Source: Patescibacteria group bacterium (GTDB taxonomy: Bacteria; Patescibacteriota; Patescibacteriia; UBA2591; JABMQE01). From it: 64,000 nt of DNA. A program made the position numbers and the translations under genes. The number at the start of each line of letters is the position of its first letter. The stretch's first letter is position 1. Of the stretch, positions 1-64,000 are shown in pieces. The notes under the pieces were generated by a model. That model saw only the letters and a list, made by a program, of their open reading frames with translations. It made no database searches and was not told the DNA's origin. The DNA is taken from positions 1,980 through 65,979 of the forward strand of contig JAHIMF010000041.1 in assembly GCA_018896645.1 (NCBI GenBank), in the 5' to 3' direction.

Positions 1-175
1 TTTCATTTTTTTATTATCCCGCCGTTCATAGATAAAATTTTAAATAAAATAATTGGGGCTGATAAAGTCATAATTTTTAATCAAAGGTTTGAACGGTGGA
101 GCAGAAGGGTTTCTAGCAGATTTTTAGCGGGCGGTTATTTAATCAAGGCGGTTAAAAAATAGCTCCCTTTAATTT

Positions 176-949
176 ATGGCTGACGATTTAGTAAAAAATA
201 TTACTTTTAGTTTTGATGACGGTAGCAGAGAAGATTTGAGATTGTTGGAGCTGCTAAACAGATACAACTTAAAAGGAACTTTTTATGTTCCCAAGAATTT
301 TCGTTTACGGACATTGACTGATGCCGATGTGAAACTTATCGCCAGAACCCAGGAAATTGGCGGGCACACGCTTCATCATCAGACATTGACCGAGCTGTCA
401 CCCGCACAACAAAGAAAAGAAATATTTGATTCTAAGAAATATTTGGAAGAATTGACAGGCAAAAAAGTGGGCGTGATGAGCTACCCCAATGGTCCTTACA
501 ATGCAGATATTATTGAGCTTCTCAAAGAAGCGGGTTATCTCGGCGCCCGGACTGTTAAGCGAGGGCCGTTTAGCTCTCCGAACAGTTTTGAGCTCGCTGT
601 CACTTTGCAATTTTATCCGTTTCCTTTGCGCAAGAAAGATAAAAACTCTTTTCTTTGGGGTCGGTATTTATTTGGCCCTCTTTGGTGGCATAGGGACCTA
701 ACAAAATACCTGCTGCCTATCTCATTTTTATCGTGGAAACGGTTGTCCAGAAACTCATTTGATTACATCAATAAACATGGAGGCACGCTCCATTTTTGGG
801 GTCATGGTTGGGAGATTGAGAAATATGGATTTTGGCAAGAGGTTGAGGCGTTTTTGAAGTATGTTTCCGGAAGAGACGATGTTGAATATGTTACTAACGG
901 CGAGCTTGTAAAAAAATTATTTTATGAAGATACTAATATTAATGGATAA
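176..949 (+). CDS. polysaccharide deacetylase family protein (NodB-like)
   Basis: 257 aa ORF. N-terminal 'ITFSFDDGSREDLRLLELLNRYNLKGTFYV' matches the NodB-homology deacetylase signature. Overlaps the downstream GT4 gene by 26 nt, suggesting operon coupling. Confidence 0.65.
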   Translation: MADDLVKNITFSFDDGSREDLRLLELLNRYNLKGTFYVPKNFRLRTLTDADVKLIARTQEIGGHTLHHQTLTELSPAQQRKEIFDSKKYLEELTGKKVGVMSYPNGPYNADIIELLKEAGYLGARTVKRGPFSSPNSFELAVTLQFYPFPLRKKDKNSFLWGRYLFGPLWWHRDLTKYLLPISFLSWKRLSRNSFDYINKHGGTLHFWGHGWEIEKYGFWQEVEAFLKYVSGRDDVEYVTNGELVKKLFYEDTNING

Positions 950-2171
950 ACTTCCCCCAGAAGACAAGGGCGGTGCGGAAATCGTTTGTTTAAATTTGGC
1001 CTGGGAATATCAAAAACAAGGTAATGAAGTGGGAGTTATCACAACTACTCGCAAGAAGGAATCACAAGGAAATTCTCTGGACCGCGGAGTGAAGGTCCAC
1101 CGGATTTATTCTAATTACCATAATCGTTGGCAGCCGTATGTCAGTTTGTATAATCCGTGGGTAGTTGCCAGGGTCAGGAAAATTTTGGCCAAAGAAAAAC
1201 CAGATATTGTCCATGCCCATGTTGTTCATAAACATTTGTCGTATTACAGCTTGAAGATAGTAAAAGAAATGGACATACCATTGGTTATTACTTTGCATGA
1301 TTGCCTATCAATTTGCTATAAAAAGTTCACTTGTTTTTATGACATTAAGGATTTGGATAATTCGCCTAATATTAATTATAAAGTCAAATCCTTAAAATGT
1401 TGGTGGTGCCAAAAATTAAGATATTTTCCTTTGCGCAATTTATTTGTCAGACGTTTTTTAAATACCTATCCTGATAAAGTCATAACAGTCAGTCAGGAGT
1501 TAAAAAAATTAGTGGAAGCCAATGGTATCAAAGTATCAGACACAATTCATAACGGTGTTGATGCGGATAATTTTAAGATTGATGATCAGGAAATTGAAAA
1601 TTTTAAAAAACTTTTTTCTTTGAGCGGGAAGAAGATAGTACTTTGCGCTGGTAGGTTGAATGAAACAAAGGGTTGTAATCAGCTTTTAGCTGCGATGAGG
1701 CGGGTTGGTCAAAATTTGACGGATGTTGTTTTACTGTTGCTTGCGAAAAAAGATGAATACAGCGAATCTTTGGTTAAGCGGGCCGCGGAGTCGGGCGTTA
1801 AAATAATTCTCACCGGCTGGCTGAACGGCAAAGATTTAATTGCGGCATATCATGCGGCCGATCTGGTAGTGACGCCCTCCATTTGTTTTGATACTTTTGG
1901 TATGGTAAACATTGAGGCAATGGCTTCTGAAAAGCCAGCCATCACCTCATGTTTTGGCGGCGGCAAGGAGATTGTAATTGATAACCAATCGGGTTATATA
2001 GTTAATCCTTTTGATGTTAATATATTCACCAAGCGGCTTAAAGCGCTGCTAACCGATGCTGACAAGGCCAAGGAGATGGGCGAATGCGGCAGAAAGATTG
2101 TGCAAGAGAAATTTCTTTTAGAATACTCGGCGCAAAAATATTTAAATTTATTTAAAGAATTAACCTCATGA
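924..2171 (+). CDS. glycosyltransferase family 4 (GT-B fold)
   Basis: 415 aa ORF. C-terminal 'NIEAMASEKPAITSCFGGGKEIVIDNQSGYIV' is the GT4 E-x7-E-like donor-binding region. Confidence 0.75.
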   Translation: MKILILMDKLPPEDKGGAEIVCLNLAWEYQKQGNEVGVITTTRKKESQGNSLDRGVKVHRIYSNYHNRWQPYVSLYNPWVVARVRKILAKEKPDIVHAHVVHKHLSYYSLKIVKEMDIPLVITLHDCLSICYKKFTCFYDIKDLDNSPNINYKVKSLKCWWCQKLRYFPLRNLFVRRFLNTYPDKVITVSQELKKLVEANGIKVSDTIHNGVDADNFKIDDQEIENFKKLFSLSGKKIVLCAGRLNETKGCNQLLAAMRRVGQNLTDVVLLLLAKKDEYSESLVKRAAESGVKIILTGWLNGKDLIAAYHAADLVVTPSICFDTFGMVNIEAMASEKPAITSCFGGGKEIVIDNQSGYIVNPFDVNIFTKRLKALLTDADKAKEMGECGRKIVQEKFLLEYSAQKYLNLFKELTS

Positions 2172-3613
2172 CGGATGCGATTTTATTTTTCCCAAAGACC
2201 GGGCCCAATTCAACGGCTCATCTCCCGATGAGCTTGCTTATGGTTGCGGCCCCTTTAGTTGAGCATGGTTATGAGGTTAAAATCATTGACCAGCGGTTAG
2301 AGGATGACTGGCAAGAAAAGTTGGCATCTGCTCTTAACGGCGGCGTTCTATTGGTTGGTTTTTCTGTGCTAACAGGCAAACAAATACTCTACGGTTTGGA
2401 AGCTTCTAAGTTCATTAAAGAAAACAGCAATGCTAAGGTGGTTTGGGGCGGGGTCCACCCCTCTTTATTGCCAAGACAAACTCTTGAGAATCATTATATT
2501 GATTTTGTAATTATTGGTGAAGGCGAGCAGGTGTTTGAGCGCTTGTTAGAGAAATTGAAAAATAGTGATGCCAATTATTCAGATGTGGATGGCCTCGGAT
2601 ATAAAAAAGATAGTGAAATATACATCAACGAGCAAAAGGATTTTATTGACCTAAATGCTCTGCCGTCGATTCCTTATAATTTAGTTGAAGTTGAGAAATA
2701 TGTTACCAAAAAATCATTCGCTTCGGGAAATCCTGGCCGAAATGTGGCTATTTATACCAGCCGCGGTTGTCCGCATCGTTGTGCGTTTTGCTACAACCTG
2801 AAATTTAACAAACGGCGCTGGCGAGGCAAGTCAGCCGAGAAGGTAATAATCGAGCTTGGACATTGGATAGACAGGTATAATATCAACGCTTTTGAAATTG
2901 AAGATGACGAATTTTTTGTTGATTTGAACCGCGTGCGTGAAATCTGCCTAAAAATCATTGAAAAAGGTTGGCAAATAGAAATATTTTCCAGCTCGCGGGT
3001 AAATTATTTAGAAAATATGGATGATGATTTTTTAAAATTGCTGTTTCGCGCTGGCTTCAAAACTTTGTCCTTCGGAGTAGAATCTGGCTCGCCAGAGATC
3101 CAAAAAGAAATTCATAAGGATATAACGAACGAACAGGTGTTCTCCGCAGTGAGGCGGTTGGGCAAAGCCGGCATCAATTCAAAATATTATTTTATGTGTG
3201 GTTTTCCCGGCGAGTCCATTGGGCAGTTGTACGAGACGATTGATTTGATTTACAAAATGAAGCAGGAGGACCGGCGCGTGCGCATTCCGCCTTGGCGCAT
3301 TTATACGCCATATCATGGCACCGAGTTGTATGAGAAGAGTATTCTGTCTGGTTGGCACCCGCCCAAGAACCTCAAGGCCTGGGCAAATTATGATTTTGAA
3401 ACAGCGAATATGCCCTGGCTGAACCGAAAAAAGAAAGTTATTATAAAAAACGCCGCTTGGATGTCAAAATATGTTGTTCTTGACAATAATGCCGGCGGCG
3501 GTATAAAATATAAACTGGGCCGGTTGTTTGGCAAGTGGATTGATTTCAGGTGGCGGCATCATTGGTTTTTCTTCGCGCCGGAAAGATCAATTCTATTGCT
3601 GGTAAAAGATTAG
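2168..3613 (+). CDS. B12-binding domain radical SAM protein (paralog 1 of 5)
   Basis: 481 aa ORF. N-terminal Rossmann-like B12-binding domain ('VVWGGVHPSLLP'), then 'SRGCPHRCAFCYN' carrying the CX3CX2C radical SAM cluster motif. Start overlaps the upstream stop (ATGA). Confidence 0.8.
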   Translation: MTDAILFFPKTGPNSTAHLPMSLLMVAAPLVEHGYEVKIIDQRLEDDWQEKLASALNGGVLLVGFSVLTGKQILYGLEASKFIKENSNAKVVWGGVHPSLLPRQTLENHYIDFVIIGEGEQVFERLLEKLKNSDANYSDVDGLGYKKDSEIYINEQKDFIDLNALPSIPYNLVEVEKYVTKKSFASGNPGRNVAIYTSRGCPHRCAFCYNLKFNKRRWRGKSAEKVIIELGHWIDRYNINAFEIEDDEFFVDLNRVREICLKIIEKGWQIEIFSSSRVNYLENMDDDFLKLLFRAGFKTLSFGVESGSPEIQKEIHKDITNEQVFSAVRRLGKAGINSKYYFMCGFPGESIGQLYETIDLIYKMKQEDRRVRIPPWRIYTPYHGTELYEKSILSGWHPPKNLKAWANYDFETANMPWLNRKKKVIIKNAAWMSKYVVLDNNAGGGIKYKLGRLFGKWIDFRWRHHWFFFAPERSILLLVKD

Positions 3614-3716
3614 GTTAGTATAATGTTTGATTTTAAGCTAACCGCAGATTAAGGCGCTTGTTCCTCAATTAGGCTTTGTCTAAGTTTAACACGCCTCACA
3701 TTTAATTTATAGCATT

Positions 3717-5231
3717 ATGAAAGTTTTGCTGGTTAATCCGGCTCGCACCTATTATAAAGGTTCAAAGGGAGTGAGGTTAGGATTGCCTTTGGGTTTGATG
3801 TATATTGCCAGTGTTTTAGAGAAAAATTCCATTCCGGTAAAAATATTTGACACTCTTATTTCTGCTTCCACTAAAATTACAGAGCATTCAGACCATATTT
3901 ATCACGGGGTGGGTGATGATTTTTTTAAAGAGGTTATTGTCAGGGAAAAACCGGATGTGGTAGGGATTACTAGTCCGTTTACGGCTCAGGTTGGGAATTC
4001 TTGCGAGGCGGCTAGACTAATTAAAGAAGTTGATCCCAATATTTTTGTGGTTATCGGCGGACCTCATTTTGCAGTTTTGGGCCAAGAATTTTTAAAAGAA
4101 AACAAAAATATTGACGCCGCTATGATTGGCGAGGGCGAATTGGTAATGCCGACACTGCTAGAAACAATAGAAAATAACCAACCTTTTAATGCGATTGATG
4201 GATTGATTTATCGCTCTATTAATGACAGCGGAGAATCAGTGGTGATTGCGAATAATCCGAAGCTTATAAATGATTTGGATAGTTTGCCATTCCCAGCTTA
4301 TCATTTGATTGATATGGAAAGATACTTTGACTTTTTGAGAGAAGGTCTTTACGCTCGGCCGGGCCAACAAAAAAGGTCAATCTCAATGATTACGAGTCGG
4401 GGCTGTCCGTTTAATTGTGTTTTTTGTTCAATTCATTTGCATATGGGAAAAATTTGGCGCGCTCATTCGGCTGATTATGTAATTTCTCATATTGAGCGGG
4501 TGGTTAATAAATACGGGGTGGAGCACATATCGTTTGAAGATGATAATTTTACATCAAACTTCAAGAGATGCGAGAAGATCTTTGATTATTTATTAGAAAA
4601 AAAGATTAATATTACCTGGGATACTCCAAACGGAGTTCGGGCAGATACTCTAAATAAGGATTTGCTTAAAAAAATGAAAAAATCGGGCTGTACGGAGTTA
4701 GTAATCGGGACCGAGTCCGGAGATCAGGATACCTTGGATAATATTATTAAAAAAAATTTAAGATTAGAGAAAGTTGTTCAAGTTGCCCGATGGTGCAAGG
4801 AATTAAAGATTGAACTTAATTCTTTTTTCGTGATTGGTTTTCCCGGAGAAACTAAAGAGAAAATTCAGAAAACAATTGATTTTGCTTTTTTGCTTTATAA
4901 AAAATTTAACGTAAGACCGAATTTGATGACAGCTACTCCGTTAATCGGAACCGAACTACATAAGATAGTTGTCAGTAATGGATATCTAATAGAAGAGGTG
5001 ACGGCTGAAAATTTAGCTTTGGCAACTCAACCAAGAGGTAAGCCCTTAATCAAGACCCCCGAGTTTTCTCCTGAAGATTTAAAGGAGTCTGACAGAGAAT
5101 TGAAGACACGGTTAGCGAGATTAAATTTAGTCCGAAGATTAATAAACCCCAGGGAGTGGCTTAGGTTGTTGAGATTATTTTTAAGTAGGCCTTCAAGATT
5201 AATTTTGTATCTAAAAAAGCTTTGCGGTTGA
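3717..5231 (+). CDS. B12-binding domain radical SAM protein (paralog 2)
   Basis: 504 aa ORF. 'VVIGGPHFAVL' B12-domain motif, then 'SRGCPFNCVFCS' (CX3CX2C). Confidence 0.8.
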   Translation: MKVLLVNPARTYYKGSKGVRLGLPLGLMYIASVLEKNSIPVKIFDTLISASTKITEHSDHIYHGVGDDFFKEVIVREKPDVVGITSPFTAQVGNSCEAARLIKEVDPNIFVVIGGPHFAVLGQEFLKENKNIDAAMIGEGELVMPTLLETIENNQPFNAIDGLIYRSINDSGESVVIANNPKLINDLDSLPFPAYHLIDMERYFDFLREGLYARPGQQKRSISMITSRGCPFNCVFCSIHLHMGKIWRAHSADYVISHIERVVNKYGVEHISFEDDNFTSNFKRCEKIFDYLLEKKINITWDTPNGVRADTLNKDLLKKMKKSGCTELVIGTESGDQDTLDNIIKKNLRLEKVVQVARWCKELKIELNSFFVIGFPGETKEKIQKTIDFAFLLYKKFNVRPNLMTATPLIGTELHKIVVSNGYLIEEVTAENLALATQPRGKPLIKTPEFSPEDLKESDRELKTRLARLNLVRRLINPREWLRLLRLFLSRPSRLILYLKKLCG

Positions 5232-5287
5232 AATTTGACTTTTAGCGGATAATTAGCTAAAATTATACAAAAGATTACTTAAAAAGA

Positions 5288-8146
5288 ATGCCTAAACTGT
5301 TTAGAATATTTAAATATATTCCCGGAACCCAAAACAGGTTTTTTAAAAAACTTATTTTGGTTTTTTTCATTTTAGGTTTGATAGCTGTTATCTTTCTGAC
5401 AATTTTTGTGGCCGAGTATAAGGATTTTAATGACGTAATAAAGGCCAAGGTTCCGAAGTTGTCTTGGCTGGCTGAGTCTTACAATCTTCTGGATGTTCTT
5501 TATTTTTATTCTTATTTTCAGGAAACAAAATTACCTAAATACGAGATAATTATAGAAGAAGAAAATTTAAAAGTCCTTAATGAAAATTTGCCCGATATTA
5601 GTGAAATAACTTTGAGCGAGGAGTATAAAAAGAATTCAGTACCAGCGATCTTAAAATATAATGGAGAGGATTTTGAAGTAAAGGTAAGATATCGGGGAGA
5701 TTCGCAGGTTCATTGGGCATATCCTAAAAAGTCTTGGCGCGTGGAGTTAACAAATAAAACAATGGAAGACAAGGGTTTGATTAACGGTATGGAAAGTTTT
5801 AACTTGATTATAGGCGGGGACCGGTCTTTGGTCACAGAACAGCTAAGCTATTACCGATCCAAAAAATTAGGCTTAGCAGTGCCGCACAGCGAATTTGTTG
5901 ATTTAGAAATTAATGGAAAATATCAAGGAGCATATTGGCTTCTGGAGACCTGGGATAAAACATTCCTAGAGAAAAATAAAGTGGCATCAGATATAAACCT
6001 TTATGGCGAGAATGTTGAACGTTATGAACAAAAAAATATCTTTGCCAGTACTGACAGATGGACAAAATATACTTCAGACGAGATGGCGCTTTTTGATAAT
6101 TTTGCGGAAGTTGAGCAGTTATTGTACTTGTTAGAAATTCCAGACGAAGAATTTTATGAAAAAATTTCCGAACTGGTTGATTTGGACAGTTTCTATAAAT
6201 GGAACACGATTACTTTATTAGTCGGTGGCGATGGTCAGAAATATTCTAATAACATTCGAATGTATTTTGACAATACGCAGGGCAAGTTCAATTTTATTCC
6301 TTGGGATATCAGCCAGGTAGAAAGGCCAGAGCTTTATGATGCTTATGTAAGCCCGATTATAGACCGGATTTTAAGCAATCCAAGGTTTTTACAAGAGAGA
6401 AATAATTATTTATGGGATTATGTAAAAAATGAAGAAAATTTAGAGGATGACTTGAAATATTACGATGAGCTTTTTGGTAAAGTTAAAATTTCCTTTCATA
6501 AAGATCATTTAAAACTTTATAGTAATTTATTTTTTGACAGACAAGTTAGCAACCGAAGAAAATTGTTGATTGAACAGGTTGAGAACATAAAAAATAAACT
6601 TTCCGAAGCCAAGGTTTCGGTGGAAGCGAGGATTGACACTGATTTTAACAGTAGTCGAAGAGTAGTGGCGGACTTAAATTTTTTAACTCAAAATTTTAAT
6701 AGTTTAAACATAAAAAAAATTTCTTTTAGATGGGATGAGCCGGGAAGTTTTAAATTATATGATGATACCAATAATAATGGGATTTGGGACGATAAGGATC
6801 AGTTAGTCGGGAATTTTAAAAGAGATAATAAATGGCACGAAATTGATTTGAATAAAGAAATTTTTGCCAGGCGGGATTATGATGATTATAAGAAATTTAA
6901 ACAGGATAAGTTTTATCAAGAGAACTTTTTTAATCCCGTTAACATCATTATTACGCCATACCGTCTTTTCATAGTTTCGCAAGTACCTAAATTTGTGCCA
7001 GAAAATTTTAAATTTAAAATAGAGAATTCTTTAACCGGCAAAGAGGCCGATTTGACTAAGCGCTTTATTGACCTGGCCACTTTTGCTAATTTTGAAGATA
7101 TTTTTAAAAATAGAGAGCAATTTATTTTGGATAATCCGATTTTTAAGTTGAACGAAGAGGGGATAGTTTTACAAACTGGAATTTATCAAATTAACAAAGA
7201 CATAATAATACCCAAGAATACAAGCTTGACAATTCAAGTCGGGACGATTTTGAACTTTGCTTCTTCTACCTCCATGGTCTCTTATAGTCCGGTTAATATT
7301 TCCGGTACTAAGAATAATCCTATTATTTTTACGGCTCAAGATAAAAACAGGCCTTGGGGCGTCCTTGGTTTGACATCCGGAGCGGACGGCAGTATTATTA
7401 ATTATGCTATATTTGAACACGGAAGCGATGATTATATTAACGGAATCTATTTTTCCGGCATGGTTTCTAGTTATTTTGCCAAAACTGCGATTGACAACTC
7501 TACTTTCCAGTATGCCCAAGCTGATGACGGTTTAAACATCAAAAATTCTAGTTCTACTATATCCAATAGTTTTTTTCACCGCAATAGCGCTGATGGTCTA
7601 GATTTGGACTTTAGTAATTCTCGCGTGGAAAATAATCGTTTTATTGGCAATGGCAATGATGGTTTGGATCTCTCAAGTCATCAGCCATTTATTTTGAATA
7701 ATTATATTGAGGGATCGGGCGATAAAGGAATTAGCATTGGCGAAGATTCAAAAGCGATTATTATTAATAATTTGATGAAAGACAATAAAATTGGCATTGA
7801 GATAAAAGACCTTTCCGAACCGCAAGTGATTAATTGTACTATTATTGGCAATGAGATTGGCATAAATTCATACCAAAAGAAGGCAATCTTTGGAGGCGGA
7901 CATGGAAAAGTTTACAACTCTGTAATCTGGGCAAACGATGAGCAAATTACGTTTGACAATAAGTCCACAATCAGCATTAACCAAACTGACGTTGAGGGCG
8001 GTTACGAGGGTAATGGCAACCTGAATTTAGATCCAAAATTTGCTGATGATTTTAAAACTCAAAATAGCCAGATGAGGATTAATTTGGATTATTTAAAACA
8101 ATATTTAGAGATTTTGCCCAAAGAATTATTTATGGGAATATATTAG
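5288..8146 (+). CDS. CotH kinase-family protein with C-terminal right-handed parallel beta-helix (PbH1) repeats; N-terminal membrane anchor
   Basis: 952 aa ORF. 'VKVRYRGDSQVHWAYPKKSWRVEL' is the CotH signature (RGxS...PKKS[YW]). C-terminal third shows repeated 'NxxxxNxxDGLDL / IGxExxxI' beta-helix repeats. Hydrophobic N-terminal helix. Confidence 0.7.
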   Translation: MPKLFRIFKYIPGTQNRFFKKLILVFFILGLIAVIFLTIFVAEYKDFNDVIKAKVPKLSWLAESYNLLDVLYFYSYFQETKLPKYEIIIEEENLKVLNENLPDISEITLSEEYKKNSVPAILKYNGEDFEVKVRYRGDSQVHWAYPKKSWRVELTNKTMEDKGLINGMESFNLIIGGDRSLVTEQLSYYRSKKLGLAVPHSEFVDLEINGKYQGAYWLLETWDKTFLEKNKVASDINLYGENVERYEQKNIFASTDRWTKYTSDEMALFDNFAEVEQLLYLLEIPDEEFYEKISELVDLDSFYKWNTITLLVGGDGQKYSNNIRMYFDNTQGKFNFIPWDISQVERPELYDAYVSPIIDRILSNPRFLQERNNYLWDYVKNEENLEDDLKYYDELFGKVKISFHKDHLKLYSNLFFDRQVSNRRKLLIEQVENIKNKLSEAKVSVEARIDTDFNSSRRVVADLNFLTQNFNSLNIKKISFRWDEPGSFKLYDDTNNNGIWDDKDQLVGNFKRDNKWHEIDLNKEIFARRDYDDYKKFKQDKFYQENFFNPVNIIITPYRLFIVSQVPKFVPENFKFKIENSLTGKEADLTKRFIDLATFANFEDIFKNREQFILDNPIFKLNEEGIVLQTGIYQINKDIIIPKNTSLTIQVGTILNFASSTSMVSYSPVNISGTKNNPIIFTAQDKNRPWGVLGLTSGADGSIINYAIFEHGSDDYINGIYFSGMVSSYFAKTAIDNSTFQYAQADDGLNIKNSSSTISNSFFHRNSADGLDLDFSNSRVENNRFIGNGNDGLDLSSHQPFILNNYIEGSGDKGISIGEDSKAIIINNLMKDNKIGIEIKDLSEPQVINCTIIGNEIGINSYQKKAIFGGGHGKVYNSVIWANDEQITFDNKSTISINQTDVEGGYEGNGNLNLDPKFADDFKTQNSQMRINLDYLKQYLEILPKELFMGIY

Positions 8147-8147
8147 T

Positions 8148-9842
8148 ATGCGTTTGCGATTTAGATATTTTTTCAGATTAACAAAATTTATATTAGCGCC
8201 GCTCGTGGTGTTGTTTATGATTGCGGCGGCGGTTTTTGTTATAGAGGCCAAGGATTTGCGGAGCCAGCCCGTTTTTGCCCGACTGATTGCGTTTATAGAT
8301 GCCAGAGGCATAAATAAGGTTTTAGATATTTTTTATCTTCATCATTCTTTTGAAAAGCGGAAATTGCCTACCTTCAAGCTTACTGTTGAGAAAGATTCCG
8401 AAAAAAAATTAGATGAGATGGCCCGGGCCGCGATTGCGGCGGATTTTCTCTTTGATGAAAATAAAGAATTTGTGCCGGCGACTCTTGTTTATAACGGTCA
8501 AAAATATCAAGTTGATATCCGTTATCGCGGGGACGGAGATATCCACTGGAAGTTCCCCAAAAAGTCCTGGAGGATTCGACTGAAAGGTGGCGAGCACATA
8601 ATGGGTTTTAACAATTTTGATTTGATTGTGCCCCGGGACCGGGGATTTGTTCTGGAAAATTTGAATAACTACCGAGCCGGAAAGCTGGGATTGCCGTCTT
8701 TGCGGGACCAGTTCGTTGACCTTGAAGTTAATGGCAGTTTTCATGGCCCATATTGGCTGGTAGATCATGACTACAGTGAATCATTAGAGGTTAGCAAGCG
8801 GCCGGCTGATGTCAATACTTACGGCGGTTATGTGCGGGGAAGGCCTCAATGGGAAGATACAAATGATACGGGCCGGTGGCAGAAGTACAGCGAGGACAAG
8901 GTTTCGCAGTTTGATAATTATGCGGAAATGGATAAACTTCTCGACTTTCTCAAAAATACAGAAACAGAAGAATTCTATTTGAGGATTGGGGAGCTCGTGG
9001 ACCTTAGAAGTATGTATGCTTGGCAAGTCCTGACGGAACTTTCTGGCAGTGATCATAATGGGTTTGGAAATAGCAGGTTATATTTTGATAACACTTTGGG
9101 TAAATTTAGTATTATCCCTTGGGACATAGAAGGCGGCGGGGCTCCACCTGACTATGCCTCCAATCTTTTGCTTGCCCGCATTTTTAAAAATCCTCAATTT
9201 TTACACGAGAAGAACGAATTACTGTGGAGCTATGTATCGGACGCGGCTAATTTGAAGGATGATTTGGCCCATTATGACGAATTATACAACGAAGTTAAGA
9301 CATCCTTTTATAAAGACCGCAAGAAGCAGGTAAGCAGTTACCAGTTTGATAAAGAGGTTAGATACTGGAGAGATACCTTAGAAGCACAATTTGAGGTTGC
9401 TAAAGAACGGTTTGCTCGAGCCGAGGTGCTTATTGGGACGGGTGCTATAGAAGGGACGACACGTTTTGATGTCATAACAACGAATTATGCCGGTTTAGAT
9501 TTTAGGGGAGTGTCATTTAAAAGTGATGCAAGCCGGGATTTTCAAGATTTAGCCTTATATTTTGACAGTAATTACAATGGTAATCTGGATTCTGCTGACG
9601 AATATATTGATAAATTTGAATTTGAGGATAATAGTTATCGCGTTCAATTTTCAAAAATTCTTTTTGCCGAAAGGAACTACCCGGATGATTATCGTGATTT
9701 TACAGCTTCCAAAGCAGAAATTTTACCGACCAGATACACTTTTTTTGTTGTTGGCGCGCCACTCGCGGCCTCTTTGACTTTTGATATCACTAATGTTTTT
9801 ACCGGTGAACAAGCAACGAAGTTGACAAACCAGTTAAAATAA
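8148..9842 (+). CDS. CotH kinase-family protein (second, shorter paralog); N-terminal membrane anchor
   Basis: 564 aa ORF. 'VDIRYRGDGDIHWKFPKKSWRIRL' is collinear with the CotH motif of the upstream protein, and downstream blocks (FDN..AE.., GKF..IPWD) are shared. Confidence 0.7.
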   Translation: MRLRFRYFFRLTKFILAPLVVLFMIAAAVFVIEAKDLRSQPVFARLIAFIDARGINKVLDIFYLHHSFEKRKLPTFKLTVEKDSEKKLDEMARAAIAADFLFDENKEFVPATLVYNGQKYQVDIRYRGDGDIHWKFPKKSWRIRLKGGEHIMGFNNFDLIVPRDRGFVLENLNNYRAGKLGLPSLRDQFVDLEVNGSFHGPYWLVDHDYSESLEVSKRPADVNTYGGYVRGRPQWEDTNDTGRWQKYSEDKVSQFDNYAEMDKLLDFLKNTETEEFYLRIGELVDLRSMYAWQVLTELSGSDHNGFGNSRLYFDNTLGKFSIIPWDIEGGGAPPDYASNLLLARIFKNPQFLHEKNELLWSYVSDAANLKDDLAHYDELYNEVKTSFYKDRKKQVSSYQFDKEVRYWRDTLEAQFEVAKERFARAEVLIGTGAIEGTTRFDVITTNYAGLDFRGVSFKSDASRDFQDLALYFDSNYNGNLDSADEYIDKFEFEDNSYRVQFSKILFAERNYPDDYRDFTASKAEILPTRYTFFVVGAPLAASLTFDITNVFTGEQATKLTNQLK

Positions 9843-9854
9843 GCTAATGTGTGA

Positions 9855-9979
9855 CATTAAAGCAATTATGAAAATACAAGAATAACGACGAATAGTTATT
9901 TTTATATTCTTGTATTCTTGTTATTTTCATAGCAGGTATCCCTCTATTTTTATAATTTCATAACTTCAATGCTTTAATG
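9855..9979. repeat. MITE-like intergenic element, family A (copy 1): 10-bp terminal inverted repeats CATTAAAGCA/TGCTTTAATG with an internal hairpin
   Basis: TIRs seen at 9855-9864 and 9970-9979. Internal inverted repeat GAAAATACAAGAATA...TATTCTTGTATT. Related copies at 29784-29906 and 25383-25426. Confidence 0.5.
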
Positions 9980-9993
9980 TTTTTTAATGAAAC

Positions 9994-10767
9994 ATGAAAC
10001 CCACTCTTCATTTCCAAAGATTTGAATTTAAATATCCAATGCATAAGCCAACGGCCGAGAAGATAATTCCAGCCCTATTAAAATATATGAGCTGGGATCC
10101 TTTTGTTTCGGGAAGGGGAGATAAATCTTACTTGGTAAATAGTCTTTATTTTGACAATAGCGGTTATGGCTGTTATTTTGAGAAGGAGTCGGGCGAGAAG
10201 TTTAGGAAAAAATTTCGTTTACGAGTTTATGAGAGCGAAGTTAAAGATGATACGAACATTTTTGTAGAAATAAAGAGAAAAAATAACGCTTTGATAATAA
10301 AGGACAGAGTGCATTTGCCAGCTAAAGATGCGAGGAGGATTTTAGTGAATAATAAATTGAATAGCTATGTTGGGCAAATCAGCGACGATGACATGATGGT
10401 TTTAAAAGAATTTTTATGGACTAAGAATTATAATTGCATGATGCCCAGAATTATGGTAGCATATAGGAGGAAACCGTTAGTAGCCAAGACAGACAGGAAT
10501 GTTCGGGTGACATTTGATTATGACATCCGCGCAAAATTAACAAACTGGTTTAATTGTAATAATTTTGCCTGGAAAGAGGTTTTGCCAGGCAGTTTAATTT
10601 TAGAGATAAAATATAATAATATCCTGCCTTTTTGGCTGCACGAGATTATCCAAAAATATCAACTGGAGCGGGTCGCTTTTTCAAAATATTGTAATGCGGT
10701 AAGGGCTTGTATGCCGCAGATTGACGATGGAAGCGGAAGGGACAGCGGAAACTATTTGGGTGTATAA
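9994..10767 (+). CDS. VTC-domain (polyphosphate-polymerase/CYTH-like) protein
   Basis: 257 aa ORF. N-terminal 'QRFEFKY' is typical of bacterial VTC-domain proteins. Sits in the usual genomic context with CotH and DUF4956. Confidence 0.6.
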   Translation: MKPTLHFQRFEFKYPMHKPTAEKIIPALLKYMSWDPFVSGRGDKSYLVNSLYFDNSGYGCYFEKESGEKFRKKFRLRVYESEVKDDTNIFVEIKRKNNALIIKDRVHLPAKDARRILVNNKLNSYVGQISDDDMMVLKEFLWTKNYNCMMPRIMVAYRRKPLVAKTDRNVRVTFDYDIRAKLTNWFNCNNFAWKEVLPGSLILEIKYNNILPFWLHEIIQKYQLERVAFSKYCNAVRACMPQIDDGSGRDSGNYLGV

Positions 10768-10786
10768 CTTTTAATAATAAAAAATT

Positions 10787-11470
10787 ATGCTAGACAACTT
10801 GTTTGGATCGGGAGGAGCAACAACTTTATCCGTTGGAACAATTATTGTTAACATCACACTCACTTTTTTATTGACGTTTATTATCGCCCTGGTTTATAGA
10901 AAGACCCACAAAGGATTATCATATTCCCAATCATTTGTGTTTACTTTGGTGCTTTTGGGGGTATTAATTTGTGTAGTGATGATGGTAATTGGCAGCAGTG
11001 TAGCTCGGGCCTTTGGAGCCCTGGGCGCATTTTCTTTAATTCGTTTTAGAACGGCAGTTAAAGACACCAAGGATACGGCTTTTGTGTTTTTTGCGGTAGC
11101 TATCGGAATGGCGATTGGAACTAATAATTATCATATTGCCATAATTGGCGTGATAATTATTTCTTTTATCATATTAATTTTGTCCCGTATAAATTTTGGC
11201 TCAATCAGGAAATATGATTACATTCTAACTTTTATGAGCGATAGCGATAAGGTCGCTGATGGGGCCACAAAACCAATTTTTAGCAAGTATCTGAAAACAA
11301 GCAATCTTTTGAATGTCTCGGCAAAGGAACATGGCAAGATTTTGGAAATGACTTTTAATGTTAAATTTTTTAGCGAAGACGACAGGGACAACCTTCTTAA
11401 AGAACTCAATGCGATTGAAGGCGTGAGCGAGGTAAATTTAATTAGCGCTAAGAATGACATTGAGTATTGA
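10787..11470 (+). CDS. DUF4956-like membrane protein
   Basis: 227 aa ORF. Three or four N-terminal TM helices plus a C-terminal soluble domain. Position immediately after the VTC gene matches the conserved CotH/VTC/DUF4956 arrangement. Confidence 0.45.
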   Translation: MLDNLFGSGGATTLSVGTIIVNITLTFLLTFIIALVYRKTHKGLSYSQSFVFTLVLLGVLICVVMMVIGSSVARAFGALGAFSLIRFRTAVKDTKDTAFVFFAVAIGMAIGTNNYHIAIIGVIIISFIILILSRINFGSIRKYDYILTFMSDSDKVADGATKPIFSKYLKTSNLLNVSAKEHGKILEMTFNVKFFSEDDRDNLLKELNAIEGVSEVNLISAKNDIEY

Positions 11471-11521
11471 TAGATTAGGATTGTATTTTTGTAGGTTGGG
11501 ATTAAATTATAATTTACTTTC

Positions 11522-13132
11522 ATGAATATCTCATACAAAAGAAAAATAATCATCACTGCCCTGATTATTTTTTTATTGGCAGTGGCAGTGCGGTCAGCGC
11601 CGGTGGTTTATAAGAGGTACTCACATAAATTAAGTTATTATCATTTAGTTGCCGCGCGCAATCTGGCGGAAAGTGGAAAGTTTGCGGTTGAAAGCGAGAA
11701 GAATGTAGTTTTATCCAGCCACCGCATTGGGCAAGAAGGAGCAACGCCAAAAAATATCGCTCACGAGTACACGCCGGTTATCTACGGCTGGATTTTTAAA
11801 CTCTTTGGTTTTGGCCAAACCTATCCGCTGTATATTAGCATGGCTCTTTACGCGCTTGGCAATGTTTTGCTTTTTTTCTTGATTCTAAAAATTTTCAATT
11901 ATCGAGCGGCAATAATTTTTAGCATTATTGACATTTTATGCCCAATTATTATTGTCTGGTCAAACGTTGCCGGTTCTTATGATCTGGCAATGTTTTTTTT
12001 CATTTTGGCGCTATTTGCATATTTTTATCAAGAGAAAGCAAAGCCACATTTATTGGTAATTTCCGGTTTGCTTTTAGGGGTGGCGGCATTATGCAGAACT
12101 CCGTTTTTGTTTTCCGTTATTCCCCTCGCGTCATACGAGTTAATCCAAAATCGTTCGCTCCGCCGTTTTTTTATTTTTACCATCCCGTTTAGCCTGGTAT
12201 TTTTAGGGCTTTTTGGTTTTAATTTTTTATTTAGCAGCCATAGCGGTGCGCCGGTTGGAGCCGTAAATTTTGACGGGCATTTATTTAGAGACCCTTATAC
12301 TTTTCATTTTGAGAAAGAAAAGTATTTTCAACAAGTCGGGGCGTCCAATAATGCCGATATGATCGGCTACCTTAGAGCTTATGGCCAACATTTAAGCTTA
12401 AAACAGCAGTTATGGTTTAGAATTAGCTCTGCTCGTTACTATTTAATATATACTTTTAGATTGATTACTTTTGGCGGCGTTGTAATGGTTTTTTTAGCCG
12501 GACTGGGTTTTTATTACCTATTTAAAATTAAAAAAAATCTTTTTTGGTTGGCTTTAATTTGGTTGATATCATGTTTCGGCATTCACATATTAATTGGAAC
12601 CTCAAACCACGATCATTTTTTGGAAGTTCGTTTTCCGGTAATTCTTTTAATGACTGGCGGTTTTCTGTTATTTTTTCAGTTCATTGAAAAACAAAAAATT
12701 CCAACCAAGACCGTAAATATTCTTTTTGTGCTGATTATGACCGTGGTCGTTTTACACTTGACAGAAGCAAACAAATGGTCGTTTCACGAGATGTATAGTA
12801 ATTCAGAAAGTAGCCAGCTTAAAGAGGTTATTGACATTTTGAAAGAACATCGGGATGAAATGAGCGATAGCGATGTTGTTGCCGTTAGTTTTTCTGAAGT
12901 CGCGCCAATTATTTTTAATTATTATACTAATAAAAGTTTTGTTTATTTCGCGCCGGAGACAATCCAAGAATTAATCAAACAGAATAAATTGCAAGATGGT
13001 TTTGATTATTTTGGGGTAACTAAGATTGTTGGCTATAGTCCAGCTTTTTCAGATGAGATTATGAAAAATGCTCGAGTTGGAAATATTACTTCATATGTAC
13101 CCGAAGAATGTACATTGTATTCGACGTATTAA
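11522..13132 (+). CDS. polytopic membrane protein, GT-C fold glycosyltransferase-like (PMT/ArnT-like)
   Basis: 536 aa ORF with more than 10 predicted TM helices. The first extracytoplasmic loop 'YHLVAARNLAESGKFAVE' resembles the DEx-Y..A.N...G loop of GT39/GT83 enzymes. Confidence 0.45.
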   Translation: MNISYKRKIIITALIIFLLAVAVRSAPVVYKRYSHKLSYYHLVAARNLAESGKFAVESEKNVVLSSHRIGQEGATPKNIAHEYTPVIYGWIFKLFGFGQTYPLYISMALYALGNVLLFFLILKIFNYRAAIIFSIIDILCPIIIVWSNVAGSYDLAMFFFILALFAYFYQEKAKPHLLVISGLLLGVAALCRTPFLFSVIPLASYELIQNRSLRRFFIFTIPFSLVFLGLFGFNFLFSSHSGAPVGAVNFDGHLFRDPYTFHFEKEKYFQQVGASNNADMIGYLRAYGQHLSLKQQLWFRISSARYYLIYTFRLITFGGVVMVFLAGLGFYYLFKIKKNLFWLALIWLISCFGIHILIGTSNHDHFLEVRFPVILLMTGGFLLFFQFIEKQKIPTKTVNILFVLIMTVVVLHLTEANKWSFHEMYSNSESSQLKEVIDILKEHRDEMSDSDVVAVSFSEVAPIIFNYYTNKSFVYFAPETIQELIKQNKLQDGFDYFGVTKIVGYSPAFSDEIMKNARVGNITSYVPEECTLYSTY

Positions 13133-13251
13133 ATAAAAGAGGTTACGCACTTTGATTATTTTTGGCTAAAATTAGTCAATAATAAAATTATTCGAGGTGT
13201 TAATATTAGCAAAATTTTTAATACTGCGTAACTTCGGTAGATAAAAAAGCC

Positions 13252-14712
13252 ATGGCTCGTATTGTACTAATAAACCCACAATTTAATTTACCAAGAAATA
13301 CCTATGATGAATCTTTGAACATGGGTATTATGTCAATTGCAAGCTATCTTGACGCTCATGGTTTGGATACAAAAATTCTTGATCAGGCGCGGCAGCGGAC
13401 ATTTTGGGATAGCTTGGGTAGGGAGTTAGCAGATGCTGAATATGTTGGTTTATCGGTCATGACGACTCAAATTCCAAATGCTTTAAAAGTAACCAGAGAA
13501 ATAAAAAAAAATAACCCAAATGTCAAAATTATTTGGGGTGGTATTCATCCAACGTTATTCCCCCGAGAAACAGTTGCCGAACCATTGATTGATTTTGTTG
13601 TTTATGGAGAAGGTGAAGTGCCATTACTTAAGCTCATACGCGGCGTTTCCATGGCAGAAATTAAAGGTTTGGGATATAAACATGATACTAAATGTATTAC
13701 TAACCCCCCAGGCGAGCTGTTTGATCTTAACGAGCTGCCGGTGTATAATTGGAATTTATTGCCTCAAGAGATACTTGAAAAAATGTCGCTTGTTCCGTTG
13801 GCAATGAGTCGTGGTTGCCCCCACCGATGCGCCTTTTGCATAAACACCATTACCAAAAACAAATGGCGAAGCATGTCGTTGCCCAAAATTATTGAGAATT
13901 TGCGATTGGTTAAAAAATCCCCCTATCTTAGAGGTAAATATGCTTCGTTTTCATTTGAAGAAAATTTTTTTGTCAATAAAGAACGTGTCAAAGAGATATG
14001 TAAGGCGATTATTTCAGAGTCGCTTTTAGTAGAATGGGAGGCTCCTTGTCGGGCTGATTATATTCGTGAAGGGTTTGTTGATGATGAACTTTTAACCTTA
14101 TTAAAAAGAGCCGGTTTACGGCGGATGGGCATTGGCGCCGAGTCGGGTTCAAATAGAGTACTTGCTCTTATTAAAAAAGATTTAACAGCCGAACAGACAA
14201 TTTATGCCAATCAAAAATTAGCTGAACATGGAATCAGTCCTTATTATGGTTTTATGGTGGGTTTACCTGGTGAGACTTGGGATGATGTGATTGCTACGTT
14301 AAATCTTATCGATCGAATCAAAAAAGATAATCCCCAGGCAGAAATTATGGGACCCCAGCCATTTCGGTTATATCCGGGCTCAGAATTATATAATGAGTGT
14401 ATTAATTTGGGCTGGAAGTCGCCGAAAAGCCTTAACGAATGGAAAAAAGTAATTAATGAGGAGCTTAATTATTTAAATATGAAAAATTATCCTTGGGTTA
14501 AAAATCCTGCAGTTATTGAAGCAATTGATGCATATGCCCGCTTTGGTTCAAATTCTTTCCGACAAGCCATGGCATTAGGTGTTAGCGCTCCCCGCATTTT
14601 TAAATTTTTGTTTGCTGTTATATGTAAAATTCGTTGGAAACTAAGGTTTTTTCGTTTCCCTTATGAATACCTTTTAGCGAAAAAATTAGTGACACTTTTT
14701 TCGCGAAATTAG
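13252..14712 (+). CDS. B12-binding domain radical SAM protein (paralog 3)
   Basis: 486 aa ORF. 'IIWGGIHPTLFP' plus 'SRGCPHRCAFCIN'. Collinear with the 2168 and 3717 proteins. Confidence 0.8.
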   Translation: MARIVLINPQFNLPRNTYDESLNMGIMSIASYLDAHGLDTKILDQARQRTFWDSLGRELADAEYVGLSVMTTQIPNALKVTREIKKNNPNVKIIWGGIHPTLFPRETVAEPLIDFVVYGEGEVPLLKLIRGVSMAEIKGLGYKHDTKCITNPPGELFDLNELPVYNWNLLPQEILEKMSLVPLAMSRGCPHRCAFCINTITKNKWRSMSLPKIIENLRLVKKSPYLRGKYASFSFEENFFVNKERVKEICKAIISESLLVEWEAPCRADYIREGFVDDELLTLLKRAGLRRMGIGAESGSNRVLALIKKDLTAEQTIYANQKLAEHGISPYYGFMVGLPGETWDDVIATLNLIDRIKKDNPQAEIMGPQPFRLYPGSELYNECINLGWKSPKSLNEWKKVINEELNYLNMKNYPWVKNPAVIEAIDAYARFGSNSFRQAMALGVSAPRIFKFLFAVICKIRWKLRFFRFPYEYLLAKKLVTLFSRN

Positions 14713-14732
14713 TAGATAATATCAAAAAATCG

Positions 14733-15575
14733 TTATTTCTTTCTAAACACTATTTCTATCTTAGCAGCATTCAAATCGCGAGGATTTATATTTTCTAAAC
14801 CCATTAAAATATCATCATGAATTTTAACCTTAATTTGAGCTGCCTGGCTTTTGATGCTTTTTATTTCAAAATCGTATTTTTGGGCTAACTTCCTGTAATG
14901 TGGCAGGAGCTTTCGATTCATAAAGCAAGTTTTTTGATCGTTCACTCTTTTCCATGTTTTTGGGGAGTATTGCAGATGACGAAATTTATTATTGAATAAG
15001 AATTTTAGAAGTGGCAGAGAGCTGAATGGGTAATACAGATGGTCAACAAAATCTACGACATGGTACATAGTACCACTATTTTTTAGCCATTGATTAAAAT
15101 TTTTAAAAATTTGGTTTAAGTCTGGTATATGTTCAAGTGTTGTATGTGAGAATATGGTATCAATTTTCCCATTGTAGTCAGATAACAAATTTTTTTCATC
15201 AGCACCTTTTTTATAGATTTTTATTTTTCCAAAAAGTTCTTCCTTAACAATTTTATCAGGGAATAATTTTTCAATCTCAACTGCATACTGCGTGAGTTGC
15301 TTGGTTGCATTTTTGTCAATGCAGGGTTCTATGACAATAACTTTTTTGGCACCAGAATAGATGAGGTACAAAGCCGTATAGAGTTGATTACCAGCCCCAA
15401 CTTCAATAACAGTTTTGTTCGGGACGGACAAGGCATTAACATATTGTTCAGCAATAGCTACAAAAGACTTGGCACTTTTTGGTTTAGCTATTTTTTTTTT
15501 CAAGAAATAAAATAATTTTGGATTAAATTTTTTTCTAATTAAACGATATATAAGGTCAGGTATCATTTTAGCCAA
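14733..15575 (-). CDS. class I SAM-dependent methyltransferase (putative)
   Basis: 280 aa ORF. 'VIEVGAGNQLYTALYL' glycine-rich motif I and a downstream acidic motif. Confidence 0.45.
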   Translation of the reverse strand: MAKMIPDLIYRLIRKKFNPKLFYFLKKKIAKPKSAKSFVAIAEQYVNALSVPNKTVIEVGAGNQLYTALYLIYSGAKKVIVIEPCIDKNATKQLTQYAVEIEKLFPDKIVKEELFGKIKIYKKGADEKNLLSDYNGKIDTIFSHTTLEHIPDLNQIFKNFNQWLKNSGTMYHVVDFVDHLYYPFSSLPLLKFLFNNKFRHLQYSPKTWKRVNDQKTCFMNRKLLPHYRKLAQKYDFEIKSIKSQAAQIKVKIHDDILMGLENINPRDLNAAKIEIVFRKK

Positions 15576-15654
15576 ATATAAGATTAAATTTTTAAAAAAT
15601 TGTTGGATAGAGAAGGACTGTAGAACCAGAAAGACACAAGTGAATAGTTTAGGA

Positions 15655-16659
15655 CTAGGAGTCTGGCAATGAGACCGGGGAGCATGGTTTCTTTTTTAAC
15701 ATTATAACAGCATATATTATCAATGTCATTAGTGGAATAAATAGCAACATAACGACTCTTTGGCCGACGAGGAATGTACTAATATCTTCAGGAGCAATAG
15801 CAATTACTTTAAGAATAACAAACCAGCCAGCCTCAAAAATACCAATTCCACCAGGAGTAAAAGATATAAATAAGGCGAGCTGGGTGATAGGAATACTCAT
15901 GATGACAACACCGAGAGGAATGTTGATATTAAAAGTTTTAAAAAGAAGATAAAAGAGTAAACCTCGAGAAAGAAATTTCACAAATGAAATAAGAACCAGT
16001 TTAATAGAGAAGGGCTTAGTAAAAACAATACTTTGGGTTTCATCAAGTAGTTTTGCAGTATCAATCCTTTTTTGCAAGAAAGGGATTTTTTTTATAACCC
16101 TTATAGCTAGTTTGTAAAGAATAAAAAGGAGATGACTGACATCTTTGTTAATAAAAATGATAAAAACGATAAGTAACGCAATAGCCAAACAAGAAAGCGC
16201 CAGTGCTAAGCCCAGGCTGATAATGTTAAGAAAAAAGAGAAGAGATGGTACGACTACCAGTAAAAGGTTTATAAGATCAAAAATTCGTTCAATTAGGGTA
16301 GCGCTAGTTGCTTTAAAGAGAGATATTTTTTTAGAAGCTTTCAGAGCGGCGACCCTGGCGGTAAAACTGACTGGTTCATGAATAGTAAAGGAGCCGATCA
16401 AAAAGCTAAGTGTGTAGTAAAAGAAATATTCGATAAAAGACATGACTTTTGCTTTTTGGACATAGTTAACAATCAGCCCCCAGCGGTAGGAGAACAGGCC
16501 ACACATAATAAGAGAAGTAAAAAAAGAAAGAGTAAGATACGTAATATTTACTCCCAGCAATGAGCGCCAGGAGAAGTCTTTGTTAATATAAAGTATGAAG
16601 CCAAAAATTATAAGACCAAGGAGCAATAAAAGAATTTTTTTAGTAGTTATCTTTTTCAT
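15655..16659 (-). CDS. flippase-like / lysylphosphatidylglycerol-synthase-TM-domain family membrane protein
   Basis: 334 aa ORF, polytopic. Resembles UPF0104/LPG_synthase_TM proteins that commonly accompany GT2 enzymes in glycan loci. Confidence 0.5.
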   Translation of the reverse strand: MKKITTKKILLLLLGLIIFGFILYINKDFSWRSLLGVNITYLTLSFFTSLIMCGLFSYRWGLIVNYVQKAKVMSFIEYFFYYTLSFLIGSFTIHEPVSFTARVAALKASKKISLFKATSATLIERIFDLINLLLVVVPSLLFFLNIISLGLALALSCLAIALLIVFIIFINKDVSHLLFILYKLAIRVIKKIPFLQKRIDTAKLLDETQSIVFTKPFSIKLVLISFVKFLSRGLLFYLLFKTFNINIPLGVVIMSIPITQLALFISFTPGGIGIFEAGWFVILKVIAIAPEDISTFLVGQRVVMLLFIPLMTLIIYAVIMLKKKPCSPVSLPDS

Positions 16660-16751
16660 ATTCTAGGAGGTTTGCTATAAAAGAAGCATTGGGTTATAAT
16701 TCGAGAAAGAAGAAGAGATGTCATGAGATTTTTTATAAGTTCTAATAAACA

Positions 16752-17618
16752 ATGATAATAGATCAAGAATTGACAAAAAAAATTGAAGCTTACTGCGATT
16801 CTTATATTGAAGGATCTGGTAGTATCGCCGCAGTATGCGGAGCAGGAGGAAAAGATCGTCATGTCCAAGCAATAATAGATAACTATGTGGGTAAGATTTT
16901 GATTAGATTATTAAAAAGGATAGATAAAATCAGCAATAAAAAGATTTTAGATTATGGTTGCGGTCTTGGGGGTTCAATTGTGGCATTTGAAGAAGAAGGG
17001 TTTAATGCGATTGGGGCCGAAGTTGATGCAAAGGCAGTGGAAATTTGCAAAATGAGGGTAAAAAATATTCAGAATATAATTCAAATTTCAGAAAACGGCC
17101 TGCCTTTCAAAGATGCCAGTTTTGATATAGTAACTAGCCAATTAGTGATAGAACACACGAAGGATCCCAATAAGTATCTCTTTGAAGCACTAAGAGTTTT
17201 AAAGCCGGGGGGCAAATTTTTACTAATCGCGCCTAATTATCTTTTTCCCTGGGAGGGTCATTATCGGGTGTTTTGGTTGCCGTATTTATTTCCTGTTTCT
17301 AAGAGATTATTTAAAGTTTACTTAAAGTTACGAGGAAGGGATTCTCGGTTAATAGATTACGTCAATCTTAAGATAACCCCAGGTTATATAAAAAAAACAC
17401 TAAGGGGGATAGGCTCTTTTACTATTGAAGACATGAGTGTTGATATTTTCAAAGAGAAACTGACAAGCCCTAAGGAAATTCCACTACCAATGGTTGCCAA
17501 TTTTTTTAGTAAGACCAGAACCAATCCTTTAGTAAAACTTTTCATCAGTTTTTTTATTGCTACCATCAAAATTAGCAAACTCTATTATCCAATGATATTG
17601 GTGATAAACAAGACTTAG
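16752..17618 (+). CDS. SAM-dependent methyltransferase (type 11)
   Basis: 288 aa ORF. 'ILDYGCGLGGSIVAFEEEGFNAIGAEVD' and 'LKPGGKFLL' motifs. Confidence 0.7.
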   Translation: MIIDQELTKKIEAYCDSYIEGSGSIAAVCGAGGKDRHVQAIIDNYVGKILIRLLKRIDKISNKKILDYGCGLGGSIVAFEEEGFNAIGAEVDAKAVEICKMRVKNIQNIIQISENGLPFKDASFDIVTSQLVIEHTKDPNKYLFEALRVLKPGGKFLLIAPNYLFPWEGHYRVFWLPYLFPVSKRLFKVYLKLRGRDSRLIDYVNLKITPGYIKKTLRGIGSFTIEDMSVDIFKEKLTSPKEIPLPMVANFFSKTRTNPLVKLFISFFIATIKISKLYYPMILVINKT

Positions 17619-17620
17619 AC

Positions 17621-18784
17621 TTATTTTAAGCACGATTGAAGGACTTTTTCTGTTGTTCGAGCTACGTATTGAGCATCCGAACCAGACATTTTAGGAGTGA
17701 GTGGCAAAGATATAGTAGCCTTTGAGACTTTCTCACTTACAGGAAAATCACCAATGTGATAGCTCAAATCTTTTTTATAGAATGGATGGAGATGAATAGC
17801 TTTATAATGAATTGCGGCACCGATGCCTTGCGTGTTAAGCTTTTCAATAATCTTATTTCTTGCAAATTTAAATTTTGATAGATCTAGAATGAGCACATAA
17901 AGATGCAAGGCGTGGCGGTTTTTTTGAATATCAGAAGGTCGGTATTGGAGCCTAAGATAGTCTAGTTTTGAAAATACATTGTCATAGATTTTGGCATAGG
18001 CCTCTCTTGTTTTGAGGAATTTATTGATTTTATTAAGTTGATGGAGGCCCAAAGAAGCTTGGATATCCGTCATGTTATATTTATAGCCGGGATAGATAAT
18101 TTCACTTAAGATTAATTTTTTACTCTCATATCTTTTCCAAGCATCAGTGCTTAAGCCATGCAATCTTAGTATTTTAATCTTTTCCGCTATTTTTTCATCA
18201 TTAGTAGTAATCATACCACCTTCACCCGTGGTTATATTTTTGTTTGCATAAAAGCTAAAGCATGTCAGGTTACCAAAACTACCAATTTTTTTTCCTTTAT
18301 ATTTGGCACCTACTGCATGAGCCGCATCTTCAATAATTATTAAATTGTATTTTTTAGCGATTTTTTTTATTTTATCCATATCGCAAGGCAGTCCTCCGAA
18401 ATGGACCGGAATAATCGCTTTAGTTTTTGGAGTAATTTTAGCCTCAATTAAATTCGGATTGATATTTAATGTCTTAAGTTCAATATCCGCGAGGATTGGT
18501 CTGGCGCCCACATGTTTAATGACATTTACTGTGGCGGCAAATGTTAGAGGAGTGGTGATTACCTCATCTCCCGGACCAATATTTGAAACTAACAGCCCAA
18601 GGTGAAGAGCGGCAGTGCAGGAGTTTACTGCCAATGCATATTTAGCTCCCACATATTTCGCAAAGTTTTTTTCAAACCTAAAACACTTCGGGCCGGTCCC
18701 TATCCAACCTGATTTTAAAGTGTCAACCACCTCATTAATTTCCTCGTCACCAATAAAAGGTGCGCCAAAAATTATTTTTTTCAT
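17621..18784 (-). CDS. DegT/DnrJ/EryC1/StrS-family PLP-dependent sugar aminotransferase (WecE-like)
   Basis: 387 aa ORF. 'IIEDAAHAVGAKYKGKKIGS' and the 'FSFYANKNITTGEGG' PLP-lysine region. Confidence 0.85.
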   Translation of the reverse strand: MKKIIFGAPFIGDEEINEVVDTLKSGWIGTGPKCFRFEKNFAKYVGAKYALAVNSCTAALHLGLLVSNIGPGDEVITTPLTFAATVNVIKHVGARPILADIELKTLNINPNLIEAKITPKTKAIIPVHFGGLPCDMDKIKKIAKKYNLIIIEDAAHAVGAKYKGKKIGSFGNLTCFSFYANKNITTGEGGMITTNDEKIAEKIKILRLHGLSTDAWKRYESKKLILSEIIYPGYKYNMTDIQASLGLHQLNKINKFLKTREAYAKIYDNVFSKLDYLRLQYRPSDIQKNRHALHLYVLILDLSKFKFARNKIIEKLNTQGIGAAIHYKAIHLHPFYKKDLSYHIGDFPVSEKVSKATISLPLTPKMSGSDAQYVARTTEKVLQSCLK

Positions 18785-18824
18785 AATAATCCTTTTATAA
18801 AAGTAAATAAAAAAGACTAAAATC

Positions 18825-19595
18825 CTAAAGCCAGAAATGATAAAAATTTTCTTTTTTTTCTAATCGGTATCCACATTTTTCATATAATCTGCAAGCTGCA
18901 GTGTTTGCTTCTTGAGTAATGACCTGTCCAAACTTATATTTATGAGAGATGAACCAGGATTGAGCAGACTTAACTAAAGATGTACCTAAACCCATTCCTC
19001 TCGCATTGGGGCTAACAGCAATTAAACCAATGTCTCCTCTATTATTTTTTTTGCCTAAGGTAATCATTCCAACAATTTTGCCTTTTTTTTTGGTAACTAG
19101 TACAGCATCTGCTATGGTTTTGTTCAGTGAATTGGTTATCCAAATTTTATACAGAGCCTCAAATTTTTTTTTGCTGATTTTCTGATCAACATTATATCTT
19201 GAGTAGAGACCGGCTTGGATTGCAAGATTTTTTAGTTCCGTATTTGGTAAGTTTTTATTGTGTTCCTCGACTTTGATATTTAATTGTAAATGTTTAACGG
19301 GTATTTTTTTTAGATTGATGATGTAGATTACTTTACGATCTGCAAGAAATCCGTTTAGGGTTTCTGCCGCTTTTTGAGAAGCCTCATCAGTACTATCAGA
19401 TGCCCAGTAGACTAAAGAAACCCTACTCTTCCTTAAACTTGTAAGGATTTTTTTCAGTGAATTTAAGTTTAGTTTATTAGGTATGATTTTTGCCACAGTA
19501 AACCCGAAAAAATCAGTGTCCCATTTAAGTATCTCCCATTCTGGATTTTGTTGATTTTTAATAGTAGTTTTTTTCAATTTTTTATGTGGGTTCAT
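18825..19595 (-). CDS. WecD-like dTDP-4-amino-4,6-dideoxy-sugar N-acetyltransferase (GNAT C-terminal domain)
   Basis: 256 aa ORF. N-terminal 'LKWDTDFFGF' parallels the 'LTWENAFFGV' of E. coli WecD. The C-terminal GNAT fold ends '...TAACRLYEKCGYRLEKKENFYHFWL', matching the WecD C-terminus. Confidence 0.6.
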   Translation of the reverse strand: MNPHKKLKKTTIKNQQNPEWEILKWDTDFFGFTVAKIIPNKLNLNSLKKILTSLRKSRVSLVYWASDSTDEASQKAAETLNGFLADRKVIYIINLKKIPVKHLQLNIKVEEHNKNLPNTELKNLAIQAGLYSRYNVDQKISKKKFEALYKIWITNSLNKTIADAVLVTKKKGKIVGMITLGKKNNRGDIGLIAVSPNARGMGLGTSLVKSAQSWFISHKYKFGQVITQEANTAACRLYEKCGYRLEKKENFYHFWL

Positions 19596-20778
19596 TTTTT
19601 TCTATTAAAGATTTATAATATTTTGCAATTTTAGGTATAATTTTTTTTTGTGAATGATGCAAGGTAACATAATCCAAGGCATTGCTTTCTATTCCAATTT
19701 TAAGATTTTTGTCTTGGATTAATTTAGTAATAACTTGAGCTAGGTCGGCAATATCTTTTTCTTTAACTAAAAATCCATTATAGCCATTTTTAATAATTTC
19801 TGGCAGGCCGCCAGTAGCAAAAGCAACGGCAGGCAAGCCAGAAGCCATGGCTTCCAGGGGAGTAATTCCTTGAGGTTCGCCTTTTCCTTGATAGGTTATA
19901 GACGGTATCACCAGGATATCGGCAAGATTATATATTTCAGGTAATTTTTTGTGGGCTATGCTTCCTAAAAAAAGAACTTTTTTTTCTAGATTATTCTCTT
20001 TAATCTTGTTTTCTAAAATTTCTTTTTGAGAACCGTCTCCAACATAGACAAGTTTGAGAGGAGTGCTCGGATTCCCTTTAATTATCTTTAATAATGCTAA
20101 TAGGGGGTAGATTACTCCTTTTCTTTCAGTCATTCTGGAAACGCACAGAACAACAAAATCTTCTTTATTAATAGAAAGTTTTTCCCTATTTATTTTTTTG
20201 AGCTCTAAATTGGGACGAAAGACAGAGGTATCTATAAAATTGTTTATCCTAACGATTTTTTTAGGATTGATATTTTTTGAGATAAGATCATCATCTATGT
20301 ATTTTGCGGTCGAGGTAATGAGTGTTGCTCGCCCGTAGGCCTTTATTATTTTTTTTAAAAAATATTTTTTAAGGGTTTTGTCGCGGCTTAAATATTCTGA
20401 TGATTCTATAAAGCCGTGAGCAGAAAGAATCAGCGGTTTTTTTAATAGCCGAGTTAAGGGATAGCTGACATTCGCCGCTGAAAAGTCCATAGCATGAACT
20501 ATGTCGTATCTTTTACTGATGAAAGCTTTGTAAATATTAAAAAGCAACAAAGATTTATTTAATTGATAGGCAATAATGGTTAACAGTGATGATTTTTTTA
20601 AAAAGCGGGTAATAGTTGTGACAAAATTATTTTTTGTGGTGGCCATCTTTTTTATACCGAAAGCACTGATTATATCCACATCATGCCCTAAATCTTTAAG
20701 TCCTAAAGAAAGGACGTTCATGTATACAACCAATCCTCCTTCATGGGGCCTAGTATTTGTGCAAATACAAATTTTCAT
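19582..20778 (-). CDS. glycosyltransferase family 4
   Basis: 398 aa ORF. 'GEPQGITPLEAMASGLPAVAFATGGLPEII' GT4 signature. Confidence 0.75.
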   Translation of the reverse strand: MKICICTNTRPHEGGLVVYMNVLSLGLKDLGHDVDIISAFGIKKMATTKNNFVTTITRFLKKSSLLTIIAYQLNKSLLLFNIYKAFISKRYDIVHAMDFSAANVSYPLTRLLKKPLILSAHGFIESSEYLSRDKTLKKYFLKKIIKAYGRATLITSTAKYIDDDLISKNINPKKIVRINNFIDTSVFRPNLELKKINREKLSINKEDFVVLCVSRMTERKGVIYPLLALLKIIKGNPSTPLKLVYVGDGSQKEILENKIKENNLEKKVLFLGSIAHKKLPEIYNLADILVIPSITYQGKGEPQGITPLEAMASGLPAVAFATGGLPEIIKNGYNGFLVKEKDIADLAQVITKLIQDKNLKIGIESNALDYVTLHHSQKKIIPKIAKYYKSLIEKNEPT

Positions 20779-20895
20779 AATATTATGCTATGATTTAAAA
20801 TGAAACATAAACGCATTAGTGGTGAGTAGCACTTAATCGGCAAATAAATTGTAAATCTCTTATAGTATACGATTTATTCGGCGCTACGTCAACAC

Positions 20896-20925
20896 ATTGA
20901 CAATGGAATTAGAGCATTATATAGT
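20896..20925 (+). promoter_or_regulatory. candidate sigma70-like promoter (TTGACA, 16-18 nt spacer, TATATA/TATAGT) directly abutting the ATG of the radical SAM gene; possibly a leaderless transcript
   Basis: TTGACA at 20896-20901 and TATATAGT at 20918-20925; the ATG is at 20932. Confidence 0.25.
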
Positions 20926-20931
20926 TAAGCT

Positions 20932-22347
20932 ATGAAAATATTATTAATAAATGAACCCTTGCGCGACAGTATCGCTGATAATGACCAAGTTAACCTAGCC
21001 GAAGAAAGCCACATGATTCCTCCTTTGGGTTTGCTTTATATTGCTTCAGTTATTAAAAAAAAATCAACTCATAATGTTAGGCTTTTTGATTGCCAAGTTG
21101 ATAAGTTATCATATGATGGTATTCGAGAAGCAGTAAAGAAAATTAAACCCGATGTCGTGGGCATGAATACGCTCACCTTTACCCTTATTGAGGTTTTGGA
21201 AGTGGCGCGACTGGTGAAAGAAGTTGATCCTAAAATAAAAGTTATTTTAGGCGGGGTTCATGTAAACATTTACCCCGAAGAAACCATTTCATTTCCTGAA
21301 GTGGATTTTTTAATACTTGGCGAGGGAGAGAATGTTATTGTTGAACTGTTAGATGCGATTAGCGATGAGGACAAGCTACGGCAAGTGACTGGCGTTGTTT
21401 TTAAGAATTCTCAAGGTGAAATTATAAATACTGGAAAGCGCCCGCTTATAACTAATCTGGATGAAATACCCTTTCCAGCGCGCGAGTTAACGGCTTATCA
21501 GAAATATACAGGCTTGCTCTCAAGCGAGTCGCCAATTACCAGTATGTTAACCTCCCGCGGTTGTCCATATAATTGTTTATTTTGTCACCGTCCCCATTTT
21601 GGCAGAATTTTTAGGGCTAGGAGCGCTGGCAATGTAGTAAAAGAGATGATACTTTGTAGGGATATGGGTATTAAAGAAATTATTATTTATGATGATACAT
21701 TTACGATTGATAGACAGCGTGTGGTTGATATTTGTAAGCAGTTAATAGATAATAAGGTGAAGATTAAATGGGACGTGCGAGCTCGCGTAGATACAGTTGA
21801 TAAAGAATTACTTAATTTAATGAAAGAAGCTGGCTGTGTGCGGATTCACTATGGTGTGGAAGCAGGGACTCAAAAAATATTAGATGTTTTGCGTAAAGGA
21901 ATAACACTTGATATGGCTTATGATGTTTTTAAAATGACAAAGCGGGCCGGTATCGGAACTTTGGGTTATTTTATGATTGGCTCACCTCGGGAAACCAGGG
22001 AAGATATTATGGCTACGATAAAATTTGCTACTAGTTTGAAGGCGGATTATATTTTTGCTGGCATCACTACTTTATTTCCAGCAACTGATTTATATCAGAT
22101 GGCGCTTAAGGAAGGTGTGATTAAAACAGATGTATGGAAAGAGTTTGCGCGTAGCCCACAAGAGAATTTTGTTCCGCCAATCTGGGATAAAGAGCTTTCG
22201 CAAGAAGAACTTGGCGAATTGATTAAAATGTTTTATAGAAAATTTTATAAACGGCCTAGCTATATTATTAAGAACCTATTAAGCATCCGGTCTCTCGAGG
22301 AGTTTAGGCGAAAATTTTCAGCCGGGTTTAATATTTTAAGAATTTGA
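20932..22347 (+). CDS. B12-binding domain radical SAM protein (paralog 4)
   Basis: 471 aa ORF. 'VILGGVHVNIYP' plus 'SRGCPYNCLFCH'. Confidence 0.8.
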   Translation: MKILLINEPLRDSIADNDQVNLAEESHMIPPLGLLYIASVIKKKSTHNVRLFDCQVDKLSYDGIREAVKKIKPDVVGMNTLTFTLIEVLEVARLVKEVDPKIKVILGGVHVNIYPEETISFPEVDFLILGEGENVIVELLDAISDEDKLRQVTGVVFKNSQGEIINTGKRPLITNLDEIPFPARELTAYQKYTGLLSSESPITSMLTSRGCPYNCLFCHRPHFGRIFRARSAGNVVKEMILCRDMGIKEIIIYDDTFTIDRQRVVDICKQLIDNKVKIKWDVRARVDTVDKELLNLMKEAGCVRIHYGVEAGTQKILDVLRKGITLDMAYDVFKMTKRAGIGTLGYFMIGSPRETREDIMATIKFATSLKADYIFAGITTLFPATDLYQMALKEGVIKTDVWKEFARSPQENFVPPIWDKELSQEELGELIKMFYRKFYKRPSYIIKNLLSIRSLEEFRRKFSAGFNILRI

Positions 22348-22351
22348 TGAT

Positions 22352-23764
22352 ATGTCTACACTACTCGTAAATCCTCCCTACAGCGAAAAGATATACCAAT
22401 CTAAGAAAGCGCCTTCGGTTCAGCCGCCGATTGGCTTGGCCTACTTGGCGGCTTTTTTAGAACAGGAAGGCGAGAAGGTAGGAATTTTGGATGCCAATGC
22501 CGAACAGTTGAGTGTTGAAGAAACCGCCAGGCGTATTTGTGATTCTGGCGCTAAATTTATTGGATTTGGCGCGGTGACTCCGATTATTCCTATTGTTTAT
22601 AGAATTGCCGGGTTGGTGAGAAAGGATTCTGATGCAGTAATTTTTGTTGGCGGTCCCCATGTCACTTTTATGGACGATGTCACCCTAAATGACTGCCAGG
22701 CAATTGATTATATTGTTCGTGGTGAAGGTGAGCTTGTGATAAACAATTTAATAAGGACGGTTAAAGTTAATGGTGATATTTCTAGAGTTCGGGGGATTAC
22801 TTACAGAAAGGGTGATAGTATTGTAAAGAATGAGCCGGAAAAACTTATTACTGATATTAATACACTCCCGTTTCCGGCCCGGCATTTACTGCCATTGGAT
22901 TTATATCGGCCATCGCCGTTATTTGATCGTGGTTATAAAGGCAAGAGCTATGCCCGGATTATGACGACCCGGGGTTGTCCGACTCGCTGTATCTTTTGTG
23001 TTTCTCCTCATTTCTGGGGTCGAGTTCGGATACGCAGCGCCGAGAATGTTTTTGCTGAAATAAAACATTTGTATGATATTTATGATGTTAGACACATAGA
23101 TTTCTTGGATGACACTTTAACTTTGGCGCCATCACGGATGGAGAAAATCTGCGACCTAATGATTGAACATAGTTATAAGATTAATTGGACTTGCTATTCC
23201 CGTGTTGATACTCTTAGCGAGGCGCTGGTCAAAAAAATGAAAATGGCTGGGTGCTCTGTTATTCAGCTCGGGGTAGAAAGCGGGAATCAGAAAATTATTA
23301 AAAGAATCAAAAAAAATATCCGTCTTGAGGATGTGGAGCGGGTGGCGCGGATTGTTAGAAAAAATAATATTAAACTGATGGCAGACTTTATGATTGGCCT
23401 GCCCGGCGAGACCGAGGAAACAGTGATCCAAACGATTGACTTTGCTAAAAAAATAAAGCCCAACATTGCGGCTTTTTGTATTACTACACCCCTGCCAGGT
23501 ACTGAATTATACTGGGAGCTTCGTCGTGAAGGCAAGATTAAACCAGGTTATATCTGGGGCAATATGGGTTTGCACTATGGTTCAAACTATAGCACTGAAT
23601 ATTTATCAAGCGGTCGGTTAAGTGAATTATATCACTTAGCTCATAAGAAATTTTATTTGCGTTTTAAGTTTTTTGGACAGTCGTTTGTCTGGCTTTTAAA
23701 AAACCCGTATGATATAAAGAATTATTTTTACTTGGCAAAAGATTTGCTTTTAAAGAGGGTTTAG
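22352..23764 (+). CDS. B12-binding domain radical SAM protein (paralog 5)
   Basis: 470 aa ORF. 'IFVGGPHVTFM' plus 'TRGCPTRCIFCVS'. Lies 4 nt after paralog 4, forming a tandem pair. Confidence 0.8.
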   Translation: MSTLLVNPPYSEKIYQSKKAPSVQPPIGLAYLAAFLEQEGEKVGILDANAEQLSVEETARRICDSGAKFIGFGAVTPIIPIVYRIAGLVRKDSDAVIFVGGPHVTFMDDVTLNDCQAIDYIVRGEGELVINNLIRTVKVNGDISRVRGITYRKGDSIVKNEPEKLITDINTLPFPARHLLPLDLYRPSPLFDRGYKGKSYARIMTTRGCPTRCIFCVSPHFWGRVRIRSAENVFAEIKHLYDIYDVRHIDFLDDTLTLAPSRMEKICDLMIEHSYKINWTCYSRVDTLSEALVKKMKMAGCSVIQLGVESGNQKIIKRIKKNIRLEDVERVARIVRKNNIKLMADFMIGLPGETEETVIQTIDFAKKIKPNIAAFCITTPLPGTELYWELRREGKIKPGYIWGNMGLHYGSNYSTEYLSSGRLSELYHLAHKKFYLRFKFFGQSFVWLLKNPYDIKNYFYLAKDLLLKRV

Positions 23765-24411
23765 TTTTTTTTAAATCCCATTACAGTAATTGGCGATAAA
23801 AAACCAAAGAGAAAAATATTATTCTTTTTTACTAATGAAAAATTATTTTTCGAGAGAATATTAACTATTTCCTTTGATGCAGTAAAAGTCGTCAGAGCGC
23901 CTTTGGTATGCAGGCGCTCTTTTATTTTCTTGAAAAAAGTATAGAGATTATTTTTATTTTTAATCTCAACAAGCAACAGGTGATTTGTCACTCGAGCCAG
24001 TTCAGTCAAAGCTTTCAGAAGAGCATTTTGGGGCAATAAATGCAAAGTGTTAAGGCAGACACAGAGATCAAACTGATTATCAGAGAATGGAAGCTGGGTG
24101 AGGTCAGCCTTTAGAAATGAGACATTGGGTTGCCCTTTCGTTTCTTTTTTGGCAATGGTTATCATATCTTCGGCAAAATCAATGCCAATAATTTTGCTTT
24201 CAGAGAATTTTTGTGCCAGTTTTGTTGTTAAATCCCCCCGGCCGGAACCCGCGTCTAAGATCGTCTGTGGTTTGGATCCAATCATCAGGAGTAGTTTTCT
24301 GCGCGCCCATTTTTGAGCTTTAAAGGCAAGGGATTTTGGGGAATCATAGTATCCTTTTTCTTCTTGGGCCGCTTTATTGAAAAATTTTTTTACATCATTT
24401 TCTTGATTCAT
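23761..24411 (-). CDS. class I SAM-dependent methyltransferase
   Basis: 216 aa ORF. 'ILDAGSGRGDLTTKLAQKF...IIGIDFAEDMI' motifs I and II. Confidence 0.7.
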   Translation of the reverse strand: MNQENDVKKFFNKAAQEEKGYYDSPKSLAFKAQKWARRKLLLMIGSKPQTILDAGSGRGDLTTKLAQKFSESKIIGIDFAEDMITIAKKETKGQPNVSFLKADLTQLPFSDNQFDLCVCLNTLHLLPQNALLKALTELARVTNHLLLVEIKNKNNLYTFFKKIKERLHTKGALTTFTASKEIVNILSKNNFSLVKKNNIFLFGFLSPITVMGFKKN

Positions 24412-25366
24412 CTTTGTGTCTGAAAAGCTTAAGCATTTTTTTTATTATAAAATAAAATTTATCATAAACCAGCCAATGAATAATTTTTTTGCTTACCAGC
24501 CAATTGAAAATTTGATAGTTGTACATGTCGGCGGCCAGACCATGGCTTGGTTTTTTAAAAGAGTGAATTTTTAGTTCGCCAATTATGTTATTTGGTTTAA
24601 TCGGGCCGATACCTAATGATTCGCCAATTTTAAGGTGGCTGATTTCTTGGGGAAAAAAACCCATCATTTGGGTAGCAACACTATCAGTGGTGACGGGGTT
24701 AAATCCGGCGATAAGAGTGTCTAGTTTAACACATGTACCCAGAACTGGGCCAGTGCCTTCCATAGCTTGGGTGGCGTCAATTAGGGAGAGATGGGGACTG
24801 ATAGCTTTGGCGAGCTGGGCGATGGATTTATGCAAGCCTTTGAGATGAATTTTATGGATTGAAGTTTCGCTAGCCAAGCCCATCAAATTTTTCATTGACA
24901 AAGAAGCCAGGGTTGCAGTGTGGGTTTTCATCACCGGCAGGGAGATTATGTAGTCAGCTTCGAATACTACTTTATAGATTTCTAAAAATTTAAGGGGGCT
25001 GGCTGGGATTTCCACTCGCCTTGTTAATTGAGTATTCAGATTGACCACCTTAATTTTATCGTTTTCCAGTTTTCTAAAACCGCTGCGTTCAATCGCCTTT
25101 TTGGTCATTATTTTTGAAGAAGTGCCTTCGGCGATAATAATATTTTTGCCTAAAGCAAGAAGCGCGGTAGTCAACTCTCGGGCGACTTCAAAACTGGTGA
25201 TAGCGCACGATGTGTAGTCGTCCACGGCCGCAGCGCGGAGATTGACTTTGATAAGAATATTTTTTTTATCTTTTAAAATTTCAGGTAAATTAAGAGCGTC
25301 AAAGACTGATTTGACGGCTCCTGGTTGTTTGGCGATAACGACAGTTGAATTCTGGTATTGACTCAT
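24395..25366 (-). CDS. DUF362-like protein
   Basis: 323 aa ORF. N-terminal 'VVIAK...ILIKVNLR...' pattern resembles the DUF362 K-P-N-L block. Confidence 0.4.
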   Translation of the reverse strand: MSQYQNSTVVIAKQPGAVKSVFDALNLPEILKDKKNILIKVNLRAAAVDDYTSCAITSFEVARELTTALLALGKNIIIAEGTSSKIMTKKAIERSGFRKLENDKIKVVNLNTQLTRRVEIPASPLKFLEIYKVVFEADYIISLPVMKTHTATLASLSMKNLMGLASETSIHKIHLKGLHKSIAQLAKAISPHLSLIDATQAMEGTGPVLGTCVKLDTLIAGFNPVTTDSVATQMMGFFPQEISHLKIGESLGIGPIKPNNIIGELKIHSFKKPSHGLAADMYNYQIFNWLVSKKIIHWLVYDKFYFIIKKMLKLFRHKDESRK

Positions 25367-25382
25367 AGACTATTTAAAAATA

Positions 25383-25426
25383 TAAAAATACAAGATTACA
25401 AGAATATAAAAATAACGAGAATTTAT
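25383..25426. repeat. partial, inverted copy of MITE-like family A core
   Basis: The reverse complement 'ATTCTCGTTATTTTTATATTCTTGTAATCTTGTATTTTTAT' matches the core of copies A and C (CGTTATTTTTATATTCTTGTATT). Confidence 0.4.
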
Positions 25427-25436
25427 TCCTGTATTT

Positions 25437-26513
25437 TTATCTAGCGAGTCGTTTTCTAATTATGGGTCCTAGATGTTGAGCTAGGGAGATTGGTATAAAA
25501 TATTTCCAGATAAATGAGATAAATTTGAAACCGAGGTTGTGAGTTGTTAGATTTTGTTTCGAAGGTTTTGCCTGCCCGCCGTAGCCTTGGCGAAGGCGGG
25601 AGTTTTCTGGATATAAATAGAAAATATAATTATTTTGAATTTTTGCGCCCCATTTTTCTTTATACCTTTTTTGATTTTCGTAACGAACTGGTCCAAAATC
25701 AAAGCTTGTGTAGCCGTGTTCACAGCCCCACTTGATAAATTCCCAATGAGCCAAATCGTTAGGGCGGCAGTTCCAGAATTTTTTTAAAGAAGGATTTTTG
25801 GTAATGTGGATATTTTTTCCGCAAGTAAAACCCATTAGTGCGGCCACTACCAGCCCGTCTTTAGTGACTAGATATAATTTTAAGTCATTACTAAAACATT
25901 TTAGTTTGTTTAAAAAGTAATCAAGAGAATGCGGCGGCGTACCAAATCGTTTCATTGATTTGAGGTACAGAGGGTAAAAATGATTTTTGATCGCTTCGGG
26001 TGAATTGTTTTGAGAACACTTTAGGTTTGCGGACTCTGATTTCTTGATTGCTTTGCGGACGCTATAGTCAAATTTTTTGAAAAGCGAGTCGGGGTCTTTA
26101 TCTAAGATAAGAACAGCCCTGGAGTCATTTGGTTGCTTTTGGAAATGTTTCTGTAAAGAAGAGGATTGGATGTTTAATCCAGAGATAATTTTTAAATAAT
26201 TAATATTTTTTTCTTGCAAAAAGTTTTTTAATGCCTGGACGATTTCAGCTGGACTGACGATTGGATTTATTATAATTAAATCTCCATAGTCGGCAAAGGG
26301 CATGGAGATTAATTTTTTGTTTTTGCGAACGGCTGGAAGCAAGGCGATGATTTGTCCTTGATTTTTGATGAGGAGATAATTTGGCTTGTAATAGTAAGTT
26401 TCTTTTAGAACATTTTTGAAATTTGTGGTTTCACTAAAACGACAGAAGGGAGATTGTTGAATCAATTTGTCCCATATTTTTTCAGTATCGTTGGATAAGA
26501 GTTTGATTTCCAT
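25437..26513 (-). CDS. FemAB-like / GNAT-fold acyltransferase family protein (putative)
   Basis: 358 aa ORF. Overall architecture resembles the FemAB/Acetyltransf_6 family; no catalytic motif could be verified by eye. Confidence 0.35.
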   Translation of the reverse strand: MEIKLLSNDTEKIWDKLIQQSPFCRFSETTNFKNVLKETYYYKPNYLLIKNQGQIIALLPAVRKNKKLISMPFADYGDLIIINPIVSPAEIVQALKNFLQEKNINYLKIISGLNIQSSSLQKHFQKQPNDSRAVLILDKDPDSLFKKFDYSVRKAIKKSESANLKCSQNNSPEAIKNHFYPLYLKSMKRFGTPPHSLDYFLNKLKCFSNDLKLYLVTKDGLVVAALMGFTCGKNIHITKNPSLKKFWNCRPNDLAHWEFIKWGCEHGYTSFDFGPVRYENQKRYKEKWGAKIQNNYIFYLYPENSRLRQGYGGQAKPSKQNLTTHNLGFKFISFIWKYFIPISLAQHLGPIIRKRLAR

Positions 26514-26518
26514 AAGGT

Positions 26519-27373
26519 CTATTTTAACTCTCTTCTGATAGCAGCAATTTGGTCAACCATAATCCCAAAGAAGAATATTAAGATGGTTGAAACGAAAAGA
26601 AGTATTGTTGAGTCGGAAATATTACGGCTTAAGATATCGTTTACAAGAAGAAAAATTGTTAGCAGAAAGAGGACAAAAGTAAGGGGCAGGAAGATTCGCA
26701 GGGGCGAGAATAAAGTGATTAGTCTGACGATGAGCATAAAAGTGTTTACAGCATCAGCTGGCTTGACACTGCTTTTCCCTTGGCGTTTGTTTATGGTAAT
26801 TGGAACGTATTTAACGTTTAGGCCGGTCTTAAAGAAGGTGAGAGTAATAGTTGTTGTTAAAGAGAAGCCATCGGGAAAGAGGTGGGCAAAACGCAAAAAA
26901 TGTTTTCTTTTTATTAATCTAAAGCCAGAGTTTAAGTCTGGTATTTTGTGTCCCGAAAGATAGTTTGCCGCCAGGTGCAAAATTTTTTTCCCCGGCTGTC
27001 TAAGCCACGGCCCTTGGTAGCCTTGCCGGGCGCCAATTATCATATCATACTCGTTTGTGTGTTTTAATAATTCAGAGATGTATTTTGGATTGTGCTGGCC
27101 GTCAGCATCATAAAACATAACCCAATCGTATTTGGCATTTTTTACGCCGGTTTTTAAGGAAGCGCCATAACCTTTATTATAGGGGTGGTTGATTGGTTTA
27201 ATGCAGCTGATTTTTTTTAAGAGCTCTTTTGTTTGGTCGTTTGACCCGTCGTTAACAACAATAATTTCGTGTTCAATATTAAAATCAGCCAGCTGACATT
27301 TGAGTTGGTTTAGAACTTCGTTTATTGATTTTTCTTCGTTATAAGCCGGGACAATTATTGATAGCTGTTTCAT
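26519..27373 (-). CDS. glycosyltransferase family 2 (DPM1-like polyprenyl-phosphate glycosyltransferase) with C-terminal TM helices
   Basis: 284 aa ORF. 'LSIIVPAYNEEKSI', 'VVNDGSNDQT' and 'DADGQH' GT2 motifs. Confidence 0.8.
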   Translation of the reverse strand: MKQLSIIVPAYNEEKSINEVLNQLKCQLADFNIEHEIIVVNDGSNDQTKELLKKISCIKPINHPYNKGYGASLKTGVKNAKYDWVMFYDADGQHNPKYISELLKHTNEYDMIIGARQGYQGPWLRQPGKKILHLAANYLSGHKIPDLNSGFRLIKRKHFLRFAHLFPDGFSLTTTITLTFFKTGLNVKYVPITINKRQGKSSVKPADAVNTFMLIVRLITLFSPLRIFLPLTFVLFLLTIFLLVNDILSRNISDSTILLFVSTILIFFFGIMVDQIAAIRRELK

Positions 27374-28239
27374 GGTGATGTTTTCTCTTGGCTTAGATAT
27401 TGGCCCAAAGATATAAAATTAAATTTATCTAATAATTTTTCAAATTTTTTAAACGCATTTTTTTTGTTCCAATAGAGCAATTTTTTTTTGTGCCAGGGCG
27501 CCGAAACATTTGGAATATGAGGGTCAAGCTCATGTTGGTGAATATAGATAACCGGAATAGTTTTTTTAGCGATGGATTTCAGTAAGAGTGAAAAGAAAAA
27601 GAGCGGGAACAAACGAAAATAGATGCCGCCAGCAACCGGGATATTTAAGCCAGCTATGTTTTTAGCGGCAATAGGAAATTCAAGAATTGAAGATTCACTA
27701 TCAGATTTTTTGACATCATTAAAACTAATTTTGTATGGTTGGCAAGAGATCATGGCGTTTTTTTTCATAACCTGAAATGCGGGGAATATGCTTGAATCAC
27801 AAATGTAGTGATATTTTTGAAGGATTGGCAGGAGCCATTTAGTGCTATTGTTCAAAGAACATCGCGGGGCGCGGAATATTTTAGGGGATGTGCCGGTTAT
27901 GGCCGTTAATACAGCCGTGGATTTTTTTATTTCTTGTTCGCAGGAATCTGGGTTCATGTCCCACAGGGCGAGATGAGAATATCCGTGATTTGCGATTTCA
28001 TGACCCGATATTATTATTTTTTTTATCAGTCCCGGGTATTTTTCCGCTAACTGCCCCAATACAAAAAAGGTGGCAGTACATTTTTTTTGCTGTAATAGTT
28101 TGAGAAGTTTTTCAGTTGCCGGGACAACCGTATCAGACAAATTATTTTTGTTTTTGGGGAGATAGTTTTTTAAAAATTCTGAATTATGCCAGAATTCCAA
28201 ATCAATCGTAAGGATAATTTTTGGTTTTTTTGGGTTCAT
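27370..28239 (-). CDS. polysaccharide deacetylase-like protein
   Basis: 289 aa ORF. The N-terminal 'ILTIDLEFW' is reminiscent of the 'LTFDVEDW' block of DUF3473/polysaccharide-deacetylase proteins. Confidence 0.45.
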   Translation of the reverse strand: MNPKKPKIILTIDLEFWHNSEFLKNYLPKNKNNLSDTVVPATEKLLKLLQQKKCTATFFVLGQLAEKYPGLIKKIIISGHEIANHGYSHLALWDMNPDSCEQEIKKSTAVLTAITGTSPKIFRAPRCSLNNSTKWLLPILQKYHYICDSSIFPAFQVMKKNAMISCQPYKISFNDVKKSDSESSILEFPIAAKNIAGLNIPVAGGIYFRLFPLFFFSLLLKSIAKKTIPVIYIHQHELDPHIPNVSAPWHKKKLLYWNKKNAFKKFEKLLDKFNFISLGQYLSQEKTSP

Positions 28240-28300
28240 TATTTTTAAAGAAAAGTTTTTTTTAATTCTTGTCTCGCGGTATATTAGAGTAGCGTTGGAC

Positions 28301-29701
28301 CTATTGTCCCCTAAATTTTAAAACAATATTTATAGTTTTTAAAATAATGCTTAAATCCAGAAACAAAGAATAGTTTTTAATGTAATATAAATCATATTGA
28401 AGTTTTTCCAAAGTTTCTTTTTTGGAGCCGCCGTAAGCTGGACCTTCAATTTGAGCCCAACCGGTGAGACCCGGCTTAACCAGTAATCGTTGGCGATAAA
28501 ACGGTATTTCTTTCTCTAATTCTTGGACAAATTCCGGTCTTTCCGGTCTTGGCCCCACAAAGCTCATCTCGCCGCGGATTATATTAATAAGCTGAGGAAT
28601 TTCATCAAGGCGGCTTTTGCGCAGGAATTTTCCAACAGGGGTGACGCGCGGATCATCTTTTTGGGCCCATTTGGGGCCGTGTTTTTCGGCATTAATGTAC
28701 ATAGAGCGGAATTTCATGGCGAGAAAGGCTTTTCTGTTTTTGCCGGTTCTTTTTTGTTTGAATATAATCGGGCCCTTGCTGCCTATTTTAATGGCTATTG
28801 CAATAAGAGGAGCGATTATGATTGAGGGGACAAGGACAACGCATCCCAGAGTAAAGTCGAAAATTTTTTTAAAGAATTCATAGTAAACTTTTTTATGGGT
28901 GGTGATATTTTCTAAAAGCCATATTTGGTTTATGGTCGTAAGGGGAATTTTTCCGATAACGACTTCATAAAAAGTTGGCAAGTCAACAAAAGCCACTTTA
29001 AGGGGGATACAGTCTAAAAGGGTTTTTTGTAAGTCATCGGCTTTATGAATATCCGAAGTGATAATAAGCTGCTCAATTTTTTCTTGTTCAATAATGCTTT
29101 TTAGGCTTGACAGGTTATTAATAATTTTTATTGATTGCGGCAGATTAATTTCATTTGATTCACAATTATCTTTATCAATAAATGCAACTAACTTGTAGCC
29201 CAACTGCGGATGGCTAATAATTTGTTCAGCAAGATTCAAAGATTCCTTATTGATGCCGATTATGGCGACATTGCTTAGCAGGCGGCTTGATTTTAAGGTT
29301 TTATTAAATAAATTACGCCAAAGATAAATCAAACCAAAAGAAATGATAATATTTAGAAATAAATTGGTTTTTGGAGTAATAAGCAGCTGGGGGATAAAGT
29401 AAAAAATCAGAACAGTTAAACCAGCGCTAAAAAGGTAAGCCCTAATCAAAGTTTGATAAAAGTTTGATTTATTAACCGCGGTTTTAAGTTCGTAAAGATT
29501 ATGGATGTAAAAGATAATAATCCAAAAAAGATACACAAAGATAAAAGGCAAAAAGTGCAGCTGCCAAATCTCTGAATTAAAATCAAAATTAAACTCGTTG
29601 CGGTACCTTATAAGCAAAGTTAAAATCAAAGAAATTTCCAGGATTAGAAAATCACCAATAAGGAGAACAAGTTTTTTAATCAGGGTTGTAGAATTATTCA
29701 T
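28301..29701 (-). CDS. polyprenyl-phosphate sugar-1-phosphate transferase (bacterial sugar transferase, WcaJ/EpsL-like) - initiating transferase
   Basis: 466 aa ORF with N-terminal TM helices. The C-terminal 'MSFVGPRPERPEFV...KPGLTGWAQI' is the PF02397 signature. Confidence 0.85.
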   Translation of the reverse strand: MNNSTTLIKKLVLLIGDFLILEISLILTLLIRYRNEFNFDFNSEIWQLHFLPFIFVYLFWIIIFYIHNLYELKTAVNKSNFYQTLIRAYLFSAGLTVLIFYFIPQLLITPKTNLFLNIIISFGLIYLWRNLFNKTLKSSRLLSNVAIIGINKESLNLAEQIISHPQLGYKLVAFIDKDNCESNEINLPQSIKIINNLSSLKSIIEQEKIEQLIITSDIHKADDLQKTLLDCIPLKVAFVDLPTFYEVVIGKIPLTTINQIWLLENITTHKKVYYEFFKKIFDFTLGCVVLVPSIIIAPLIAIAIKIGSKGPIIFKQKRTGKNRKAFLAMKFRSMYINAEKHGPKWAQKDDPRVTPVGKFLRKSRLDEIPQLINIIRGEMSFVGPRPERPEFVQELEKEIPFYRQRLLVKPGLTGWAQIEGPAYGGSKKETLEKLQYDLYYIKNYSLFLDLSIILKTINIVLKFRGQ

Positions 29702-29783
29702 AAGCCCATTATAGCTAATTTTTACAGGTTTGTCAATTTTGTTTTCCTTGTATAATTTTGTGGGGGATGATATAATTAGAATG

Positions 29784-29906
29784 CATTAAAGCATTAAAAA
29801 TATAAAAATAAAATAATATAAAAATAAATGAAGAGGTGATTTTATATTATTTTATTATTTTATTTTTATATTCTTGTATTTTTATAATCGTTCTCGTGCT
29901 TTAATG
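29784..29906. repeat. MITE-like element, family A (copy 2), with the same 10-bp TIRs CATTAAAGCA/TGCTTTAATG and a long internal imperfect palindrome
   Basis: TIRs at 29784-29793 and 29897-29906. The interior 'TAAAGCATTAAAAATATAAAAATAAAATAATATAAAA' has its reverse complement downstream. Shares TTTTTATATTCTTGTATTTTT with copy 1. Confidence 0.5.
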
Positions 29907-29946
29907 TTTTAGTATTTTTATATTTTTAAGTTTTTATATTTTTATT

Positions 29947-32151
29947 ATGTCCCGTCTTGAAAGTATTTATGTCAATATCATAAAATTTGGAACCTATGTT
30001 ATTCTTTTTGTTCCATTGCTTATCACTAAGCAATTTTATTTTCCTTATATTTTTGGCAAGGCAATTACTATCCGGTCTATCGTTGAGATAATGGCAGTTG
30101 TTTATATTCTTTTGGTTTTGCATAATCCTCGCTTCAAGCCGCGATGTTCGTTATTATTCTGGGGGGTTGTTGTTTTTATGGGCGTAAAAGTCTTAAGCAC
30201 CCTTATGGGCGTCAATGTCTATCATAGTTTTTGGAGTAATTACGAGCGGATGGAAGGGCTTCTGACCTTGCTGCATTTTGGAATATTATTTGTGATTGTC
30301 AGTGGTGTTTTTAAAGAAAAAAAGGAATGGCTGACATTATTTAGAATAGCCGTTAGCGCCAGTTTTTGCGTGGCTTTATATGGATTGGGACAAAAATTAG
30401 GCCTTTCTTCATTGCTTCATTCTGACATTGAAAAAATTGACAGTACTATTGGCAACTCGTCTTACGTAGCAATCTATCTAGTAATGAATTTTTTTATTAC
30501 TGTCTACCTGTTTATTAAAGACCGGAATCTTTTTTGGCGGATATTTTATGGAATAATATTGCTTCTGGATGTAATAATTATTTTTTTCACAGCCAGCCGG
30601 GGTGGTATGCTGGGACTATTGGGCGGAATTTTTCTTTTGTTGATTTTTGTAGTGTTTTTTACTCCTATCGGGTTGGTCAAAAAAGGCTATAAATATTCAG
30701 CAATAGGAACAGTTATTTTTTTAATTTTGACTGTAGGCACAATTTATTTAAATAAAGGCAAAGAGTTCATAAATAATATTCATGTTTTAAGAAAACTGAC
30801 CACCATCTCTTTTGCTGACAGAACCATCCAGGATCGTTTTATTAATTGGAATATTGGCTGGCAGGGCTGGAAGGAGCGGCCAATATTAGGTTATGGTCCG
30901 GAAAATTATTATGTGTCGTTTAATAAGTATTATAATTCACGGACAAGTGAACCTTGGTTTGATCGGGCCCATAATATCATTTTTGATCAGCTCAATTCCA
31001 GTGGGATTTTAGGCCTTGCCAGTTACTTGTTTATTCTTTGTGTTAGTTTATATTATCTTTGGAAAAAGAGAAATAGGGATTTTTGGCTTTCAGTTAGTTT
31101 TATTGGGCTGATTTTCGGTTATTTTTTTGCTAACCTTTTTGTTTTTGATAATTCCAGCACCTATGCGATATTCTTTTTAGTTTTGGCTTTTATAAACTTT
31201 ATAGTTTCGGGTCAGGAAGATGCCGAAGACGAACAAGCAGAACCTTCTAGAAAATCAGTTAGTGTTTTTATACCCTTGGGTCTATTAGCTGTTCTAACGT
31301 TTAGTTTATATTTTTTTAATATCCGCCCGGCGATTGCCAACAATATCGGCATTGAGGCCTACAAATATTCGCGGGTTAATTATTCTAAATCAGTAGATTT
31401 ATTTAAGAAAGCCTTGGCTTACAATACTTTTGGGAATCCGGAAATGAGTTTGCGCATAGGCGATTATGCGCTTCACCTTTTTAATGAGCTTGATGAGGAA
31501 AAAAGGGAAGTAAAAGAAATTCTAGATTTTGCAATCCAGGAGCTGGAGGCAAGTATTAATGAGGAGCCTTTAAATGCTCGATATTATTTGTATGTTGCCA
31601 GTCTATACAATGTGCGTTCCCGGGTTGAAAACCGGGAAGAGAATCTAAATATGGTTCTTAAACATCTTAACAAAGCTAAAGAATTAAGCCCAGAGCGCAT
31701 TGAAGTTTATTTTCAACTGGGACAGATTGCTCTTTCTGCTGGTGACAGAGGACAAGCAGTGAGAGATTTTGAAAAAGCGTTTAAGATTAGACCCGATAGC
31801 AATGACACTCAACTGAATCTTATGTTGGCCTACCTTTATGTTGGAGATAAAGAGAAAATTGATAAACAATTTGAAATTTTAAGAGATTTTGGTTTTGTTG
31901 TTTTGGGCGGTAATCAGGTTGAGAAATTAGTTGCCGCATTATATGCCATAAAAGAACTTGATAAAATTATTCAACTTTTAGAAGCCTACCTGGCAAGTTA
32001 TCCATCGTCAGAGTTTTACGCTAAATTAGCTACGGTTTGTTTGGAAGCGGGGAATAAAGAGAAGGCAAGAGAATATACATTGAAAGCGATGGAGTTAAAT
32101 CCGGACTTGAAAGAAGAAGGAGAAGTTTTTTTAGAACAGTTGGAAGAATAA
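29947..32151 (+). CDS. O-antigen ligase/Wzy-like polytopic membrane domain fused to C-terminal TPR repeats
   Basis: 734 aa ORF. About 12 TM helices including a 'RAHNIIFDQLNSSGILGL' Wzy_C-like loop. Residues ~470-734 form TPR repeats. Confidence 0.65.
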   Translation: MSRLESIYVNIIKFGTYVILFVPLLITKQFYFPYIFGKAITIRSIVEIMAVVYILLVLHNPRFKPRCSLLFWGVVVFMGVKVLSTLMGVNVYHSFWSNYERMEGLLTLLHFGILFVIVSGVFKEKKEWLTLFRIAVSASFCVALYGLGQKLGLSSLLHSDIEKIDSTIGNSSYVAIYLVMNFFITVYLFIKDRNLFWRIFYGIILLLDVIIIFFTASRGGMLGLLGGIFLLLIFVVFFTPIGLVKKGYKYSAIGTVIFLILTVGTIYLNKGKEFINNIHVLRKLTTISFADRTIQDRFINWNIGWQGWKERPILGYGPENYYVSFNKYYNSRTSEPWFDRAHNIIFDQLNSSGILGLASYLFILCVSLYYLWKKRNRDFWLSVSFIGLIFGYFFANLFVFDNSSTYAIFFLVLAFINFIVSGQEDAEDEQAEPSRKSVSVFIPLGLLAVLTFSLYFFNIRPAIANNIGIEAYKYSRVNYSKSVDLFKKALAYNTFGNPEMSLRIGDYALHLFNELDEEKREVKEILDFAIQELEASINEEPLNARYYLYVASLYNVRSRVENREENLNMVLKHLNKAKELSPERIEVYFQLGQIALSAGDRGQAVRDFEKAFKIRPDSNDTQLNLMLAYLYVGDKEKIDKQFEILRDFGFVVLGGNQVEKLVAALYAIKELDKIIQLLEAYLASYPSSEFYAKLATVCLEAGNKEKAREYTLKAMELNPDLKEEGEVFLEQLEE

Positions 32152-32316
32152 TTAATAGAGTTAATATGGTAGTTAATAAAGTAGTTAATAATGGCGACGG
32201 CAGGTCTATTAACCTTATTAACAATTTTATTAACTCTATTAACAACCGTATTAACAATTTGAATAATCAAAATAAGGACTTCAATTCCTTAATTGATAAA
32301 TGAATGAATAGTAACT

Positions 32317-34353
32317 ATGTCTAAAAGATTTTTTTTATTCATATTTTTTTTGATAGCATCATTCTTCACCAGCAATGCAGTTTTTGCTTATCTGCCAACT
32401 GATCCGGGTTTTAGAACCGAACAGTGGTATTTACAGAAAATTAAAGCTTCTCAAGCCTGGGATTTTACTAAGGGTTCGGAAGATATTGTGATAGCAATTT
32501 TAGATTCTGGCGTAGATATTGACCATCCCGATCTTAAAGATAATATTTGGGTTAATGCCGGAGAGATATCAGGGGATGGGATTGACAATGATAATAATGG
32601 TTATATTGACGATATCCATGGCTGGGATTTTGTTGGTAATGACAATAATCCTCAACCTGATATTTTGGGCGTTCCTTATAACGAAGCCGGAGCTAACCAC
32701 GGTACGATTATAGCCGGAGTCTTGGGTGCCCGGGGAGACAATGCTAAAGGTATTGCCGGTATCACCTGGTATTCAAAAATTATGCCTCTGCGGGTGCTTA
32801 ACAGTGTTGGACTTGGTGATTCTGGTGCCGCGGTCCAAGCCATTGATTATGCAATAGTCCAGGGGGCGGATATTATTAACATGAGTTTTGTGGGGCCAGA
32901 CTATAGTTCGGCGATGTACCAAGCGGTTCGACGGGCCTGGGAAAAGGGTATAATTATTGTCGCAGCCGCGGGCAATGATTCAGTTGAGCAAGGTGATGAC
33001 TTGGATACCTATCATAGTTTTCCTGTGTGTTATGATGGGGCGGACAATATGGTCATCGGGGTGGCGGCAGTGGATGACAAGGACCGTAAGTCGGTTTTTT
33101 CAAACTTTGGCAATACCTATGTAGATGTTGCGGCACCGGGTGTTTCTTTTTATAGCACTCTTTTTCAGGACTTTTCTTCTCCTGATTTTCAGAATGAATA
33201 TGGCGGCTATTGGTCTGGGACTTCGGTGGCTACGCCCTTAGTTTCCGGGGCGGCTGCCTTGATTAAATCCTTAAGTCCAAATTTTTCCAATAAAAAAGTG
33301 AGAGATATTATTATTGCAAGCGCAGAGAATATAGATCCTGCTAATCCAGATATCGCTGGCAAGTTGGGTGGGGGTCGGCTTAATCTTTACAAAGCCTTAG
33401 ATTTGGCCTATAGCCAGCTTTTTAATATAGATTTGACTAAAAATATTATCACTGGCGCCGGCATTGGCGGCGGACCACATGTTAGAGTTTTTCAATCATC
33501 AGGCATAGCAATAACTAGCTTTTTTGCCTATGATGAAGGATTCCGGGGGGGTGTAACAGCAGTTGGTTGTGATTTGGATGGCGATGGGACGAGTGAAATT
33601 ATCGCTGGCGCCGGCATTGGCGGCGGACCCCATGTTAGAATTTTTGACCGTAAAGGAAAGCTTATCAATCTTTTTTTTGCTTATGATGAGCGATTTCGCG
33701 GCGGGGTTAATGTTGCTTGTGGTGATTTAGATGGTGACGGCAGGGACGAAATTGTCACTGGCGCCGGCATTGGCGGCGGACCCCATGTGCGTATTTTTAA
33801 TGGGGATGGACAGTTGGTTAATCACTTTTTTGCTTACAGTGAAAATTTTCGCGGCGGGGTGAATGTAGAAGTGGGGGATTTAGATAACAACGGCCGAGCC
33901 GAGATTTTCACTGGGCCCGCTTCCGCCGGCGGTCCCCAGGTTAGAATTTTTGATTGGCATGGGGCAGTGGTTGGCCAATTTTTTGCTTATAAAAAGGATT
34001 TTCGCGGGGGAATAGATATTGGCCTGGGTGATTTAGATGATAATGGCAGCCAAGAGATTATTGTCGGTGTTTCTCGCGGGGGCAGTTCTTATATCCGGGT
34101 TTTTGATCAATCATTTATTTTACGTTATCAATTTTTAGCTTACTTAGATGAATTCCAAGGAGGCGTCAATTTGGCTGTGGCTGACTTAGAGAGTGATGGC
34201 CGGGCCGAGATTATTACTGGTGCTGGCCAAGGCGGCGGTCCCCAAGTGCGGATATTTAATATAGAGGGCAAACCCTTGTCGCAGTTTTTCGCTTATTCTA
34301 AGTATTTTCGTGGGGGAGTGAACGTGGGGACGATGAAGAGTAATGGGGAATAA
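32317..34353 (+). CDS. secreted subtilisin-like serine peptidase (S8) fused to six FG-GAP/beta-propeller-like repeats
   Basis: 678 aa ORF with a signal peptide 'MSKRFFLFIFFLIASFFTSNAVFA'. Catalytic triad motifs 'AILDSGVD', 'HGTIIAGV' and 'GTSVATPLVSGAAAL'. Six ~57-aa repeats of the form 'TGAGIGGGPHVRIF...FFAY...FRGGV...GDLDGDG..EI'. Confidence 0.8.
   Translation: MSKRFFLFIFFLIASFFTSNAVFAYLPTDPGFRTEQWYLQKIKASQAWDFTKGSEDIVIAILDSGVDIDHPDLKDNIWVNAGEISGDGIDNDNNGYIDDIHGWDFVGNDNNPQPDILGVPYNEAGANHGTIIAGVLGARGDNAKGIAGITWYSKIMPLRVLNSVGLGDSGAAVQAIDYAIVQGADIINMSFVGPDYSSAMYQAVRRAWEKGIIIVAAAGNDSVEQGDDLDTYHSFPVCYDGADNMVIGVAAVDDKDRKSVFSNFGNTYVDVAAPGVSFYSTLFQDFSSPDFQNEYGGYWSGTSVATPLVSGAAALIKSLSPNFSNKKVRDIIIASAENIDPANPDIAGKLGGGRLNLYKALDLAYSQLFNIDLTKNIITGAGIGGGPHVRVFQSSGIAITSFFAYDEGFRGGVTAVGCDLDGDGTSEIIAGAGIGGGPHVRIFDRKGKLINLFFAYDERFRGGVNVACGDLDGDGRDEIVTGAGIGGGPHVRIFNGDGQLVNHFFAYSENFRGGVNVEVGDLDNNGRAEIFTGPASAGGPQVRIFDWHGAVVGQFFAYKKDFRGGIDIGLGDLDDNGSQEIIVGVSRGGSSYIRVFDQSFILRYQFLAYLDEFQGGVNLAVADLESDGRAEIITGAGQGGGPQVRIFNIEGKPLSQFFAYSKYFRGGVNVGTMKSNGE
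33448..34353 (+). repeat. tandem ~171-bp intragenic DNA repeats (six units) encoding the FG-GAP-like blades
   Basis: Near-identical DNA stretches such as 'ACTGGCGCCGGCATTGGCGGCGGACCMCATGT' recur at ~33460, 33601, 33761 and 34210. Confidence 0.6.
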
Positions 34354-34406
34354 AGTTATAAGTTATTGGTTAGATATTTATTAATGTTAGAAGGATTGTT
34401 TTCAAC

Positions 34407-34865
34407 ATGGAAATCTTTAGAAAAATCATCAACTTAATTAGAGCCCATCCTTATATTCAAACTCACCACAAGTTAAAGCAATTTATAAAATTTGCTATTG
34501 TGGGGGCTTGTTGCGCTGTGATTGATTTTGGTATTTATTTAATTTTAACCCGCTTTGCCAATTTTAATTATTTAATAGCCAATCTTATATCTTTTTCATT
34601 GGCCGCAACTGCCAATTTTATTTTTAACAAGTTTTGGACTTTTCGGGATTATGCAAAGAAGAGGTTGCATGTGCAGTATATTAAATTCATTATCATTGCA
34701 GTTTGCGGTTTATTTTTAAACGAGTTGATTTTATATTTGCTTACTGACAAACTGGATTTGCACGATATACTTTCTAAAACAGCGGCAACAGTTATTATTC
34801 TTTCTTGGAACTTTACCATGCAGCGGGCCTGGACATTTAAAAATGCAGGTGAACTTTTAGAATGA
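34407..34865 (+). CDS. GtrA-family membrane protein
   Basis: 152 aa ORF with four TM helices. 'FIKFAIVGACCAVIDFGIYLIL' GtrA signature. Confidence 0.7.
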   Translation: MEIFRKIINLIRAHPYIQTHHKLKQFIKFAIVGACCAVIDFGIYLILTRFANFNYLIANLISFSLAATANFIFNKFWTFRDYAKKRLHVQYIKFIIIAVCGLFLNELILYLLTDKLDLHDILSKTAATVIILSWNFTMQRAWTFKNAGELLE

Positions 34866-34900
34866 CTTGTTTTTTAGAATATTTGAGGCTATAATGATAG

Positions 34901-35110
34901 TAACTTATAGTAATAAGCTCGGCTCGCTTCGCCCATTCGGCCCCGAGCTCTCCTCGAGTCTGAGCGACCTCGGAGTCGAAGACATGGCCGAGGGGTCGCC
35001 TTCGCGTAACACAATAGTAATACGATGGTAACTCATTGTTTCCTACAATGTATTACTATTGTATTACGCGAGTCCTGACGAAGTCAGGACGAGCTTATTA
35101 CTATAAGTTA
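34901..35110. repeat. MITE-like element, family D (full copy): 21-bp terminal inverted repeats TAACTTATAGTAATAAGCTCG with a GC-rich nested-hairpin interior
   Basis: TIR at 34901-34921 and its exact reverse complement at 35090-35110. Nested IRs include CGCGTAACACAATAGTAATA/TATTACTATTGTATTACGCG and GTCCTGACGAAGTCAGGAC. Interior is ~60% GC in a ~33% GC genome. Confidence 0.55.
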
Positions 35111-35173
35111 CCACCCTCTGTTCACTGCAATTATTTTTTAAATTTTGAAATTCTAATTTTTAATTCCAATCAT

Positions 35174-36235
35174 ATGCCTGAAAATTTTGTTTCTGGAAAA
35201 AAAAATGTTTTAGTAACAGGCGGAGCTGGCTTTATTGGCTCCCACCTTTGTGAAAAACTAGTTAAAAATAATCATGTACTTTGCCTTGATAATTTTAGCA
35301 CGGGGCAAGAAAGTAATATTGATCATTTGATTCAAAATCCTGATTTTAAGTTCATTAAACATGACATTACCGAACCAATAGATTTAGAAAAATCCCGCGA
35401 GGCCCAGATGTTTAAAATTGAATTTCAGGGTATCCAGGAAATTTATCATCTGGCTTGTCCAACCTCTCCCAAGGAGTACAATAAATACCCAATTGAAACC
35501 TTACTGGCTAATTCTTACGGCGTAAAAAATACTCTTGATTTGGCAATTAAATATAAAGCCAAATTTTTATTTAGCTCGACTGATGCTGTCTACGGCGAAC
35601 CCCAACCGAACCAGGAGCCTTTTAAAGAAGATTATTGGGGCTATGTTAATCATTTGGGTCCCCGGGGTTGCTATGATGAGGGTAAACGATTTGCCGAAAC
35701 TTTAATTGTTAACCATCGAAAAAAATTTAATATTGATACTAAAATTGCAAGAATTGCCAATACTTTTGGTCCTTTGATGAGACTTGATGATGGCCGAGTG
35801 ATTCCGGATTATATTAATTCGGCATTAAAGGGCAAGCCAATACTTATCCATGGTGATCAAAACACGGTCAGCACCTTTCTGTATATCAGCGATTTAATTG
35901 ATGCCCTAACCAAGATGATGGCCTCCAGCGAACCGGGACCTATTAATATTGGGAGTGCCGAAGAATATAGATTAGAGGATATAGCTAAACAAATTATAGA
36001 TCTGGCGGGTTCAAAATCAAAAACAGCATTTGAGGCTCCGCCGCCATATACCACAGTTCAGAATGTGCCAGATTTAACTTTAGTCAAAGAAAAGCTTGGT
36101 TGGTTTCCACTTGTGAAATTAGAAGAGGGTTTAAAGGAAACTATTGAAAAGATGCGAGGCGCAAAAGTGATCAAACCTCTGACTCCCTTTGATATAGTTG
36201 GCGCCCCCCAGCCTAAAGAGGAAGAGGATGAATAG
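35174..36235 (+). CDS. UDP-glucuronate decarboxylase (UDP-xylose synthase)-like short-chain dehydrogenase
   Basis: 353 aa from the ATG at 35174; the ORF-track start at 35036 lies inside the upstream repeat. 'VTGGAGFIGSHLCEKL', 'YHLACPTSP' and 'YDEGKRFAETL' match UXS-type enzymes. Confidence 0.75.
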   Translation: MPENFVSGKKNVLVTGGAGFIGSHLCEKLVKNNHVLCLDNFSTGQESNIDHLIQNPDFKFIKHDITEPIDLEKSREAQMFKIEFQGIQEIYHLACPTSPKEYNKYPIETLLANSYGVKNTLDLAIKYKAKFLFSSTDAVYGEPQPNQEPFKEDYWGYVNHLGPRGCYDEGKRFAETLIVNHRKKFNIDTKIARIANTFGPLMRLDDGRVIPDYINSALKGKPILIHGDQNTVSTFLYISDLIDALTKMMASSEPGPINIGSAEEYRLEDIAKQIIDLAGSKSKTAFEAPPPYTTVQNVPDLTLVKEKLGWFPLVKLEEGLKETIEKMRGAKVIKPLTPFDIVGAPQPKEEEDE

Positions 36236-36237
36236 AT

Positions 36238-36969
36238 ATGAAAATATTTATCATAATTCCAGCTTATAATGAAAGAGAGGCTGTTAATAGGGTAATAGAG
36301 AGAGCTCAATGTTATGGGCAGGTGGTGTTAGTTGACGATGGATCAACAGATGATACACTAAAAAGAGTTCAGAGTTGCGGGGTGCTCACACTGCGGCATT
36401 GCGTTAATTGTGGCCAGGGCGCAGCTTTAAAAACCGGCATTGATTACGCTTTAGCTAGTGGAGCCGAGATTATTGTAACCATGGATTCTGACGGTCAGCA
36501 CCGGCCAGAAGAGATTCCTCAGATAGTGAAGCCGATTGAGAGGGGTGAAGTAGATATTGTTTTGGGTTCTAGATTTTTGGAAGTTAGCACAAATGGCACC
36601 CCGCACAACTCACTTCGTTCGTATGCAGGGCGGGCAAAAGACCACAAAGACTGCATGAAATTTAAAATACCTTTTTCAAAAGAGTGGTTGGTCTTAAAAC
36701 CAGCGATTTTTTTTGAAAGGCTCTTTACGGGGTTAAAACTGACTGATGTTCATCAGGGGTTCCGGGCAATGTCCCGTGAAGCCGCCAAAAAAATTCAAAT
36801 AACCCAAGATAAAATGGCGCATGCCACTGAAATTATTTCAGAAATTAAAAGAAATAAATTACGTTGCAAAGAAGTGCCGGTAACTGTGGTTTATAATGAA
36901 TATGGGCAGGGGATGGGAGGTGCCTGGAAGATTTTGAAAGATTTGTTTTTCAAGAAAATAGTATATTGA
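36238..36969 (+). CDS. glycosyltransferase family 2 (DPM1-like)
   Basis: 243 aa ORF. 'IIIPAYNEREAV', 'LVDDGSTDDT' and 'DSDGQH'. Confidence 0.75.
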   Translation: MKIFIIIPAYNEREAVNRVIERAQCYGQVVLVDDGSTDDTLKRVQSCGVLTLRHCVNCGQGAALKTGIDYALASGAEIIVTMDSDGQHRPEEIPQIVKPIERGEVDIVLGSRFLEVSTNGTPHNSLRSYAGRAKDHKDCMKFKIPFSKEWLVLKPAIFFERLFTGLKLTDVHQGFRAMSREAAKKIQITQDKMAHATEIISEIKRNKLRCKEVPVTVVYNEYGQGMGGAWKILKDLFFKKIVY

Positions 36970-37083
36970 TTAATTGTTACATTGCTAAATTATTGCATTG
37001 CTGATGTGGATGATTGCTAACAATTTAGCAATTTGACAATGTAACAATTGGAACTAATTAATAATGGGCTAACAATTCTAACC

Positions 37084-37419
37084 ATGTTACCTCAACAAAT
37101 CATTGCTATTATTTTAATCCTAATCATTTTTTCGCGCATCGTTGTCCGTTTCCGTCGCAAGGAGATTTCTAAAAAAGAATTTGGCATTTGGACGGTTTTT
37201 TGGTTGTTGGCTTTGGGGGTAGTTTTATTTCTGCGCCAGGTCGATGCCTTTGTCCGGAGTATTGGTATTGTCGGCCGGGGGATTGATGTTATTGTTTATG
37301 TTTCCATTGCATTGATTTTTTATTTAATTTTTAGAATTATTGTGCGTTTGGATAAAATTGAACGGGAGATTACCAGGGTGGTGCGGAAAGTGGCGCTGGA
37401 TGAGGCGGACAAAAAGTAG
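37084..37419 (+). CDS. small membrane protein (DUF2304-like, GT2-associated)
   Basis: Two TM helices. The ORF track starts at a TTG at 37048; the first ATG (MLPQQ...) is at 37084. Confidence 0.4.
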   Translation: MLPQQIIAIILILIIFSRIVVRFRRKEISKKEFGIWTVFWLLALGVVLFLRQVDAFVRSIGIVGRGIDVIVYVSIALIFYLIFRIIVRLDKIEREITRVVRKVALDEADKK

Positions 37420-37467
37420 GGGTTTATTGCATAAACCCCTATGGATTTACATTTGGAATATGAATAT

Positions 37468-37516
37468 AAAAAAAGACCGAGGTCATCGCTTCTGCTGATG
37501 AACCTCGGTTTTTTGG
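37468..37516. terminator. bidirectional rho-independent terminator between convergent genes
   Basis: AAAAAAA-GACCGAGGTCATC-gcttctgct-GATGAACCTCGGTT-TTTTTGG: a GC stem flanked by an A-run and a T-run. Confidence 0.5.
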
Positions 37517-37549
37517 ACTTTTTGGTGGAAAGGAAGATATAGAAACAAT

Positions 37550-38314
37550 CTATTTCCTTGTCAAAAACGTTGTTCCGGGGTAAGAATCTCTGGGCCCATT
37601 TATCCTTTTTAATAAAATACTAGGTTCCTTGCCGTTAATTAGGGCTACTTCCACCTCTTTTGCGGTAGCGAGTTTTGCGGCTTCTATTTTGCTTAGCATC
37701 CCACCGCGGCTAATCGTAGAATCTGTTTTTTTAGCCAGTTGGATAATCCCTTTATCAATCAGAGGGACTTCTTTGATTAGTTCTGCCTCTGGTAACCCAT
37801 AATCACAGAATAGACCATCTACATCAGTCATAATAACCAGTATATCAGCTTTAATTAGCACTGCTATTTTAGCAGACAGTTTGTCATTATCAGCCAGATC
37901 TTTTAAAGCTTTAAGCTCCTCATCCATAACGGCGTCATTGGCATTGACTATGGTCACTTCCCCCCACTTAAATCCTTGCAAAAGTCTTTCTTGAGTGCAA
38001 AACTTATGATCATCTTCAAGATCGTAATAGGTGTAAAGGGCTTGGCCAATGCGAATTGACAGTTGGTCAAAAAAACGGGAATAGACATTCATTAATCTAT
38101 TTTGACCCACCATAGCGGCTCGCGCCGGGGGGTATCCCTTGTCTTTAATCATCCCGGTAGCTACGGCTCCAGAGGTGACCAAGATAATTTCATGACCTTG
38201 TTGATGTAATGTCCCAATTTGCTGAACAAGATGGCCAATAAAAGTTTCATCCAAGCCACTGGTCGTTTGAGCACTGCTTAACAATGAGCTTCCCACTTTG
38301 ATTACTATCCTCAT
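37550..38314 (-). CDS. amino-acid-kinase family protein (glutamate 5-kinase-like, no PUA domain)
   Basis: 254 aa ORF. 'IVIKVGSSLL' and 'GHEIILVTSGAVATG...NDKLSAKIAVLIKADILVIMTDVDGLF' are collinear with ProB-type kinases. Isopentenyl-phosphate kinase cannot be excluded. Confidence 0.45.
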   Translation of the reverse strand: MRIVIKVGSSLLSSAQTTSGLDETFIGHLVQQIGTLHQQGHEIILVTSGAVATGMIKDKGYPPARAAMVGQNRLMNVYSRFFDQLSIRIGQALYTYYDLEDDHKFCTQERLLQGFKWGEVTIVNANDAVMDEELKALKDLADNDKLSAKIAVLIKADILVIMTDVDGLFCDYGLPEAELIKEVPLIDKGIIQLAKKTDSTISRGGMLSKIEAAKLATAKEVEVALINGKEPSILLKRINGPRDSYPGTTFLTRK

Positions 38315-38420
38315 TGATTTCCTCCCGTTTAGTTATTTTTGTGTAGGAAAAACTTGTTTAAAGACCTTATCACACCTCACAAATCTTGTCAAGACCCTTC
38401 TAAAATGCTACAATTATCCT

Positions 38421-39524
38421 ATGAAAAAGGCAGCCGTGATAATTGTTACATACAATGCGGAAAAGTATATTGAGCCACTTTTTGAGAGCTTAGCTAAGCA
38501 AGATTATCCTAAAGATGATTTTAGGCTTTTTTTGGTTGAGAATAAATCCGAGGATAAAACAATAGCAGAGATTAAAAAATGGGTTGATGCAGAGATAAAT
38601 AGGAATGGCTCTAATATTTCTAATAAATCTAATATCTTGAATAAGGATTTTTTGGATGTGGAGATTATTGAGAATAAGAAGAATCTGGGTTTTGCTGGGG
38701 GATATAATGTCGGAATGAATAAATCGTTGGATAGGGGATTTGATTATATTGTTTTATTAAATCAGGACATGGAAGTGGATGAGCACTGGCTAAGCGAGAT
38801 GGTGAAAAAAGTAGAATCAGACAAAAGTATCGGTGCAGTGCAATCCCTGATGTTGCTCACTAAAAAACGAGACAAAATAAATTCAACAGGTGAGCGTTTA
38901 AATTATTTAGGCATTGGATATAGTGGTAATTATCAATTATTAATTATCAATTATCAACCCAAGGATAACATAATCAGCTATGCTAGCGGTGCAGCCGTAT
39001 TATTCAAGTCAGACGTGCTCAAACGCGTTGGCTTATTCGACGAGTCATTTTTTATGTATCACGAGGATTCAGATTTGAGCTGGCGAGTTCGTCTGGCTGG
39101 TTATGACATTGTTTTAGCAGATAAGGCGATTGTTTATCATGATTATAAATTTAATCGTAATCCCAAGACATTTTATTGGACCGAGAAAAATCGTTTAACG
39201 TTTCTTTTGAAGAATTTTGAATTTAAGACATTAGTATTAATTTTTCCAATATTTGCGGTTATGGAATGCGGGATGTTGTTGCACGCGTTAGTAACCGGCT
39301 GGTTTTGGCAGAAGATCAAAAGTTATGGCTGGGTTTTGCGAAATTTAGGCAATATTTTAAAGTCAAGAAAAGAGGTGCAGGAATTGCGCAAGGTGCGTGA
39401 TCGTGATTTAAAAAAGTATTTGGTGGCAGGAATAGAGTTTGGAGGGCTGGAGAATGTATTGCTTAAATATGTGGCTAATCCAGTGTTAAAATTATACTGG
39501 TGGGTTGTGAAGAGGCTTATCTAA
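38421..39524 (+). CDS. glycosyltransferase family 2
   Basis: 368 aa from the ATG at 38421 (MKKAAVIIVTYNAEKYI). 'LVENKSEDKT' and 'LLNQDMEVDEHW' GT2 DXD region. Confidence 0.7.
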   Translation: MKKAAVIIVTYNAEKYIEPLFESLAKQDYPKDDFRLFLVENKSEDKTIAEIKKWVDAEINRNGSNISNKSNILNKDFLDVEIIENKKNLGFAGGYNVGMNKSLDRGFDYIVLLNQDMEVDEHWLSEMVKKVESDKSIGAVQSLMLLTKKRDKINSTGERLNYLGIGYSGNYQLLIINYQPKDNIISYASGAAVLFKSDVLKRVGLFDESFFMYHEDSDLSWRVRLAGYDIVLADKAIVYHDYKFNRNPKTFYWTEKNRLTFLLKNFEFKTLVLIFPIFAVMECGMLLHALVTGWFWQKIKSYGWVLRNLGNILKSRKEVQELRKVRDRDLKKYLVAGIEFGGLENVLLKYVANPVLKLYWWVVKRLI

Positions 39525-39554
39525 ATCACGAATATTAAGGCTGTTTGAAAATTG

Positions 39555-39705
39555 TTATTCCGAGCGTAGCGAGCTTTTTTTTCATTCCGAACGGAGTCCC
39601 GCACGCATGCGGGGCGCAGTGAGGAATCCCTTAACTCTAGAAAATGGAAGGATGGGGTGGAAAGCCTGCGGTGAAGGGATTCCTCGCTGCGGCTCGGAAT
39701 GAAAA
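39555..39705. repeat. GC-rich composite hairpin repeat, family E: three related modules (TTCATTCCGA...GAGGAATCCCTT) in direct and inverted orientation
   Basis: Module at 39581-39632. Its shortened inverted counterpart is at 39674-39703. A partial copy sits at 39555-39574. Confidence 0.45.
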
Positions 39706-39789
39706 AAAACTTCGTTCGAAATAGTAGAACAGTGTTTTCGGACAGTCTCATATATTCGTTTTAATTCGTGAATAATTCGAGTAATATTA

Positions 39790-40968
39790 GTGCTTATGAA
39801 GATAGCTATTATCACCTCTACTTTCCCGCCCTACCGCGGCGGCATCGGCAATGTGGCCTATCAGGAAGCCCGGGAATTAGCGCGGCTTGGCAATCAGGTG
39901 ACAATTTTTACACCCAGGTATGATACGACCCAAGATAAAGTCCAAAAGGTTGATGGCCTTATTGTCAAGCGGCTTTTTTCATTGCTCAAATTTGGCAATG
40001 CGGCTTTTTTGCCGCAGCTTTTGTGGTCGTTGGGGGATTTTAATGTTTGGTATTTGCATTACCCGTTTTTTGGCGGTGCGGAGATTGTATGGCTTTTAAA
40101 GAAATTCAAGAAGTCAAAAAAAATAATTATTCGTTATCATATGGATGTGGTGGGCAGAGGATCGTTAGAATTTTTTTTTAACGCTCACTCCCGCTATATC
40201 ATGCCCAAAATTATCAAATCAGCGGACAGGGTAATTGTCTCGTCCTATGATTATGCTCATCATTCCAATATTAAAGAATTAATTTCAGGCAATCAAAAAA
40301 AATTTACAGAGATTCCTTTTGGGGTGGATTTGAAAAGTTTTATTCCCAGCTCAAAAGACGATTTATTTTTAGATGAATTAGGCGTGGCAGCAGAAGATAA
40401 GATAGCCATGTTTATAGGGACCTTGGATAAAGCCCATTATTTTAAAGGAGTGGAAATTTTGCTTCAGGCGTTTAGTTTGCTCGAAGACCGGCCTTACAAA
40501 TTAGTAATTGTTGGCGAAGGAGATTTGCGTTCACATTACGAAAAGATGGCTGAAAAATTAGGTATTACTAAAAAAGTAATTTTTGCCGGCGCGCCCAGCG
40601 ATAGAGATTTACCGGCATTTTATAACATTGCTGATGTTGTGGTTTTGCCTTCAATTGATAAAAGCGAGGCTTTTGGTTTGGTTTTAATAGAAGCCATGGC
40701 TTGCGCCAAACCCGTGATAGCTTCTGATTTGGCTGGGGTGAGGAGCGTGGTTGAAGATGGCGTTAATGGGTTTTTAGTTAAGCCCAAGAATACTGGTGAA
40801 TTGGCTAATCGGATTGATTATGTTTTGAGCAACATTGAGACTGCTAAGCAAATGGGGGGGAGAGGTCGGGAGAAAGTTGAGCGGGTTTATAATTGGGAAC
40901 GGGTTGGGCAAGATTTATCACGAATATTACACGAATTATTCACGAATTGCAATCGAATTTATATATGA
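39790..40968 (+). CDS. glycosyltransferase family 4
   Basis: 392 aa ORF. 'SEAFGLVLIEAMACAKPVIASDLAGVRSVVEDGVNGFLV' GT4 signature. Confidence 0.8.
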   Translation: MLMKIAIITSTFPPYRGGIGNVAYQEARELARLGNQVTIFTPRYDTTQDKVQKVDGLIVKRLFSLLKFGNAAFLPQLLWSLGDFNVWYLHYPFFGGAEIVWLLKKFKKSKKIIIRYHMDVVGRGSLEFFFNAHSRYIMPKIIKSADRVIVSSYDYAHHSNIKELISGNQKKFTEIPFGVDLKSFIPSSKDDLFLDELGVAAEDKIAMFIGTLDKAHYFKGVEILLQAFSLLEDRPYKLVIVGEGDLRSHYEKMAEKLGITKKVIFAGAPSDRDLPAFYNIADVVVLPSIDKSEAFGLVLIEAMACAKPVIASDLAGVRSVVEDGVNGFLVKPKNTGELANRIDYVLSNIETAKQMGGRGREKVERVYNWERVGQDLSRILHELFTNCNRIYI

Positions 40969-41023
40969 ATAATTAACTTAAATTATCTCTAATGAGCTCT
41001 GATAACTTGGATAATATTTACGC

Positions 41024-43537
41024 ATGCTAAATAAACTCATTTCTCAAATCCAACGCGACAAAAACTATACTTTCACCACTTTAGCGATTTTGTGCGTGGT
41101 TTTTTTGTGGTTTGTAATACAGGTGGTGTATCCGTCAACTTCTGGGGTTATTGGTTTTGGCGGGCGATTGGTTGCTTTTAGCGCCTTTTTATTTTATTGG
41201 TTTATTGGGGCTTCTTGGTTAGCAGGCATTTTTAAAAAGATTGTCAAATTTAGTAATGTTTGGTCATTTGTTTTTGGAATTTTCTTAATGCTTTATTTAA
41301 TTAGTTTTGTAATGGCATTTTGGATTGTGTTTTATAAGATAACGGTAGTGCTCATGGCGATGAGTTTGATGATTTTGATTTTGGGCATTTCTTTTTTATA
41401 TAGGAGAGTAACTAGTCACTCGTCATTCGACCCTGAGCTCATGACCGAAGGGTCACTAGTCACTGGGGATTCTTTTTCTCCAGAAGAATCTAAACAAGAA
41501 TTAGTGGTTACTAATAATACTTCTTTTGGGGATTCCTTAATCCTTGGCCACTGGGTTTGGCCGTCATTAGCAGTAGCCGCTATCATTGCCATCGGACTTC
41601 TATTCCTCGCTCGTACTGGCGACTATATGATTACCCCTTGGTCTGATGTGAGTCCTTTATATTTATACTTTTATGCCTTCATCTCTTTTATTATTTTTCT
41701 CTTGATTTTTTCTCGGACGCGGTTAAGAACCCTATTGATTATTATCATTCTTCATTCGTTTTTACTGCACTCTTATTTACCAATTGTTTATAAAACAGGT
41801 TTTGGCGGCGATAAGTGGCGGCATATTGCGGCCGAGAGATCGCTCCAAGCTGGAGAGGTTTATTCGCCGAGTTTGTTTGGCGAAGAAAAGCTGACGATGA
41901 GAAAGATTGGTCCGTTTTCAGTGCCCGAGGTTTTTATTGTTGGCAATAAAACCTCTTATGCTAATCAATGGGGTTTAACTATTGCTTTATCTTGGATATT
42001 AAATATTGATGTCTTTTGGATTGACCTTTTGCTTGTATTCGCCTTGTGGTCAATTTTTATTCCCTTATTTTTGATTAAAATCGGTTCTTTTTTTATCAAA
42101 GATAAAATATTTCTCGGACTGTTAACGTTTGTGCCTTCGCTTTTTTATCCTTTGCAGGTTTATGGCTCTATTACCATTCCCGTGGCGTTTGGTTTTTTGT
42201 ATTTTGTTTTTATGCTTGCTTTGTGGCTTTTATATTTGCATAAAAATGAATGGGATAAGCGATTTTTTGGGTTTTTATTGATATTAACGGCTTTGATGTA
42301 TTTTAATTATTTTATTTATTTTGTTCTAATACTGGAGATTGGGGCTATAATTTTTGTATTTAAAAAATATATATTACCGCGCCTCTTGCAGGGTCGCTCG
42401 CCTTCAAAAAAGTTTATATTTTACTTGTTGTTTTTGCTGGGATTTTGTGTTGTCTTTATTCCTGTTCTTGATAAACTAATTGGCCTATCTAATTTTGATG
42501 TGGGGGGCTTGATTCATTTTTGGAAAATCCCAAGACAGTTGGAAGAATTTTTTCTGGGTAAACTTTTGGGGTTGGGTGAATTTGTTCCTTTTCCAACATT
42601 TATTTCTCAAGGCAATTTTATATTTATGCAACTTTCCCGATATTCTTTATCCAGCACCACTTTTTTGAATTTTGTTTATTGGCAAAAATATATCAGCATT
42701 TTTTTATGGCTTTTGATTGTTTATGGAATGACCCGTATTGGCAAAGTCAAGGCTATGCGTGTAGCGACTCTTTGGCTTATTTTTATTTTTATCCTTTTAA
42801 CCAATCATTTTTTATCAATGTATTACATGGATGGGGTGCGGTTATTGACGAAACGTCTGGATTTAGTCATTGCGTTTTTTCTATTGCCCATGCTCGCGCT
42901 CGGAATTTACCGGATAGTTTTTCGAAACTCAAAAATTGTCAGTCATAATGCCAAAATTATTGCCCTGGGCTTGCTTTTGGTGGTTTCTTCAAGTGTTGCT
43001 TACGCTTCCGGGCCAAAATTGGAAGTAGTGACCGAGGATGAACTGGAAGCCGCGGAATATGTGTTTAAAGAAATTAAGAAATTAAGAAACAAGAAACAAG
43101 AAACTAGTGAACTAGAAATTGGGGACGATCCCAGCGACCAATTACTAATTAATAGTGACGAGGTTAATAATGTTAATAGAGTTAATAATAAATGGTATTA
43201 TTGTGTGTTGGCTAATACTTGGCCGCTTTTAGGATTAGAGGCAGTGTCTAATAGGCGTGTTGTAACCGGGGGCTTTCCGGTTTATACTGAATACGCGCAA
43301 CCGGAACGGGTGCAGCTTTGGAAAAAAATGATTAGCGAGCCCTCAATTCGGTACTTAGAAAAAAGCCTGGAGATTACCGGAGCTGATCATTGTTATTTTA
43401 TGATAGAGAAAAAATGGTTTGATGTTGAGGAAAAAAAGCAAGAGGAAAAATTGGAGCGGACTATAGAGATGCTGGGGAAGTATGAGAGGTTTGGGGAAGT
43501 GTATGTATTTTATTATGAGGGTGAGGACCACGAATAG
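41024..43537 (+). CDS. large polytopic membrane protein (about 20 TM helices; GT-C or polymerase-like) with an in-frame repeat insertion
   Basis: 837 aa ORF. Very hydrophobic up to ~aa 650, with an acidic C-terminal domain. No catalytic motif recognised. Confidence 0.45.
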   Translation: MLNKLISQIQRDKNYTFTTLAILCVVFLWFVIQVVYPSTSGVIGFGGRLVAFSAFLFYWFIGASWLAGIFKKIVKFSNVWSFVFGIFLMLYLISFVMAFWIVFYKITVVLMAMSLMILILGISFLYRRVTSHSSFDPELMTEGSLVTGDSFSPEESKQELVVTNNTSFGDSLILGHWVWPSLAVAAIIAIGLLFLARTGDYMITPWSDVSPLYLYFYAFISFIIFLLIFSRTRLRTLLIIIILHSFLLHSYLPIVYKTGFGGDKWRHIAAERSLQAGEVYSPSLFGEEKLTMRKIGPFSVPEVFIVGNKTSYANQWGLTIALSWILNIDVFWIDLLLVFALWSIFIPLFLIKIGSFFIKDKIFLGLLTFVPSLFYPLQVYGSITIPVAFGFLYFVFMLALWLLYLHKNEWDKRFFGFLLILTALMYFNYFIYFVLILEIGAIIFVFKKYILPRLLQGRSPSKKFIFYLLFLLGFCVVFIPVLDKLIGLSNFDVGGLIHFWKIPRQLEEFFLGKLLGLGEFVPFPTFISQGNFIFMQLSRYSLSSTTFLNFVYWQKYISIFLWLLIVYGMTRIGKVKAMRVATLWLIFIFILLTNHFLSMYYMDGVRLLTKRLDLVIAFFLLPMLALGIYRIVFRNSKIVSHNAKIIALGLLLVVSSSVAYASGPKLEVVTEDELEAAEYVFKEIKKLRNKKQETSELEIGDDPSDQLLINSDEVNNVNRVNNKWYYCVLANTWPLLGLEAVSNRRVVTGGFPVYTEYAQPERVQLWKKMISEPSIRYLEKSLEITGADHCYFMIEKKWFDVEEKKQEEKLERTIEMLGKYERFGEVYVFYYEGEDHE

Positions 43538-43747
43538 CACAAAAGACCACAAATTTTGCCATTATAGTTTGGTTTGTGTATAATGCAATTAGTGATATTT
43601 ATCCATTTAGCATCTTTTCATTTATCATCTTTTTATTAATTTATTTGTTTATTAATTTATTGAATTTATTAATAAACTAATAAAAGCGAGCGAGCGCAAT
43701 AAATCAGTAAAAAATATGATAAATGGATATATGGAAAATGAAAATGT

Positions 43748-44263
43748 ATGAAACTCGGCGTTATCTCCGATACCCACGGGGAAATAGAAAAAATTAAAAA
43801 AGTCCTTGAAATTTTCAAAAAAAGAAGCGTAGAAATGATTATTCATGCCGGGGACATGGACAGGGTTAGAAATTTAGAAGTGTTTCAAGGCATTGGGGTG
43901 CCTTTAAAAATGGCAATTGGCAATATAGATGAAGAGCCTGTTTTGTATCCGCCGAAAGCCAAAGAATTAGGCCTTGATTTTGAAATGAACAGTTTTTTGA
44001 ATGTAGAAGCCGGGGAAAGGCGATTGTTTTTATTTCACGGTAATGTGTTGGGCGGGCTTGAGCAGGTATTTGATACCTTGATTACTTCTCGCAAATATGA
44101 TGTTATAATATACGGACATACGCACAAGCCGCGGAATGAATATAAAGATAATGTATTGATTTTAAACCCCGGTAGTTTACAATCAATTCAGTTGGGGATT
44201 AAAGATTCAGCGGCAGTGTATGATACAGAGACTAACAAGGCAAAGATTATAGAGGTTAATTAA
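43748..44263 (+). CDS. metallophosphoesterase (YfcE/MJ0936-like)
   Basis: 171 aa ORF. 'ISDTHG', 'HAGD', 'GNID' and 'GHTH' metal-binding motifs. Confidence 0.7.
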   Translation: MKLGVISDTHGEIEKIKKVLEIFKKRSVEMIIHAGDMDRVRNLEVFQGIGVPLKMAIGNIDEEPVLYPPKAKELGLDFEMNSFLNVEAGERRLFLFHGNVLGGLEQVFDTLITSRKYDVIIYGHTHKPRNEYKDNVLILNPGSLQSIQLGIKDSAAVYDTETNKAKIIEVN

Positions 44264-44298
44264 ACAAGCAATCGAATAAATAAGTAAAGTAGATTATT

Positions 44299-46344
44299 AT
44301 GAAACTTTTAATTACCGGCGGGGCCGGGTTTATCGGCTCCAATTTTATCCGTTATATTTTAAAAAAATATCCAGGTTATAAAATTATTAATCTGGATAAA
44401 TTAACTTATGCCGGGAACTTGGAGAATTTGCGTGACTTATCCGCCCCTGGCGGAGAGAATGATCCCAGATATAAATTTGTTAAAGGTGATATTTGTGATG
44501 AGAAAATTGTCAGTGAAGCGGCCAAGGATGTTGATGCAATAGTGAACTTTGCGGCAGAAAGCATTTCAGAAGAAACCTACTTACCGATTTGGAACAGAGG
44601 AAATATAGAAGTTACTACCCTGAAAGAACTGTTTGAGAAAGTTGTTCATCAAAATAAGACAAAGGTGGTGGTCCGAAAAGACAGAGAAATAATTAATTTT
44701 GCTCATAAAAATTATAAAGTTCTATCATATAAAGGTGGTATTGGCTATTGGATGCCAATTAAGCAAATGAGTAGACATAAGTATAAAGGCAAATTAATAA
44801 GACTGAGTCAAAAATGGGGAGAGATTACTGCCACACCCAATCATTCAATTTATGACTGTGATTTTAATTTGACCACCCCCCTTAAAAATCCAGAACTTTT
44901 AGGTTTAAGAAACATAAACCACATTTCCAAAAAAAAGAAATATCTGAATTTTTCAGGTAAAAAGTTAAAGGTCCTATTAAGAGTTTTGGGAGCCTACATT
45001 TCTGAAGGTTGGACAACATATAATAAAAGGAATGGGAGCTATCATTTTGGTATATCTAATACTGATGAAGAACAGATAGTATTGCTAAAAGATGATTTAT
45101 TATCGCTGGGTTATAGACCGAATATTACCAAAACAAAGGGTGGATTATTTCAGCTAATAATTAGTAATAAAGGTTTTTTTAATTTTGTTAGAAAAGAGGC
45201 GGGATTTAGATCAGCAGGTAAATTTATTCCCTCTTTTATTTTTCAGCTAGAGACTTCTCTACAACAAGAATTTTTGCGGCTGTTAGTGTGGGGAGATGGG
45301 CAAGAGATAGTAAATAAAAATTATAAAACCACAAGATATGTTACTAAATCTAAAAAATTAGCTACAGGGCTATCTTTATTGCTTTCTCTATTTCATTATA
45401 ATTATTCTGTAGGTTATGATAAAAGATTCAATGCTTACATCATTGTTTGGGGTAATGATTATACGATTTCATTAATAAATAAAGAATATACAGAAATACC
45501 TTACGACGGTTATGTTTATGATATTTCAGTAGATAATTTAAAAAACTTTGTTTGCGGAGTAGGGAATATAGTTGTTCATAATACGCATGTGGACCGCTCG
45601 CTTTACGAACCTGGTAGTTTTATTAAAACCGATGTTTATGGCACTTGGGTTTTGCTTGAGGTAGTGAAAAGGTTTAAGATTAAAAAATATTTGCAGGTCT
45701 CAACTGATGAAGTTTATGGTGATGTTTCTAGCCCCAATTTTTCAAAAGAGACGGACTTGTTGCACCCCTCGTCTCCTTATTCTGCTTCTAAGGCTGGCGG
45801 TGATATGCAGGTATTGGCAAGTCACCGAACTTTTGACTTACCGATTTTAATTACCAGAAGTTCTAATAATTATGGACCTTTCCAATATCCAGAAAAAATT
45901 GTACCTTTGTTTATAACGAATTGTCTGGAAAATAAGGAAGTGCCGGTTTATGACGGGGGAACGCAGATCAGGGATTGGTTGTATGTTGAGGATAATTGTA
46001 CGGGCATTGATACGGTATTACACAAAGGCGAGTTTGGCGAGATTTATAATATCGGCGCTAATCAAGAGCCGGAAATTACTAATTTGGAGTTGACCAAAAC
46101 AATATTAAAATTAACCGAGAAAGATGAATCTTTAATCAAACACGTTACTGGTCTTAGGCCTGGTCATGACCAACGTTATGCAGTGGACACTACAAAGATT
46201 CGTAAATTAGGATGGGAACCCAAAATGAGTTTTAAGGAGGGCATGAGTCAAACGGTTTATTGGTATGTTAAGAATCAGGATTGGTGGAAGAAGATAAAGA
46301 GCGGAGAATATCTTGAGTATTATAAGAAGCATTATCGCGAGTGA
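44299..46344 (+). CDS. rfbB: dTDP-glucose 4,6-dehydratase interrupted by an in-frame intein; 340 aa of extein plus a 341 aa intein
   Basis: N-extein 'MKLLITGGAGFIGSNFIRYILKKYPGYKIINLDKLTYAGNLENL...VNFAAE' and C-extein 'THVDRSLYEPGS...YVSTDEVYGD...YSASKAGGD' are collinear with RmlB throughout. Confidence 0.85.
   Translation: MKLLITGGAGFIGSNFIRYILKKYPGYKIINLDKLTYAGNLENLRDLSAPGGENDPRYKFVKGDICDEKIVSEAAKDVDAIVNFAAESISEETYLPIWNRGNIEVTTLKELFEKVVHQNKTKVVVRKDREIINFAHKNYKVLSYKGGIGYWMPIKQMSRHKYKGKLIRLSQKWGEITATPNHSIYDCDFNLTTPLKNPELLGLRNINHISKKKKYLNFSGKKLKVLLRVLGAYISEGWTTYNKRNGSYHFGISNTDEEQIVLLKDDLLSLGYRPNITKTKGGLFQLIISNKGFFNFVRKEAGFRSAGKFIPSFIFQLETSLQQEFLRLLVWGDGQEIVNKNYKTTRYVTKSKKLATGLSLLLSLFHYNYSVGYDKRFNAYIIVWGNDYTISLINKEYTEIPYDGYVYDISVDNLKNFVCGVGNIVVHNTHVDRSLYEPGSFIKTDVYGTWVLLEVVKRFKIKKYLQVSTDEVYGDVSSPNFSKETDLLHPSSPYSASKAGGDMQVLASHRTFDLPILITRSSNNYGPFQYPEKIVPLFITNCLENKEVPVYDGGTQIRDWLYVEDNCTGIDTVLHKGEFGEIYNIGANQEPEITNLELTKTILKLTEKDESLIKHVTGLRPGHDQRYAVDTTKIRKLGWEPKMSFKEGMSQTVYWYVKNQDWWKKIKSGEYLEYYKKHYRE
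44560..45582 (+). mobile_element. intein with LAGLIDADG homing-endonuclease domain inside rfbB
   Basis: Starts with Ser (S88, 'SISEETYL', block A). Block B 'TATPNHSIY' (TxxH). Two LAGLIDADG-like motifs 'LLRVLGAYISEGW' and 'FLRLLVWGDGQE'. Ends 'NIVVHN' followed by a +1 Thr. The insertion splits the conserved extein motif FAAES|HVDRS. Confidence 0.75.
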
Positions 46345-46390
46345 TTGAATAATTAAGTAACTAACTAATCGAGTAATTAGGTAATTATTT

Positions 46391-47098
46391 ATGTCAAAAC
46401 CAAAGATATACCCATCGGTTGTTACTTGGGGAGCGGATTGGAGACAGCAATTAAGAGATGTTAAAAAATTGAAATTAAGGGAGGCGACTGTTTTTTTGAC
46501 TGGAATTGACAAAGATGCACATCAAGAATTCTATAGATTTTTAAAAAATAGCGGGATTAAAAAAATACCTCATATTCATTTGCGGCATGATTTTGATGAG
46601 GACGAAATTAAAGACTTGACTAAAGAATATGGCGTAGATTATTTTACGATTCATTTTAAAACAGTTGAGCATTATTTGAATTGGAATAAAAGCTTGAAGG
46701 ATAAAATGTGTGTTGAATATAATGCTGATGAATGGGAAGGAGTAAAAATTAACGATTTTGAATTTATAAAAGAGATTGCCGGGGTTTGTGTTGATATTGG
46801 GCACTATGCCGCTGAAAATTTGTTGAATCGGTTTAATACCATCGAATTGTTTAAAAAAGTGATTGACACTTATCCCGTTGTAATAAATCATCTAAATGGC
46901 AAATATTTTGTTAAAAACAAAGATGGATGCGATGAAATAAAGCGAGGACATTTAGTGGTTGACATAAAAAAAGATTTTGAATATTTGGATGATGTGCCTA
47001 GAAAATTATTTACTAAAAATGTTTATCTTGAATTAAGGAATACGATACCGGAACAGATTGAGATAAGGGATTATTTGTATGGGAAATATTTTAAATAA
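46391..47098 (+). CDS. hypothetical protein between rfbB and the epimerase/reductase
   Basis: 235 aa ORF with no recognisable motif. Sits within the rhamnose gene set. Confidence 0.3.
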   Translation: MSKPKIYPSVVTWGADWRQQLRDVKKLKLREATVFLTGIDKDAHQEFYRFLKNSGIKKIPHIHLRHDFDEDEIKDLTKEYGVDYFTIHFKTVEHYLNWNKSLKDKMCVEYNADEWEGVKINDFEFIKEIAGVCVDIGHYAAENLLNRFNTIELFKKVIDTYPVVINHLNGKYFVKNKDGCDEIKRGHLVVDIKKDFEYLDDVPRKLFTKNVYLELRNTIPEQIEIRDYLYGKYFK

Positions 47099-47204
47099 AA
47101 ATTTCTACCCGACTTTAGTCGAGGGTTCGCGAAGCATTAGCTTCAGACGAAGGCAACTAAAGTTGTCCGACCCTGACCTAAAGGTCGGTAGAAAGTGAAA
47201 AACC

Positions 47205-48023
47205 ATGAAATACCTAATTTTCGGCAATGGCTATCTTGGCCAACAATTTCATAAATATTTTAAAGGCTCGGTGATGAGTGAGGTTTTTGTTAAGAAAGAG
47301 GAAGATGCTTTGCGTGAGATTGAGAAACATGAGCCGGAATGGGTGCTAAATTGCGCTGGGATAACTGGCCGGCCTAATATTGATTGGTGCGAAGATAATA
47401 AACAGGAGACATTTGAGGGCAATGTTTTATTACCCTTGATGATTGCTAAAGCTTGCAAAAAAGTTGGGGTTAAGATGTTGCATTTGGGCTCGGGCTGCGT
47501 ATATTCCGGCGATAATAATAGGAAGGGCTGGAGCGAAAAAGACGCGCCAAATTTTAGCGGCAGTTTTTATTCTAAAACCAAGGCCTTAAGCGAGGATATG
47601 TTAAAAGATTATAATGTTTTGCAATTGCGTTTGCGGATGCCAATTGATAATGATATTTCCAGTGAAAGAAACTTCATTAAAAAAATTACTGGTTATAAAA
47701 AAGTGATTGATATAAAAAATTCCATGACTATTGTTGATGATTTACTGCATGTTGCTGACACTTTGATGTCAAGAAATAAAACCGGAATTTATAATATGGT
47801 TAATCCCGGACCGATGAGCCATAGAGAAATTCTTGATTTGTATAAAGAGATGGTTGACTCAAAGTTTAATTACGATATTATTTCAGTTGATGAGTTGCAT
47901 AAAACGACTAAGGCGGAGAGGAGTAATTGTGTTTTAAATATGGAGAAATTAACGAAAGAAGTGGAGTTAAAGCCGTTGAAAGAGCGTTTGACTGAAATCT
48001 TTCAGAGAACACAGGAAAAGTAA
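47205..48023 (+). CDS. NRS/ER-type bifunctional NDP-4-keto-6-deoxyglucose 3,5-epimerase/4-reductase (eukaryote/giant-virus-like rhamnose synthase C-terminal-domain homolog)
   Basis: 272 aa ORF. 'NCAGITGRPNIDWCEDNKQETFEGNV', 'GSGCVYSGD', 'PNFSGSFYSKTKALSEDML...LQLRLRMPI', 'RNFIKKITGYKKVIDIKNSMTIVDDLL' and 'NPGPMSHREILDLYK' are collinear with Arabidopsis NRS/ER blocks (GRPNVDWCE, GSFYSKTKAMVEELL, LRVRMPI, RNFITKI..Y.KVVDIPNSMT, NPGVVSHNEILEMYK). Confidence 0.65.
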   Translation: MKYLIFGNGYLGQQFHKYFKGSVMSEVFVKKEEDALREIEKHEPEWVLNCAGITGRPNIDWCEDNKQETFEGNVLLPLMIAKACKKVGVKMLHLGSGCVYSGDNNRKGWSEKDAPNFSGSFYSKTKALSEDMLKDYNVLQLRLRMPIDNDISSERNFIKKITGYKKVIDIKNSMTIVDDLLHVADTLMSRNKTGIYNMVNPGPMSHREILDLYKEMVDSKFNYDIISVDELHKTTKAERSNCVLNMEKLTKEVELKPLKERLTEIFQRTQEK

Positions 48024-48108
48024 CTTATAGTAATAAGCTCGCTCACTGCGGTTCGCTTCGCGTAATACAGTTGTAACTCAATAGTCACTCATTGTAATAT
48101 TTTAAATT
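48021..48108. repeat. truncated copy of MITE family D (left TIR plus internal segment; right TIR absent)
   Basis: TAACTTATAGTAATAAGCTCG at 48021-48041 is identical to the TIR at 34901. Its first TAA is the stop codon of the upstream CDS. The following 'GCTCGC..TTCGCGTAATACAGTTGTAACTCA' parallels the interior and ends of the 34901 copy. Confidence 0.45.
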
Positions 48109-48157
48109 TAATCTGCCTTACAGCTTATAGCTTTAAGGCTTTACAGCTCAAAAATTT

Positions 48158-48880
<723 letters not shown>

Positions 48881-48957
48881 TTTAAGCATTGAACCATTCG
48901 CACGCCTGCCCGCCTCTGGAGGGAATGGTTCCAAGATTGCAACTGTTTAAAAAGAAA

Positions 48958-48986
48958 AAACCACTCCGGTAAACCGTGAGTGGTTG
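48958..48986 (-). terminator. candidate rho-independent terminator for the minus-strand gene ending at 49142
   Basis: Hairpin CCACTCCGGTAAACCGTGAGTGG preceded on the plus strand by AAAAAGAAAAAA, which is a U-tract on the minus-strand transcript. Confidence 0.35.
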
Positions 48987-49141
48987 TAGATTTTATGATT
49001 GGTATCCTACGATTGATTTTGGAATCTCGATTATGCCGCTTTGATGGCCTTGGTTAGTTTTTCAACTTCTCACGTAATCAAAATTACCAGAATAGTTAGG
49101 ATGATAAGCTATTTAAGCAGCGGTTCCTCCCATCTTTGTTT

Positions 49142-49861
49142 TTATTCTTCCATTCTGCGCAGACACTCCCAATATAACAGTTCGCAATTACGGCAATCTA
49201 CACAAACTGAGCTCCAGGGCGTGCTGCACATGCGGACACCTCTACCCTTATAGCGTTTCAGTATTTCCAGTAAGACTTCGGTTTTGATGCAGTAATAATC
49301 ATTAAGAATACTTTTCCGCCATTCGTAGTCTTCTGACATAACCACATTTGCCTGATTATAATAACGCATAAATGTCATAACAACCGGTACTCCTTGAGCC
49401 AGGTAATACTCAACTAGTGAATCCTGAACTCCCAGGCCCCAGCTATTTGTTCTGATGCGCACAAACATTACATTCTTTGGGCACTCAACGAACAGGGACT
49501 CTCTGCCATTACAAGTAAAGACTACTGGTGCCGGAAAGTCAAAACGAGGATGCGAGGTGTTGAAGAAACGGTGTTCATACTGGTTAGTGGATTCAATAAC
49601 ATATTCTCGTTGAATATTGCTATCATGACCACTATTAATACGAACAATTTTCCCTGCCGCTTCTTGGGGAGTAGGAAACAATGGCTTGTCTAGTGTCCGA
49701 TAGAATCTCCCACCATTATAGAAGCACTCGGCACATCCCATGGGACATTCTCCGGTCTGGGGGATACAGTCAATCAAATTAGTGTTAGCCAGCTTGGGGT
49801 TTCTGTCCATAATCTTCTCCTTTGAGCACAATTGTTTCAGGATATTTCGGAAGAGGTTCAT
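49142..49861 (-). CDS. Cys-rich hypothetical protein with N-terminal CX3CX2C motif, in a GC-rich islet
   Basis: 239 aa ORF. 'GECPMGCAECFYNGG' near the N-terminus and 'CSTPWSSVCVDCRNCELLYWEC' at the C-terminus. Local GC is ~48% against a ~33% background. Confidence 0.4.
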   Translation of the reverse strand: MNLFRNILKQLCSKEKIMDRNPKLANTNLIDCIPQTGECPMGCAECFYNGGRFYRTLDKPLFPTPQEAAGKIVRINSGHDSNIQREYVIESTNQYEHRFFNTSHPRFDFPAPVVFTCNGRESLFVECPKNVMFVRIRTNSWGLGVQDSLVEYYLAQGVPVVMTFMRYYNQANVVMSEDYEWRKSILNDYYCIKTEVLLEILKRYKGRGVRMCSTPWSSVCVDCRNCELLYWECLRRMEE

Positions 49862-50065
49862 TAGGAATAAAGCCCCGCTTCAAAAGTGCTTCCCCAACAG
49901 CCCAGAGCCGAACATTTAGGAACCGTTCTCCCATTGAGGGGTCATTATTCTGCTCGGTGCGCCCCTTCCTTTTTGAACGAGCCATAGTTTCTCCTCCTTT
50001 TTTGAGTGGTTTTTGTAGGTTTATTTCGTTGGCTTTATATTATTCTTTTATAATCTTTTTGTCAA

Positions 50066-50920
50066 ATGGATATTCTTCATCTCAAAAAAATTCTCAAATT
50101 AACTAAAGCTGGGTTGATTTTGTTTTTTGTTTTTCTCTTTTGCTATTTATTTTATAAAGATTTTGTACCTTCTGGAAAATTAGTTATCATTAATAATTTT
50201 CAAAATAAATCGCAATTGATTTCTGATTTATATCCTGATGTGCGGGTGGAAAAAATTAAGCAAGACGAGCAGGGAAATTTTTATCAAACAATGTTTATTG
50301 ATCCAGTATATTTTAAGATAAACCCGCCGCGGGCGTTTAGGAAAGCGACGATAAAAATTGTTTATAAAAATAAAGAGCAATCATTGTTTCAAATTGGTTT
50401 AAAGCTTGGGGAAGAAGGTTGGGTATTTGATTTTAAGACTTTGGAATTTCAAAAGATCGATGATTTATCGTGGTATAAATTGCAAAAAGATAATCTTATC
50501 CTTTTACAAAAATCCAGGCGATACCGAGAGATCGACGATTTTTTACTGGAGCCGCCCACCCAGGGCCGGATTGCTCAATTTGGCTATACTTTAGAGCTTG
50601 CCAACCCGGCTGATTATTTATTAACAGCCCTTAACACAAAAACTGATCTTAATCATATCAGTTATATCATTGCTCGATACATCCAACCAGAGGTTGACGA
50701 CAGTGATATCAAAACAGCCCAGGCTGAGTTTTTTATTGATCGTTCTTTTCTTGTTGATGGGAAATTAGTATTTATTTTTTCTGCTCCGGAAATGGATGTT
50801 AATAAGCGCGAAATAGACATTTACGAAATTCAAGTTGCTCTAGAACGGGAACCCCTTAAATTGGGCAACACTATCAGACAAGCTGGGGGATATTTGAAGG
50901 ATATCATAGTAAATTTTTAA
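50066..50920 (+). CDS. hypothetical membrane-anchored protein
   Basis: 284 aa ORF with an N-terminal TM helix and no recognisable motif. Confidence 0.3.
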   Translation: MDILHLKKILKLTKAGLILFFVFLFCYLFYKDFVPSGKLVIINNFQNKSQLISDLYPDVRVEKIKQDEQGNFYQTMFIDPVYFKINPPRAFRKATIKIVYKNKEQSLFQIGLKLGEEGWVFDFKTLEFQKIDDLSWYKLQKDNLILLQKSRRYREIDDFLLEPPTQGRIAQFGYTLELANPADYLLTALNTKTDLNHISYIIARYIQPEVDDSDIKTAQAEFFIDRSFLVDGKLVFIFSAPEMDVNKREIDIYEIQVALEREPLKLGNTIRQAGGYLKDIIVNF

Positions 50921-51256
50921 TAGGTTTTCATTGTTACATTGTTTTATTGCTTATTTTTCTTGTTAACAATGTAGCAATGAAGCAATGTAACAATGGGCGC
51001 CATTGACTAGCCATTAACTGAGTAACCTGAAAAGCCATAATTATTCAACAATCAAAACTAAACATCTTTCTTTGGTTTTCGGCTAAATTGTTTAAGCAGT
51101 GTTTTGTGATTTGTTTGGCTGCGCTTTTAATATTTCTTATTATTGAAGACGCCAAATGCGGCTTTGTATTGAATTATTTTGATCTGGGCAAGCTTTTTGT
51201 TTTATGTATTTTTTTGGGTATTGGCGCCTTGTTGACGAGTAAAAAGGGCGAATTTC

Positions 51257-52843
51257 TTAGTGAATTGTGATTTTGTAGATTCCGTTTTTGTCGCCTATTT
51301 CAGCGTGAAGATAGATAAAATTTTTGTCCTTGTTGGGAAACAAATTGTAAATTTTTTTCACCTCAAGTAAATTAACAATGTTGCGTCGATTTCGGCTATC
51401 AAGCTCCAATGCATAGATTATATCTTTGCCGGCATTTTTCAGGGAGAGCAGTAAATAGTTTTGTTCTTTTGTGGATATAATTTTTTTGATTTCCGAGCTA
51501 AACCGGCTAAGAATGTATCTGGTGTCTTGCAAGGGTTTGCCATTGGAGTCGTAATTTTTTAAATCAGTTTGCCAAATTTCAAAATCATTATAATAAATCA
51601 AAGTTTGTGAAGCGGGTAAATAAAGGACATCTTTAGCTTTTGTTTCATTAAGAATAACTTCTTTAGTTTTGGTATTGATAAGCCAGATTTTTTGTTCGTG
51701 CCCTCTTTGGAAAAAGTCACCAGCAAGGGCTGATGATCCCCGCCCGGGAAAATCATCAGCCCTTGCTGGTGATTGAACTAATAATAATTCATCATCAATT
51801 TTAGAAAGAGAATACAGCGTACCTTGGTTTTGGGAGGAACCAAGCGGTAGCTCCAAGAGACAAGTCTTGGAAATCGCTTCAATTCTTAGGCTGCTGCCGT
51901 CTGTAGTCAAACCTACATAATTTAGGCACCAGTTCTCTTGCCATTTTTTAAGATAGAAAATATTCCAATCCTTGGCTATTAAAAAATCATCAAGACTTTG
52001 AGTTTTTATTTGCAGAAAAGGTTTTATTTTTTTTGTGAAAAGATTTATTTGATAGGTAGTGTTTTTTCTGGCGCCGTAAATAAGATTAGGATTTTGATGG
52101 TCCCACTTTAGATTGTCTAGCGGCGTATAGTTTTGGAAAGAATTTACTGATGTATTTTCTCCGGTTTCTGCATTGATGATTATATAATTTTTATATTCTG
52201 GTTTTTGTTCAGTAATTAATATTTTTTGGCTGGTATTATTCCATTTGATGTCAATAATTGAATCATGAGTTTCAAACAGGGTAGTCGTTTGTTCGGTTTT
52301 GATATCCAGTAGTTTTAAGGTGTTATTTAATAAGAGAGCCGTTTTTTGCTGATCCGGGGCAATCTGCACCTGGCTGATGTTTCCTTGAGTGAGCGCTTGA
52401 ATTTCCGGCTGCAAACGGAAGAGCAGCACTTGGTCAGCAAAAGTTGCTTCATTGCTGGTGATAGTTAATCTCTTGACCCAGGGGTGATAATCAGGTTTTG
52501 TCAGTTTAATAAGATATTCATTAGGAATAAGATTATTAATAATCAAAGGTGTTTTTTGAATATTTTTTTGCTCTTGGCTTTGGGTGGCAGCGATGATTCT
52601 AAATAAAGTCCTCCAGGCGCTGCCTGAAAATAGATTTTGACGAGGTTGGTTGTCAATATAGACAGAAGCAGCTTTTGGGTAAGTTTCAAGAATTAAACTG
52701 CCGGTTTTAACAATTTCGTGTTTTTTAAAATCATAACGAAAACCACTGCTAGCGAGAATTAGCAAAGGCGCAGTGATTAGGAAAAGTATGATGATTGAGA
52801 GGTAAATTAAGCGGCGGAGAGTGATGTTCATATTGATTGACAA
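51257..52843 (-). CDS. membrane-anchored PEGA-domain protein with C-terminal beta-rich domain
   Basis: 528 aa ORF. N-terminal TM helix, then 'LILETYPKAASVYIDNQP', a PEGA-like motif. Confidence 0.4.
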   Translation of the reverse strand: MSINMNITLRRLIYLSIIILFLITAPLLILASSGFRYDFKKHEIVKTGSLILETYPKAASVYIDNQPRQNLFSGSAWRTLFRIIAATQSQEQKNIQKTPLIINNLIPNEYLIKLTKPDYHPWVKRLTITSNEATFADQVLLFRLQPEIQALTQGNISQVQIAPDQQKTALLLNNTLKLLDIKTEQTTTLFETHDSIIDIKWNNTSQKILITEQKPEYKNYIIINAETGENTSVNSFQNYTPLDNLKWDHQNPNLIYGARKNTTYQINLFTKKIKPFLQIKTQSLDDFLIAKDWNIFYLKKWQENWCLNYVGLTTDGSSLRIEAISKTCLLELPLGSSQNQGTLYSLSKIDDELLLVQSPARADDFPGRGSSALAGDFFQRGHEQKIWLINTKTKEVILNETKAKDVLYLPASQTLIYYNDFEIWQTDLKNYDSNGKPLQDTRYILSRFSSEIKKIISTKEQNYLLLSLKNAGKDIIYALELDSRNRRNIVNLLEVKKIYNLFPNKDKNFIYLHAEIGDKNGIYKITIH

Positions 52844-53052
52844 AAGGAGGTTTTGGGGGTAGAGTAAAGATGATGGATGTGAAGTAAGATTTTTCGTACA
52901 TTGTATATAATGTTCAATTGTCCGATTGCTCGATTGATAAATTGTTTAGAATGATTTTGTAACAATCGAACAATTGAACAATGAAACAATGAGCAAGGGG
53001 CATATTTAAACAACAGAAATCAAAATAATAGAAAGTTTTACGCAACCCCACC

Positions 53053-54306
53053 ATGTCTAAATTTATCATCACCGGCGGTAAAAAGCTTTCCGGTGAAATC
53101 CCAGTTAATGGCGCAAAAAATGCAGCTTTGAAAATTATTCCAGCTGCCTTGCTTTTTGATGAAAAGATTACTATTAGCAATGTGCCTAAAATTGAAGATG
53201 TGACTCGGCTGTTAGAAATTGTAAAAGATTTGGGGGTGGAAGTCAAGCAAAAAGGCAACACGGTTAAAATTCAAGCGGGTGATATTAAATCAGGTGAACT
53301 TTCCCGCGATTTGGTGCCAAAATTGCGAGCTTCTAATATGCTGATTGGTCCCCTGCTTTTGCGGGTAGGCGAGGTCGTGATTCCTCATGCCGGGGGTTGC
53401 GCTATTAGCCGGCGCCCGATTGATGTTTGGGTAAATCTTTTTAAACAACTTGGCGCAGAGGTGGAACAAGGCCCCAAATTATATACTTTCAAAGCTCGAA
53501 AAATGCGCGGCGCCAAATTGGTGTTTCCTTTTATTTCGGTAACTGCTACTGAAGCCTTGATGATGACAGCCGTATTGTTGTCTGGAAAAACAACTATTGT
53601 TAATGCAGCCATGGAGCCAGAAATCCCGGCCTTGGCTGATTATCTTAACGAATGCGGCGCAAAGATAAAAGGCGCCGGTACTAGCGAGATTGTGATCGAG
53701 GGCGTTAAACAGCTTAAAGCCCGACCTTTCACCGTGATACCTGACAGAATTGAAGCTGGCAGTTTTGCGTGTCTTGGAGCGGCTACTCGAAGTAGAATAA
53801 AGATCACTCATTGTAATCCGAATCACCTTGAGGTGCCTTTGGCGATTTTAGAGCAGATGGGCGTTAATTTTGTTGTTGGCAAGGACTACATTCAAATTAA
53901 AGAAGTTAGCGACCTAAAAGCAACAAAAATTAAAACCCATGAATATCCAGGTTTTCCTACTGATTTGCAATCTCCGTTTACTACTTTATTGACCCAAGCC
54001 AAGGGGGACAGCTTAGTTCATGAAACGATTTTTGAAGGTCGGCTTTTTTATACTGATATTTTAAATCAGATGGGAGCCGAGATTATTATGTGTGATCCTC
54101 ATCGGGTAATTGTCCAGGGGCCAACAAAACTCTATGGCACTAAAGTTGCCAGCCCGGATATCCGGGCCGGTATTGCTTTAATCATTGCTGGCTTGATTGC
54201 CGAAGGCGAAACCGAGATAGATAATATTTATCAGATTGATCGGGGATATGAAGATATTGAAGGGCGGCTGAAAAAGCTGGGGGCGGGGATAAAGCGATTG
54301 GAGTGA
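53053..54306 (+). CDS. murA: UDP-N-acetylglucosamine 1-carboxyvinyltransferase
   Basis: 417 aa ORF. 'MSKFIITGGKKLSGEIPVNGAKNAALKIIPAALL' with the catalytic Cys in 'HAGGCAISRRPID'. Confidence 0.9.
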   Translation: MSKFIITGGKKLSGEIPVNGAKNAALKIIPAALLFDEKITISNVPKIEDVTRLLEIVKDLGVEVKQKGNTVKIQAGDIKSGELSRDLVPKLRASNMLIGPLLLRVGEVVIPHAGGCAISRRPIDVWVNLFKQLGAEVEQGPKLYTFKARKMRGAKLVFPFISVTATEALMMTAVLLSGKTTIVNAAMEPEIPALADYLNECGAKIKGAGTSEIVIEGVKQLKARPFTVIPDRIEAGSFACLGAATRSRIKITHCNPNHLEVPLAILEQMGVNFVVGKDYIQIKEVSDLKATKIKTHEYPGFPTDLQSPFTTLLTQAKGDSLVHETIFEGRLFYTDILNQMGAEIIMCDPHRVIVQGPTKLYGTKVASPDIRAGIALIIAGLIAEGETEIDNIYQIDRGYEDIEGRLKKLGAGIKRLE

Positions 54307-54413
54307 GATTTCTATTATTAGAAAACTGATATAGCGCGAGCGGTAGAAGTTGGTGATTAAGATTCGCGGCAAGAAAGTGATTATTGACGATTGGAAAAAA
54401 TAAATTTAAAAAG

Positions 54414-54447
54414 AAAAGCCGGGAGCTTGTAAGCCCTCGGCTTTTTG
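54414..54447. terminator. bidirectional rho-independent terminator between murA (+) and the convergent GC-rich islet genes (-)
   Basis: AAAAGCCGGGAGCTTGTAAGCCCTCGGCTTTTTG: a GC-rich hairpin flanked by an A-run and a T-run. Confidence 0.5.
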
Positions 54448-54476
54448 ATTATCCGTCATCCGGCGGAGAATCTATT

Positions 54477-55340
54477 TTATTTCACCAGCACCATTCTCCT
54501 CGTCTCTTGATAATTTCCTACGCAGAGGCGATAGAGATAGGCGCCAGTTCCAAATCCGCTTCCATCCCAAGCCACTTCGTACTGGCCGGCTCCCTGACGA
54601 CCCGCCACCAACGTTGCCACTCGCTGACCAATGGCGTCATAAATGGTCAACATGACATCACTGGCTTCTGGCAGATTGTAGGTGATGGTCGTAGCCAGGT
54701 TGAAGGGGTTGGGAAAGTTTTGTTGCAGAGCAATCTTGAAAGCAGTTGTTGCTTTCGCTTTTTTTACCACCTCCTTGCTTGCTTTTCCACCATTAATATA
54801 TATTACGGTATAAACAATGCCAATATTGTTTTTATATAGAACCGATGCTAAAACCGGGGTCCCGCTCTGTATATTAAAAAACAGAAACGAGTGAATGTAG
54901 CTTTCCCCATTGGGCGCGAAAACCCTGGCGTTTAACTCTCTTGAGATAAACTGGGCGATATTATTGTCACCACTGCCCGTTGAACAGGCAATAAGAACAA
55001 TATCAGGACTTGGGTTGAGATAAGGACTGATTTTTTCCCAAACATCAGCATCTCCAATCTCTATCCTCCAGGGATTATCCTGACCCGCAACTATTTTGTA
55101 ACTAATACCTTTAGTGTTGCCATGGCCACCGATGACCAATAAATCTATCATACCAGCGGGTTTATAGCCATAATTCTCTCCCATGCTTATGATATTAGCT
55201 ACAAATTTATTCCTACAATCTGCTTCAACGATTCGCAGGTCAAATCGCACATCCAGGAATCTCTGGATTATTTCAGGGTTTTGGTAAAACGCCCGGCTGT
55301 AATCCGTTTTAGGCAAAGCAATCACCGCCAGGGGCCGCAT
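54477..55340 (-). CDS. clan-CD (gingipain/caspase-like) cysteine-peptidase-like domain fused to a type IX secretion system C-terminal sorting domain; no signal peptide, possibly a fragment or pseudogene
   Basis: 287 aa ORF. 'DLLVIGGHGN' and 'IVLIACSTGSG' give a His/Cys dyad arrangement. The C-terminal 'LQQNFPNPFNLATTITYNLPEASDVMLTIYDAIGQRVATLV...GQYEVAWDGSG...GAYLYRLCVGNYQETRRMVLVK' is a canonical T9SS CTD. Local GC is ~50%. Confidence 0.6.
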   Translation of the reverse strand: MRPLAVIALPKTDYSRAFYQNPEIIQRFLDVRFDLRIVEADCRNKFVANIISMGENYGYKPAGMIDLLVIGGHGNTKGISYKIVAGQDNPWRIEIGDADVWEKISPYLNPSPDIVLIACSTGSGDNNIAQFISRELNARVFAPNGESYIHSFLFFNIQSGTPVLASVLYKNNIGIVYTVIYINGGKASKEVVKKAKATTAFKIALQQNFPNPFNLATTITYNLPEASDVMLTIYDAIGQRVATLVAGRQGAGQYEVAWDGSGFGTGAYLYRLCVGNYQETRRMVLVK

Positions 55341-55388
55341 GTGTGAGCCAGGCTCATCAGTAAAGGCTTGCCTCTGATTCCTATGCTC

Positions 55389-56453
55389 CTATAGATGAGA
55401 AAGAACCTTTACGGTGTACCTGCCAAAAAAAGAGATATTATATTGTTTGAATATATATCGGGCTGGCTCTGATGTCCCATACTTTTCATGCAATTGTTTT
55501 AGCCGATATAAATCCTCACCAATATTATTATCTCCCAACCCTTTTAAAGGATTGCTTTTCTTTAATTCCTTGAAAAAATCACCGTCCAAGCCAGTATAAT
55601 ACTTCACTGGCTTTTCAAATTCTTGCTCATCTAAAACCACATCAAAGCCTATACTGCGTAGACCGTCGCCCGCTCTTTCTCGCCCAGATTCGGGCGCCAT
55701 GGCTCTGGGGAAAAAGATTGCTTGAGTCAAGACCTTAATTATACGAGAGAGTAAGGCCTTGTTTCCTTCGCCAAGTCCATTGCCTATTTTACCCAAACTC
55801 GCAGCTGCTGTATCTTGGGCACGCCATTCCTTATCATTTAAAAAGATTCTGATTAACAGCTCTGCGTGTTGGGAATTACCTATTTCGCCCGATGCCCAGA
55901 CAGCCGCCCATCGAAGATAGTCATTATCGCTTTTTAGGGCCAGGGTTAAAAGATTTTCAGCTTCTGGACTAACTTCACCTATTTTGCCCAAAGCATACAT
56001 TGACTGAATGAGCAGGTCTACCAGCCAATAATCTTTATCCCAACCATTTTGAAAGCCCAAATCTATAATTTCTATCAGGAACGGCGCAATTCTTGAAACA
56101 CCAATTTCACCCAACCAATATATGGCTTCCTTTTTAATGAGTTTTGATTGGTCAAGATCATTTTTTACTACAAAAATCAACGCATCTATTATTTTGTCTA
56201 ATGCCTTTGTTTCGATGATAGTCAGGTCGTCTTTGTTCACCAAAACAACAGCTATCCCACCTAAAATTTTTACTGCGTTTCTTCGGACAAAGGGGTCTCT
56301 ATGGTTTTTTAATCCTTTTATCAACGGGTCCACGGTTCTGGGATCTTTTATCTTAATTAAATTATCAGTTGCATCGTTTATGATGGATAGCTTGGCGCCA
56401 TAAAAAAGAGCAATCAAGTTTCTCGCCGTCTCCATATCTTGTCTAACAGCCAC
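55389..56453 (-). CDS. HEAT-repeat (PBS-lyase-like) protein in GC-rich islet
   Basis: 354 aa ORF. Repeated 'D..VR..A..ALG.IG' units: 'DPFVRRNAVKILGGI', 'NDYLRWAAVWASGEIG' and 'EWRAQDTAAASLGKIG'. Confidence 0.6.
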   Translation of the reverse strand: MAVRQDMETARNLIALFYGAKLSIINDATDNLIKIKDPRTVDPLIKGLKNHRDPFVRRNAVKILGGIAVVLVNKDDLTIIETKALDKIIDALIFVVKNDLDQSKLIKKEAIYWLGEIGVSRIAPFLIEIIDLGFQNGWDKDYWLVDLLIQSMYALGKIGEVSPEAENLLTLALKSDNDYLRWAAVWASGEIGNSQHAELLIRIFLNDKEWRAQDTAAASLGKIGNGLGEGNKALLSRIIKVLTQAIFFPRAMAPESGRERAGDGLRSIGFDVVLDEQEFEKPVKYYTGLDGDFFKELKKSNPLKGLGDNNIGEDLYRLKQLHEKYGTSEPARYIFKQYNISFFGRYTVKVLSHL

Positions 56454-56488
56454 GCCTCTTTGTTCCAGCTCTCTTAGGGCGCCAATTA

Positions 56489-57037
56489 TTAGAACCTGGT
56501 AATTACGCTATTCTCTTCTACAATGTGGACAAGGAGGACATTTATTGACCACTCAGTTCCAAATTTACCCAATGCCAGTATAGCTTTTATTCTTTCTTGA
56601 ATACCAGTATGAGGCTGAGGATTAAGCAGTATGGTCCCTATCGGCTTCTCAACATCCCAACCAAAACGAGCTTGAAGAGCCAGGTAGAAGTCAACACAAT
56701 TAAGCATAGTGTCAAACCTTTCTTTGGTTGATTCACCGGCTACTCCTTTCACTAAATGCGGATTATTATCGCCTTCTTCCAAAAACCTATAATATGCTGC
56801 TTTCAATCTATCCTGCTGTGGACCGGGGGCCAGTTGACAAATGCTATTATCGTAGGTCCCCGTGATAATTGCAATGACTACGACTATTACTACTAATAAA
56901 TGCTTTTTCATTGTTCTCTCCTTTCCAAGAGAAAAAGTGACAGAAAAATATTTAACTCCAGCCAAAAAGTTCATTAAAGTGTCCAAATAAGGCCTTTCAT
57001 GCCTTTTGGAAGCAGGTTTAGAGGAATGAATTTTCAA
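56489..57037 (-). CDS. hypothetical secreted/membrane-anchored protein in GC-rich islet
   Basis: 182 aa ORF. The likely true start is the internal 'MKKHLLVVIVVVIAIITG' signal/anchor. Confidence 0.3.
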   Translation of the reverse strand: MKIHSSKPASKRHERPYLDTLMNFLAGVKYFSVTFSLGKERTMKKHLLVVIVVVIAIITGTYDNSICQLAPGPQQDRLKAAYYRFLEEGDNNPHLVKGVAGESTKERFDTMLNCVDFYLALQARFGWDVEKPIGTILLNPQPHTGIQERIKAILALGKFGTEWSINVLLVHIVEENSVITRF

Positions 57038-57360
57038 GGAGCGAATTTATTAAATAAGGATAGTATGGTTTAGAATTTTTGTCAAAGCTTTGCTATAAAA
57101 ATGTTATTGTGGAAATTATGGGATTAGCGACAAGGCAAAGCTTTGTCGCTATATTAAGATTATCCACATTTTGCTAATAAAAAATTTATATGATACAATA
57201 AAACAAGTTAGATTGGTTATGAGTTATCAGCCAGAGGTTGACCTCCCCCAAAGGCGGATGAGCATCTGGTCCAAACCTTTGGCTGGGAAAAGTTAGAAAT
57301 TATCAAGTTAACCTATAACCAGTCTAACTTTTCTAATCAGTTTAACTCGCATCATTTTTT

Positions 57361-58722
57361 ATGAAAAATCTAAAGCCTCAAGAACCTAATTTAGGTAGCT
57401 CTAAAAATCCAACCGTCCCGGCCAATTTTAGAAAAAATATTTTTATTATTTTGATTTTGTTTTTATTGACTGCTTCATTCGGATTTGGCATTTATACCGG
57501 CCAACATTGGGGAGATTTAAACTCTAATGTTAATCAAAACGATAAAGAAGAAACAGCTCTTCAGGAAACTGAAGAAAACCAGCAATACGGCGAGCTTAAA
57601 GATAAAAATGAGATACCAAAATATCTAACCAAGGATGTCAACGCCCAACTTTTTTTAGAGGTTTGGGATATTATTCATAATAAATATGTTGATCCGGTTG
57701 AGGACATCAAATTATTTTATGGCGCTTTGGCCGGAAGCGTGGCGGCGCTTGGCGATCCTTATAGCATGTTTTTAGAGCCTAAAATCACCAGCGATTTTAC
57801 TGAAGAACTACAAGGCAAGTTTGAAGGTATTGGCGCCGAGATTGCCATTAAAGCCGACCGCCTAACAATTGTGGCGCCCCTGCCAGATACCCCGGCCGAA
57901 CAAGCAGGGATTAAAGCTGGCGATAAAGTATATTTGATTGATGACTATGATACTACCGGCATTACTCTGGAAGAGGCGGTAAAAAGAATCCGCGGGCCGC
58001 AGGGAACCCCGGTGGTTTTAACGGTCATGCGCGAAGACAATGGCGATGAGCCTTTAAAAATCGAAATTATCCGGGACGAGATTCATTTTAAAAGTGTTCG
58101 AGGTGAAATGAAGGAAGAGGATATTGGCTATATTAAAATTTCTCATTTTAATGAAGATACCACAGCCAGCTTTGAAGAAGTTCTTGATGAACTTTTAGAC
58201 CAAGGAGCTCAAACGATTATTTTGGATTTACGGAATAATCCCGGGGGCTATTTAAAACGCGCGATTGATATTGCCAGCTTTTGGGTAGATGATGATGTGA
58301 TTGTTATTGAAAAATTTGGTGAAAATTATCCAGATCCATTGCCGATTGATAAAAAACGGGTCCACAAATCAACTTTGCCGGCGATTTTGAAAGGAGTCAA
58401 AACCGTGGTTTTGGTAAACCTGGGTTCGGCCTCGGGCTCGGAGATTGTGGCCGGCGCTTTGCAGGATTACGGTCTGGCTACAATTATTGGTAAAAAGACT
58501 TTTGGTAAAGGCTCGGTTCAAGAGCTAGAAGAGCTCTCTGACGGTTCTTCGGTCAAAATTACCATTGCTAAGTGGCTGACGCCCAAGGGTCGTTGCATAG
58601 CTGATGAGGGGATTGAGCCGGATATTGAGGTAGAGATGACTGGCGAGGATTATAGCAATGATTTAGATCCCCAGTTGGATAAAGCAATTGAGATAATTAA
58701 AGGAGAGGACTTGACGGAATAA
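57361..58722 (+). CDS. carboxyl-terminal processing protease (S41) with PDZ domain
   Basis: 453 aa ORF. N-terminal TM helix; 'GIGAEIAIKADRLTIVAPLPDTPAEQAGIKAGDKV' PDZ domain; 'LVNLGSASGSEIVAGALQD...GKKTFGKGSVQ' S41 Ser/Lys dyad region. Confidence 0.8.
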   Translation: MKNLKPQEPNLGSSKNPTVPANFRKNIFIILILFLLTASFGFGIYTGQHWGDLNSNVNQNDKEETALQETEENQQYGELKDKNEIPKYLTKDVNAQLFLEVWDIIHNKYVDPVEDIKLFYGALAGSVAALGDPYSMFLEPKITSDFTEELQGKFEGIGAEIAIKADRLTIVAPLPDTPAEQAGIKAGDKVYLIDDYDTTGITLEEAVKRIRGPQGTPVVLTVMREDNGDEPLKIEIIRDEIHFKSVRGEMKEEDIGYIKISHFNEDTTASFEEVLDELLDQGAQTIILDLRNNPGGYLKRAIDIASFWVDDDVIVIEKFGENYPDPLPIDKKRVHKSTLPAILKGVKTVVLVNLGSASGSEIVAGALQDYGLATIIGKKTFGKGSVQELEELSDGSSVKITIAKWLTPKGRCIADEGIEPDIEVEMTGEDYSNDLDPQLDKAIEIIKGEDLTE

Positions 58723-58745
58723 TTTTTTAAATAAACAATATAGAT

Positions 58746-59066
58746 ATGGATGAAGACCAGGAAAAATTAAATAAACCCATGACCTTAAAGACACTTGGTG
58801 AATTTTCCGAGCAGGTTTTGTTGCCAGCTGTTGATAGGATGATTGACAAAAAGTTGGACAAAACCAAAGATGAGCTGGAAGAAAAAATGGATCGAGTTAA
58901 GGGTGAAACGTTTGAGAATATGGAGTATAACAAAAAGGAAATCCTTCAGGAGCTAAAGAAAGAAAAAGAAAAAAACGCGCAACATCGAACCATTGCAACT
59001 GATATTTTTGAAAAGCATAATTTGGCTAATCCAGAAGAATTAGAAATTTTGAAAGAATCAGTTTGA
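58746..59066 (+). CDS. hypothetical coiled-coil protein
   Basis: 106 aa ORF, charged and helical, with no recognisable motif. Confidence 0.3.
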   Translation: MDEDQEKLNKPMTLKTLGEFSEQVLLPAVDRMIDKKLDKTKDELEEKMDRVKGETFENMEYNKKEILQELKKEKEKNAQHRTIATDIFEKHNLANPEELEILKESV

Positions 59067-59166
59067 TGGGAAAGAATATGAAAAAAAATCACAACGTTGA
59101 TAAGGTTTCGGTCAAAGACCGGCCAGTCTCTGGCTGGAATAATGTTAATAAGATTAATAAATTGAC

Positions 59167-59610
59167 ATGAAAGTAATACTTTTGAAAAATATTGACAATC
59201 TGGGTAAGAAAGGCGAAGTCAAGGAGGTAGCGAACGGCTTTGCTCGTAATTTTTTATTGCCAAAAAAGATGGCTGTTGCGGCATCTCCTGGAAACTTAAA
59301 AATGGCGCGGGAGATGAAGCAAGGTGAAGAGGAAAAAAGAAAAAAAGGAAAAATTAATTTGCGGGAATTAAAGAAAAAGCTGGCTGGCAAAGAAGTCAGA
59401 ATTAGGGCTAAAGCCAGTAAAGAAGGGCATTTATTTGCCGGTATCGGGGCCGACAAGATAAACGAAGTTTTAGCGGATGCGATGGGCGTCAAAATAAAAC
59501 CTTCAATGATAAAATTAAATAAAAAGATTAAGACATTGGGTGAGCATAGGGTAGAGGTTAAGGTGGGGGATGGAAGAGTAGAGGTGAAAGTGAGAGTAGA
59601 GAAGGAGTAA
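59167..59610 (+). CDS. rplI: 50S ribosomal protein L9
   Basis: 147 aa ORF. 'MKVILLKNIDNLGKKGEVKEVANGFARNFLLPKKMAV' is the classic bL9 N-terminus. Confidence 0.85.
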   Translation: MKVILLKNIDNLGKKGEVKEVANGFARNFLLPKKMAVAASPGNLKMAREMKQGEEEKRKKGKINLRELKKKLAGKEVRIRAKASKEGHLFAGIGADKINEVLADAMGVKIKPSMIKLNKKIKTLGEHRVEVKVGDGRVEVKVRVEKE

Positions 59611-59723
59611 ATTTTTATTTATAACCAATAACAAATCCCAGCCAAGGGCAAAGTTGAGCTTAGCTTAGCTCTGCTGGCCACCTTCTGGGTGATAATTTTA
59701 TAACTCATGACTCTTTTTGACCC

Positions 59724-61442
59724 ATGAAATCTAAATTTACCCTGAACCATTCTTCTAGTTCTTCAAATGTACAGATTAAGAGCGATAGGAATAAAAATTT
59801 TTCAAGAAAATTTAAGTTATCTACAAAAGGTACAGGGTTTATTTTTGTAGTTGGAGGAGTGATGTCAGGCATTGGTAAAGGTACCACCACGGCTTCCATT
59901 GGCAAGATTTTGCAAAGCCGCGGTTTTAAAGTTACGGCGGTAAAAATCGATCCCTATATCAATGTTGACGCCGGCACTATGAATCCAATTGAGCATGGTG
60001 AGGTTTTTGTAACTGATGACGGCGATGAGACGGATCAGGATATTGGTAATTATGAACGATTTTTAGACCAAGATATTACCACTGATAATTATATGACCAC
60101 GGGCCGGGTTTATGAAACCGTGATTCATAAAGAAAGAAATTTGGACTATGGCGGTAAGTGCGTAGAAGTAGTGCCCCATATTCCCGAGGAAGTAATCAGG
60201 CGGATTGAAAAAGTAGCTCGTAGGGGCTACGATTTTGTTTTGATAGAGGTTGGCGGGACAGTAGGGGAATATCAGAATATTTTATTTCTTGAGGCGGCTC
60301 GAATGATGAAAATAAAACACCCTGGAGATGTTTTATTTGTTTTAGTCAGTTATTTACCCATCCCCGCTAAAATAGGCGAGATGAAAACCAAACCAACGCA
60401 GTATGCCGCGCGCACTTTAAATTCAGCCGGGATTCAGCCGGATTTTATTATTTGTCGTTCAGAGAAACCTTTGGACAAGCCACGGAAGCAGAAGATATCT
60501 ATTTTTTGTAATATTCAGCCAGAAGATGTTATTAGCGCTCCAGATGCGGATTCTATTTACGAAATTCCGGTTAATTTTGAGAAAGATAAAATTGGCGAGA
60601 GGATTTTGAACAAATTTGGGCTTAAATGCGGTAAAAAGGATTTAAAGGATTATAAAAAATTAAATCAAACAGTAAAAAGAGTCAAACGCCAGGTAACCAT
60701 TGGAATAATTGGCAAGTATTTTGCCACTGGCAAGTTTGTGCTTTCTGATGCATATATTTCGGTGATTGAAGCCGTTAAGCATGCTTGCTGGGGGCACAAA
60801 CGAAAACCAGAAATTTTATGGTTGAACAGCGAGGAGTATGAGCAAGATAAAAAGAAATTAAATGAACTTAAAAAATTAGACGGAATTATTATTCCTGGTG
60901 GTTTTGGCTCCAGGGGGGTGAAAGGTAAAATTTTGGTTATTCAATATGCGCGAAAGAATAACGTTCCTTATTTAGGACTATGCTATGGCATGCAGTTAGC
61001 CACGGTGGAATTTGCGCGCAATGTTTGCGGTATGCGAGGTGCGCATACTACGGAGATTGAGTCAGATACCAAATATCCGGTGATTCACGTGATGCCAGAC
61101 CAGGAAAAGAAACTTTTGGCTCGTGATTATGGCGGGACCATGAGATTGGGCGCCTGGCCATGCGTTTTAAAAAAAGGCACTAAGAGCTCCAAAGCCTACG
61201 GCCAGCGAAAGATAGAAGAACGGCACCGGCATCGGTATGAGTTAAATAATAAATACAGAGAAAGATTAGAGAAAAAAGGTTTGAATATTGCCGGCACTTC
61301 ACCGGATGGCAAGCTGGTAGAAATCATTGAACTGCCTAAACATAAGTTTTTTGTGGGGGTGCAGTTTCATCCGGAGTTTAAAAGCCGGCCATTGCGTCCG
61401 CACCCGTTGTTTCGGGAATTTGTGAAAGCGGCGATTAGCTGA
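59724..61442 (+). CDS. pyrG: CTP synthase with ~35 aa low-complexity N-terminal extension
   Basis: 572 aa ORF. 'FIFVVGGVMSGIGKG' synthetase P-loop-like motif and 'GLCYGMQ' glutamine-amidotransferase catalytic Cys. No in-frame ATG lies between 59724 and the conserved core. Confidence 0.9.
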   Translation: MKSKFTLNHSSSSSNVQIKSDRNKNFSRKFKLSTKGTGFIFVVGGVMSGIGKGTTTASIGKILQSRGFKVTAVKIDPYINVDAGTMNPIEHGEVFVTDDGDETDQDIGNYERFLDQDITTDNYMTTGRVYETVIHKERNLDYGGKCVEVVPHIPEEVIRRIEKVARRGYDFVLIEVGGTVGEYQNILFLEAARMMKIKHPGDVLFVLVSYLPIPAKIGEMKTKPTQYAARTLNSAGIQPDFIICRSEKPLDKPRKQKISIFCNIQPEDVISAPDADSIYEIPVNFEKDKIGERILNKFGLKCGKKDLKDYKKLNQTVKRVKRQVTIGIIGKYFATGKFVLSDAYISVIEAVKHACWGHKRKPEILWLNSEEYEQDKKKLNELKKLDGIIIPGGFGSRGVKGKILVIQYARKNNVPYLGLCYGMQLATVEFARNVCGMRGAHTTEIESDTKYPVIHVMPDQEKKLLARDYGGTMRLGAWPCVLKKGTKSSKAYGQRKIEERHRHRYELNNKYRERLEKKGLNIAGTSPDGKLVEIIELPKHKFFVGVQFHPEFKSRPLRPHPLFREFVKAAIS

Positions 61443-61482
61443 TTAATTTGCTTTTTCTAATTTTATGTGTTATACTTGAACA

Positions 61483-61779
61483 ATGAGCACTAAAGAAATT
61501 CAGGAAAAAATTATTTCAGAACTCCCCGTTTTAAAGGAAAAATACCAGGTTAAAAAGCTGGGTATTTTTGGTTCAAGGGTTCGGGGAGATGATGAGCCGG
61601 GGTGTGACGGCGATACAGACATTATGGTAGAATTTTATTCTCCACCCGGTTTTTTTGATTTTATTAGGTTAGAAAATTTTTTAGCTAAGACCTTAAACAA
61701 GAAAGTTGATTTGGTGACGAAGAAGGCCTTGAAGCCAGCGATTAAAAAAGGGGTTTTAAAAGAAATGGTTTATGTCTAA
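61483..61779 (+). CDS. MNT-type nucleotidyltransferase (antitoxin of HepT/MNT pair)
   Basis: 98 aa ORF. 'LGIFGSRVRGDDEPGCDGDTDIMVEF' is the GS..RG...D.D minimal nucleotidyltransferase motif. Confidence 0.7.
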   Translation: MSTKEIQEKIISELPVLKEKYQVKKLGIFGSRVRGDDEPGCDGDTDIMVEFYSPPGFFDFIRLENFLAKTLNKKVDLVTKKALKPAIKKGVLKEMVYV

Positions 61780-62094
61780 AAGAGAGGCAAAACTTTATTT
61801 TGACGACATAAAAGATTCTATTAGGAAAATAGAAAGATATACAAGTGGTTTATCCCACAATGAGTTTGTAAATGATGCGATGAGGGTTGATGCGGTGGTG
61901 AGGAATTTGTCTGTTATTGGCGACCAGTGGAAATAAAATCTCAACATCCTCTTATTCCTTGGGAGGAAGTTATTGGAATGAGAAACAAAGTTATTCATGA
62001 GTATTTTGGGGTTGATGAAGATATTCTGTGGAAAACGGTCAAAGAGGATTTGCCAGTTTTCAAAGAACAGATTGATGAACTTTTGGATTTTTAA
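61772..62094 (+). pseudogene. HepT-like (DUF86) toxin gene disrupted by a frameshift
   Basis: Frame 1 from the ATG at 61772 gives 'MSKREAKLYFDDIKDSIRKIERYTSGLSHNEFVNDAMRVDAVVRNLSVIGDQWK*', stopping at 61934-61936. A different frame from ~61924 continues 'PVEIKSQHPLIPWEEVIGMRNKVIHEYFGVDEDILWKTVKEDLPVFKEQIDELLDF*', which is the conserved HepT C-terminal half. The start overlaps the MNT gene by 8 nt. Confidence 0.55.
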
Positions 62095-62152
62095 ATTATT
62101 GCGGCGATTAAATAGTCATAATTCACAAGGCATGTAACAGGAGGGATGAGGG

Positions 62153-62296
62153 ATGGATAATCAGGGGTTTTGGTTTGCGCTGTTTGTTTTTGTGGTTGTA
62201 ATTGCTGGTTTATGGTATTCTGCTACGTTTAGCAGGAAGGTACTTAGTGATTTATGGCATGCTTTAATTGGGATGCCGGAGGAGGATGAGGATTAA
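62153..62296 (+). CDS. candidate small membrane protein (47 aa)
   Basis: ATG preceded by AGGAGGGATGAGGG. Encodes 'MDNQGFWFALFVFVVVIAGLWYSATFSRKVLSDLWHALIGMPEEDED' with one TM helix. Followed by a hairpin plus T7 at ~62313-62350. Confidence 0.25.
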   Translation: MDNQGFWFALFVFVVVIAGLWYSATFSRKVLSDLWHALIGMPEEDED

Positions 62297-62312
62297 TATC
62301 AGGAAATAAAAC

Positions 62313-62350
62313 AAATCCGCCGCTCAAGAGTAGAGAGTGACGGATTTTTT
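62313..62350 (+). terminator. candidate rho-independent terminator after the small ORF
   Basis: AAATCCGCCGCTCAAGAGTAGAGAGTGACGGATTTTTTT: an imperfect stem followed by T7. Confidence 0.35.
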
Positions 62351-62357
62351 TATGTAA

Positions 62358-62393
62358 CACTCCTACATTCCGATATATCGGAATGTAGGAGTG
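62358..62393. repeat. perfect 36-bp palindrome CACTCCTACATTCCGATAT|ATCGGAATGTAGGAGTG
   Basis: Checked base by base. It is not followed by a U-tract on either strand, so a protein-binding site or recombination site is more likely than a terminator. Confidence 0.6.
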
Positions 62394-62416
62394 AACTAAA
62401 TTGGGTAATGATATAA

Positions 62417-62457
62417 GAAAAAAAAACCACAAGCGGGTGCTCGTGGCTTTATTATTT
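62417..62457 (-). terminator. rho-independent terminator of the minus-strand Cys-rich gene
   Basis: Minus-strand RNA reads CCACGAGCACCCGCUUGUGG (8-bp stem with one G-U pair) followed by U9. Confidence 0.55.
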
Positions 62458-62471
62458 GTGCAGGAACGGCG

Positions 62472-62834
62472 CTATTCAGGGATCGCTTCCAGGCACCTTT
62501 GGGCATCAGCTTGTTGTTCTGTCGCTTTTTTCCTCCAGGAATAAATGGCGCCTCTCAAGTAGAAACTCCTCCACCTCCTATCTAAAGGGTCTTGTTGGAA
62601 ACGATAAAGCAGGTATTCCAGAAGACCAGCGTCATGAGCGTCAGCCCATTCCATCAGCCCTCCAAAAAGAGGCCCAAAACAGCATTCAGCTATTTGTCTT
62701 TTATTGTCATCATGCGTGAAGCTTACATCAGCTCCTTCTGGATGAGTTATGCCGCAATTCTCACAACTTATTCCTATGTCAGAACCAGCAGTTCCGTATA
62801 CACAGTGGACAAAGTGTTCAAGTTCACTCATCAT
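62472..62834 (-). CDS. Cys/His-rich hypothetical protein (possible zinc-binding) in a GC-rich islet
   Basis: Start chosen at MMSELEH, with an AAGGAG RBS 7 nt upstream. 'HCVYGTAGSDIGISCENCGITHPEG' and 'AECCFGPLFGG'. Local GC is ~48-50%. Confidence 0.4.
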   Translation of the reverse strand: MMSELEHFVHCVYGTAGSDIGISCENCGITHPEGADVSFTHDDNKRQIAECCFGPLFGGLMEWADAHDAGLLEYLLYRFQQDPLDRRWRSFYLRGAIYSWRKKATEQQADAQRCLEAIPE

Positions 62835-62865
62835 GACTTTCTCCTTTTTATTTTTGTAGTTGAAT

Positions 62866-63147
62866 TTATTTCTCCGGCACAATATTGACAAAATTTGTCA
62901 ACCTTAATTCGCCAGTAAATTTTTTTACCTTCTTTTTTACAAATTTAACAATACCAGGAGCTGTGGCGAAAAGAGTGTCGTCATTGCCGCGTTTGACATT
63001 TTCGCCGGCGTGATATTTAGTTCCCCGTTGGCGGATTATAATAGCGCCGGCTTTGGCAAGTTGTCCGCCGTATAATTTTACGCCCAATCTTTGTGATTGT
63101 GAGTCGCGGCCAAGGGCTGTTGAGCCGCCCGCTTTTTTATGCGCCAT
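62866..63147 (-). CDS. rpmA: 50S ribosomal protein L27
   Basis: 93 aa ORF. '[29 protein letters not shown]...[16 protein letters not shown]' is the classic bL27. Confidence 0.9.
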
Positions 63148-63385
63148 ACTTTGTTATTTATTATTTATTATTTATCTATTTATTATTCAATAATGTCATT
63201 GCGAGCGACTGTAGGACTTGATAAATAAGAGTAATCTTTGTGATAGTCAAATTTAGGTAGACAGCAAGTCCAAAAAAGAGCGAAGCAATCCCGATGCTAT
63301 CCTGTAGACATAATTCCTGCTTGTTTTTAGAATATCATGCGAAGTGCAGCTTGTCAAGAGAGGGTTTTGAGGGTAAGATTGAAGT

Positions 63386-64000
63386 ATGCGATATTTACTT
63401 ATATTATTTATAATTTTAAGTTTTGCTGGTTGTAAAAAACAGGTGGCTGATTTTAATGATTCGTTTAATGTGATAGAGAAAAATTTGGCTTTGGTGAATA
63501 AATATAACAAAGTTAAGGAAGAGATTGGGGCTATTCGTGAAAAAATAGAAGACTATAATAAAGAACTGCTTGAGGAAGGGGATATGGAAATTGAGGAATC
63601 TATACCTCAAGCGACTTCAACTCCGGCTCCAGCGGAAGAACTTATCATTCCTGATACTTTTGATTTGCCAGTTAAATTTGCGCCCCAATCGCCGTTTGCG
63701 GTTTGGGACGATTTGCATAATGAAGCTTGTGAAGAAGCGGCCATGATTATCGCGGAAAAATATTTAAAAAATGAGAATTTAGATAAGCAGATTATGGAAG
63801 ATGAGATTCAAGAGTTGATAAAATGGGAGGAGGAGCAGGGTTATACGATTGATGTAACAGCGGCTGAAACCGTTGAGATTCTAGAAGATTATTTTGGGCT
63901 TAAAGCCGAGGTTACAAACGAGGTTACGGTTGAGCGGATTAAGCAAGAATTAGTTTTGGGTAAGATAGTTATTACACCCCACGCGGGTCGCCAATTAGGC
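63386..64000 (+). CDS. putative lipoprotein (partial; runs off the window end)
   Basis: Begins ATG at 63386, 'MRYLLILFIILSFAGCKKQ', with a lipobox SFAG-C. Open to the end of the window. Confidence 0.45.
   Translation, partial: MRYLLILFIILSFAGCKKQVADFNDSFNVIEKNLALVNKYNKVKEEIGAIREKIEDYNKELLEEGDMEIEESIPQATSTPAPAEELIIPDTFDLPVKFAPQSPFAVWDDLHNEACEEAAMIIAEKYLKNENLDKQIMEDEIQELIKWEEEQGYTIDVTAAETVEILEDYFGLKAEVTNEVTVERIKQELVLGKIVITPHAGRQLG

Follow-up and report, generated by a model that had tools for sequence, protein, structure and literature searches.

Five genes encoding radical SAM enzymes with a B12-binding domain lie among glycan-assembly genes in the window analysed here (the whole stretch of DNA, 64,000 nucleotides), raising the question of which substrates they act on and by which chemistry. 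The glycan-assembly locus covers ~49 kb, with glycan genes reaching about 48.9 kb, and belongs to a Patescibacteria/Parcubacteria MAG, in keeping with the small-genome uncultivated host proposed in a first-pass annotation of this DNA. The locus features are collected in Table 1. The first-pass list of neighbours holds for the GT4s, DegT, GNAT and the three methyltransferases, whereas the GT2 (26519) and Bac_transf (28301) genes that it also named lie just past the end it had set for the cluster. The continuation of the locus also encodes an 837-aa polytopic protein with no family assigned and an intein-containing 4,6-dehydratase.

Table 1. Features of the glycan-assembly locus (positions within the window).
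Feature	Position	Strand	Details
CE4 polysaccharide deacetylase (deAc_176)	176..949	+	PF01522 77.8 bits
GT4 glycosyltransferase	924..2171	+	PF00534/PF13439; 3' end overlaps rSAM1 start by 4 nt
rSAM1	2168-3613	+	481 aa; PF02310 61 bits, PF04055 86 bits; CX3CX2C at residue 201
rSAM2	3717-5231	+	504 aa; PF02310 64, PF04055 88 bits
CotH-CotH-VTC-DUF4956 block	5288..11470	+	PF08757 x2, PF09359, PF16316; within same + strand array
GT-C type membrane glycosyltransferase (PMT_2, about 10 TM)	11522..13132	+	PF13231 29.5 bits, cutoff 26.1
rSAM3	13252-14712	+	486 aa; PF02310 77, PF04055 82 bits
Class I SAM methyltransferase	14733..15575	-	PF13489
Flippase-like membrane protein (LPG_synthase_TM, about 9 TM)	15655..16659	-	PF03706 79 bits; TIGR00374 64 bits, cutoff 43
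Class I SAM methyltransferase	16752..17618	+	PF08241 74 bits
DegT/WecE-like aminotransferase (17621), GNAT acyltransferase (18825), GT4 (19582); amino-sugar branch	17621..20778	-	PF01041 449 bits, PF00583, PF00534
rSAM4	20932-22347	+	471 aa; PF02310 80, PF04055 93 bits
rSAM5	22352-23764	+	470 aa; PF02310 82, PF04055 97 bits; 4 nt downstream of rSAM4
Class I methyltransferase	23761-24411	-	PF13649
DUF362 protein	24395-25366	-	PF04015
FemAB-like (aminoacyl-transferase type) protein	25437..26513	-	PF13480/PF02388; TIGR03019 pepcterm_femAB 120 bits, cutoff 260
GT2 with two C-terminal TM helices, GtrB/ArnC/AglJ-like (GT2_26519)	26519..27373	-	PF00535 116 bits
CE4 deacetylase with DUF3473 (XrtA-EPS type)	27370..28239	-	PF01522 + PF11959; TIGR03006 187 bits, cutoff 276
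Initiating phosphoglycosyl transferase (Bac_transf)	28301..29701	-	PF02397 224 bits
Wzy_C (O-antigen ligase/polymerase-like) membrane protein with TPR repeats	29947..32151	+	PF04932 + TPR
Glycan-locus continuation	34407..48880	+	GtrA, epimerase, GT2 x2, GT4, RmlD-like, NTP-transferase
AA_kinase gene	37550-38314	-	inside 34407..48880 stretch

The pairing of a B12 domain with a radical SAM domain, noted from the reading frames in the first pass, was borne out by Pfam in all five proteins, with PF02310 (B12-binding) N-terminal to PF04055 (Radical_SAM) at 61-82 and 82-97 bits, respectively (cutoffs 32.1 and 29.5 bits); domain E-values of 1e-17 to 1e-27 make chance no concern. Each protein carries exactly one CX3CX2C motif, and no second cysteine cluster motif occurs in any of the five sequences. 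The core RGCPxxCxFC is invariant, and the SRGCP form first ascribed to all five is found in four, rSAM5 having TRGCPxxCxFC with the Fe-S triad intact. Hence neither a missing B12 match nor a loss of cysteines, the two findings named beforehand as refuting, was encountered. In GenBank the proteins carry a generic name, B12-binding radical SAM protein; from their domains, the genes probably encode five different cobalamin-type (class B) enzymes.

The five share only 26-36% pairwise identity (34% between rSAM3 and rSAM1). Ortholog tracing, which covered rSAM1, rSAM2, rSAM4 and rSAM5, assigned each of these to a separate ortholog family (42-67% identity), with members in CPR, DPANN, Asgard, Omnitrophota, Chloroflexota and methanogens. 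Orthologs of rSAM1 (L094-L098) show 51-57% identity, those of rSAM2 46-67%, and those of rSAM5, which include Heimdallarchaeota and Nanoarchaeota, 42-59%. For rSAM4, which has thousands of relatives, the best 120 of these stand at 52-58%, and by sequence it belongs to a tight inter-domain ortholog family. By these comparisons, rSAM1, rSAM2, rSAM4 and rSAM5 are old, distinct subfamilies gathered in one locus, with no recent local expansion. The first-pass term paralogous is misleading for the five, because their mutual identity is low while four of them have closer orthologs in other phyla and in Archaea. Nor are five copies exceptional, as had been supposed: loci with 3-7 B12-rSAM genes are common in metagenomes (seven in L152, six in L117, four plus one SPASM rSAM in L092). 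The window is one typical case of a widespread, uncharacterised arrangement in uncultivated bacteria and archaea, and our literature search found no paper on multi-B12-rSAM glycan loci.

Synteny in related loci, which the first pass had proposed to inspect, showed that each traced rSAM family keeps glycan-assembly partners. An ortholog of GT2_26519 lies within 3 kb of the rSAM4 ortholog in 15 of 21 loci, and in 8 of those the two genes are immediate neighbours in the same orientation, separated by -3 to 13 nt, the GT2 ortholog (35-63% identity) being directly upstream; among lower-identity rSAM4 relatives it is nearby in 9/49. The TM segments of GT2_26519 fall at residues 211-280 and its best NCBIfam matches are AglJ, PgfS, PpgS and ArnC, every one below cutoff, so that topology and best matches together suggest a polyprenyl-phosphate sugar synthase type. 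Bac_transf accompanies the GT2-rSAM4 pair in six CPR loci (L004, L009, L014, L020, L022, L050). A flippase-like gene is near only 5/20 rSAM4 orthologs, and therefore it is chiefly in CPR that the complete GT2-rSAM-flippase-GT-C module occurs; in L004, rSAM4 is followed by the flippase-like gene and then by a 290-aa methyltransferase.

The conserved cassette of rSAM5 comprises deacetylase, FemAB-like, flippase-like (LPG_synthase_TM family) and GT2 genes. Both the DUF3473-type CE4 deacetylase and the FemAB-like gene adjoin rSAM5 orthologs in L088 and L089, and in L088 a DUF362 gene (51% identity) is directly upstream. The Wzy_C plus TPR architecture recurs in L090 and L091, where it lies close to rSAM5 and rSAM2 orthologs. 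The rSAM1 and rSAM2 families have GT4 and PMT_2 genes as partners, with rSAM2 orthologs flanked by GT4 or Wzx-type genes: relatives of the GT4 at 924 flank rSAM1/rSAM2 orthologs in L091 (41% identity), L098 and L104, a deAc_176 homolog (43-44% identity) adjoins rSAM1-type genes in L098 and L050, and PMT_2 homologs (27-38% identity) adjoin rSAM1 and rSAM4 orthologs in L096, L097, L004, L014, L022 and L050. Some partners are also fused. We found an rSAM4 ortholog joined to LPG_synthase_TM (L050), an rSAM1-family B12-rSAM joined to Bac_transf (P0198), an MT-GT4-B12-rSAM protein (P0177) and B12-rSAM::class I MT proteins (P0180, P0369), each from single metagenome assemblies, where a frameshift or gene-calling artefact is possible. 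Conserved adjacency to, or fusion with, membrane-bound glycan-assembly enzymes is therefore a property of each traced rSAM family.

None of the five rSAMs reaches a curated NCBIfam family cutoff (HpnJ, BchE, P-methylases, AprD4); rSAM1 best matches BchE (153 bits, cutoff 481) and rSAM2 the Sden_1168 P-methylase family (246 bits, cutoff 575). As no rSAM attains an equivalog cutoff, substrate and reaction are read here from context alone, with the first-pass expectation of C-methylation or epimerisation as a reasonable prior by analogy. The reading we favour, with a probability of about 0.55, is that five recruited B12-rSAMs carry out radical tailoring of lipid-linked sugars at the cytoplasmic membrane face, most likely C-methylation. 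The substrate of each would be a sugar or oligosaccharide intermediate still carried on polyprenyl-(di)phosphate, ahead of flipping and transfer. Radical SAM enzymes require SAM and a cytoplasmic reductant, and their action must therefore precede flipping. Editing of polyprenyl-P-sugars is already known from ArnD of the Arn pathway and from DprE1/E2. The substrate of rSAM4 may be a polyprenyl-P-monosaccharide made by GT2_26519, in some lineages after CE4 de-N-acetylation; that of rSAM5 may be a deacetylated, FemAB-aminoacylated amino sugar; and rSAM1, rSAM2 and rSAM3 might use intermediates produced by GT4s or bound for the PMT_2 GT-C. Flipping of the products and their attachment outside the cell would then fall to the flippase-like protein, GtrA, the PMT_2 GT-C and Wzy_C. 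The chemistry would most likely be methylcobalamin-mediated C-methylation at unactivated sugar (or N-acyl) carbons. Each functionally characterised group in the network of a 2026 review of B12-rSAM enzymes includes C-methyltransferases, and methylating and non-methylating members are indistinguishable by sequence (PMC12931638).

A possible though doubtful alternative is that the substrates are soluble: nucleotide-activated sugars, or free oligosaccharides, tailored in the cytoplasm before any glycosyltransferase takes them up. GenK, GenD1, Fms7 and AprD4 work on soluble aminoglycoside intermediates, and AprD4, the nearest solved structure to rSAM4, binds a soluble pseudodisaccharide. The locus itself encodes DegT, GNAT, several epimerases/dehydratases, an RmlD-like protein and an NTP-transferase, and DegT genes are often near B12-rSAM genes in related loci. 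However, in none of the traced families does an NDP-sugar enzyme consistently sit right beside the rSAM gene, the conserved or fused partners being membrane enzymes of lipid-linked assembly (two-TM GT2, Bac_transf, flippase-like, PMT_2).

If the substrate is lipid-linked, a rearrangement of the HpnJ/OxsB kind competes seriously with methylation, above all for rSAM4, which (possibly with others) might contract the ring of a lipid-linked hexosamine to a carbocyclic/cyclitol head group; a similar radical rearrangement has been proposed for HpnJ and for calditol synthase Cds. The best NCBIfam match of rSAM4 is HpnJ over its full length, although at 243 bits it is far under the cutoff of 578. The window's GT2, deacetylase, rSAM4/5 and PF03706 protein mirror HpnI/HpnK/HpnJ, as does the order GT2, DUF3473-type CE4 deacetylase, rSAM4 in L009 and L050; HpnL is, we assume, a PF03706 member. 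Yet the HpnI, HpnK and HpnL models match none of the window's GT2, deacetylase and PF03706 proteins, and a deacetylase is present in only a minority of rSAM4 loci. HpnJ is proposed to act after HpnI (GT2) and HpnK (deacetylase), and its chemistry has never been demonstrated in vitro (PMC13459092). Non-methylating members share a large sequence group with methylases (PMC12931638), and the class I methyltransferases beside the rSAMs cannot separate the two chemistries. On balance, we judge rearrangement without methylation unlikely.

Methylation by the favoured route presupposes cobalamin. CPR bacteria are not known to synthesise cobalamin, and no B12 uptake or salvage genes are visible within the window. 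Some of the five might be cobalamin-independent enzymes of sugar dehydration, deoxygenation or epimerisation, which would suit an organism unable to make B12. Such enzymes, AprD4 and ArsL among them, fall inside the B12-rSAM sequence network (PMC12931638). AprD4, a sugar dehydratase, is the top PDB sequence match for rSAM1, rSAM2 and rSAM4 and the top structural match of the rSAM4 predicted model (pLDDT 89.6; TM 0.76, 23% identity), which also matches MgmA, TsrM, OxsB, CysS and TokK, all over full length. The AprD4 sequence matches, however, span the radical SAM half only, whereas the N-terminal-domain profile finds cobalamin-bound TokK (1.5e-12), OxsB (2e-10), TsrM (6e-8) and MgmA (3e-4) and does not match AprD4. 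The N-terminal domains are thus homologous in sequence to cobalamin-bound structures. With a GGxH segment common to this profile and TokK, and PF02310 scores at 2-2.5x the gathering threshold, cobalamin independence is quite improbable.

Lipids as substrates, with polyprenyl carriers or (scavenged) membrane lipid tails being methylated, cyclised or cross-linked in the way of GrsA/B, Gmm, HpnP/R or the ladderane-associated B12-rSAM family, would accord with membrane-associated partners and with matches to HpnR and to the TIGR04072 lipid-biosynthesis family (94-172 bits); all these scores are under cutoff, lipid-biosynthesis genes occur in none of the conserved cassettes, and the partners are glycosyltransferases, sugar deacetylases and amino-sugar enzymes, which makes the case very improbable. 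A peptide or protein substrate (RiPP-like, glycoprotein or aminoacyl side chain, cf. PoyB/C, ApyD, MgmA) has hardly any likelihood, despite sub-threshold matches to ApyD and RiPP C-methyltransferase families, MgmA among the structural neighbours of rSAM4 and the FemAB-like aminoacyl transferase beside rSAM5, because the glycan-assembly contexts are consistent across phyla, RiPP-associated domains (as distinct from short precursor ORFs) are absent from the window's Pfam annotation, and a sugar-borne aminoacyl group would still mean glycan tailoring.

The start of rSAM3 is placed 26 codons further in by public gene calls, and the protein on a sibling contig has 460 aa; the N-terminus used here aligns with the other four from residue 1.

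Two metagenome-assembled genomes (GCA_018894455.1 and GCA_022012905.1) contain contigs that match the sequence at 99.9% identity, and its GenBank protein label, [quoted passage not shown], together with one sibling record that reads Candidatus Parcubacteria, agrees with the attribution to a small-genome uncultivated bacterium in the first-pass annotation. From position 176 to about 48.9 kb nearly all genes are glycan-related, including several glycosyltransferases of GT4 and several of GT2, one PMT_2 GT-C, two CE4 deacetylases, a flippase-like PF03706 protein at 15655 that scores above the TIGR00374 cutoff, GtrA (34407), DegT, GNAT, FemAB-like and DUF362 proteins, three class I methyltransferases, a Bac_transf initiating transferase, a protein joining Wzy_C and TPR domains, and dTDP-sugar-type enzymes. 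After about 53 kb the genes are housekeeping ones, with an EPSP_synthase-family gene (possibly MurA), an S41 protease and CTP synthase.

Five ORFs of this region had been described as combining a cobalamin-binding domain with a radical SAM motif, and the Pfam searches bore this out. In all five, an N-terminal B12-binding domain (PF02310, 61-82 bits; gathering score 32.1) is followed by a Radical_SAM domain (PF04055, 82-97 bits; gathering score 29.5), and the cysteines of the CX3CX2C [4Fe-4S] motif, found once per protein, are kept throughout. RGCPxxCxFC is invariant in the five-way alignment, preceded by Ser in four proteins and by Thr in rSAM5, and a second cysteine cluster motif is absent from all five. 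This layout, a core domain with CX3CX2C plus a Rossmann-type domain homologous to cobalamin-binding domains, is that of the class B radical SAM superfamily, to which domain and motif content would assign them.

Positions and domain content of the five B12-binding radical SAM (B12-rSAM) proteins, numbered by position
Protein	Position	Strand	Product
rSAM1	2168-3613	+	481 aa; PF02310 then PF04055
rSAM2	3717-5231	+	504 aa; PF02310 then PF04055
rSAM3	13252-14712	+	486 aa; PF02310 then PF04055
rSAM4	20932-22347	+	471 aa; PF02310 then PF04055
rSAM5	22352-23764	+	470 aa; PF02310 then PF04055

In public gene calls rSAM3 is a 460-aa protein that starts 26 codons downstream of the start listed here; as the longer form aligns with the N-termini of the other four proteins, it is probably the right one. 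No further B12-rSAM gene was found within the 64-kb window. An ORF at 49142-49861(-), coding for 239 aa, contains CPMGCAEC, a CX3CX2C, near residue 38, and was rejected as a sixth radical SAM gene because it had no Pfam match even at E<=1; it could encode a small radical-SAM-like protein that has diverged strongly, or carry the motif by chance.

The solved structure nearest to an AlphaFold model of rSAM4 (pLDDT 89.6, pTM 0.88) was AprD4 (6FD2; TM 0.76, 23% identity), a radical SAM sugar 1,2-diol dehydratase of apramycin biosynthesis that works without cobalamin; the likeness lies in the sugar substrate and the overall two-domain layout. Full-length Foldseek matches to MgmA (9CCB; PMC11796369), TsrM, OxsB, CysS and TokK followed, with E-values of 1e-18 to 1e-23, and for rSAM4, the protein modeled, the predicted two-domain fold is that of solved class B members. 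AprD4 and ArsL illustrate that an architecture of the B12-rSAM type is by itself no proof of B12 use (PMC12931638), and the PDB was therefore searched with a profile made only from the five N-terminal domains. This profile matched TokK (1.5e-12), OxsB (2e-10), TsrM (6e-8) and MgmA (3e-4) but not AprD4, and a GGxH stretch is common to the window N-terminal domains and TokK. Sequence similarity of the five proteins to AprD4 is confined to the radical SAM half, and the scores of 38-142 bits that this half obtains against the AprD4 diol-dehydratase model (NF033070) do not reach its cutoff of 500 bits. The four matched structures, all solved with cobalamin bound, and the restriction of the AprD4 likeness to the radical SAM half make it likely that the five proteins bind cobalamin. 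Cobalamin-independent chemistry of the AprD4 kind, a rival reading in line with the top structural match, is accordingly less probable, as AprD4 binds no cobalamin whereas the window domains match true cobalamin-binding ones.

Membership in a curated family was taken as an NCBIfam score at or above its cutoff. The best matches of the five proteins were HpnJ, BchE, the P-methylases Sden_1168/PhpK and ApyD, at 135-246 bits against cutoffs of 480-750, and AprD4, HpnR, TsrM, KedN5, the MCR glutamine methylase and the ladderane-associated family scored lower than these; the KedN5, TsrM and RiPP C-methyltransferase models, used as proxies for enzymes of the GenK/GenD1/Fom3/MoeK5 type, were all far under cutoff. 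Judged by these scores, no CHARACTERISED family fits rSAM1-rSAM5. HpnJ (TIGR03471) was the top match of rSAM4 and rSAM3, and its cutoff of 577.6 bits was not reached (rSAM4, 243 bits; others, 122-210). Membership in an HpnIJKL system was rejected, as the HpnJ scores are below half the cutoff and the HpnI/K/L models had no match to the GT2, deacetylase or PF03706 proteins; for these three, a 30-bit match to HpnB was the only hopanoid-related one, the Pfam annotation of the window includes no hopanoid-associated domain, and the system was kept as a mechanistic analogy only. The five proteins score 134-232 bits against BchE (TIGR02026), far under its cutoff of 481 bits, so that the BchE identity was discarded and the JGI label "anaerobic Mg-protoporphyrin cyclase" on many homologs is an over-annotation, as are the "YgiQ" labels. 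A P-methyltransferase function for rSAM2 was likewise set aside, since the best score against Sden_1168 (NF038361) and PhpK (TIGR04479), 246 bits for rSAM2, is below the cutoffs of 575 and 600 bits, and the Pfam matches of the window include no phosphonate-related domain. On sequence, we regard the five as orphan subfamilies within an enzyme class already known, and their setting has partial precedents.

The term "paralogs" used in the first-pass annotation is misleading for a set that is not a local expansion, as the five proteins are 26-36% identical to one another versus 42-67% to the orthologs of rSAM1, rSAM2, rSAM4 and rSAM5. For rSAM4 there are thousands of relatives of about 470 aa, the best 120 listed, from Buchananbacteria, Portnoybacteria, Nanoarchaeota and a deltaproteobacterium, sharing 52-58% identity. 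Orthologs of rSAM5 (42-59%) occur in Nanoarchaeota, Nanohaloarchaea, Heimdallarchaeota, Pacebacteria, Omnitrophota and Nitrospirota, those of rSAM2 (46-67%) in Patescibacteria, Nanoarchaeota and Ca. Argoarchaeum, and those of rSAM1 (51-57%) in groundwater and sediment metagenomes, whereas none was retrieved for rSAM3 among the fetched loci compared, its best relative being 29% identical (locus L117). In a neighbor-joining tree without bootstrap, the rSAM4 orthologs formed one tight clade apart from the other four window proteins, and within it (loci L008-L050) archaeal orthologs, from Methanosarcinales, Iainarchaeum, Woese-, Nano- and Altiarchaeota, were interspersed with bacterial ones at about 50% identity, which suggests inter-domain transfer.

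The first-pass annotation drew attention to the presence of five copies in one locus, and similar numbers recur elsewhere. Two to four B12-rSAM genes occur in 18 of the 48 loci that surround rSAM4 relatives and span 15 kb or more; metagenome loci hold seven (L152), six (L117) or five (L108 and L110), and a Patescibacteria contig (L092) has four plus one SPASM radical SAM gene in 17.5 kb. As loci with several such genes are frequent, five in 22 kb is typical rather than exceptional, and the window is a clean, complete example of a widespread arrangement, one among very many. A 2331-aa protein among the relatives (P0238) has five radical SAM and three B12 domains.

Gene neighborhoods were compared across 80 loci around rSAM4 relatives in reference genomes, 80 around rSAM1 relatives in metagenomes and nine single-ortholog contexts, matching all ORFs of the fetched loci with the window proteins; rSAM4 orthologs were defined by at least 44% identity, and 21 had upstream sequence. 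An ortholog (35-63% identity) of the window gene GT2_26519, named by its start coordinate, lies within 3 kb of the rSAM4 ortholog in 15 of these 21, and in 8 of the 15 it immediately precedes the rSAM4 ortholog on the same strand, -3 to 13 nt separating the two genes; near rSAM4 relatives of lower identity, a GT2_26519-like gene was found in 9 of 49. The pairing was seen in CPR, Iainarchaeum, Methanosarcinales, Anaerolineae, PVC, Planctomycetota and others, and the interspersion of archaeal and bacterial rSAM4 orthologs in the tree suggests, a point to be treated lightly, that the GT2-rSAM4 pair has moved between domains. GT2_26519 encodes a PF00535 GT2 domain and two C-terminal TM helices (residues 211-280); its best NCBIfam matches, AglJ, PgfS, PpgS and ArnC, all below equivalog cutoffs, and this TM layout point to a polyprenyl-phosphate sugar synthase type. 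Bac_transf also accompanies the pair in CPR loci (L004, L009, L014, L020, L022 and L050), as do a CE4/DUF3473 deacetylase (L009 and L050) and a GT-C like that of the PMT_2 gene PMT2_11522 (L004, L014, L022 and L050). A universal module of rSAM4 with a flippase-like protein was rejected, since with a purpose-built HMM only 5 of 20 rSAM4 orthologs had a PF03706-like gene no more than 6 kb away, and the claim was narrowed to the GT2-rSAM4 pairing.

Orthologs of rSAM1, rSAM2 and rSAM5 have neighbors of a similar kind. A PF03706 flippase-like gene and a GT2 gene accompany the rSAM5 ortholog in all three contexts examined, one of them in a complete Heimdallarchaeota chromosome, and a CE4/DUF3473 deacetylase and a FemAB-like gene are also present in two; the order in locus L088 is deacetylase-FemAB-DUF362-rSAM5-flippase-like-GT2, and the window has the same genes in a convergent arrangement. 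Orthologs of rSAM2 overlap or adjoin GT4 genes and Wzx-type flippases, a PMT2_11522-like gene follows the rSAM1 orthologs in L096 and L097, and L098 reproduces the window block that begins with the CE4 deacetylase, in the order deAc_176-rSAM1-GT4_924-rSAM2. Glycan-assembly partners thus recur beside orthologs of rSAM1, rSAM2, rSAM4 and rSAM5. The FemAB-like gene of the window (25437-26513(-)) is intact, and its counterpart in the sibling contig L001 (13086-14162; 99.9% identical overall) is interrupted by an in-frame stop, located where substitutions cluster over a short stretch; the sibling contig L002 has the same split gene calls, and the stop may come from inactivation in that strain or from a variant of the assembly at this site.

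Gene fusions, each from a single assembly, agree with the neighborhoods. The rSAM4 ortholog of L050, a contig from Patescibacteria that is for the most part syntenic with the window, is encoded as one ORF of 797 aa (10001-12394) in which B12-binding and Radical_SAM domains are joined to LPG_synthase_TM (134 bits), the flippase-like PF03706 domain. In the rSAM1 family, a B12-rSAM is fused to Bac_transf (P0198), to a methyltransferase fragment and a GT4 (P0177), or to a class I methyltransferase (P0180), and the last combination also occurs with an rSAM5-like enzyme (P0369).

The set of partners recalls three-component and Arn-type systems (GtrB-GtrA-GtrV; CsbB-GtcA-YfhO; ArnC-ArnD-ArnEF-ArnT). 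Like these, the window has a GT2 of the polyprenyl-phosphate sugar synthase type with two C-terminal TM helices, a CE4 enzyme (compare ArnD, which acts on a lipid-linked sugar), small or flippase-like membrane proteins (15655 and GtrA at 34407) and a PMT_2 GT-C of the ArnT superfamily (11522, above gathering score), and its DegT, GNAT, GT2, CE4, flippase-like and PMT_2 proteins parallel ArnB, ArnA, ArnC, ArnD, ArnEF and ArnT. To our knowledge, no three-component system includes a radical SAM enzyme, whereas here one is the most conserved neighbor of the GT2 and is fused to a flippase-like domain in one genome. GenK, GenD1, Fms7 and MoeK5 share the cobalamin-binding and radical SAM domains and act on unactivated sugar carbons, the proposed substrate of MoeK5 being a lipid-linked sugar; these enzymes belong to actinomycete secondary-metabolite clusters, whereas here the setting is the primary assembly of surface glycans by members of CPR and DPANN. 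The CE4+DUF3473 and FemAB-like proteins beside rSAM5 have as best, sub-threshold matches the XrtA/PEP-CTERM EPS deacetylase and FemAB (TIGR03006/TIGR03019); no exosortase or PEP-CTERM gene was seen within the window, and we know of no XrtA-type pair that works with a B12-rSAM.

Radical SAM enzymes require SAM and a cytoplasmic electron donor, and from this need and from the membrane lipid-linked-assembly partners we infer action at the inner membrane face. Most likely, the enzymes would act there on polyprenyl-(di)phosphate-linked sugars, and the edited intermediate would then be flipped and transferred by GT-C or Wzy-type enzymes; sugar editing at the lipid-linked stage has precedent in ArnD and DprE1/E2. 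Because every functionally characterized B12-rSAM group in the sequence network of a 2026 review includes C-methyltransferases (PMC12931638), cobalamin-mediated C-methylation would be the most probable chemistry.

A serious alternative for rSAM4 is ring contraction of a lipid-linked hexos(amin)e, as is thought to occur with HpnI/HpnK/HpnJ and calditol synthase (PMC13459092), which the set of GT2, deacetylase and B12-rSAM resembles. In the Burkholderia and Methylobacterium HpnI/HpnK/HpnJ pathway a GT2 attaches HexNAc to a lipid of the membrane and, once a deacetylase has exposed the amine, a B12-rSAM would reshape the lipid-linked sugar; besides the low HpnJ scores and the lack of hopanoid genes, the window differs in that its deacetylase is a CE4 enzyme, its GT2 resembles a polyprenyl-phosphate sugar synthase and not HpnI, and the acceptor lipid is presumably polyprenyl phosphate. 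That the substrates are soluble NDP-sugars would suit the dTDP-sugar-type enzymes of the locus and fits less well with the conserved pairing and the flippase-like fusion. Modification of a lipid tail or of a peptide appears less probable beside partners of sugar transfer.

Building on the observed architecture, motifs, fold and conserved or fused partners, we tentatively propose, with a probability of roughly 0.35, that the rSAM4 family, and by extension the other four, may carry out an undescribed step, radical SAM/cobalamin chemistry directly on polyprenyl-phosphate-linked sugars, in a four-part "GT2-radical SAM-flippase-GT-C" system whose module would have moved between domains; its products would be C-methylated or ring-rearranged (carba)sugars on the surfaces of CPR, DPANN, Asgard and other anaerobes, giving a surface coat dependent on host or neighbor cobalamin. 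The feature noted in the first-pass annotation is real and correctly described, and its interpretation as radical tailoring is partly supported. A literature search of incomplete coverage found no relevant work that places B12-rSAM enzymes in glycan loci of CPR or DPANN, or in LPS/EPS pathways.

The B12-dependent radical SAM family is very large, and by the count of the 2026 review its largest sequence groups are still unexplored (PMC12931638). The window families are abundant in uncultured groups (CPR, DPANN, Asgard and Omnitrophota), and the conserved pairing with a polyprenyl-phosphate GT2 and the fusions, along with the initiating transferase, flippase-like and GT4 partners, yield a specific, testable substrate hypothesis for several orphan groups and a lead into both these groups and CPR/DPANN surface chemistry. 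If the proposal is true, radical C-C or C-H chemistry joins the known lipid-linked-stage sugar edits, unusual C-branched or carbocyclic sugars are predicted on surfaces mediating episymbiont-host contact, and cobalamin is a nutrient that these reduced genomes must acquire externally.

Inside the first plus-strand array, between rSAM2 and the PMT_2 gene, a block at 5288-11470(+) encodes two CotH proteins (952 aa, with a beta-helix/NosD region, and 564 aa), a VTC domain protein (257 aa) and a DUF4956 protein (227 aa), possibly a polyphosphate/kinase module of the CPR surface. At 44299-46344(+), a 681-aa NAD-dependent sugar 4,6-dehydratase/epimerase (GDP_Man_Dehyd/Epimerase), accompanied by an RmlD-like gene (47205) and an NTP-transferase (48158), is split by an intein (Intein_splicing and LAGLIDADG_3, roughly residues 102-428). 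Amid the glycosyltransferases, the gene at 41024-43537(+) codes for 837 aa with some 15 hydrophobic stretches; its product falls in no Pfam family and is a candidate for a new GT-C, polymerase or flippase.

Follow-up and report, generated by a model that had tools for sequence, protein, structure and literature searches.

A near-obligate pair of genes, encoding a VTC protein and a DUF4956 membrane protein, is the conserved core of a gene cassette in which a CotH-like protein is interchangeable with a protein of the Cthe_2159 family. Our best explanation, which we hold tentatively and at somewhat less than even chances, is that the cassette encodes one conserved cell-envelope module, coupling polyphosphate synthesis at the membrane to a phosphate-related modification of surface glycans.

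Organisation of the cassette

In the window, i.e. the whole stretch of 64,000 nucleotides that was analysed, the cassette consists of four co-directional ORFs at 5288-11470, all on the + strand and in exact agreement with the coordinates given in a preliminary description of this DNA. The surrounding locus, in a MAG of the Patescibacteria, is a glycan locus of the Wzy type. The setting inside a glycan locus had been proposed before, and the Pfam scan confirmed it by the flanking glycan-biosynthesis genes (GT4, GT2, deacetylases, DegT aminotransferase, Bac_transf, Wzy_C and PMT_2). The earlier assignments of CotH, beta-helix, VTC and DUF4956 domains were borne out by an HMM search, in which every named Pfam match in the cassette scored above the Pfam gathering score.

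Gene linkage across genomes

The proposed recurrence of the CotH-VTC-DUF4956 triad was found across 84 VTC loci. A DUF4956 gene adjoins the VTC gene in 81 of these; of the other three, two are at the end of a contig. The third partner is a CotH gene in 53 loci and a gene of the Cthe_2159 family in 18, never both together; the 13 loci with neither count against our best explanation, as does the lack of VTC-DUF4956 or VTC-CotH fusions among the matches listed. When DUF4956 homologues were taken as the starting point, in three lookups, a VTC gene was adjacent and a CotH gene less than 4 kb away in all three. An N-terminal hydrophobic segment is present in 54 of 55 CotH proteins and in 15 of 18 Cthe_2159 proteins.

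The modules of the Patescibacteria sit within surface-glycan loci, and in them the CotH domain is usually fused to a beta-helix, although the two may also be encoded by separate, adjacent genes (loci L003 and L009). The Cthe_2159 family (PF14262) comprises exported carbohydrate-binding proteins, which take the same operon position after VTC-DUF4956 in their 18 loci but are devoid of a CotH domain. The crystal structure of Cthe_2159 reportedly also is a right-handed beta-helix, whereas no sequence homology to the beta-helix in the window could be detected (hhalign probability 0.7%).

The DUF4956 protein and the proposed mechanism

The last gene of the cassette (10787..11470, + strand) encodes a DUF4956/MgtC-like membrane protein of 227 aa, as judged from Pfam, NCBIfam and an AF2 model. 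The match to DUF4956 (PF16316) has an E-value of 1e-13 and 51.8 bits, against a cut-off of 30.6, with a weak MgtC match besides; the match to the NCBIfam MgtC/SapB model (E=1e-9, residues 68-218) stays below the NCBIfam cut-off. In the AF2 model (pLDDT 73.6) five TM helices (aa 16-134) are followed by a beta-alpha-beta-beta-alpha-beta domain (aa 145-220), predicted to be cytoplasmic and ACT-like. We found 2357 homologues, with 50-60% identity across the Patescibacteria, and two basic motifs, THKGLSYSQ and RFRTAxKDxKD, are invariant where the helices are predicted to end on the cytoplasmic side.

In our best explanation the VTC protein would dock on the DUF4956 protein and, on the inner side of the membrane, convert ATP into polyphosphate. 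The DUF4956 protein would pass the chain, or phosphoryl groups, to the outside, which would mirror the way in which eukaryotic Vtc4 feeds the transmembrane channel of Vtc1/3/4. The outward-facing CotH domains, having no access to ATP, would use the supplied phosphate on the surface glycan or glycoprotein of the surrounding locus, by phosphorylation or polyphosphorylation of the locus product, and the polymer would be held by the beta-helix.

The relation of DUF4956 to MgtC/SapB/YhiD, together with the ACT-like cytoplasmic domain, could also be read differently. For MgtC proteins a mode of action through other proteins, namely the F1Fo ATP synthase and PhoR, has been described and not one as channels, which counts against our best explanation; MgtC is further described as affecting phosphate metabolism by way of protein partners (PMC12345266). 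A structure comparison yielded no channel-like match. It is conceivable, but in our view rather doubtful, that two independent functions are merely co-regulated: intracellular polyphosphate for phosphate or energy storage, made by VTC with DUF4956 as an MgtC-like anchor and ACT-domain sensor, and surface CotH and beta-helix proteins that serve as adhesins or in glycan processing. In line with this, the VTC-DUF4956 pair occurs without a nearby CotH gene in three loci of the Patescibacteria (L005, L006 and L012), and in 27 loci of other phyla an OmpR-type two-component system is found beside the cassette, which would fit a regulated phosphate response. However, an exported third gene, either CotH or Cthe_2159, is present in 71 of the 84 loci, in unrelated phyla and in two gene orders, which makes co-regulation alone hard to accept as an explanation, and the location of the Patescibacteria module inside surface-glycan loci likewise speaks against it.

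A further reading, which we consider unlikely, holds that VTC and DUF4956 form a bacterial polyphosphate synthase-exporter. Outward-facing CotH-like enzymes would then receive the exported polymer as a phosphoryl donor independent of ATP, or would transfer the polymer itself; those of this clade would use the conserved His in place of the kinase Asp, possibly via a phospho-His intermediate. The polyanionic chain, or else the acceptor glycan, would be held by the beta-helix partner (fused, or Cthe_2159).

The CotH-like proteins

CotH-1 (5288..8146, + strand; 952 aa) is composed of a membrane anchor, a CotH-like domain, a beta-sandwich and a parallel beta-helix, as identified by Pfam, the AlphaFold model (pLDDT 91) and Foldseek. 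CotH-2 (8148..9842, + strand; 564 aa), the start codon of which lies 1 nt past the CotH-1 stop, has the same architecture without the beta-helix. The Pfam CotH model (PF08757) matches residues 133-341 of CotH-1 with an E-value of 9e-27 and CotH-2 with 6e-18 (94.8 and 65.9 bits, respectively, against a cut-off of 23.8).

In both proteins a single N-terminal hydrophobic helix is preceded by five or six K/R and no D/E, in line with the surface display by an N-terminal anchor that had been suggested. In CotH-1 this signal-anchor helix (aa 17-43; 5336..5416, + strand) is seen in the model as well as in the hydropathy profile (peak of 3.27 at aa 23-41; 6 K/R and 0 D/E in the N-flank), with the N-terminus predicted inside and the remainder outside. 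By the positive-inside rule both proteins have an N-in anchor, and both CotH domains are predicted to be located outside the cell. The signature RGxS...PKKSW, attributed earlier to both proteins, is complete only in CotH-1 (RGDS); PKKSW is present in both, whereas CotH-2 has RGDG.

The CotH domain of CotH-1 (aa 84-440; 5537..6607, + strand) is kinase-like according to Pfam, profile search, AF2 model and Foldseek, and its fold is that of the Ser/Thr kinase CotH of the Bacillus spore coat (5JD9/5JDA; B. subtilis CotH). A profile search with CotH matched the solved B. cereus protein 5JD9 over residues 2-357 (E=9e-42), and the CotH-1 model matched 5JDA in Foldseek (E=2e-17, TMt 0.79). The RG...KKS motif is shared with the spore-coat protein, and so are the Mg-binding Asn and the PWD Asp. 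The solved spore-coat sequence has no signal anchor, whereas the proteins in the window face outward, lack the essential Asp (D228 of B. subtilis) and carry extra beta-sandwich and beta-helix domains. The site of action of spore-coat CotH is the mother cell, which can supply ATP.

The beta-sandwich of CotH-1 (aa 442-595; 6611..7072, + strand), defined from the secondary structure of the model, links the CotH domain to the beta-helix; it was absent from the preliminary description. Such a domain is also found at the C-terminus of CotH-2, and custom HMMs of the region match both proteins. The right-handed parallel beta-helix of about 280 aa (aa 620-900; 7145..7987, + strand) has a regular three-strand repeat in the model and is matched by TIGR03804 and, at residues 717-912, by the Pfam models Beta_helix (PF13229; E=1e-12) and NosD (PF05048; E=6e-8). 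Foldseek matches include GH87 glucanase, Pel9A, AlgE4, PL6 lyases, AlgG and NosD, with E-values of 1e-4 to 6e-7 for the lyases, epimerases and GH87. A cluster of Asp and Lys residues (D747, D769, D772, D774, D791, D794, D812 and K840) is invariant in the columns of 51 sequences.

In CotH of B. subtilis D228, which corresponds to D224 in B. cereus, is the essential catalytic Asp, and the D228Q mutant is inactive. In the clade of the window proteins this column contains a His in 133 of 151 representatives and an Asp in none; it is a Gly in CotH-1 and a His in CotH-2. Because of loop indels the alignment of the column is uncertain by one or two residues, and a conserved Asp is found in no column of the loop; the Asp that sits one column earlier in both window proteins is in a non-conserved column. 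The catalytic loop of CotH-2 (GSDHN) keeps the Ser and the His of the clade motif G-S-x-H-Q, whereas that of CotH-1 (GGDGQ) is degenerate and has lost both. The remaining site is well preserved: the metal (Mg)-binding Asn (N229 in B. cereus) is kept in 149 and the PWD Asp (D251 in B. subtilis, D247 in B. cereus) in 137 of the 151 representatives, in either case including CotH-1 and CotH-2. Of the columns in common with B. cereus CotH, those with Lys/Arg, Ser and Glu are, like the metal-binding Asn/Asp, at least 85% conserved in the clade.

The kinase catalytic residues are thus only partly recovered in the alignment, and the former statement that CotH is an atypical protein kinase cannot be assumed for a clade in which the catalytic Asp is not conserved. 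The conserved His in its place suggests that the CotH site of the clade probably works by a chemistry other than that of classical Ser/Thr kinases; CotH-2 has kept this His and CotH-1 has lost it. The Asp-to-His switch sets apart a large subfamily of CotH, with 192 representative clusters at E<=1e-30, to which transfer of the annotation "protein kinase" is unsafe.

The loss of the Asp could also mean that the CotH domains lack enzymatic activity altogether, which counts against our best explanation. In that case they would be pseudokinase scaffolds or adhesins presenting the beta-helix at the cell surface, comparable to the fungal CotH proteins, which are host-binding invasins. We regard this as improbable, despite the absence from all 151 representatives of the Asp that B. 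subtilis CotH requires and the additional loss of the clade's Ser and His in CotH-1. The replacement is a near-invariant His inside a conserved S-x-H-Q motif, and this, together with the at least 85% conservation of the other active-site columns, points to purifying selection on the active site and not to decay. CotH-1 itself may serve mainly as a substrate-binding subunit bearing the beta-helix.

The VTC protein as candidate polyphosphate polymerase

The preliminary description allowed for polyphosphate synthesis by the module. We found no support for such a role of CotH; the candidate polymerase is the stand-alone VTC (triphosphate-tunnel) protein of 257 aa (9994..10767, + strand), identified by Pfam and profile search. 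It matches positions 2-233 of the 235 in the Pfam VTC model (PF09359; E=3e-43, 148.6 bits against a cut-off of 23) and Vtc4 (3G3Q) in the profile search (E=3e-16). The protein is a single domain with no hydrophobic or TM segment, which predicts a location in the cytoplasm; none of the 84 VTC proteins has a TM segment.

Mutagenesis has shown that polyphosphate synthesis by Vtc4 requires K200, R264, R266, K281, Y359, R361, E426, S457 and K458, the last of which separates active Vtc4 from the inactive Vtc2 and Vtc3. The first six align directly to K13, R75, R77, K94, Y157 and R159 of the window protein; its invariant E204-x-K206 and S230-K231 match E426-x-K428 and S457-K458 by pattern, so that their equivalence is inferred and not residue-aligned. 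The motifs R.R.Y, E.K, Y.R and SK[YF] are present in all 84 VTC proteins. As in the eukaryotic VTC complex (Vtc4/Vtc3/Vtc1), in which synthesis is coupled to translocation across the membrane, a homologous tunnel domain with the same catalytic residue set is associated, here by gene adjacency, with a small multi-helix membrane protein that has conserved basic residues at the cytoplasmic face. Unlike its eukaryotic counterpart, the catalytic domain forms a soluble protein of its own with no SPX sensor, and the membrane partner, with five MgtC-like helices and an ACT-like domain, has no relation to the three-helix domain of Vtc1; translocation by the window module is an inference only.

No assay of polyphosphate synthesis from ATP by a bacterial VTC member was found in the literature searched. 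At the position of Vtc4 Thr198 the window protein has an invariant Glu, E11, that restores half of the hydrolytic CYTH motif ExExK and makes a hydrolase-type reaction conceivable, which again counts against our best explanation. Even so, and although SPX and a C-terminal Vtc1-type TM domain are both missing, it is very unlikely that the protein is another triphosphate-tunnel enzyme (a tripolyphosphatase, an NTP-dependent cyclase or a signalling enzyme) in a module without polyphosphate, given that all nine Vtc4 synthesis residues have conserved counterparts, including that of the K458 missing in Vtc2 and Vtc3, and that the Pfam model is matched over its full length.

Relation to the Pel accessory genes and implications

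The triad is already known from publications on Gram-positive bacteria, in which cotH, a polyphosphate polymerase gene and DUF4956 (with or without DUF4832) are accessory genes of Pel loci (Whitfield et al. 2020, PMC7112168), and SIR_1592-1594 of S. intermedius are Pel accessory genes of the same kind (PMC12345266). Deletion of the DUF4956 or the CotH homologue in S. intermedius lowered Pel levels and aggregation, which we take in favour of our best explanation; only these two mutants are named as affected, not one of the polymerase, which counts against our best explanation (PMC12345266), as does the fact that no measured activity of a bacterial VTC, DUF4956 or non-spore CotH protein was found in the literature searched. 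In the Pel loci, as in the window, the three families are contiguous beside exopolysaccharide genes, the CotH protein is predicted to be exported, and DUF4956 is described as an MgtC-like TM protein with an ACT domain.

The window locus, however, is not a Pel locus, and its cassette does not adjoin the Pel set of pelD, pelE, pelA(DA), pelF and pelG: among the Pfam-scanned ORFs from 176 to 36969 none belongs to the Pel-specific families PelG, PelD and PelE; GT4 and deacetylase genes are found there in a Wzy_C/Bac_transf pathway. The gene order is CotH-VTC-DUF4956, with two CotH copies and no DUF4832, the fusion partner of CotH is a beta-helix instead of FN3, and the clade has a His in place of the catalytic Asp. 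New here are the occurrence of the module outside Pel loci, the near-obligate VTC-DUF4956 pair, the alternation of CotH and Cthe_2159, the usual fusion of CotH to a beta-helix in the Patescibacteria, and the Asp-to-His change of the clade, with the further loss of the His in CotH-1. Also new is that, as far as the alignments go, VTC has kept the residues on which catalysis by Vtc4 depends, among them the Lys by which active Vtc4 is recognised.

Polyphosphate is displayed by bacteria or released from them, and many bacterial genomes contain genes for exported proteins of the CotH fold. The literature searched describes neither an export route for polyphosphate in bacteria nor a phosphoryl donor for kinases acting outside the cytoplasm. 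In the Patescibacteria, Clostridia and other groups one operon joins the genes for a polymerase-like enzyme, for a dedicated membrane protein and for an exported protein with a kinase fold or a beta-helix, so that three or four recombinant proteins would be enough to test both questions directly. If true, the synthase-exporter reading would explain how polyphosphate leaves the bacterial cell and from where kinase-fold proteins outside the cytoplasm obtain their energy. For the Patescibacteria the module points to a phosphate-based modification of a surface glycan that may matter for attachment to host cells.

Putative regulatory elements

A sigma-70-like consensus match (TTGACT-17-TAAAAT; 5235..5263, + strand), located 25 nt upstream of the CotH-1 start codon, is a possible, weak candidate for the promoter of the cassette; the region contains 42 such matches, against 28.4 +/- 6.2 in shuffled sequences. 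The 151-nt intergenic spacer between the CotH-2 and VTC genes (9843..9993, + strand) was found by RNA folding and a repeat search to contain nested inverted repeats and to be structured (RNA MFE -34.6 kcal/mol, z = -5.5). A relative of this spacer is present at 29775-29915.

The module and its genomic setting

Four co-directional genes on the + strand, at 5288-11470, make up the module. The first encodes CotH-1 (5288-8146, 952 aa), which combines a CotH domain (PF08757, E=9e-27) with a beta-helix (Beta_helix E=1e-12, NosD E=6e-8), and the second, one nucleotide further on, CotH-2 (8148-9842, 564 aa; CotH E=6e-18). They are followed by the genes for the stand-alone triphosphate-tunnel protein VTC (9994-10767, 257 aa), with a full-length match to the VTC domain (E=3e-43), and for the membrane protein DUF4956 (10787-11470, 227 aa; DUF4956 E=1e-13, and a weak match to MgtC). 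With exact ORF coordinates and all named Pfam matches above the gathering score, the domain calls of the preliminary description stand; NCBIfam models for MgtC/SapB and for a parallel beta-helix repeat matched as well. The glycan-locus setting proposed there was likewise recovered. The surrounding 37 kb consists of cell-surface glycan genes. Besides GT4 and GT2 enzymes, the transferases include a PMT_2-type membrane glycosyltransferase, a Bac_transf priming transferase, a DegT aminotransferase, acyltransferases of the GNAT and FemAB-like kinds and several methyltransferases. The locus further encodes two polysaccharide deacetylases, a Wzy_C/TPR protein, GtrA and five B12-binding radical SAM enzymes. 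Membership of a Pel locus, the type of locus from which the triad was published, was rejected, as no Pel-specific family was found and the pathway is of the Wzy/Bac_transf type.

The triad itself has already been published and is ordinary in that sense. A paper of 2020 (PMC7112168) reported contiguous cotH, polyphosphate polymerase and DUF4956 genes (plus DUF4832) as accessory genes in the Pel loci of Gram-positive bacteria, and in S. intermedius the deletion of SIR_1592 (DUF4956) or SIR_1594 (CotH) reduced Pel levels and aggregation (PMC12345266). The window contains a Patescibacteria variant with two CotH genes in tandem, a fused beta-helix and an active site of the Asp-to-His type; seen alongside the comparative data, this variant changes what counts as the core of the module and how widely the module is distributed.

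A conserved core with an exported third partner

A VTC alignment of 8 closer sequences was used to scan one genome from each GTDB species, which gave at least 555 relatives; 80 loci were retrieved, and their ORFs were called and then searched with HMMs built iteratively from the window proteins. In the 84 VTC-bearing loci compared, DUF4956 adjoins VTC in 81 (two of the three exceptions stop at a contig edge) and CotH is present in 53, in keeping with the recurrent association that had been proposed. Three lookups starting from DUF4956 homologues all found VTC adjacent and CotH nearby, within glycan loci. The Patescibacteria-type loci have the order CotH-VTC-DUF4956, and their CotH is usually a protein of about 950 aa that includes the beta-helix; otherwise the beta-helix is encoded by a separate neighbouring gene (as in loci L003 and L009). 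CotH comes last (VTC-DUF4956-CotH) in the Clostridia and other groups. Among the non-Patescibacteria loci (L022-L083) the VTC-DUF4956 pair is followed either by CotH (35 loci) or, where CotH is lacking, by a protein of the Cthe_2159 family (PF14262, E down to 1e-101; 18 loci), and the two never occur together in the 84-locus set. Since the adjacency of VTC and DUF4956 is so constant while CotH is interchangeable with Cthe_2159, VTC and DUF4956 form the core of the module, and the third partner is an exported protein. These non-Patescibacteria loci are not Pel loci, so that the module extends beyond the latter; this contradicts the published statement that no three-gene synteny was found outside Pel loci (PMC12345266).

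An N-in signal anchor was found in both window CotH proteins, in line with the surface display suggested for them, and an N-terminal hydrophobic segment is present in 54 of the 55 CotH proteins of the loci. On the basis of these predicted anchors, the kinase-fold domains of CotH are taken to face outward. The three components are partitioned over cytoplasm, membrane and exterior.

Some further features of the loci deserve mention. An OmpR-type response regulator and a histidine kinase lie at most 4 kb away in 27 of 62 non-Patescibacteria loci. A comparison by hhalign found no homology between Cthe_2159 and the window-type beta-helix, and the two are to be seen as analogous partners, not as demonstrated kin. 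Five MAG records titled 'uncultured Gammaproteobacteria' or 'Pseudomonadales' (L004, L006, L007, L016 and L017) carry cassettes of the Patescibacteria type, with VTC proteins 40-54% identical to that of the window; their taxonomic labels look doubtful.

The VTC and DUF4956 proteins

Mutagenesis of yeast Vtc4 has shown that K200, R264, R266, K281, Y359, R361, S457 and K458 are needed for polyphosphate synthesis, that E426 is a Mn2+ ligand, and that K458 is the one residue missing from the inactive Vtc2 and Vtc3 (bioRxiv 10.1101/2023.01.27.525886; R264, R266 and E426 also in PMC9911596). A profile of 16 bacterial VTC homologues matched Vtc4 with E=3e-16, and in this alignment K13, R75, R77, K94, Y157 and R159 of the window protein correspond to K200, R264, R266, K281, Y359 and R361. 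The invariant E204-x-K206 and S230-K231 have the same patterns as E426-x-K428 and S457-K458 of Vtc4. A phmmer search of the C-terminal third against the PDB gave no match to Vtc4, and the equivalence of E204, S230 and K231 with E426, S457 and K458 is therefore only inferred, from the pattern of the motifs and from a Pfam match that spans the full length. The catalytic motifs are carried by all 84 VTC proteins. Unlike Vtc4, the window protein has neither an SPX domain nor a TM segment, and it has a glutamate, E11, in place of Thr198; this residue is invariant in the bacterial homologues, which thereby retain half of the CYTH ExExK motif.

DUF4956, with 2357 homologues at E<=1e-5, is 50-60% identical across Patescibacteria and is thus better conserved than VTC (about 45-50%) and CotH (about 30-40%). 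Its AlphaFold model (pLDDT 73.6) contains five helices (16-40, 48-68, 72-90, 94-111 and 115-134) and, after them, a beta-alpha-beta-beta-alpha-beta domain. The published description of SIR_1592 gives it an MgtC-like TM domain together with an ACT domain (PMC12345266).

We propose that VTC would polymerise phosphate at the membrane, that DUF4956 may link this polymerisation to the cell exterior, and that the exported CotH or beta-helix partner could use or bind the product, by which a surface glycan or glycoprotein would be modified. The main alternative is that the polyphosphate stays intracellular, that DUF4956 is an MgtC-like regulator and that the exported partner is merely co-regulated; this is made less likely by the repeated pairing of an exported protein with the core, in two gene orders and in several phyla. 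The literature search found only the two Pel papers (PMC7112168, PMC12345266) on a characterised bacterial VTC/DUF4956 system and no biochemical study of any bacterial VTC or DUF4956 protein.

The active site of the CotH proteins

A HMMER search for CotH in 1.84 billion proteins gave 2831 matches at E<=1e-3 and 192 at E<=1e-30. A 20-sequence profile aligned with the entire length of the B. cereus CotH (E=9e-42), and the model of CotH-1 (pLDDT 91, pTM 0.78) superimposed on 5JDA with a TMt of 0.79. The CotH of B. subtilis is inactivated by D228Q and by D251A, residues that correspond to D224 (NFDGFVHN) and D247 (PWD) in B. cereus. In 151 aligned representatives of the clade of the window's CotH proteins, taken from the HMMER search, the Asn is kept in 149 and the PWD Asp in 137, whereas the D224 column, with an alignment register uncertain by 1-2 residues owing to loop indels, holds His in 133 and Asp in none. 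Asp is not conserved in any column of the loop, and the conserved motif is S-x-H-Q. Thus, the clade shares the fold, the Asn and the PWD Asp with the spore-coat CotH, but its catalytic Asp column is replaced by His; of the atypical-kinase active site that had been expected to be conserved, the Asn and the PWD Asp were recovered and the catalytic Asp was not. The clade could accordingly be read as pseudokinases, but the strong conservation seen at the substituted active site makes this less likely. The pattern is independent of the fused beta-helix, and the clostridial CotH of the same module differs from the clade in having kept the Asp. The Asp that precedes the His position in both window proteins is unlikely, as a clade feature, to be a shifted catalytic base, for its column is variable (Asp in 18 of 151).

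The catalytic loop reads GSDHN in CotH-2 and GGDGQ in CotH-1, where Ser and His have both been lost. In locus L086 (3711-6545) an orthologue of CotH-1, 50% identical to it, has GSDHQ...PWE, against GGDGQ...PWD in the window. Judged from these sequences CotH-1 looks locally degenerate, with CotH-2 as the conforming copy. Between these two genomes, the loss is specific to the one that also has CotH-2.

The beta-helix of CotH-1 matches the folds of polysaccharide-active beta-helices, namely GH87 glucanase, Pel9A, the AlgE4 and AlgG epimerases, PL6 lyases and NosD (E=6e-7 to 1e-3), which bears out its description as a glycan-type fold. An invariant cluster of Asp and Lys in 51 sequences suggests a ligand or active site, not a passive stalk.

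Other features of the window

Scans for tRNAs and Rfam families gave no matches in the window, and a promoter and terminator scan barely exceeded shuffled counts, so that no operon boundaries could be called. CotH-2 and VTC are separated by a 151-nt spacer (9843-9993) that folds into a long hairpin with nested stems (-34.6 kcal/mol, z = -5.5). A palindrome related to it, at 29775-29915 in the divergent intergenic region of the Bac_transf and Wzy_C genes, has the outer stem CATTAAAGCA / TGCTTTAATG and the inner ATACAAGAATA motif in common with the spacer; possible roles are those of a terminator, operator or small mobile repeat. No Pfam family matched six ORFs of 139-837 aa (41024-43537, 46391-47098, 49142-49861, 50066-50920, 56489-57037 and 62472-62891) at E<=1e-5. 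At 44299-46344 a 681-aa NDP-sugar 4,6-dehydratase/epimerase is split by an intein (Intein_splicing E=1e-11, with a LAGLIDADG_3 homing-endonuclease domain). Near Bac_transf, both the window (32317-34353) and L089 (11454-12675), an unrelated Patescibacteria locus carrying the cassette, encode an S8 subtilase with FG-GAP repeats, which may be a recurrent neighbour.

Finally, the five B12-binding radical SAM paralogues of the glycan locus are found at 2168-3613, 3717-5231, 13252-14712, 20932-22347 and 22352-23764. For the paralogue directly upstream of CotH-1 the nearest family is the Sden_1168 P-methyltransferases, with 246 bits, far under the cut-off of 575. In the close relatives L085 and L086 such genes likewise lie directly upstream of CotH or VTC.

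Follow-up and report, generated by a model that had tools for sequence, protein, structure and literature searches.

A predicted class-1 LAGLIDADG intein in the RmlB gene of a Patescibacteria group bacterium and its relatives at the same site of SDR enzymes

PI-SceI is the textbook homing intein, and InBase includes the 'Ter Ndse' inteins of Trichodesmium. PI-PkoII, from the DNA polymerase of Thermococcus kodakarensis (2cw7), contains an N-terminal splicing region, a two-motif LAGLIDADG endonuclease and a C-terminal splicing region, an organization shared by the intein studied here. Inteins have also been described in the archaeal UDP-glucose/GDP-mannose dehydrogenase (UDP-GlcDH) (Novikova et al., 2016; PMC4760082). 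A literature search, which covered sources other than the supplements of Novikova et al. (2016), found no description of an intein in RmlB or in any SDR.

The window, i.e., the whole 64-kb stretch of DNA analysed, carries an rmlB gene whose 681-aa ORF is about twice the size of the enzyme. The original prediction had read in this ORF an intein with its characteristic motifs, and all of them are present in the sequence at the coordinates given. The precursor is organized as follows.

44299..46344, + strand: rmlB precursor ORF, i.e., N-extein, intein and C-extein (681 aa, ~78.4 kDa; TIGR01181)
44299..44559, + strand: N-extein, 87 aa (Rossmann beta1-beta4, GGAGFIGS; last residues AIVNFAAE)
44560..45582, + strand: intein, 341 aa, ~39.5 kDa (profiles, homology, fold model)
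44560..44934, + strand: N-terminal splicing (Hint) region, intein aa 1-125 (TIGR01445 on ORF residues 100-185; PI-PkoII residues 2-100)
44560-44562, + strand: Ser1 of the intein
44824-44853, + strand: block B, ITATPNHSIY (TPNH)
44935..45459, + strand: LAGLIDADG homing-endonuclease domain, intein aa ~126-300 (LAGLIDADG_3; PI-PkoII endonuclease domain 277-423)
44983-45009, + strand: LAGLIDADG motif 1, VLGAYISEG
45220-45222, + strand: conserved Lys of the endonuclease domain
45274-45300, + strand: LAGLIDADG motif 2, LRLLVWGDG
45460..45582, + strand: C-terminal splicing region (TIGR01443; PI-PkoII alignment, domain 3)
45502-45534, + strand: block F, YDGYVYDISVD
45547-45582, + strand: block G, FVCGVGNIVVHN, last residues His-Asn
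45583..46344, + strand: C-extein, 253 aa and stop (first motif THVDRS)
45583-45585, + strand: +1 Thr, first residue of the C-extein
45697-45720, + strand: catalytic VSTDEVYG of the C-extein
45778-45792, + strand: YSASK of the C-extein

The intein corresponds exactly to ORF residues 88-428, i.e., nt 44560-45582 or 341 codons, and the splice junctions (marked ^) read ...AIVNFAAE^SISEETYLP... and ...FVCGVGNIVVHN^THVDRS. The border between the Hint and endonuclease domains is approximate, as it was taken from the secondary structure of the structure model. The G+C content of the intein is 30.8% vs 39.0% in the exteins. No second intein copy was found in the 64-kb window, and scanning it for Rfam families and tRNAs gave no hits.

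The inserted sequence is matched above the cut-off by the Pfam models Intein_splicing (PF14890; 44.9 bits vs 35.8) and LAGLIDADG_3 (PF14528; 30.2 bits vs 22.5) and by the NCBIfam models intein_Nterm (TIGR01445; 27 vs 24.5) and intein_Cterm (TIGR01443; 22.6 vs 15.6), so that the Hint-domain search proposed with the original prediction came out in its favour. The residues expected of a class-1 intein are in place: the nucleophile Ser88 of the ORF is intein residue 1 and is invariant in 17 relatives; block B contains T179-P-N-H182 (ORF), with Thr and His invariant among the relatives; and the downstream junction is H427-N428^T429 (ORF), with His and Asn equally invariant. In intein numbering, the 17 inteins located at the same site share Ser1, Thr92/His95, Glu149/Gly150, Lys221, Gly247, the Val-Tyr-Asp of positions 319-321 and His340/Asn341, all invariant, while Asp246 is kept in 16 of the 17. 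Both LAGLIDADG motifs bear the acidic residue at their position 8, i.e., Glu236 and Asp333 of the ORF.

The AlphaFold model of the intein (pLDDT 92.2) is in agreement with this assignment. Its best Foldseek matches are 2cw7, the TliVMA and PhoVMA inteins, PI-PfuI and PI-SceI, and its middle domain matches I-DmoI with a TM of ~0.68. The alpha-beta-beta-alpha-beta-beta-alpha fold occurs twice according to the secondary structure of the model and the Foldseek matches to I-DmoI and I-Tsp061I. PI-PkoII (2cw7) is also matched by sequence, in three collinear segments (E 2.7e-16). Profiles, residues and modelled fold thus confirm the prediction of nt 44560-45582 as a canonical class-1 intein with a nested two-motif LAGLIDADG endonuclease.

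Other types of Hint-containing elements were considered and rejected. Class-3 inteins have a Trp-Cys-Thr triplet and no N-terminal nucleophile, but here Ser1 is present and blocks B and F are devoid of the Trp and Cys of the triplet. The Hint domains of the BIL/Hedgehog type have neither a His-Asn^Ser/Thr/Cys junction nor an endonuclease, and they are not located in the conserved site of a housekeeping enzyme; the intein found here has a His-Asn^Thr junction, contains an endonuclease domain and interrupts a conserved motif.

The host protein is a typical RmlB. The equivalog model TIGR01181 matches with 418.2 bits (cut-off 365.1), its alignment being split in two at profile position 82/83, and the motifs GGAGFIGS, VSTDEVYG and YSASK are all present. 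Once joined, the exteins form a 340-aa RmlB that aligns without gaps over the junction with the structures 6bi4 (E 1e-108) and 2hun (E 1e-103), and they reproduce the junction region (FAAETHVDRS) of two intein-less homologues that are 84% identical (P0157 and P0158). The proposal that excision of residues 88-428 yields a collinear RmlB is borne out by these gapless alignments and by the profile break, and profiles, homology, fold and host restoration agree on a class-1 LAGLIDADG intein splitting the FAAE^(S/T)HVDRS motif. The 120 closest RmlB homologues are all intein-less, measure 311-362 aa and have nothing inserted at the site, so that the possibility raised originally, that homologues might carry native sequence across this region, found no case in 120.

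Two details of the original prediction have to be corrected. The motif had been given as FAAESHVDRS, but the +1 Thr is no departure from RmlB, as Thr occupies this position in 75 of the 120 closest intein-less homologues (71 of them with an exact AAETHVDRS), and Ser in 44. The site had also been placed beside the substrate-binding region, whereas in the precursor model the insertion lies between beta4 (residues 80-83) and the next helix (438-458). Based on this model, whose confidence is low at both junctions (pLDDT <50 for residues 85-91 and 429-440), the predicted insertion site is the beta4-alpha4 loop of the Rossmann NAD-binding domain, between Glu87 and Thr429. In SDR enzymes this loop belongs to the NAD-binding half and not to the substrate-binding region.

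The same data bear on the idea that the insert is a lineage-specific domain retained, without splicing, in the mature enzyme. Beyond the bare presence of an insertion nothing speaks for it, and the Hint-domain models above their cut-offs, the invariance of all the splicing residues, a modelled fold matching that of solved inteins and the expected disruption of the link between beta4 and alpha4 in the NAD-binding domain make it so improbable that we consider it effectively refuted.

An exhaustive HMMER search with the intein gave 813 matches, compared with only 3 in a word-indexed protein search. Among the 150 best cluster representatives 29 have SDR hosts, and 28 of these 29 fall within the top 38 ranks. 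An intein is found at the exact RmlB site, FAAE^S...HN^THVD(R/N)S, in at least 16 species-representative genomes, whose carriers belong to Saccharibacteria, Omnitrophota, Rokubacteria, Anaerolineae, Planctomycetia and Armatimonadota, together with one archaeon. Related inteins are located at the homologous site of GDP-mannose 4,6-dehydratase (GMD), RmlD and other extended SDRs, and the intein also occurs on viral contigs, within RmlB-like and GMD genes. GenBank phage records gave no match. The intein family occupies, in sum, the homologous beta4/alpha4 site of RmlB, GMD, RmlD and other extended SDRs. The original suggestion of an undescribed allele stands as far as an RmlB host without a description in the literature is concerned, but at least 16 genomes, and also paralogous SDRs, carry an intein at this site. 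The nearest relatives outside the SDRs are a few HerA-like ATPase and DNA ligase inteins, followed by PolB inteins. When the exact protein sequence of the window ORF was looked up among public assemblies, nothing was on record. The relative P0001 seemed to have a split or degraded intein, with an apparent in-frame stop near its N-terminus, but this was traced to an assembler artefact: in contig L001, nt 1-21 repeat nt 73-93 as their reverse complement.

That artefactual 5' end, and the fact that the organism is uncultivated, might lead one to regard the window gene itself as an assembly chimera or a frameshift artefact joining unrelated sequences. Nevertheless, the ORF is uninterrupted, the boundaries fall on exact codons, and the same architecture and junctions recur in more than 16 independent assemblies from different studies, which leaves this explanation with a negligible probability.

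Several observations point to mobility. The inteins of L008 and L010 are 85% identical vs 58/47% for their exteins, those of P0015 and L011 65% vs 35/38%, and those of the window and P0001 68% vs 56%. In a neighbour-joining tree built on 339 columns, whose deep nodes are moderately supported, the inteins of RmlD and of another SDR are nested within an RmlB-intein clade (bootstrap 92-98). The lower G+C content of the intein compared with its exteins points in the same direction. Finally, L084 and L087 share their gene neighbourhood and differ by an exact insertion of 1137 nt with flanks ~99% identical, a polymorphism that could also be explained by a precise intein loss instead of a gain. Since identity is higher between inteins than between hosts, the 120 closest homologues are intein-less and an exact 1137-nt difference exists at strain level, we argue from the sequence comparisons that this family is probably transferred horizontally, from one divergent allele, paralogue or phylum to another. 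An intein-less allele of the window rmlB was not found, the closest intein-less homologue being 84% identical, and because of this a recent homing event is visible only in a 43%-identical relative.

It could be argued that splicing persists but homing by the endonuclease has been lost, so that the element is inherited vertically with its rmlB lineage. This proposal would fit the lack of an empty allele of the exact gene among the sequences found, and also the identity of only 56-68% with the closest intein relatives, so that a very recent arrival in this genome is not apparent. However, both acidic residues and the Lys are intact here and in 16-17 of the 17 relatives, something unexpected for a decaying endonuclease, and relatives display strain-level presence/absence as well as discordance between intein and exteins. 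We regard this reading as unlikely, though by no means negligible.

We propose that the window copy splices and that its endonuclease cleaves DNA. In the 78-kDa precursor, an N-to-O acyl shift at Ser1 would be followed by transfer of the ester to the hydroxyl of Thr+1, cyclisation of Asn341 would free the intein, and an O-to-N shift would join FAAE-THVDRS, yielding native RmlB (38.9 kDa) and the released intein/endonuclease (39.5 kDa). At the DNA level, the endonuclease would cleave intein-less alleles within the sequence coding for the conserved motif, around AAYTTYGCNGCNGAR^ACNCAYGTNGAY, and repair of the break would copy the intein into the cut allele. For the joined exteins, the predicted target is GCAATAGTGAACTTTGCGGCAGAA^ACGCATGTGGACCGCTCGCTTTAC.

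Splicing would matter beyond rmlB. The product expected from the spliced enzyme, dTDP-4-keto-6-deoxyglucose, is the branch-point precursor that other genes of the window would need, and rmlB would provide it only after splicing. The following genes of this context are found in the window.

47205..48023, + strand: RmlD-like SDR, weak match (Pfam RmlD_sub_bind 67 bits; TIGR01214 63 bits vs cut-off 224)
48158..48880, + strand: RmlA-like glucose-1-phosphate thymidylyltransferase, short form (Pfam NTP_transferase 208 bits; TIGR01207 279 bits vs cut-off 361)

DegT aminotransferase and GNAT genes are also present, and RmlC was not found in the 64-kb window. This gene set gives only partial ground for judging the original claim that splicing sustains the supply of rhamnose and Fuc4NAc precursors.

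One might then imagine the intein as a conditional switch, with splicing dependent on an environmental or metabolic cue and gating the delivery of dTDP-4-keto-6-deoxyglucose to the glycan locus. With its Rossmann NAD-binding domain split by the insertion, as in the model, the precursor should be inactive, and other inteins have been suggested to splice conditionally (PMC4760082). Nonetheless, the sequence indicates no sensor, Ser1 and Thr+1 leave no room for a redox trap by a Cys1/Cys+1 disulfide at the junction, and a sporadic distribution with intein-less closest homologues is more in keeping with a selfish element than with a regulator. A switch therefore appears quite improbable.

Taking all the data together, we assign a probability of roughly 0.9 to the reading that the window rmlB carries a self-splicing, homing class-1 intein with a LAGLIDADG endonuclease in the RmlB beta4-alpha4 loop, a member of a family that moves horizontally among SDR sites. 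A broader and more tentative proposal, to which we give slightly less than even odds, is that the family is actively homing and uses the DNA of the beta4/alpha4 NAD motif of extended SDRs as a shared landing site, jumping between alleles and paralogues (RmlB, GMD, RmlD and others) as well as across bacterial phyla and to archaea; large viruses carrying these sugar genes would be its likely vehicles. Such a preference would parallel, at NAD-binding sites, the known clustering of inteins at ATP-binding sites.

These results would have several implications. A family of cell-envelope sugar-nucleotide enzymes joins the intein hosts, which are mostly replication, recombination and repair proteins. 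A single intein lineage at the same structural site of several paralogous Rossmann-fold enzymes offers a natural system to study shifts in endonuclease target. The RmlB/GMD genes of ~660-1090 aa from uncultivated bacteria and viruses should be annotated as intein-bearing and not as fusions or novel domains. Moreover, because the splice junction of the Ser1/Thr+1 inteins of mesophiles lacks cysteine, these inteins may serve as redox-insensitive splicing tools.

Regarding the known systems, PI-PkoII is both the best sequence match and the best fold match of the window intein, but it resides in an archaeal replication enzyme, has 537 aa and extra domains, and shares only ~17-28% identity. The archaeal PolB inteins at the YGD^S...HN^TDS site likewise start with Ser, end with His-Asn and are followed by Thr. 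The VMA inteins (PI-SceI; TliVMA and PhoVMA; 7qsu, 7qss, 7qst) display the same Hint and LAGLIDADG fold (TM 0.66-0.75), but they have Cys nucleophiles, an ATPase host and 10-18% identity. The Methanocaldococcus TFIIB mini-inteins (5o9i, 5o9j) show homology in the two splicing halves, with GYxYDLxVxxxxNFxxGxGxxVxHN among the shared sequence, but they lack the endonuclease domain and reside in a transcription factor. UDP-GlcDH is also a Rossmann-fold dehydrogenase. Its inteins, compared here by their published description, resemble that of the window in having a nucleotide-sugar enzyme as host and not a replication/repair protein, but this host family is unrelated (COG1004), has been reported with inteins only in Euryarchaeota and is interrupted at a different site (PMC4760082). 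In conclusion, the host and the site are new, and the element is of a well-known kind.

The rmlB gene (rfbB, dTDP-glucose 4,6-dehydratase) contains an in-frame insert exactly where the original prediction had placed it (^ marks splice junctions throughout):

44299..46344 (+), rmlB precursor ORF, 681 aa, single uninterrupted frame
44560-45582 (+), intein, ORF residues 88-428, exactly 341 codons

The junctions read AIVNFAAE^SISEETYLP and FVCGVGNIVVHN^THVDRS, and the intein motifs that had been listed are all found, i.e., block B (ITATPNHSIY), VLGAYISEG, and LRLLVWGDG. The G+C content of the intein (30.8%) is lower than that of the exteins (39.0%), and the computed masses are 78.4 kDa for the precursor, 38.9 kDa for the predicted spliced enzyme, and 39.5 kDa for the intein.

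Against a cut-off of 365 bits, the NCBIfam RmlB equivalog TIGR01181 scores 418 on the ORF; its match is split in two at profile position 82/83, and the Pfam GDP_Man_Dehyd and Epimerase domains are each found in two stretches as well. Removal of the intein restores a collinear RmlB, as had been proposed: the spliced product of 340 aa aligns without gaps across the junction with the RmlB structures 6bi4 (E 3e-108) and 2hun (E 2e-103), and retains GGAGFIGS, VSTDEVYG, and YSASK. The insertion had also been located beside the substrate-binding region, but the model of the whole precursor places it between strand beta4 (residues 80-83) and the following helix (438-458) of the Rossmann fold, which we take, from what is generally known of the SDR superfamily, to be the NAD-binding half of the enzyme and not the substrate pocket.

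Both Hint-type splicing and LAGLIDADG models exceed their cut-offs on the ORF, in agreement with the class of element proposed: Pfam Intein_splicing scores 44.9 bits (cut-off 35.8), LAGLIDADG_3 scores 30.2 bits (cut-off 22.5), and the NCBIfam models of the intein N-terminal and C-terminal splicing regions are also above threshold. In a sequence search of solved structures, PI-PkoII (2cw7) aligned in three collinear segments (N-splicing, endonuclease, and C-splicing), with both LAGLIDADG motifs matched to those of its endonuclease segment, and TFIIB mini-inteins matched across both splicing halves. The AlphaFold model of the intein, built with 17 relatives as input, has a mean pLDDT of 92.2; its top Foldseek matches in the PDB are the endonuclease-bearing inteins PI-PkoII, TliVMA, PhoVMA, PI-PfuI, and PI-SceI, and its central domain matches I-DmoI-type LAGLIDADG enzymes.

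When 17 inteins from the RmlB site are aligned, the invariant splicing residues are Ser1, Thr92 and His95 (block B), Val-Tyr-Asp319-321 (block F), and His340-Asn341; Glu149-Gly150 (end of LAGLIDADG-1), Lys221, and Gly247 are invariant in the endonuclease part, where Asp246 (end of LAGLIDADG-2) is kept in 16 of the 17. The window intein has the full set of residues required for the class-1 splicing pathway and both metal-binding acidic residues of the endonuclease; judging from these residues, splicing probably proceeds and the nuclease may cut DNA. Every sequence-testable feature of a class-1 intein with a two-motif LAGLIDADG endonuclease is present, and on this basis the textbook mechanism would be expected. 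A class-3 intein and a bacterial intein-like domain were also considered and ruled out, their defining features not fitting the sequence.

All 120 homologues closest to the spliced RmlB measure 311-362 aa and are therefore free of the intein; the top ones reach 83-84% identity. The named matches belong to Patescibacteria, Parcubacteria, and Falkowbacteria, and the window is accordingly assigned to the candidate phyla radiation. The +1 Thr is native to RmlB, since these homologues have Thr at the junction in 75 cases (71 exactly AAETHVDRS) and Ser in 44. The two closest read VDAIVNFAAETHVDRSLYE(P/S)GSFIKTDVYGTWVLLE, and over this stretch the relative protein P0157 matches the predicted ligated product exactly. 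The reconstructed joined-extein sequence, a possible homing target, resembles the empty site of the 84%-identical homologue with several differences, mostly synonymous.

Searched exhaustively with HMMER, 1.84 billion cluster representatives yielded 813 relatives of the intein, 35 with E < 1e-30. Extended SDRs host 29 of the best 150 of these 813, 28 of them within the top 38 ranks, and all readable junctions in SDR hosts fall at the same site:

RmlB, FAAE^S...HN^(T/S)HVD(R/N)S
GDP-mannose 4,6-dehydratase (GMD), AQ^S...HN^SHVxxSF
RmlD, NCAAF^S...HN^TDVDGCE
Other SDRs, same site, flanks differ

The nearest relatives after these lie in a HerA-like ATPase and a DNA ligase, followed by archaeal family-B DNA polymerases (YGD^S...HN^TDS). 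The polymerase inteins are outranked by P0024 (in a HerA/DUF87-like ATPase), P0018 (in an ATP-dependent DNA ligase), and P0026, P0027, and P0036, which have similar C-junctions, HN^(S/T)Q...AP(Q/S)D, and hosts with no family match or outside the scan.

Scanning one genome per species, we found 16 rmlB genes with an intein at the identical site: four in Rokubacteria, three in Omnitrophota, two each in Saccharibacteria (inteins 58% and 56% identical to that of the window) and Anaerolineae, and one each in WWE3, Planctomycetia, a Patescibacteria bacterium, Armatimonadota, and a Nitrososphaeria archaeon. In the two nearest genomic relatives, from Saccharibacteria (L003:2557-4782 and L004:2539-4785), the frame remains open over some 60 codons ahead of the GGAGFIG motif. 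The apparent truncation of the P0001 intein N-terminus by a stop codon was dismissed as an assembler artefact, since nt 1-21 of the metagenome contig L001 repeat nt 73-93 in reverse complement.

The intein also occurs on six IMG/VR viral contigs, in genes for RmlB-like proteins or GMD; GenBank phage records gave no match to it. The predicted viral genomes L088-L094 (9.5-128 kb) might carry the intein from one host to another; the same-site intein is in an RmlB-like gene of L088 (P0012) and in the GMD of L089-L091, L093, and L094, while L092 has a related intein in another host protein. GMDs with two inteins each occur in a Saccharibacteria genome (L016:2671-5937), L091, and L002 (P0002), which between them use three separate sites: AAQ^SHV, shared with RmlB; YQA^C, located at the catalytic Ser/Thr motif, in P0002; and FNHE^C...HN^SPRRGETF (L016, 1089 aa; L091, 1073 aa). 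Related inteins ending in ...SSN^C add further unusual metabolic hosts, a putative deoxycytidine-deaminase-like gene of Bacterium HR35 (L080:1996-3837, by reading the sequence) and an SDR epimerase with the intein at a different site (P0003).

Several observations speak for mobility. The distribution is sporadic: the closest host-gene relatives of the window rmlB lack the intein, and its closest intein relatives lie in far more distant rmlB genes. In the pairs compared, identity is higher between inteins than between their hosts:

Window and P0001: intein 68%, C-extein 56%
Window and L003: intein 58%, extein 47%
Omnitrophota L008 and Planctomycetia L010: intein 85%, exteins 58/47%
Other-SDR P0015 and RmlB L011: intein 65%, exteins 35/38%
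RmlD P0006 and RmlB P0007: intein 54%, exteins 28/41%

A neighbour-joining tree unites the SDR inteins as a single group with respect to the polymerase inteins. Within it, the window intein clusters (bootstrap 100) with P0001 and both Saccharibacteria copies, inteins of RmlD and other SDRs are nested in an RmlB-intein clade (bootstrap 92-98), and the GMD inteins, viral ones included, form a separate group (bootstrap 75).

One 90%-identity protein cluster contains both P0005, a 700-aa RmlB with the intein, and P0153, of 321 aa, without it. Their contigs share neighbouring genes, have flanks about 99% identical, and differ by exactly 1137 nt (379 codons) at the intein site, which reads GCAGAA^AGTCAC when empty and GCAGAA^AGT GTG...CAT AAT^TCA CAC when occupied. 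The intein lies at L084:4232-5368 (33% G+C; surrounding locus 45%) and the site is empty at L087:4232; the two strains, about 99% identical, come from one set of assemblies (ERZ272568xx). This presence/absence, in a relative 43% identical and not in the window's own copy, is the pattern that a recent homing event, or else an exact loss, would leave.

The window, a stretch of bacterial chromosome, includes MurA-like, CTP synthase, S41 peptidase, glycosyltransferase, and O-antigen-ligase-like genes. Those that bear on sugar supply are:

47205-48023, RmlD-like gene, weak match
48158-48880, RmlA-like gene, below the equivalog cut-off
17621-18784 (-), DegT/DnrJ/EryC1 aminotransferase, 449 bits
18825-19595 (-), GNAT acetyltransferase, adjoining the aminotransferase

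From the RmlB product, the last two could make an N-acetylated 4-amino-4,6-dideoxy sugar. No match to RmlC (PF00908) turned up in the ORFs scanned. Splicing had been held essential for rhamnose and Fuc4NAc supply; with this gene set, it is reasonable, though inferred, that splicing gates dTDP-deoxysugar supply for the locus, and the named sugars are not established. Two nearby ORFs have no Pfam match: one of 837 aa just upstream of the locus (41024-43537, +), hydrophobic by eye in its N-terminal two-thirds and probably a multi-pass membrane protein, and one of 235 aa between rmlB and the RmlD-like gene (46391-47098, +), which has no NCBIfam match either.

The literature consulted yielded no description of an RmlB or extended-SDR intein, in line with the original prediction; the allele is not unique, however, given the 16 rmlB genes sharing the site. 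Public assemblies already contain the genes, named plainly, where named, as dTDP-glucose 4,6-dehydratase. Most interesting is that one intein lineage at one structural site is common to paralogous enzymes, phyla, and viruses. In the main text of a survey of inteins, the only sugar-nucleotide host is UDP-glucose dehydrogenase (PMC4760082). The novelty appears to lie in the host and the site, not in the mechanism.
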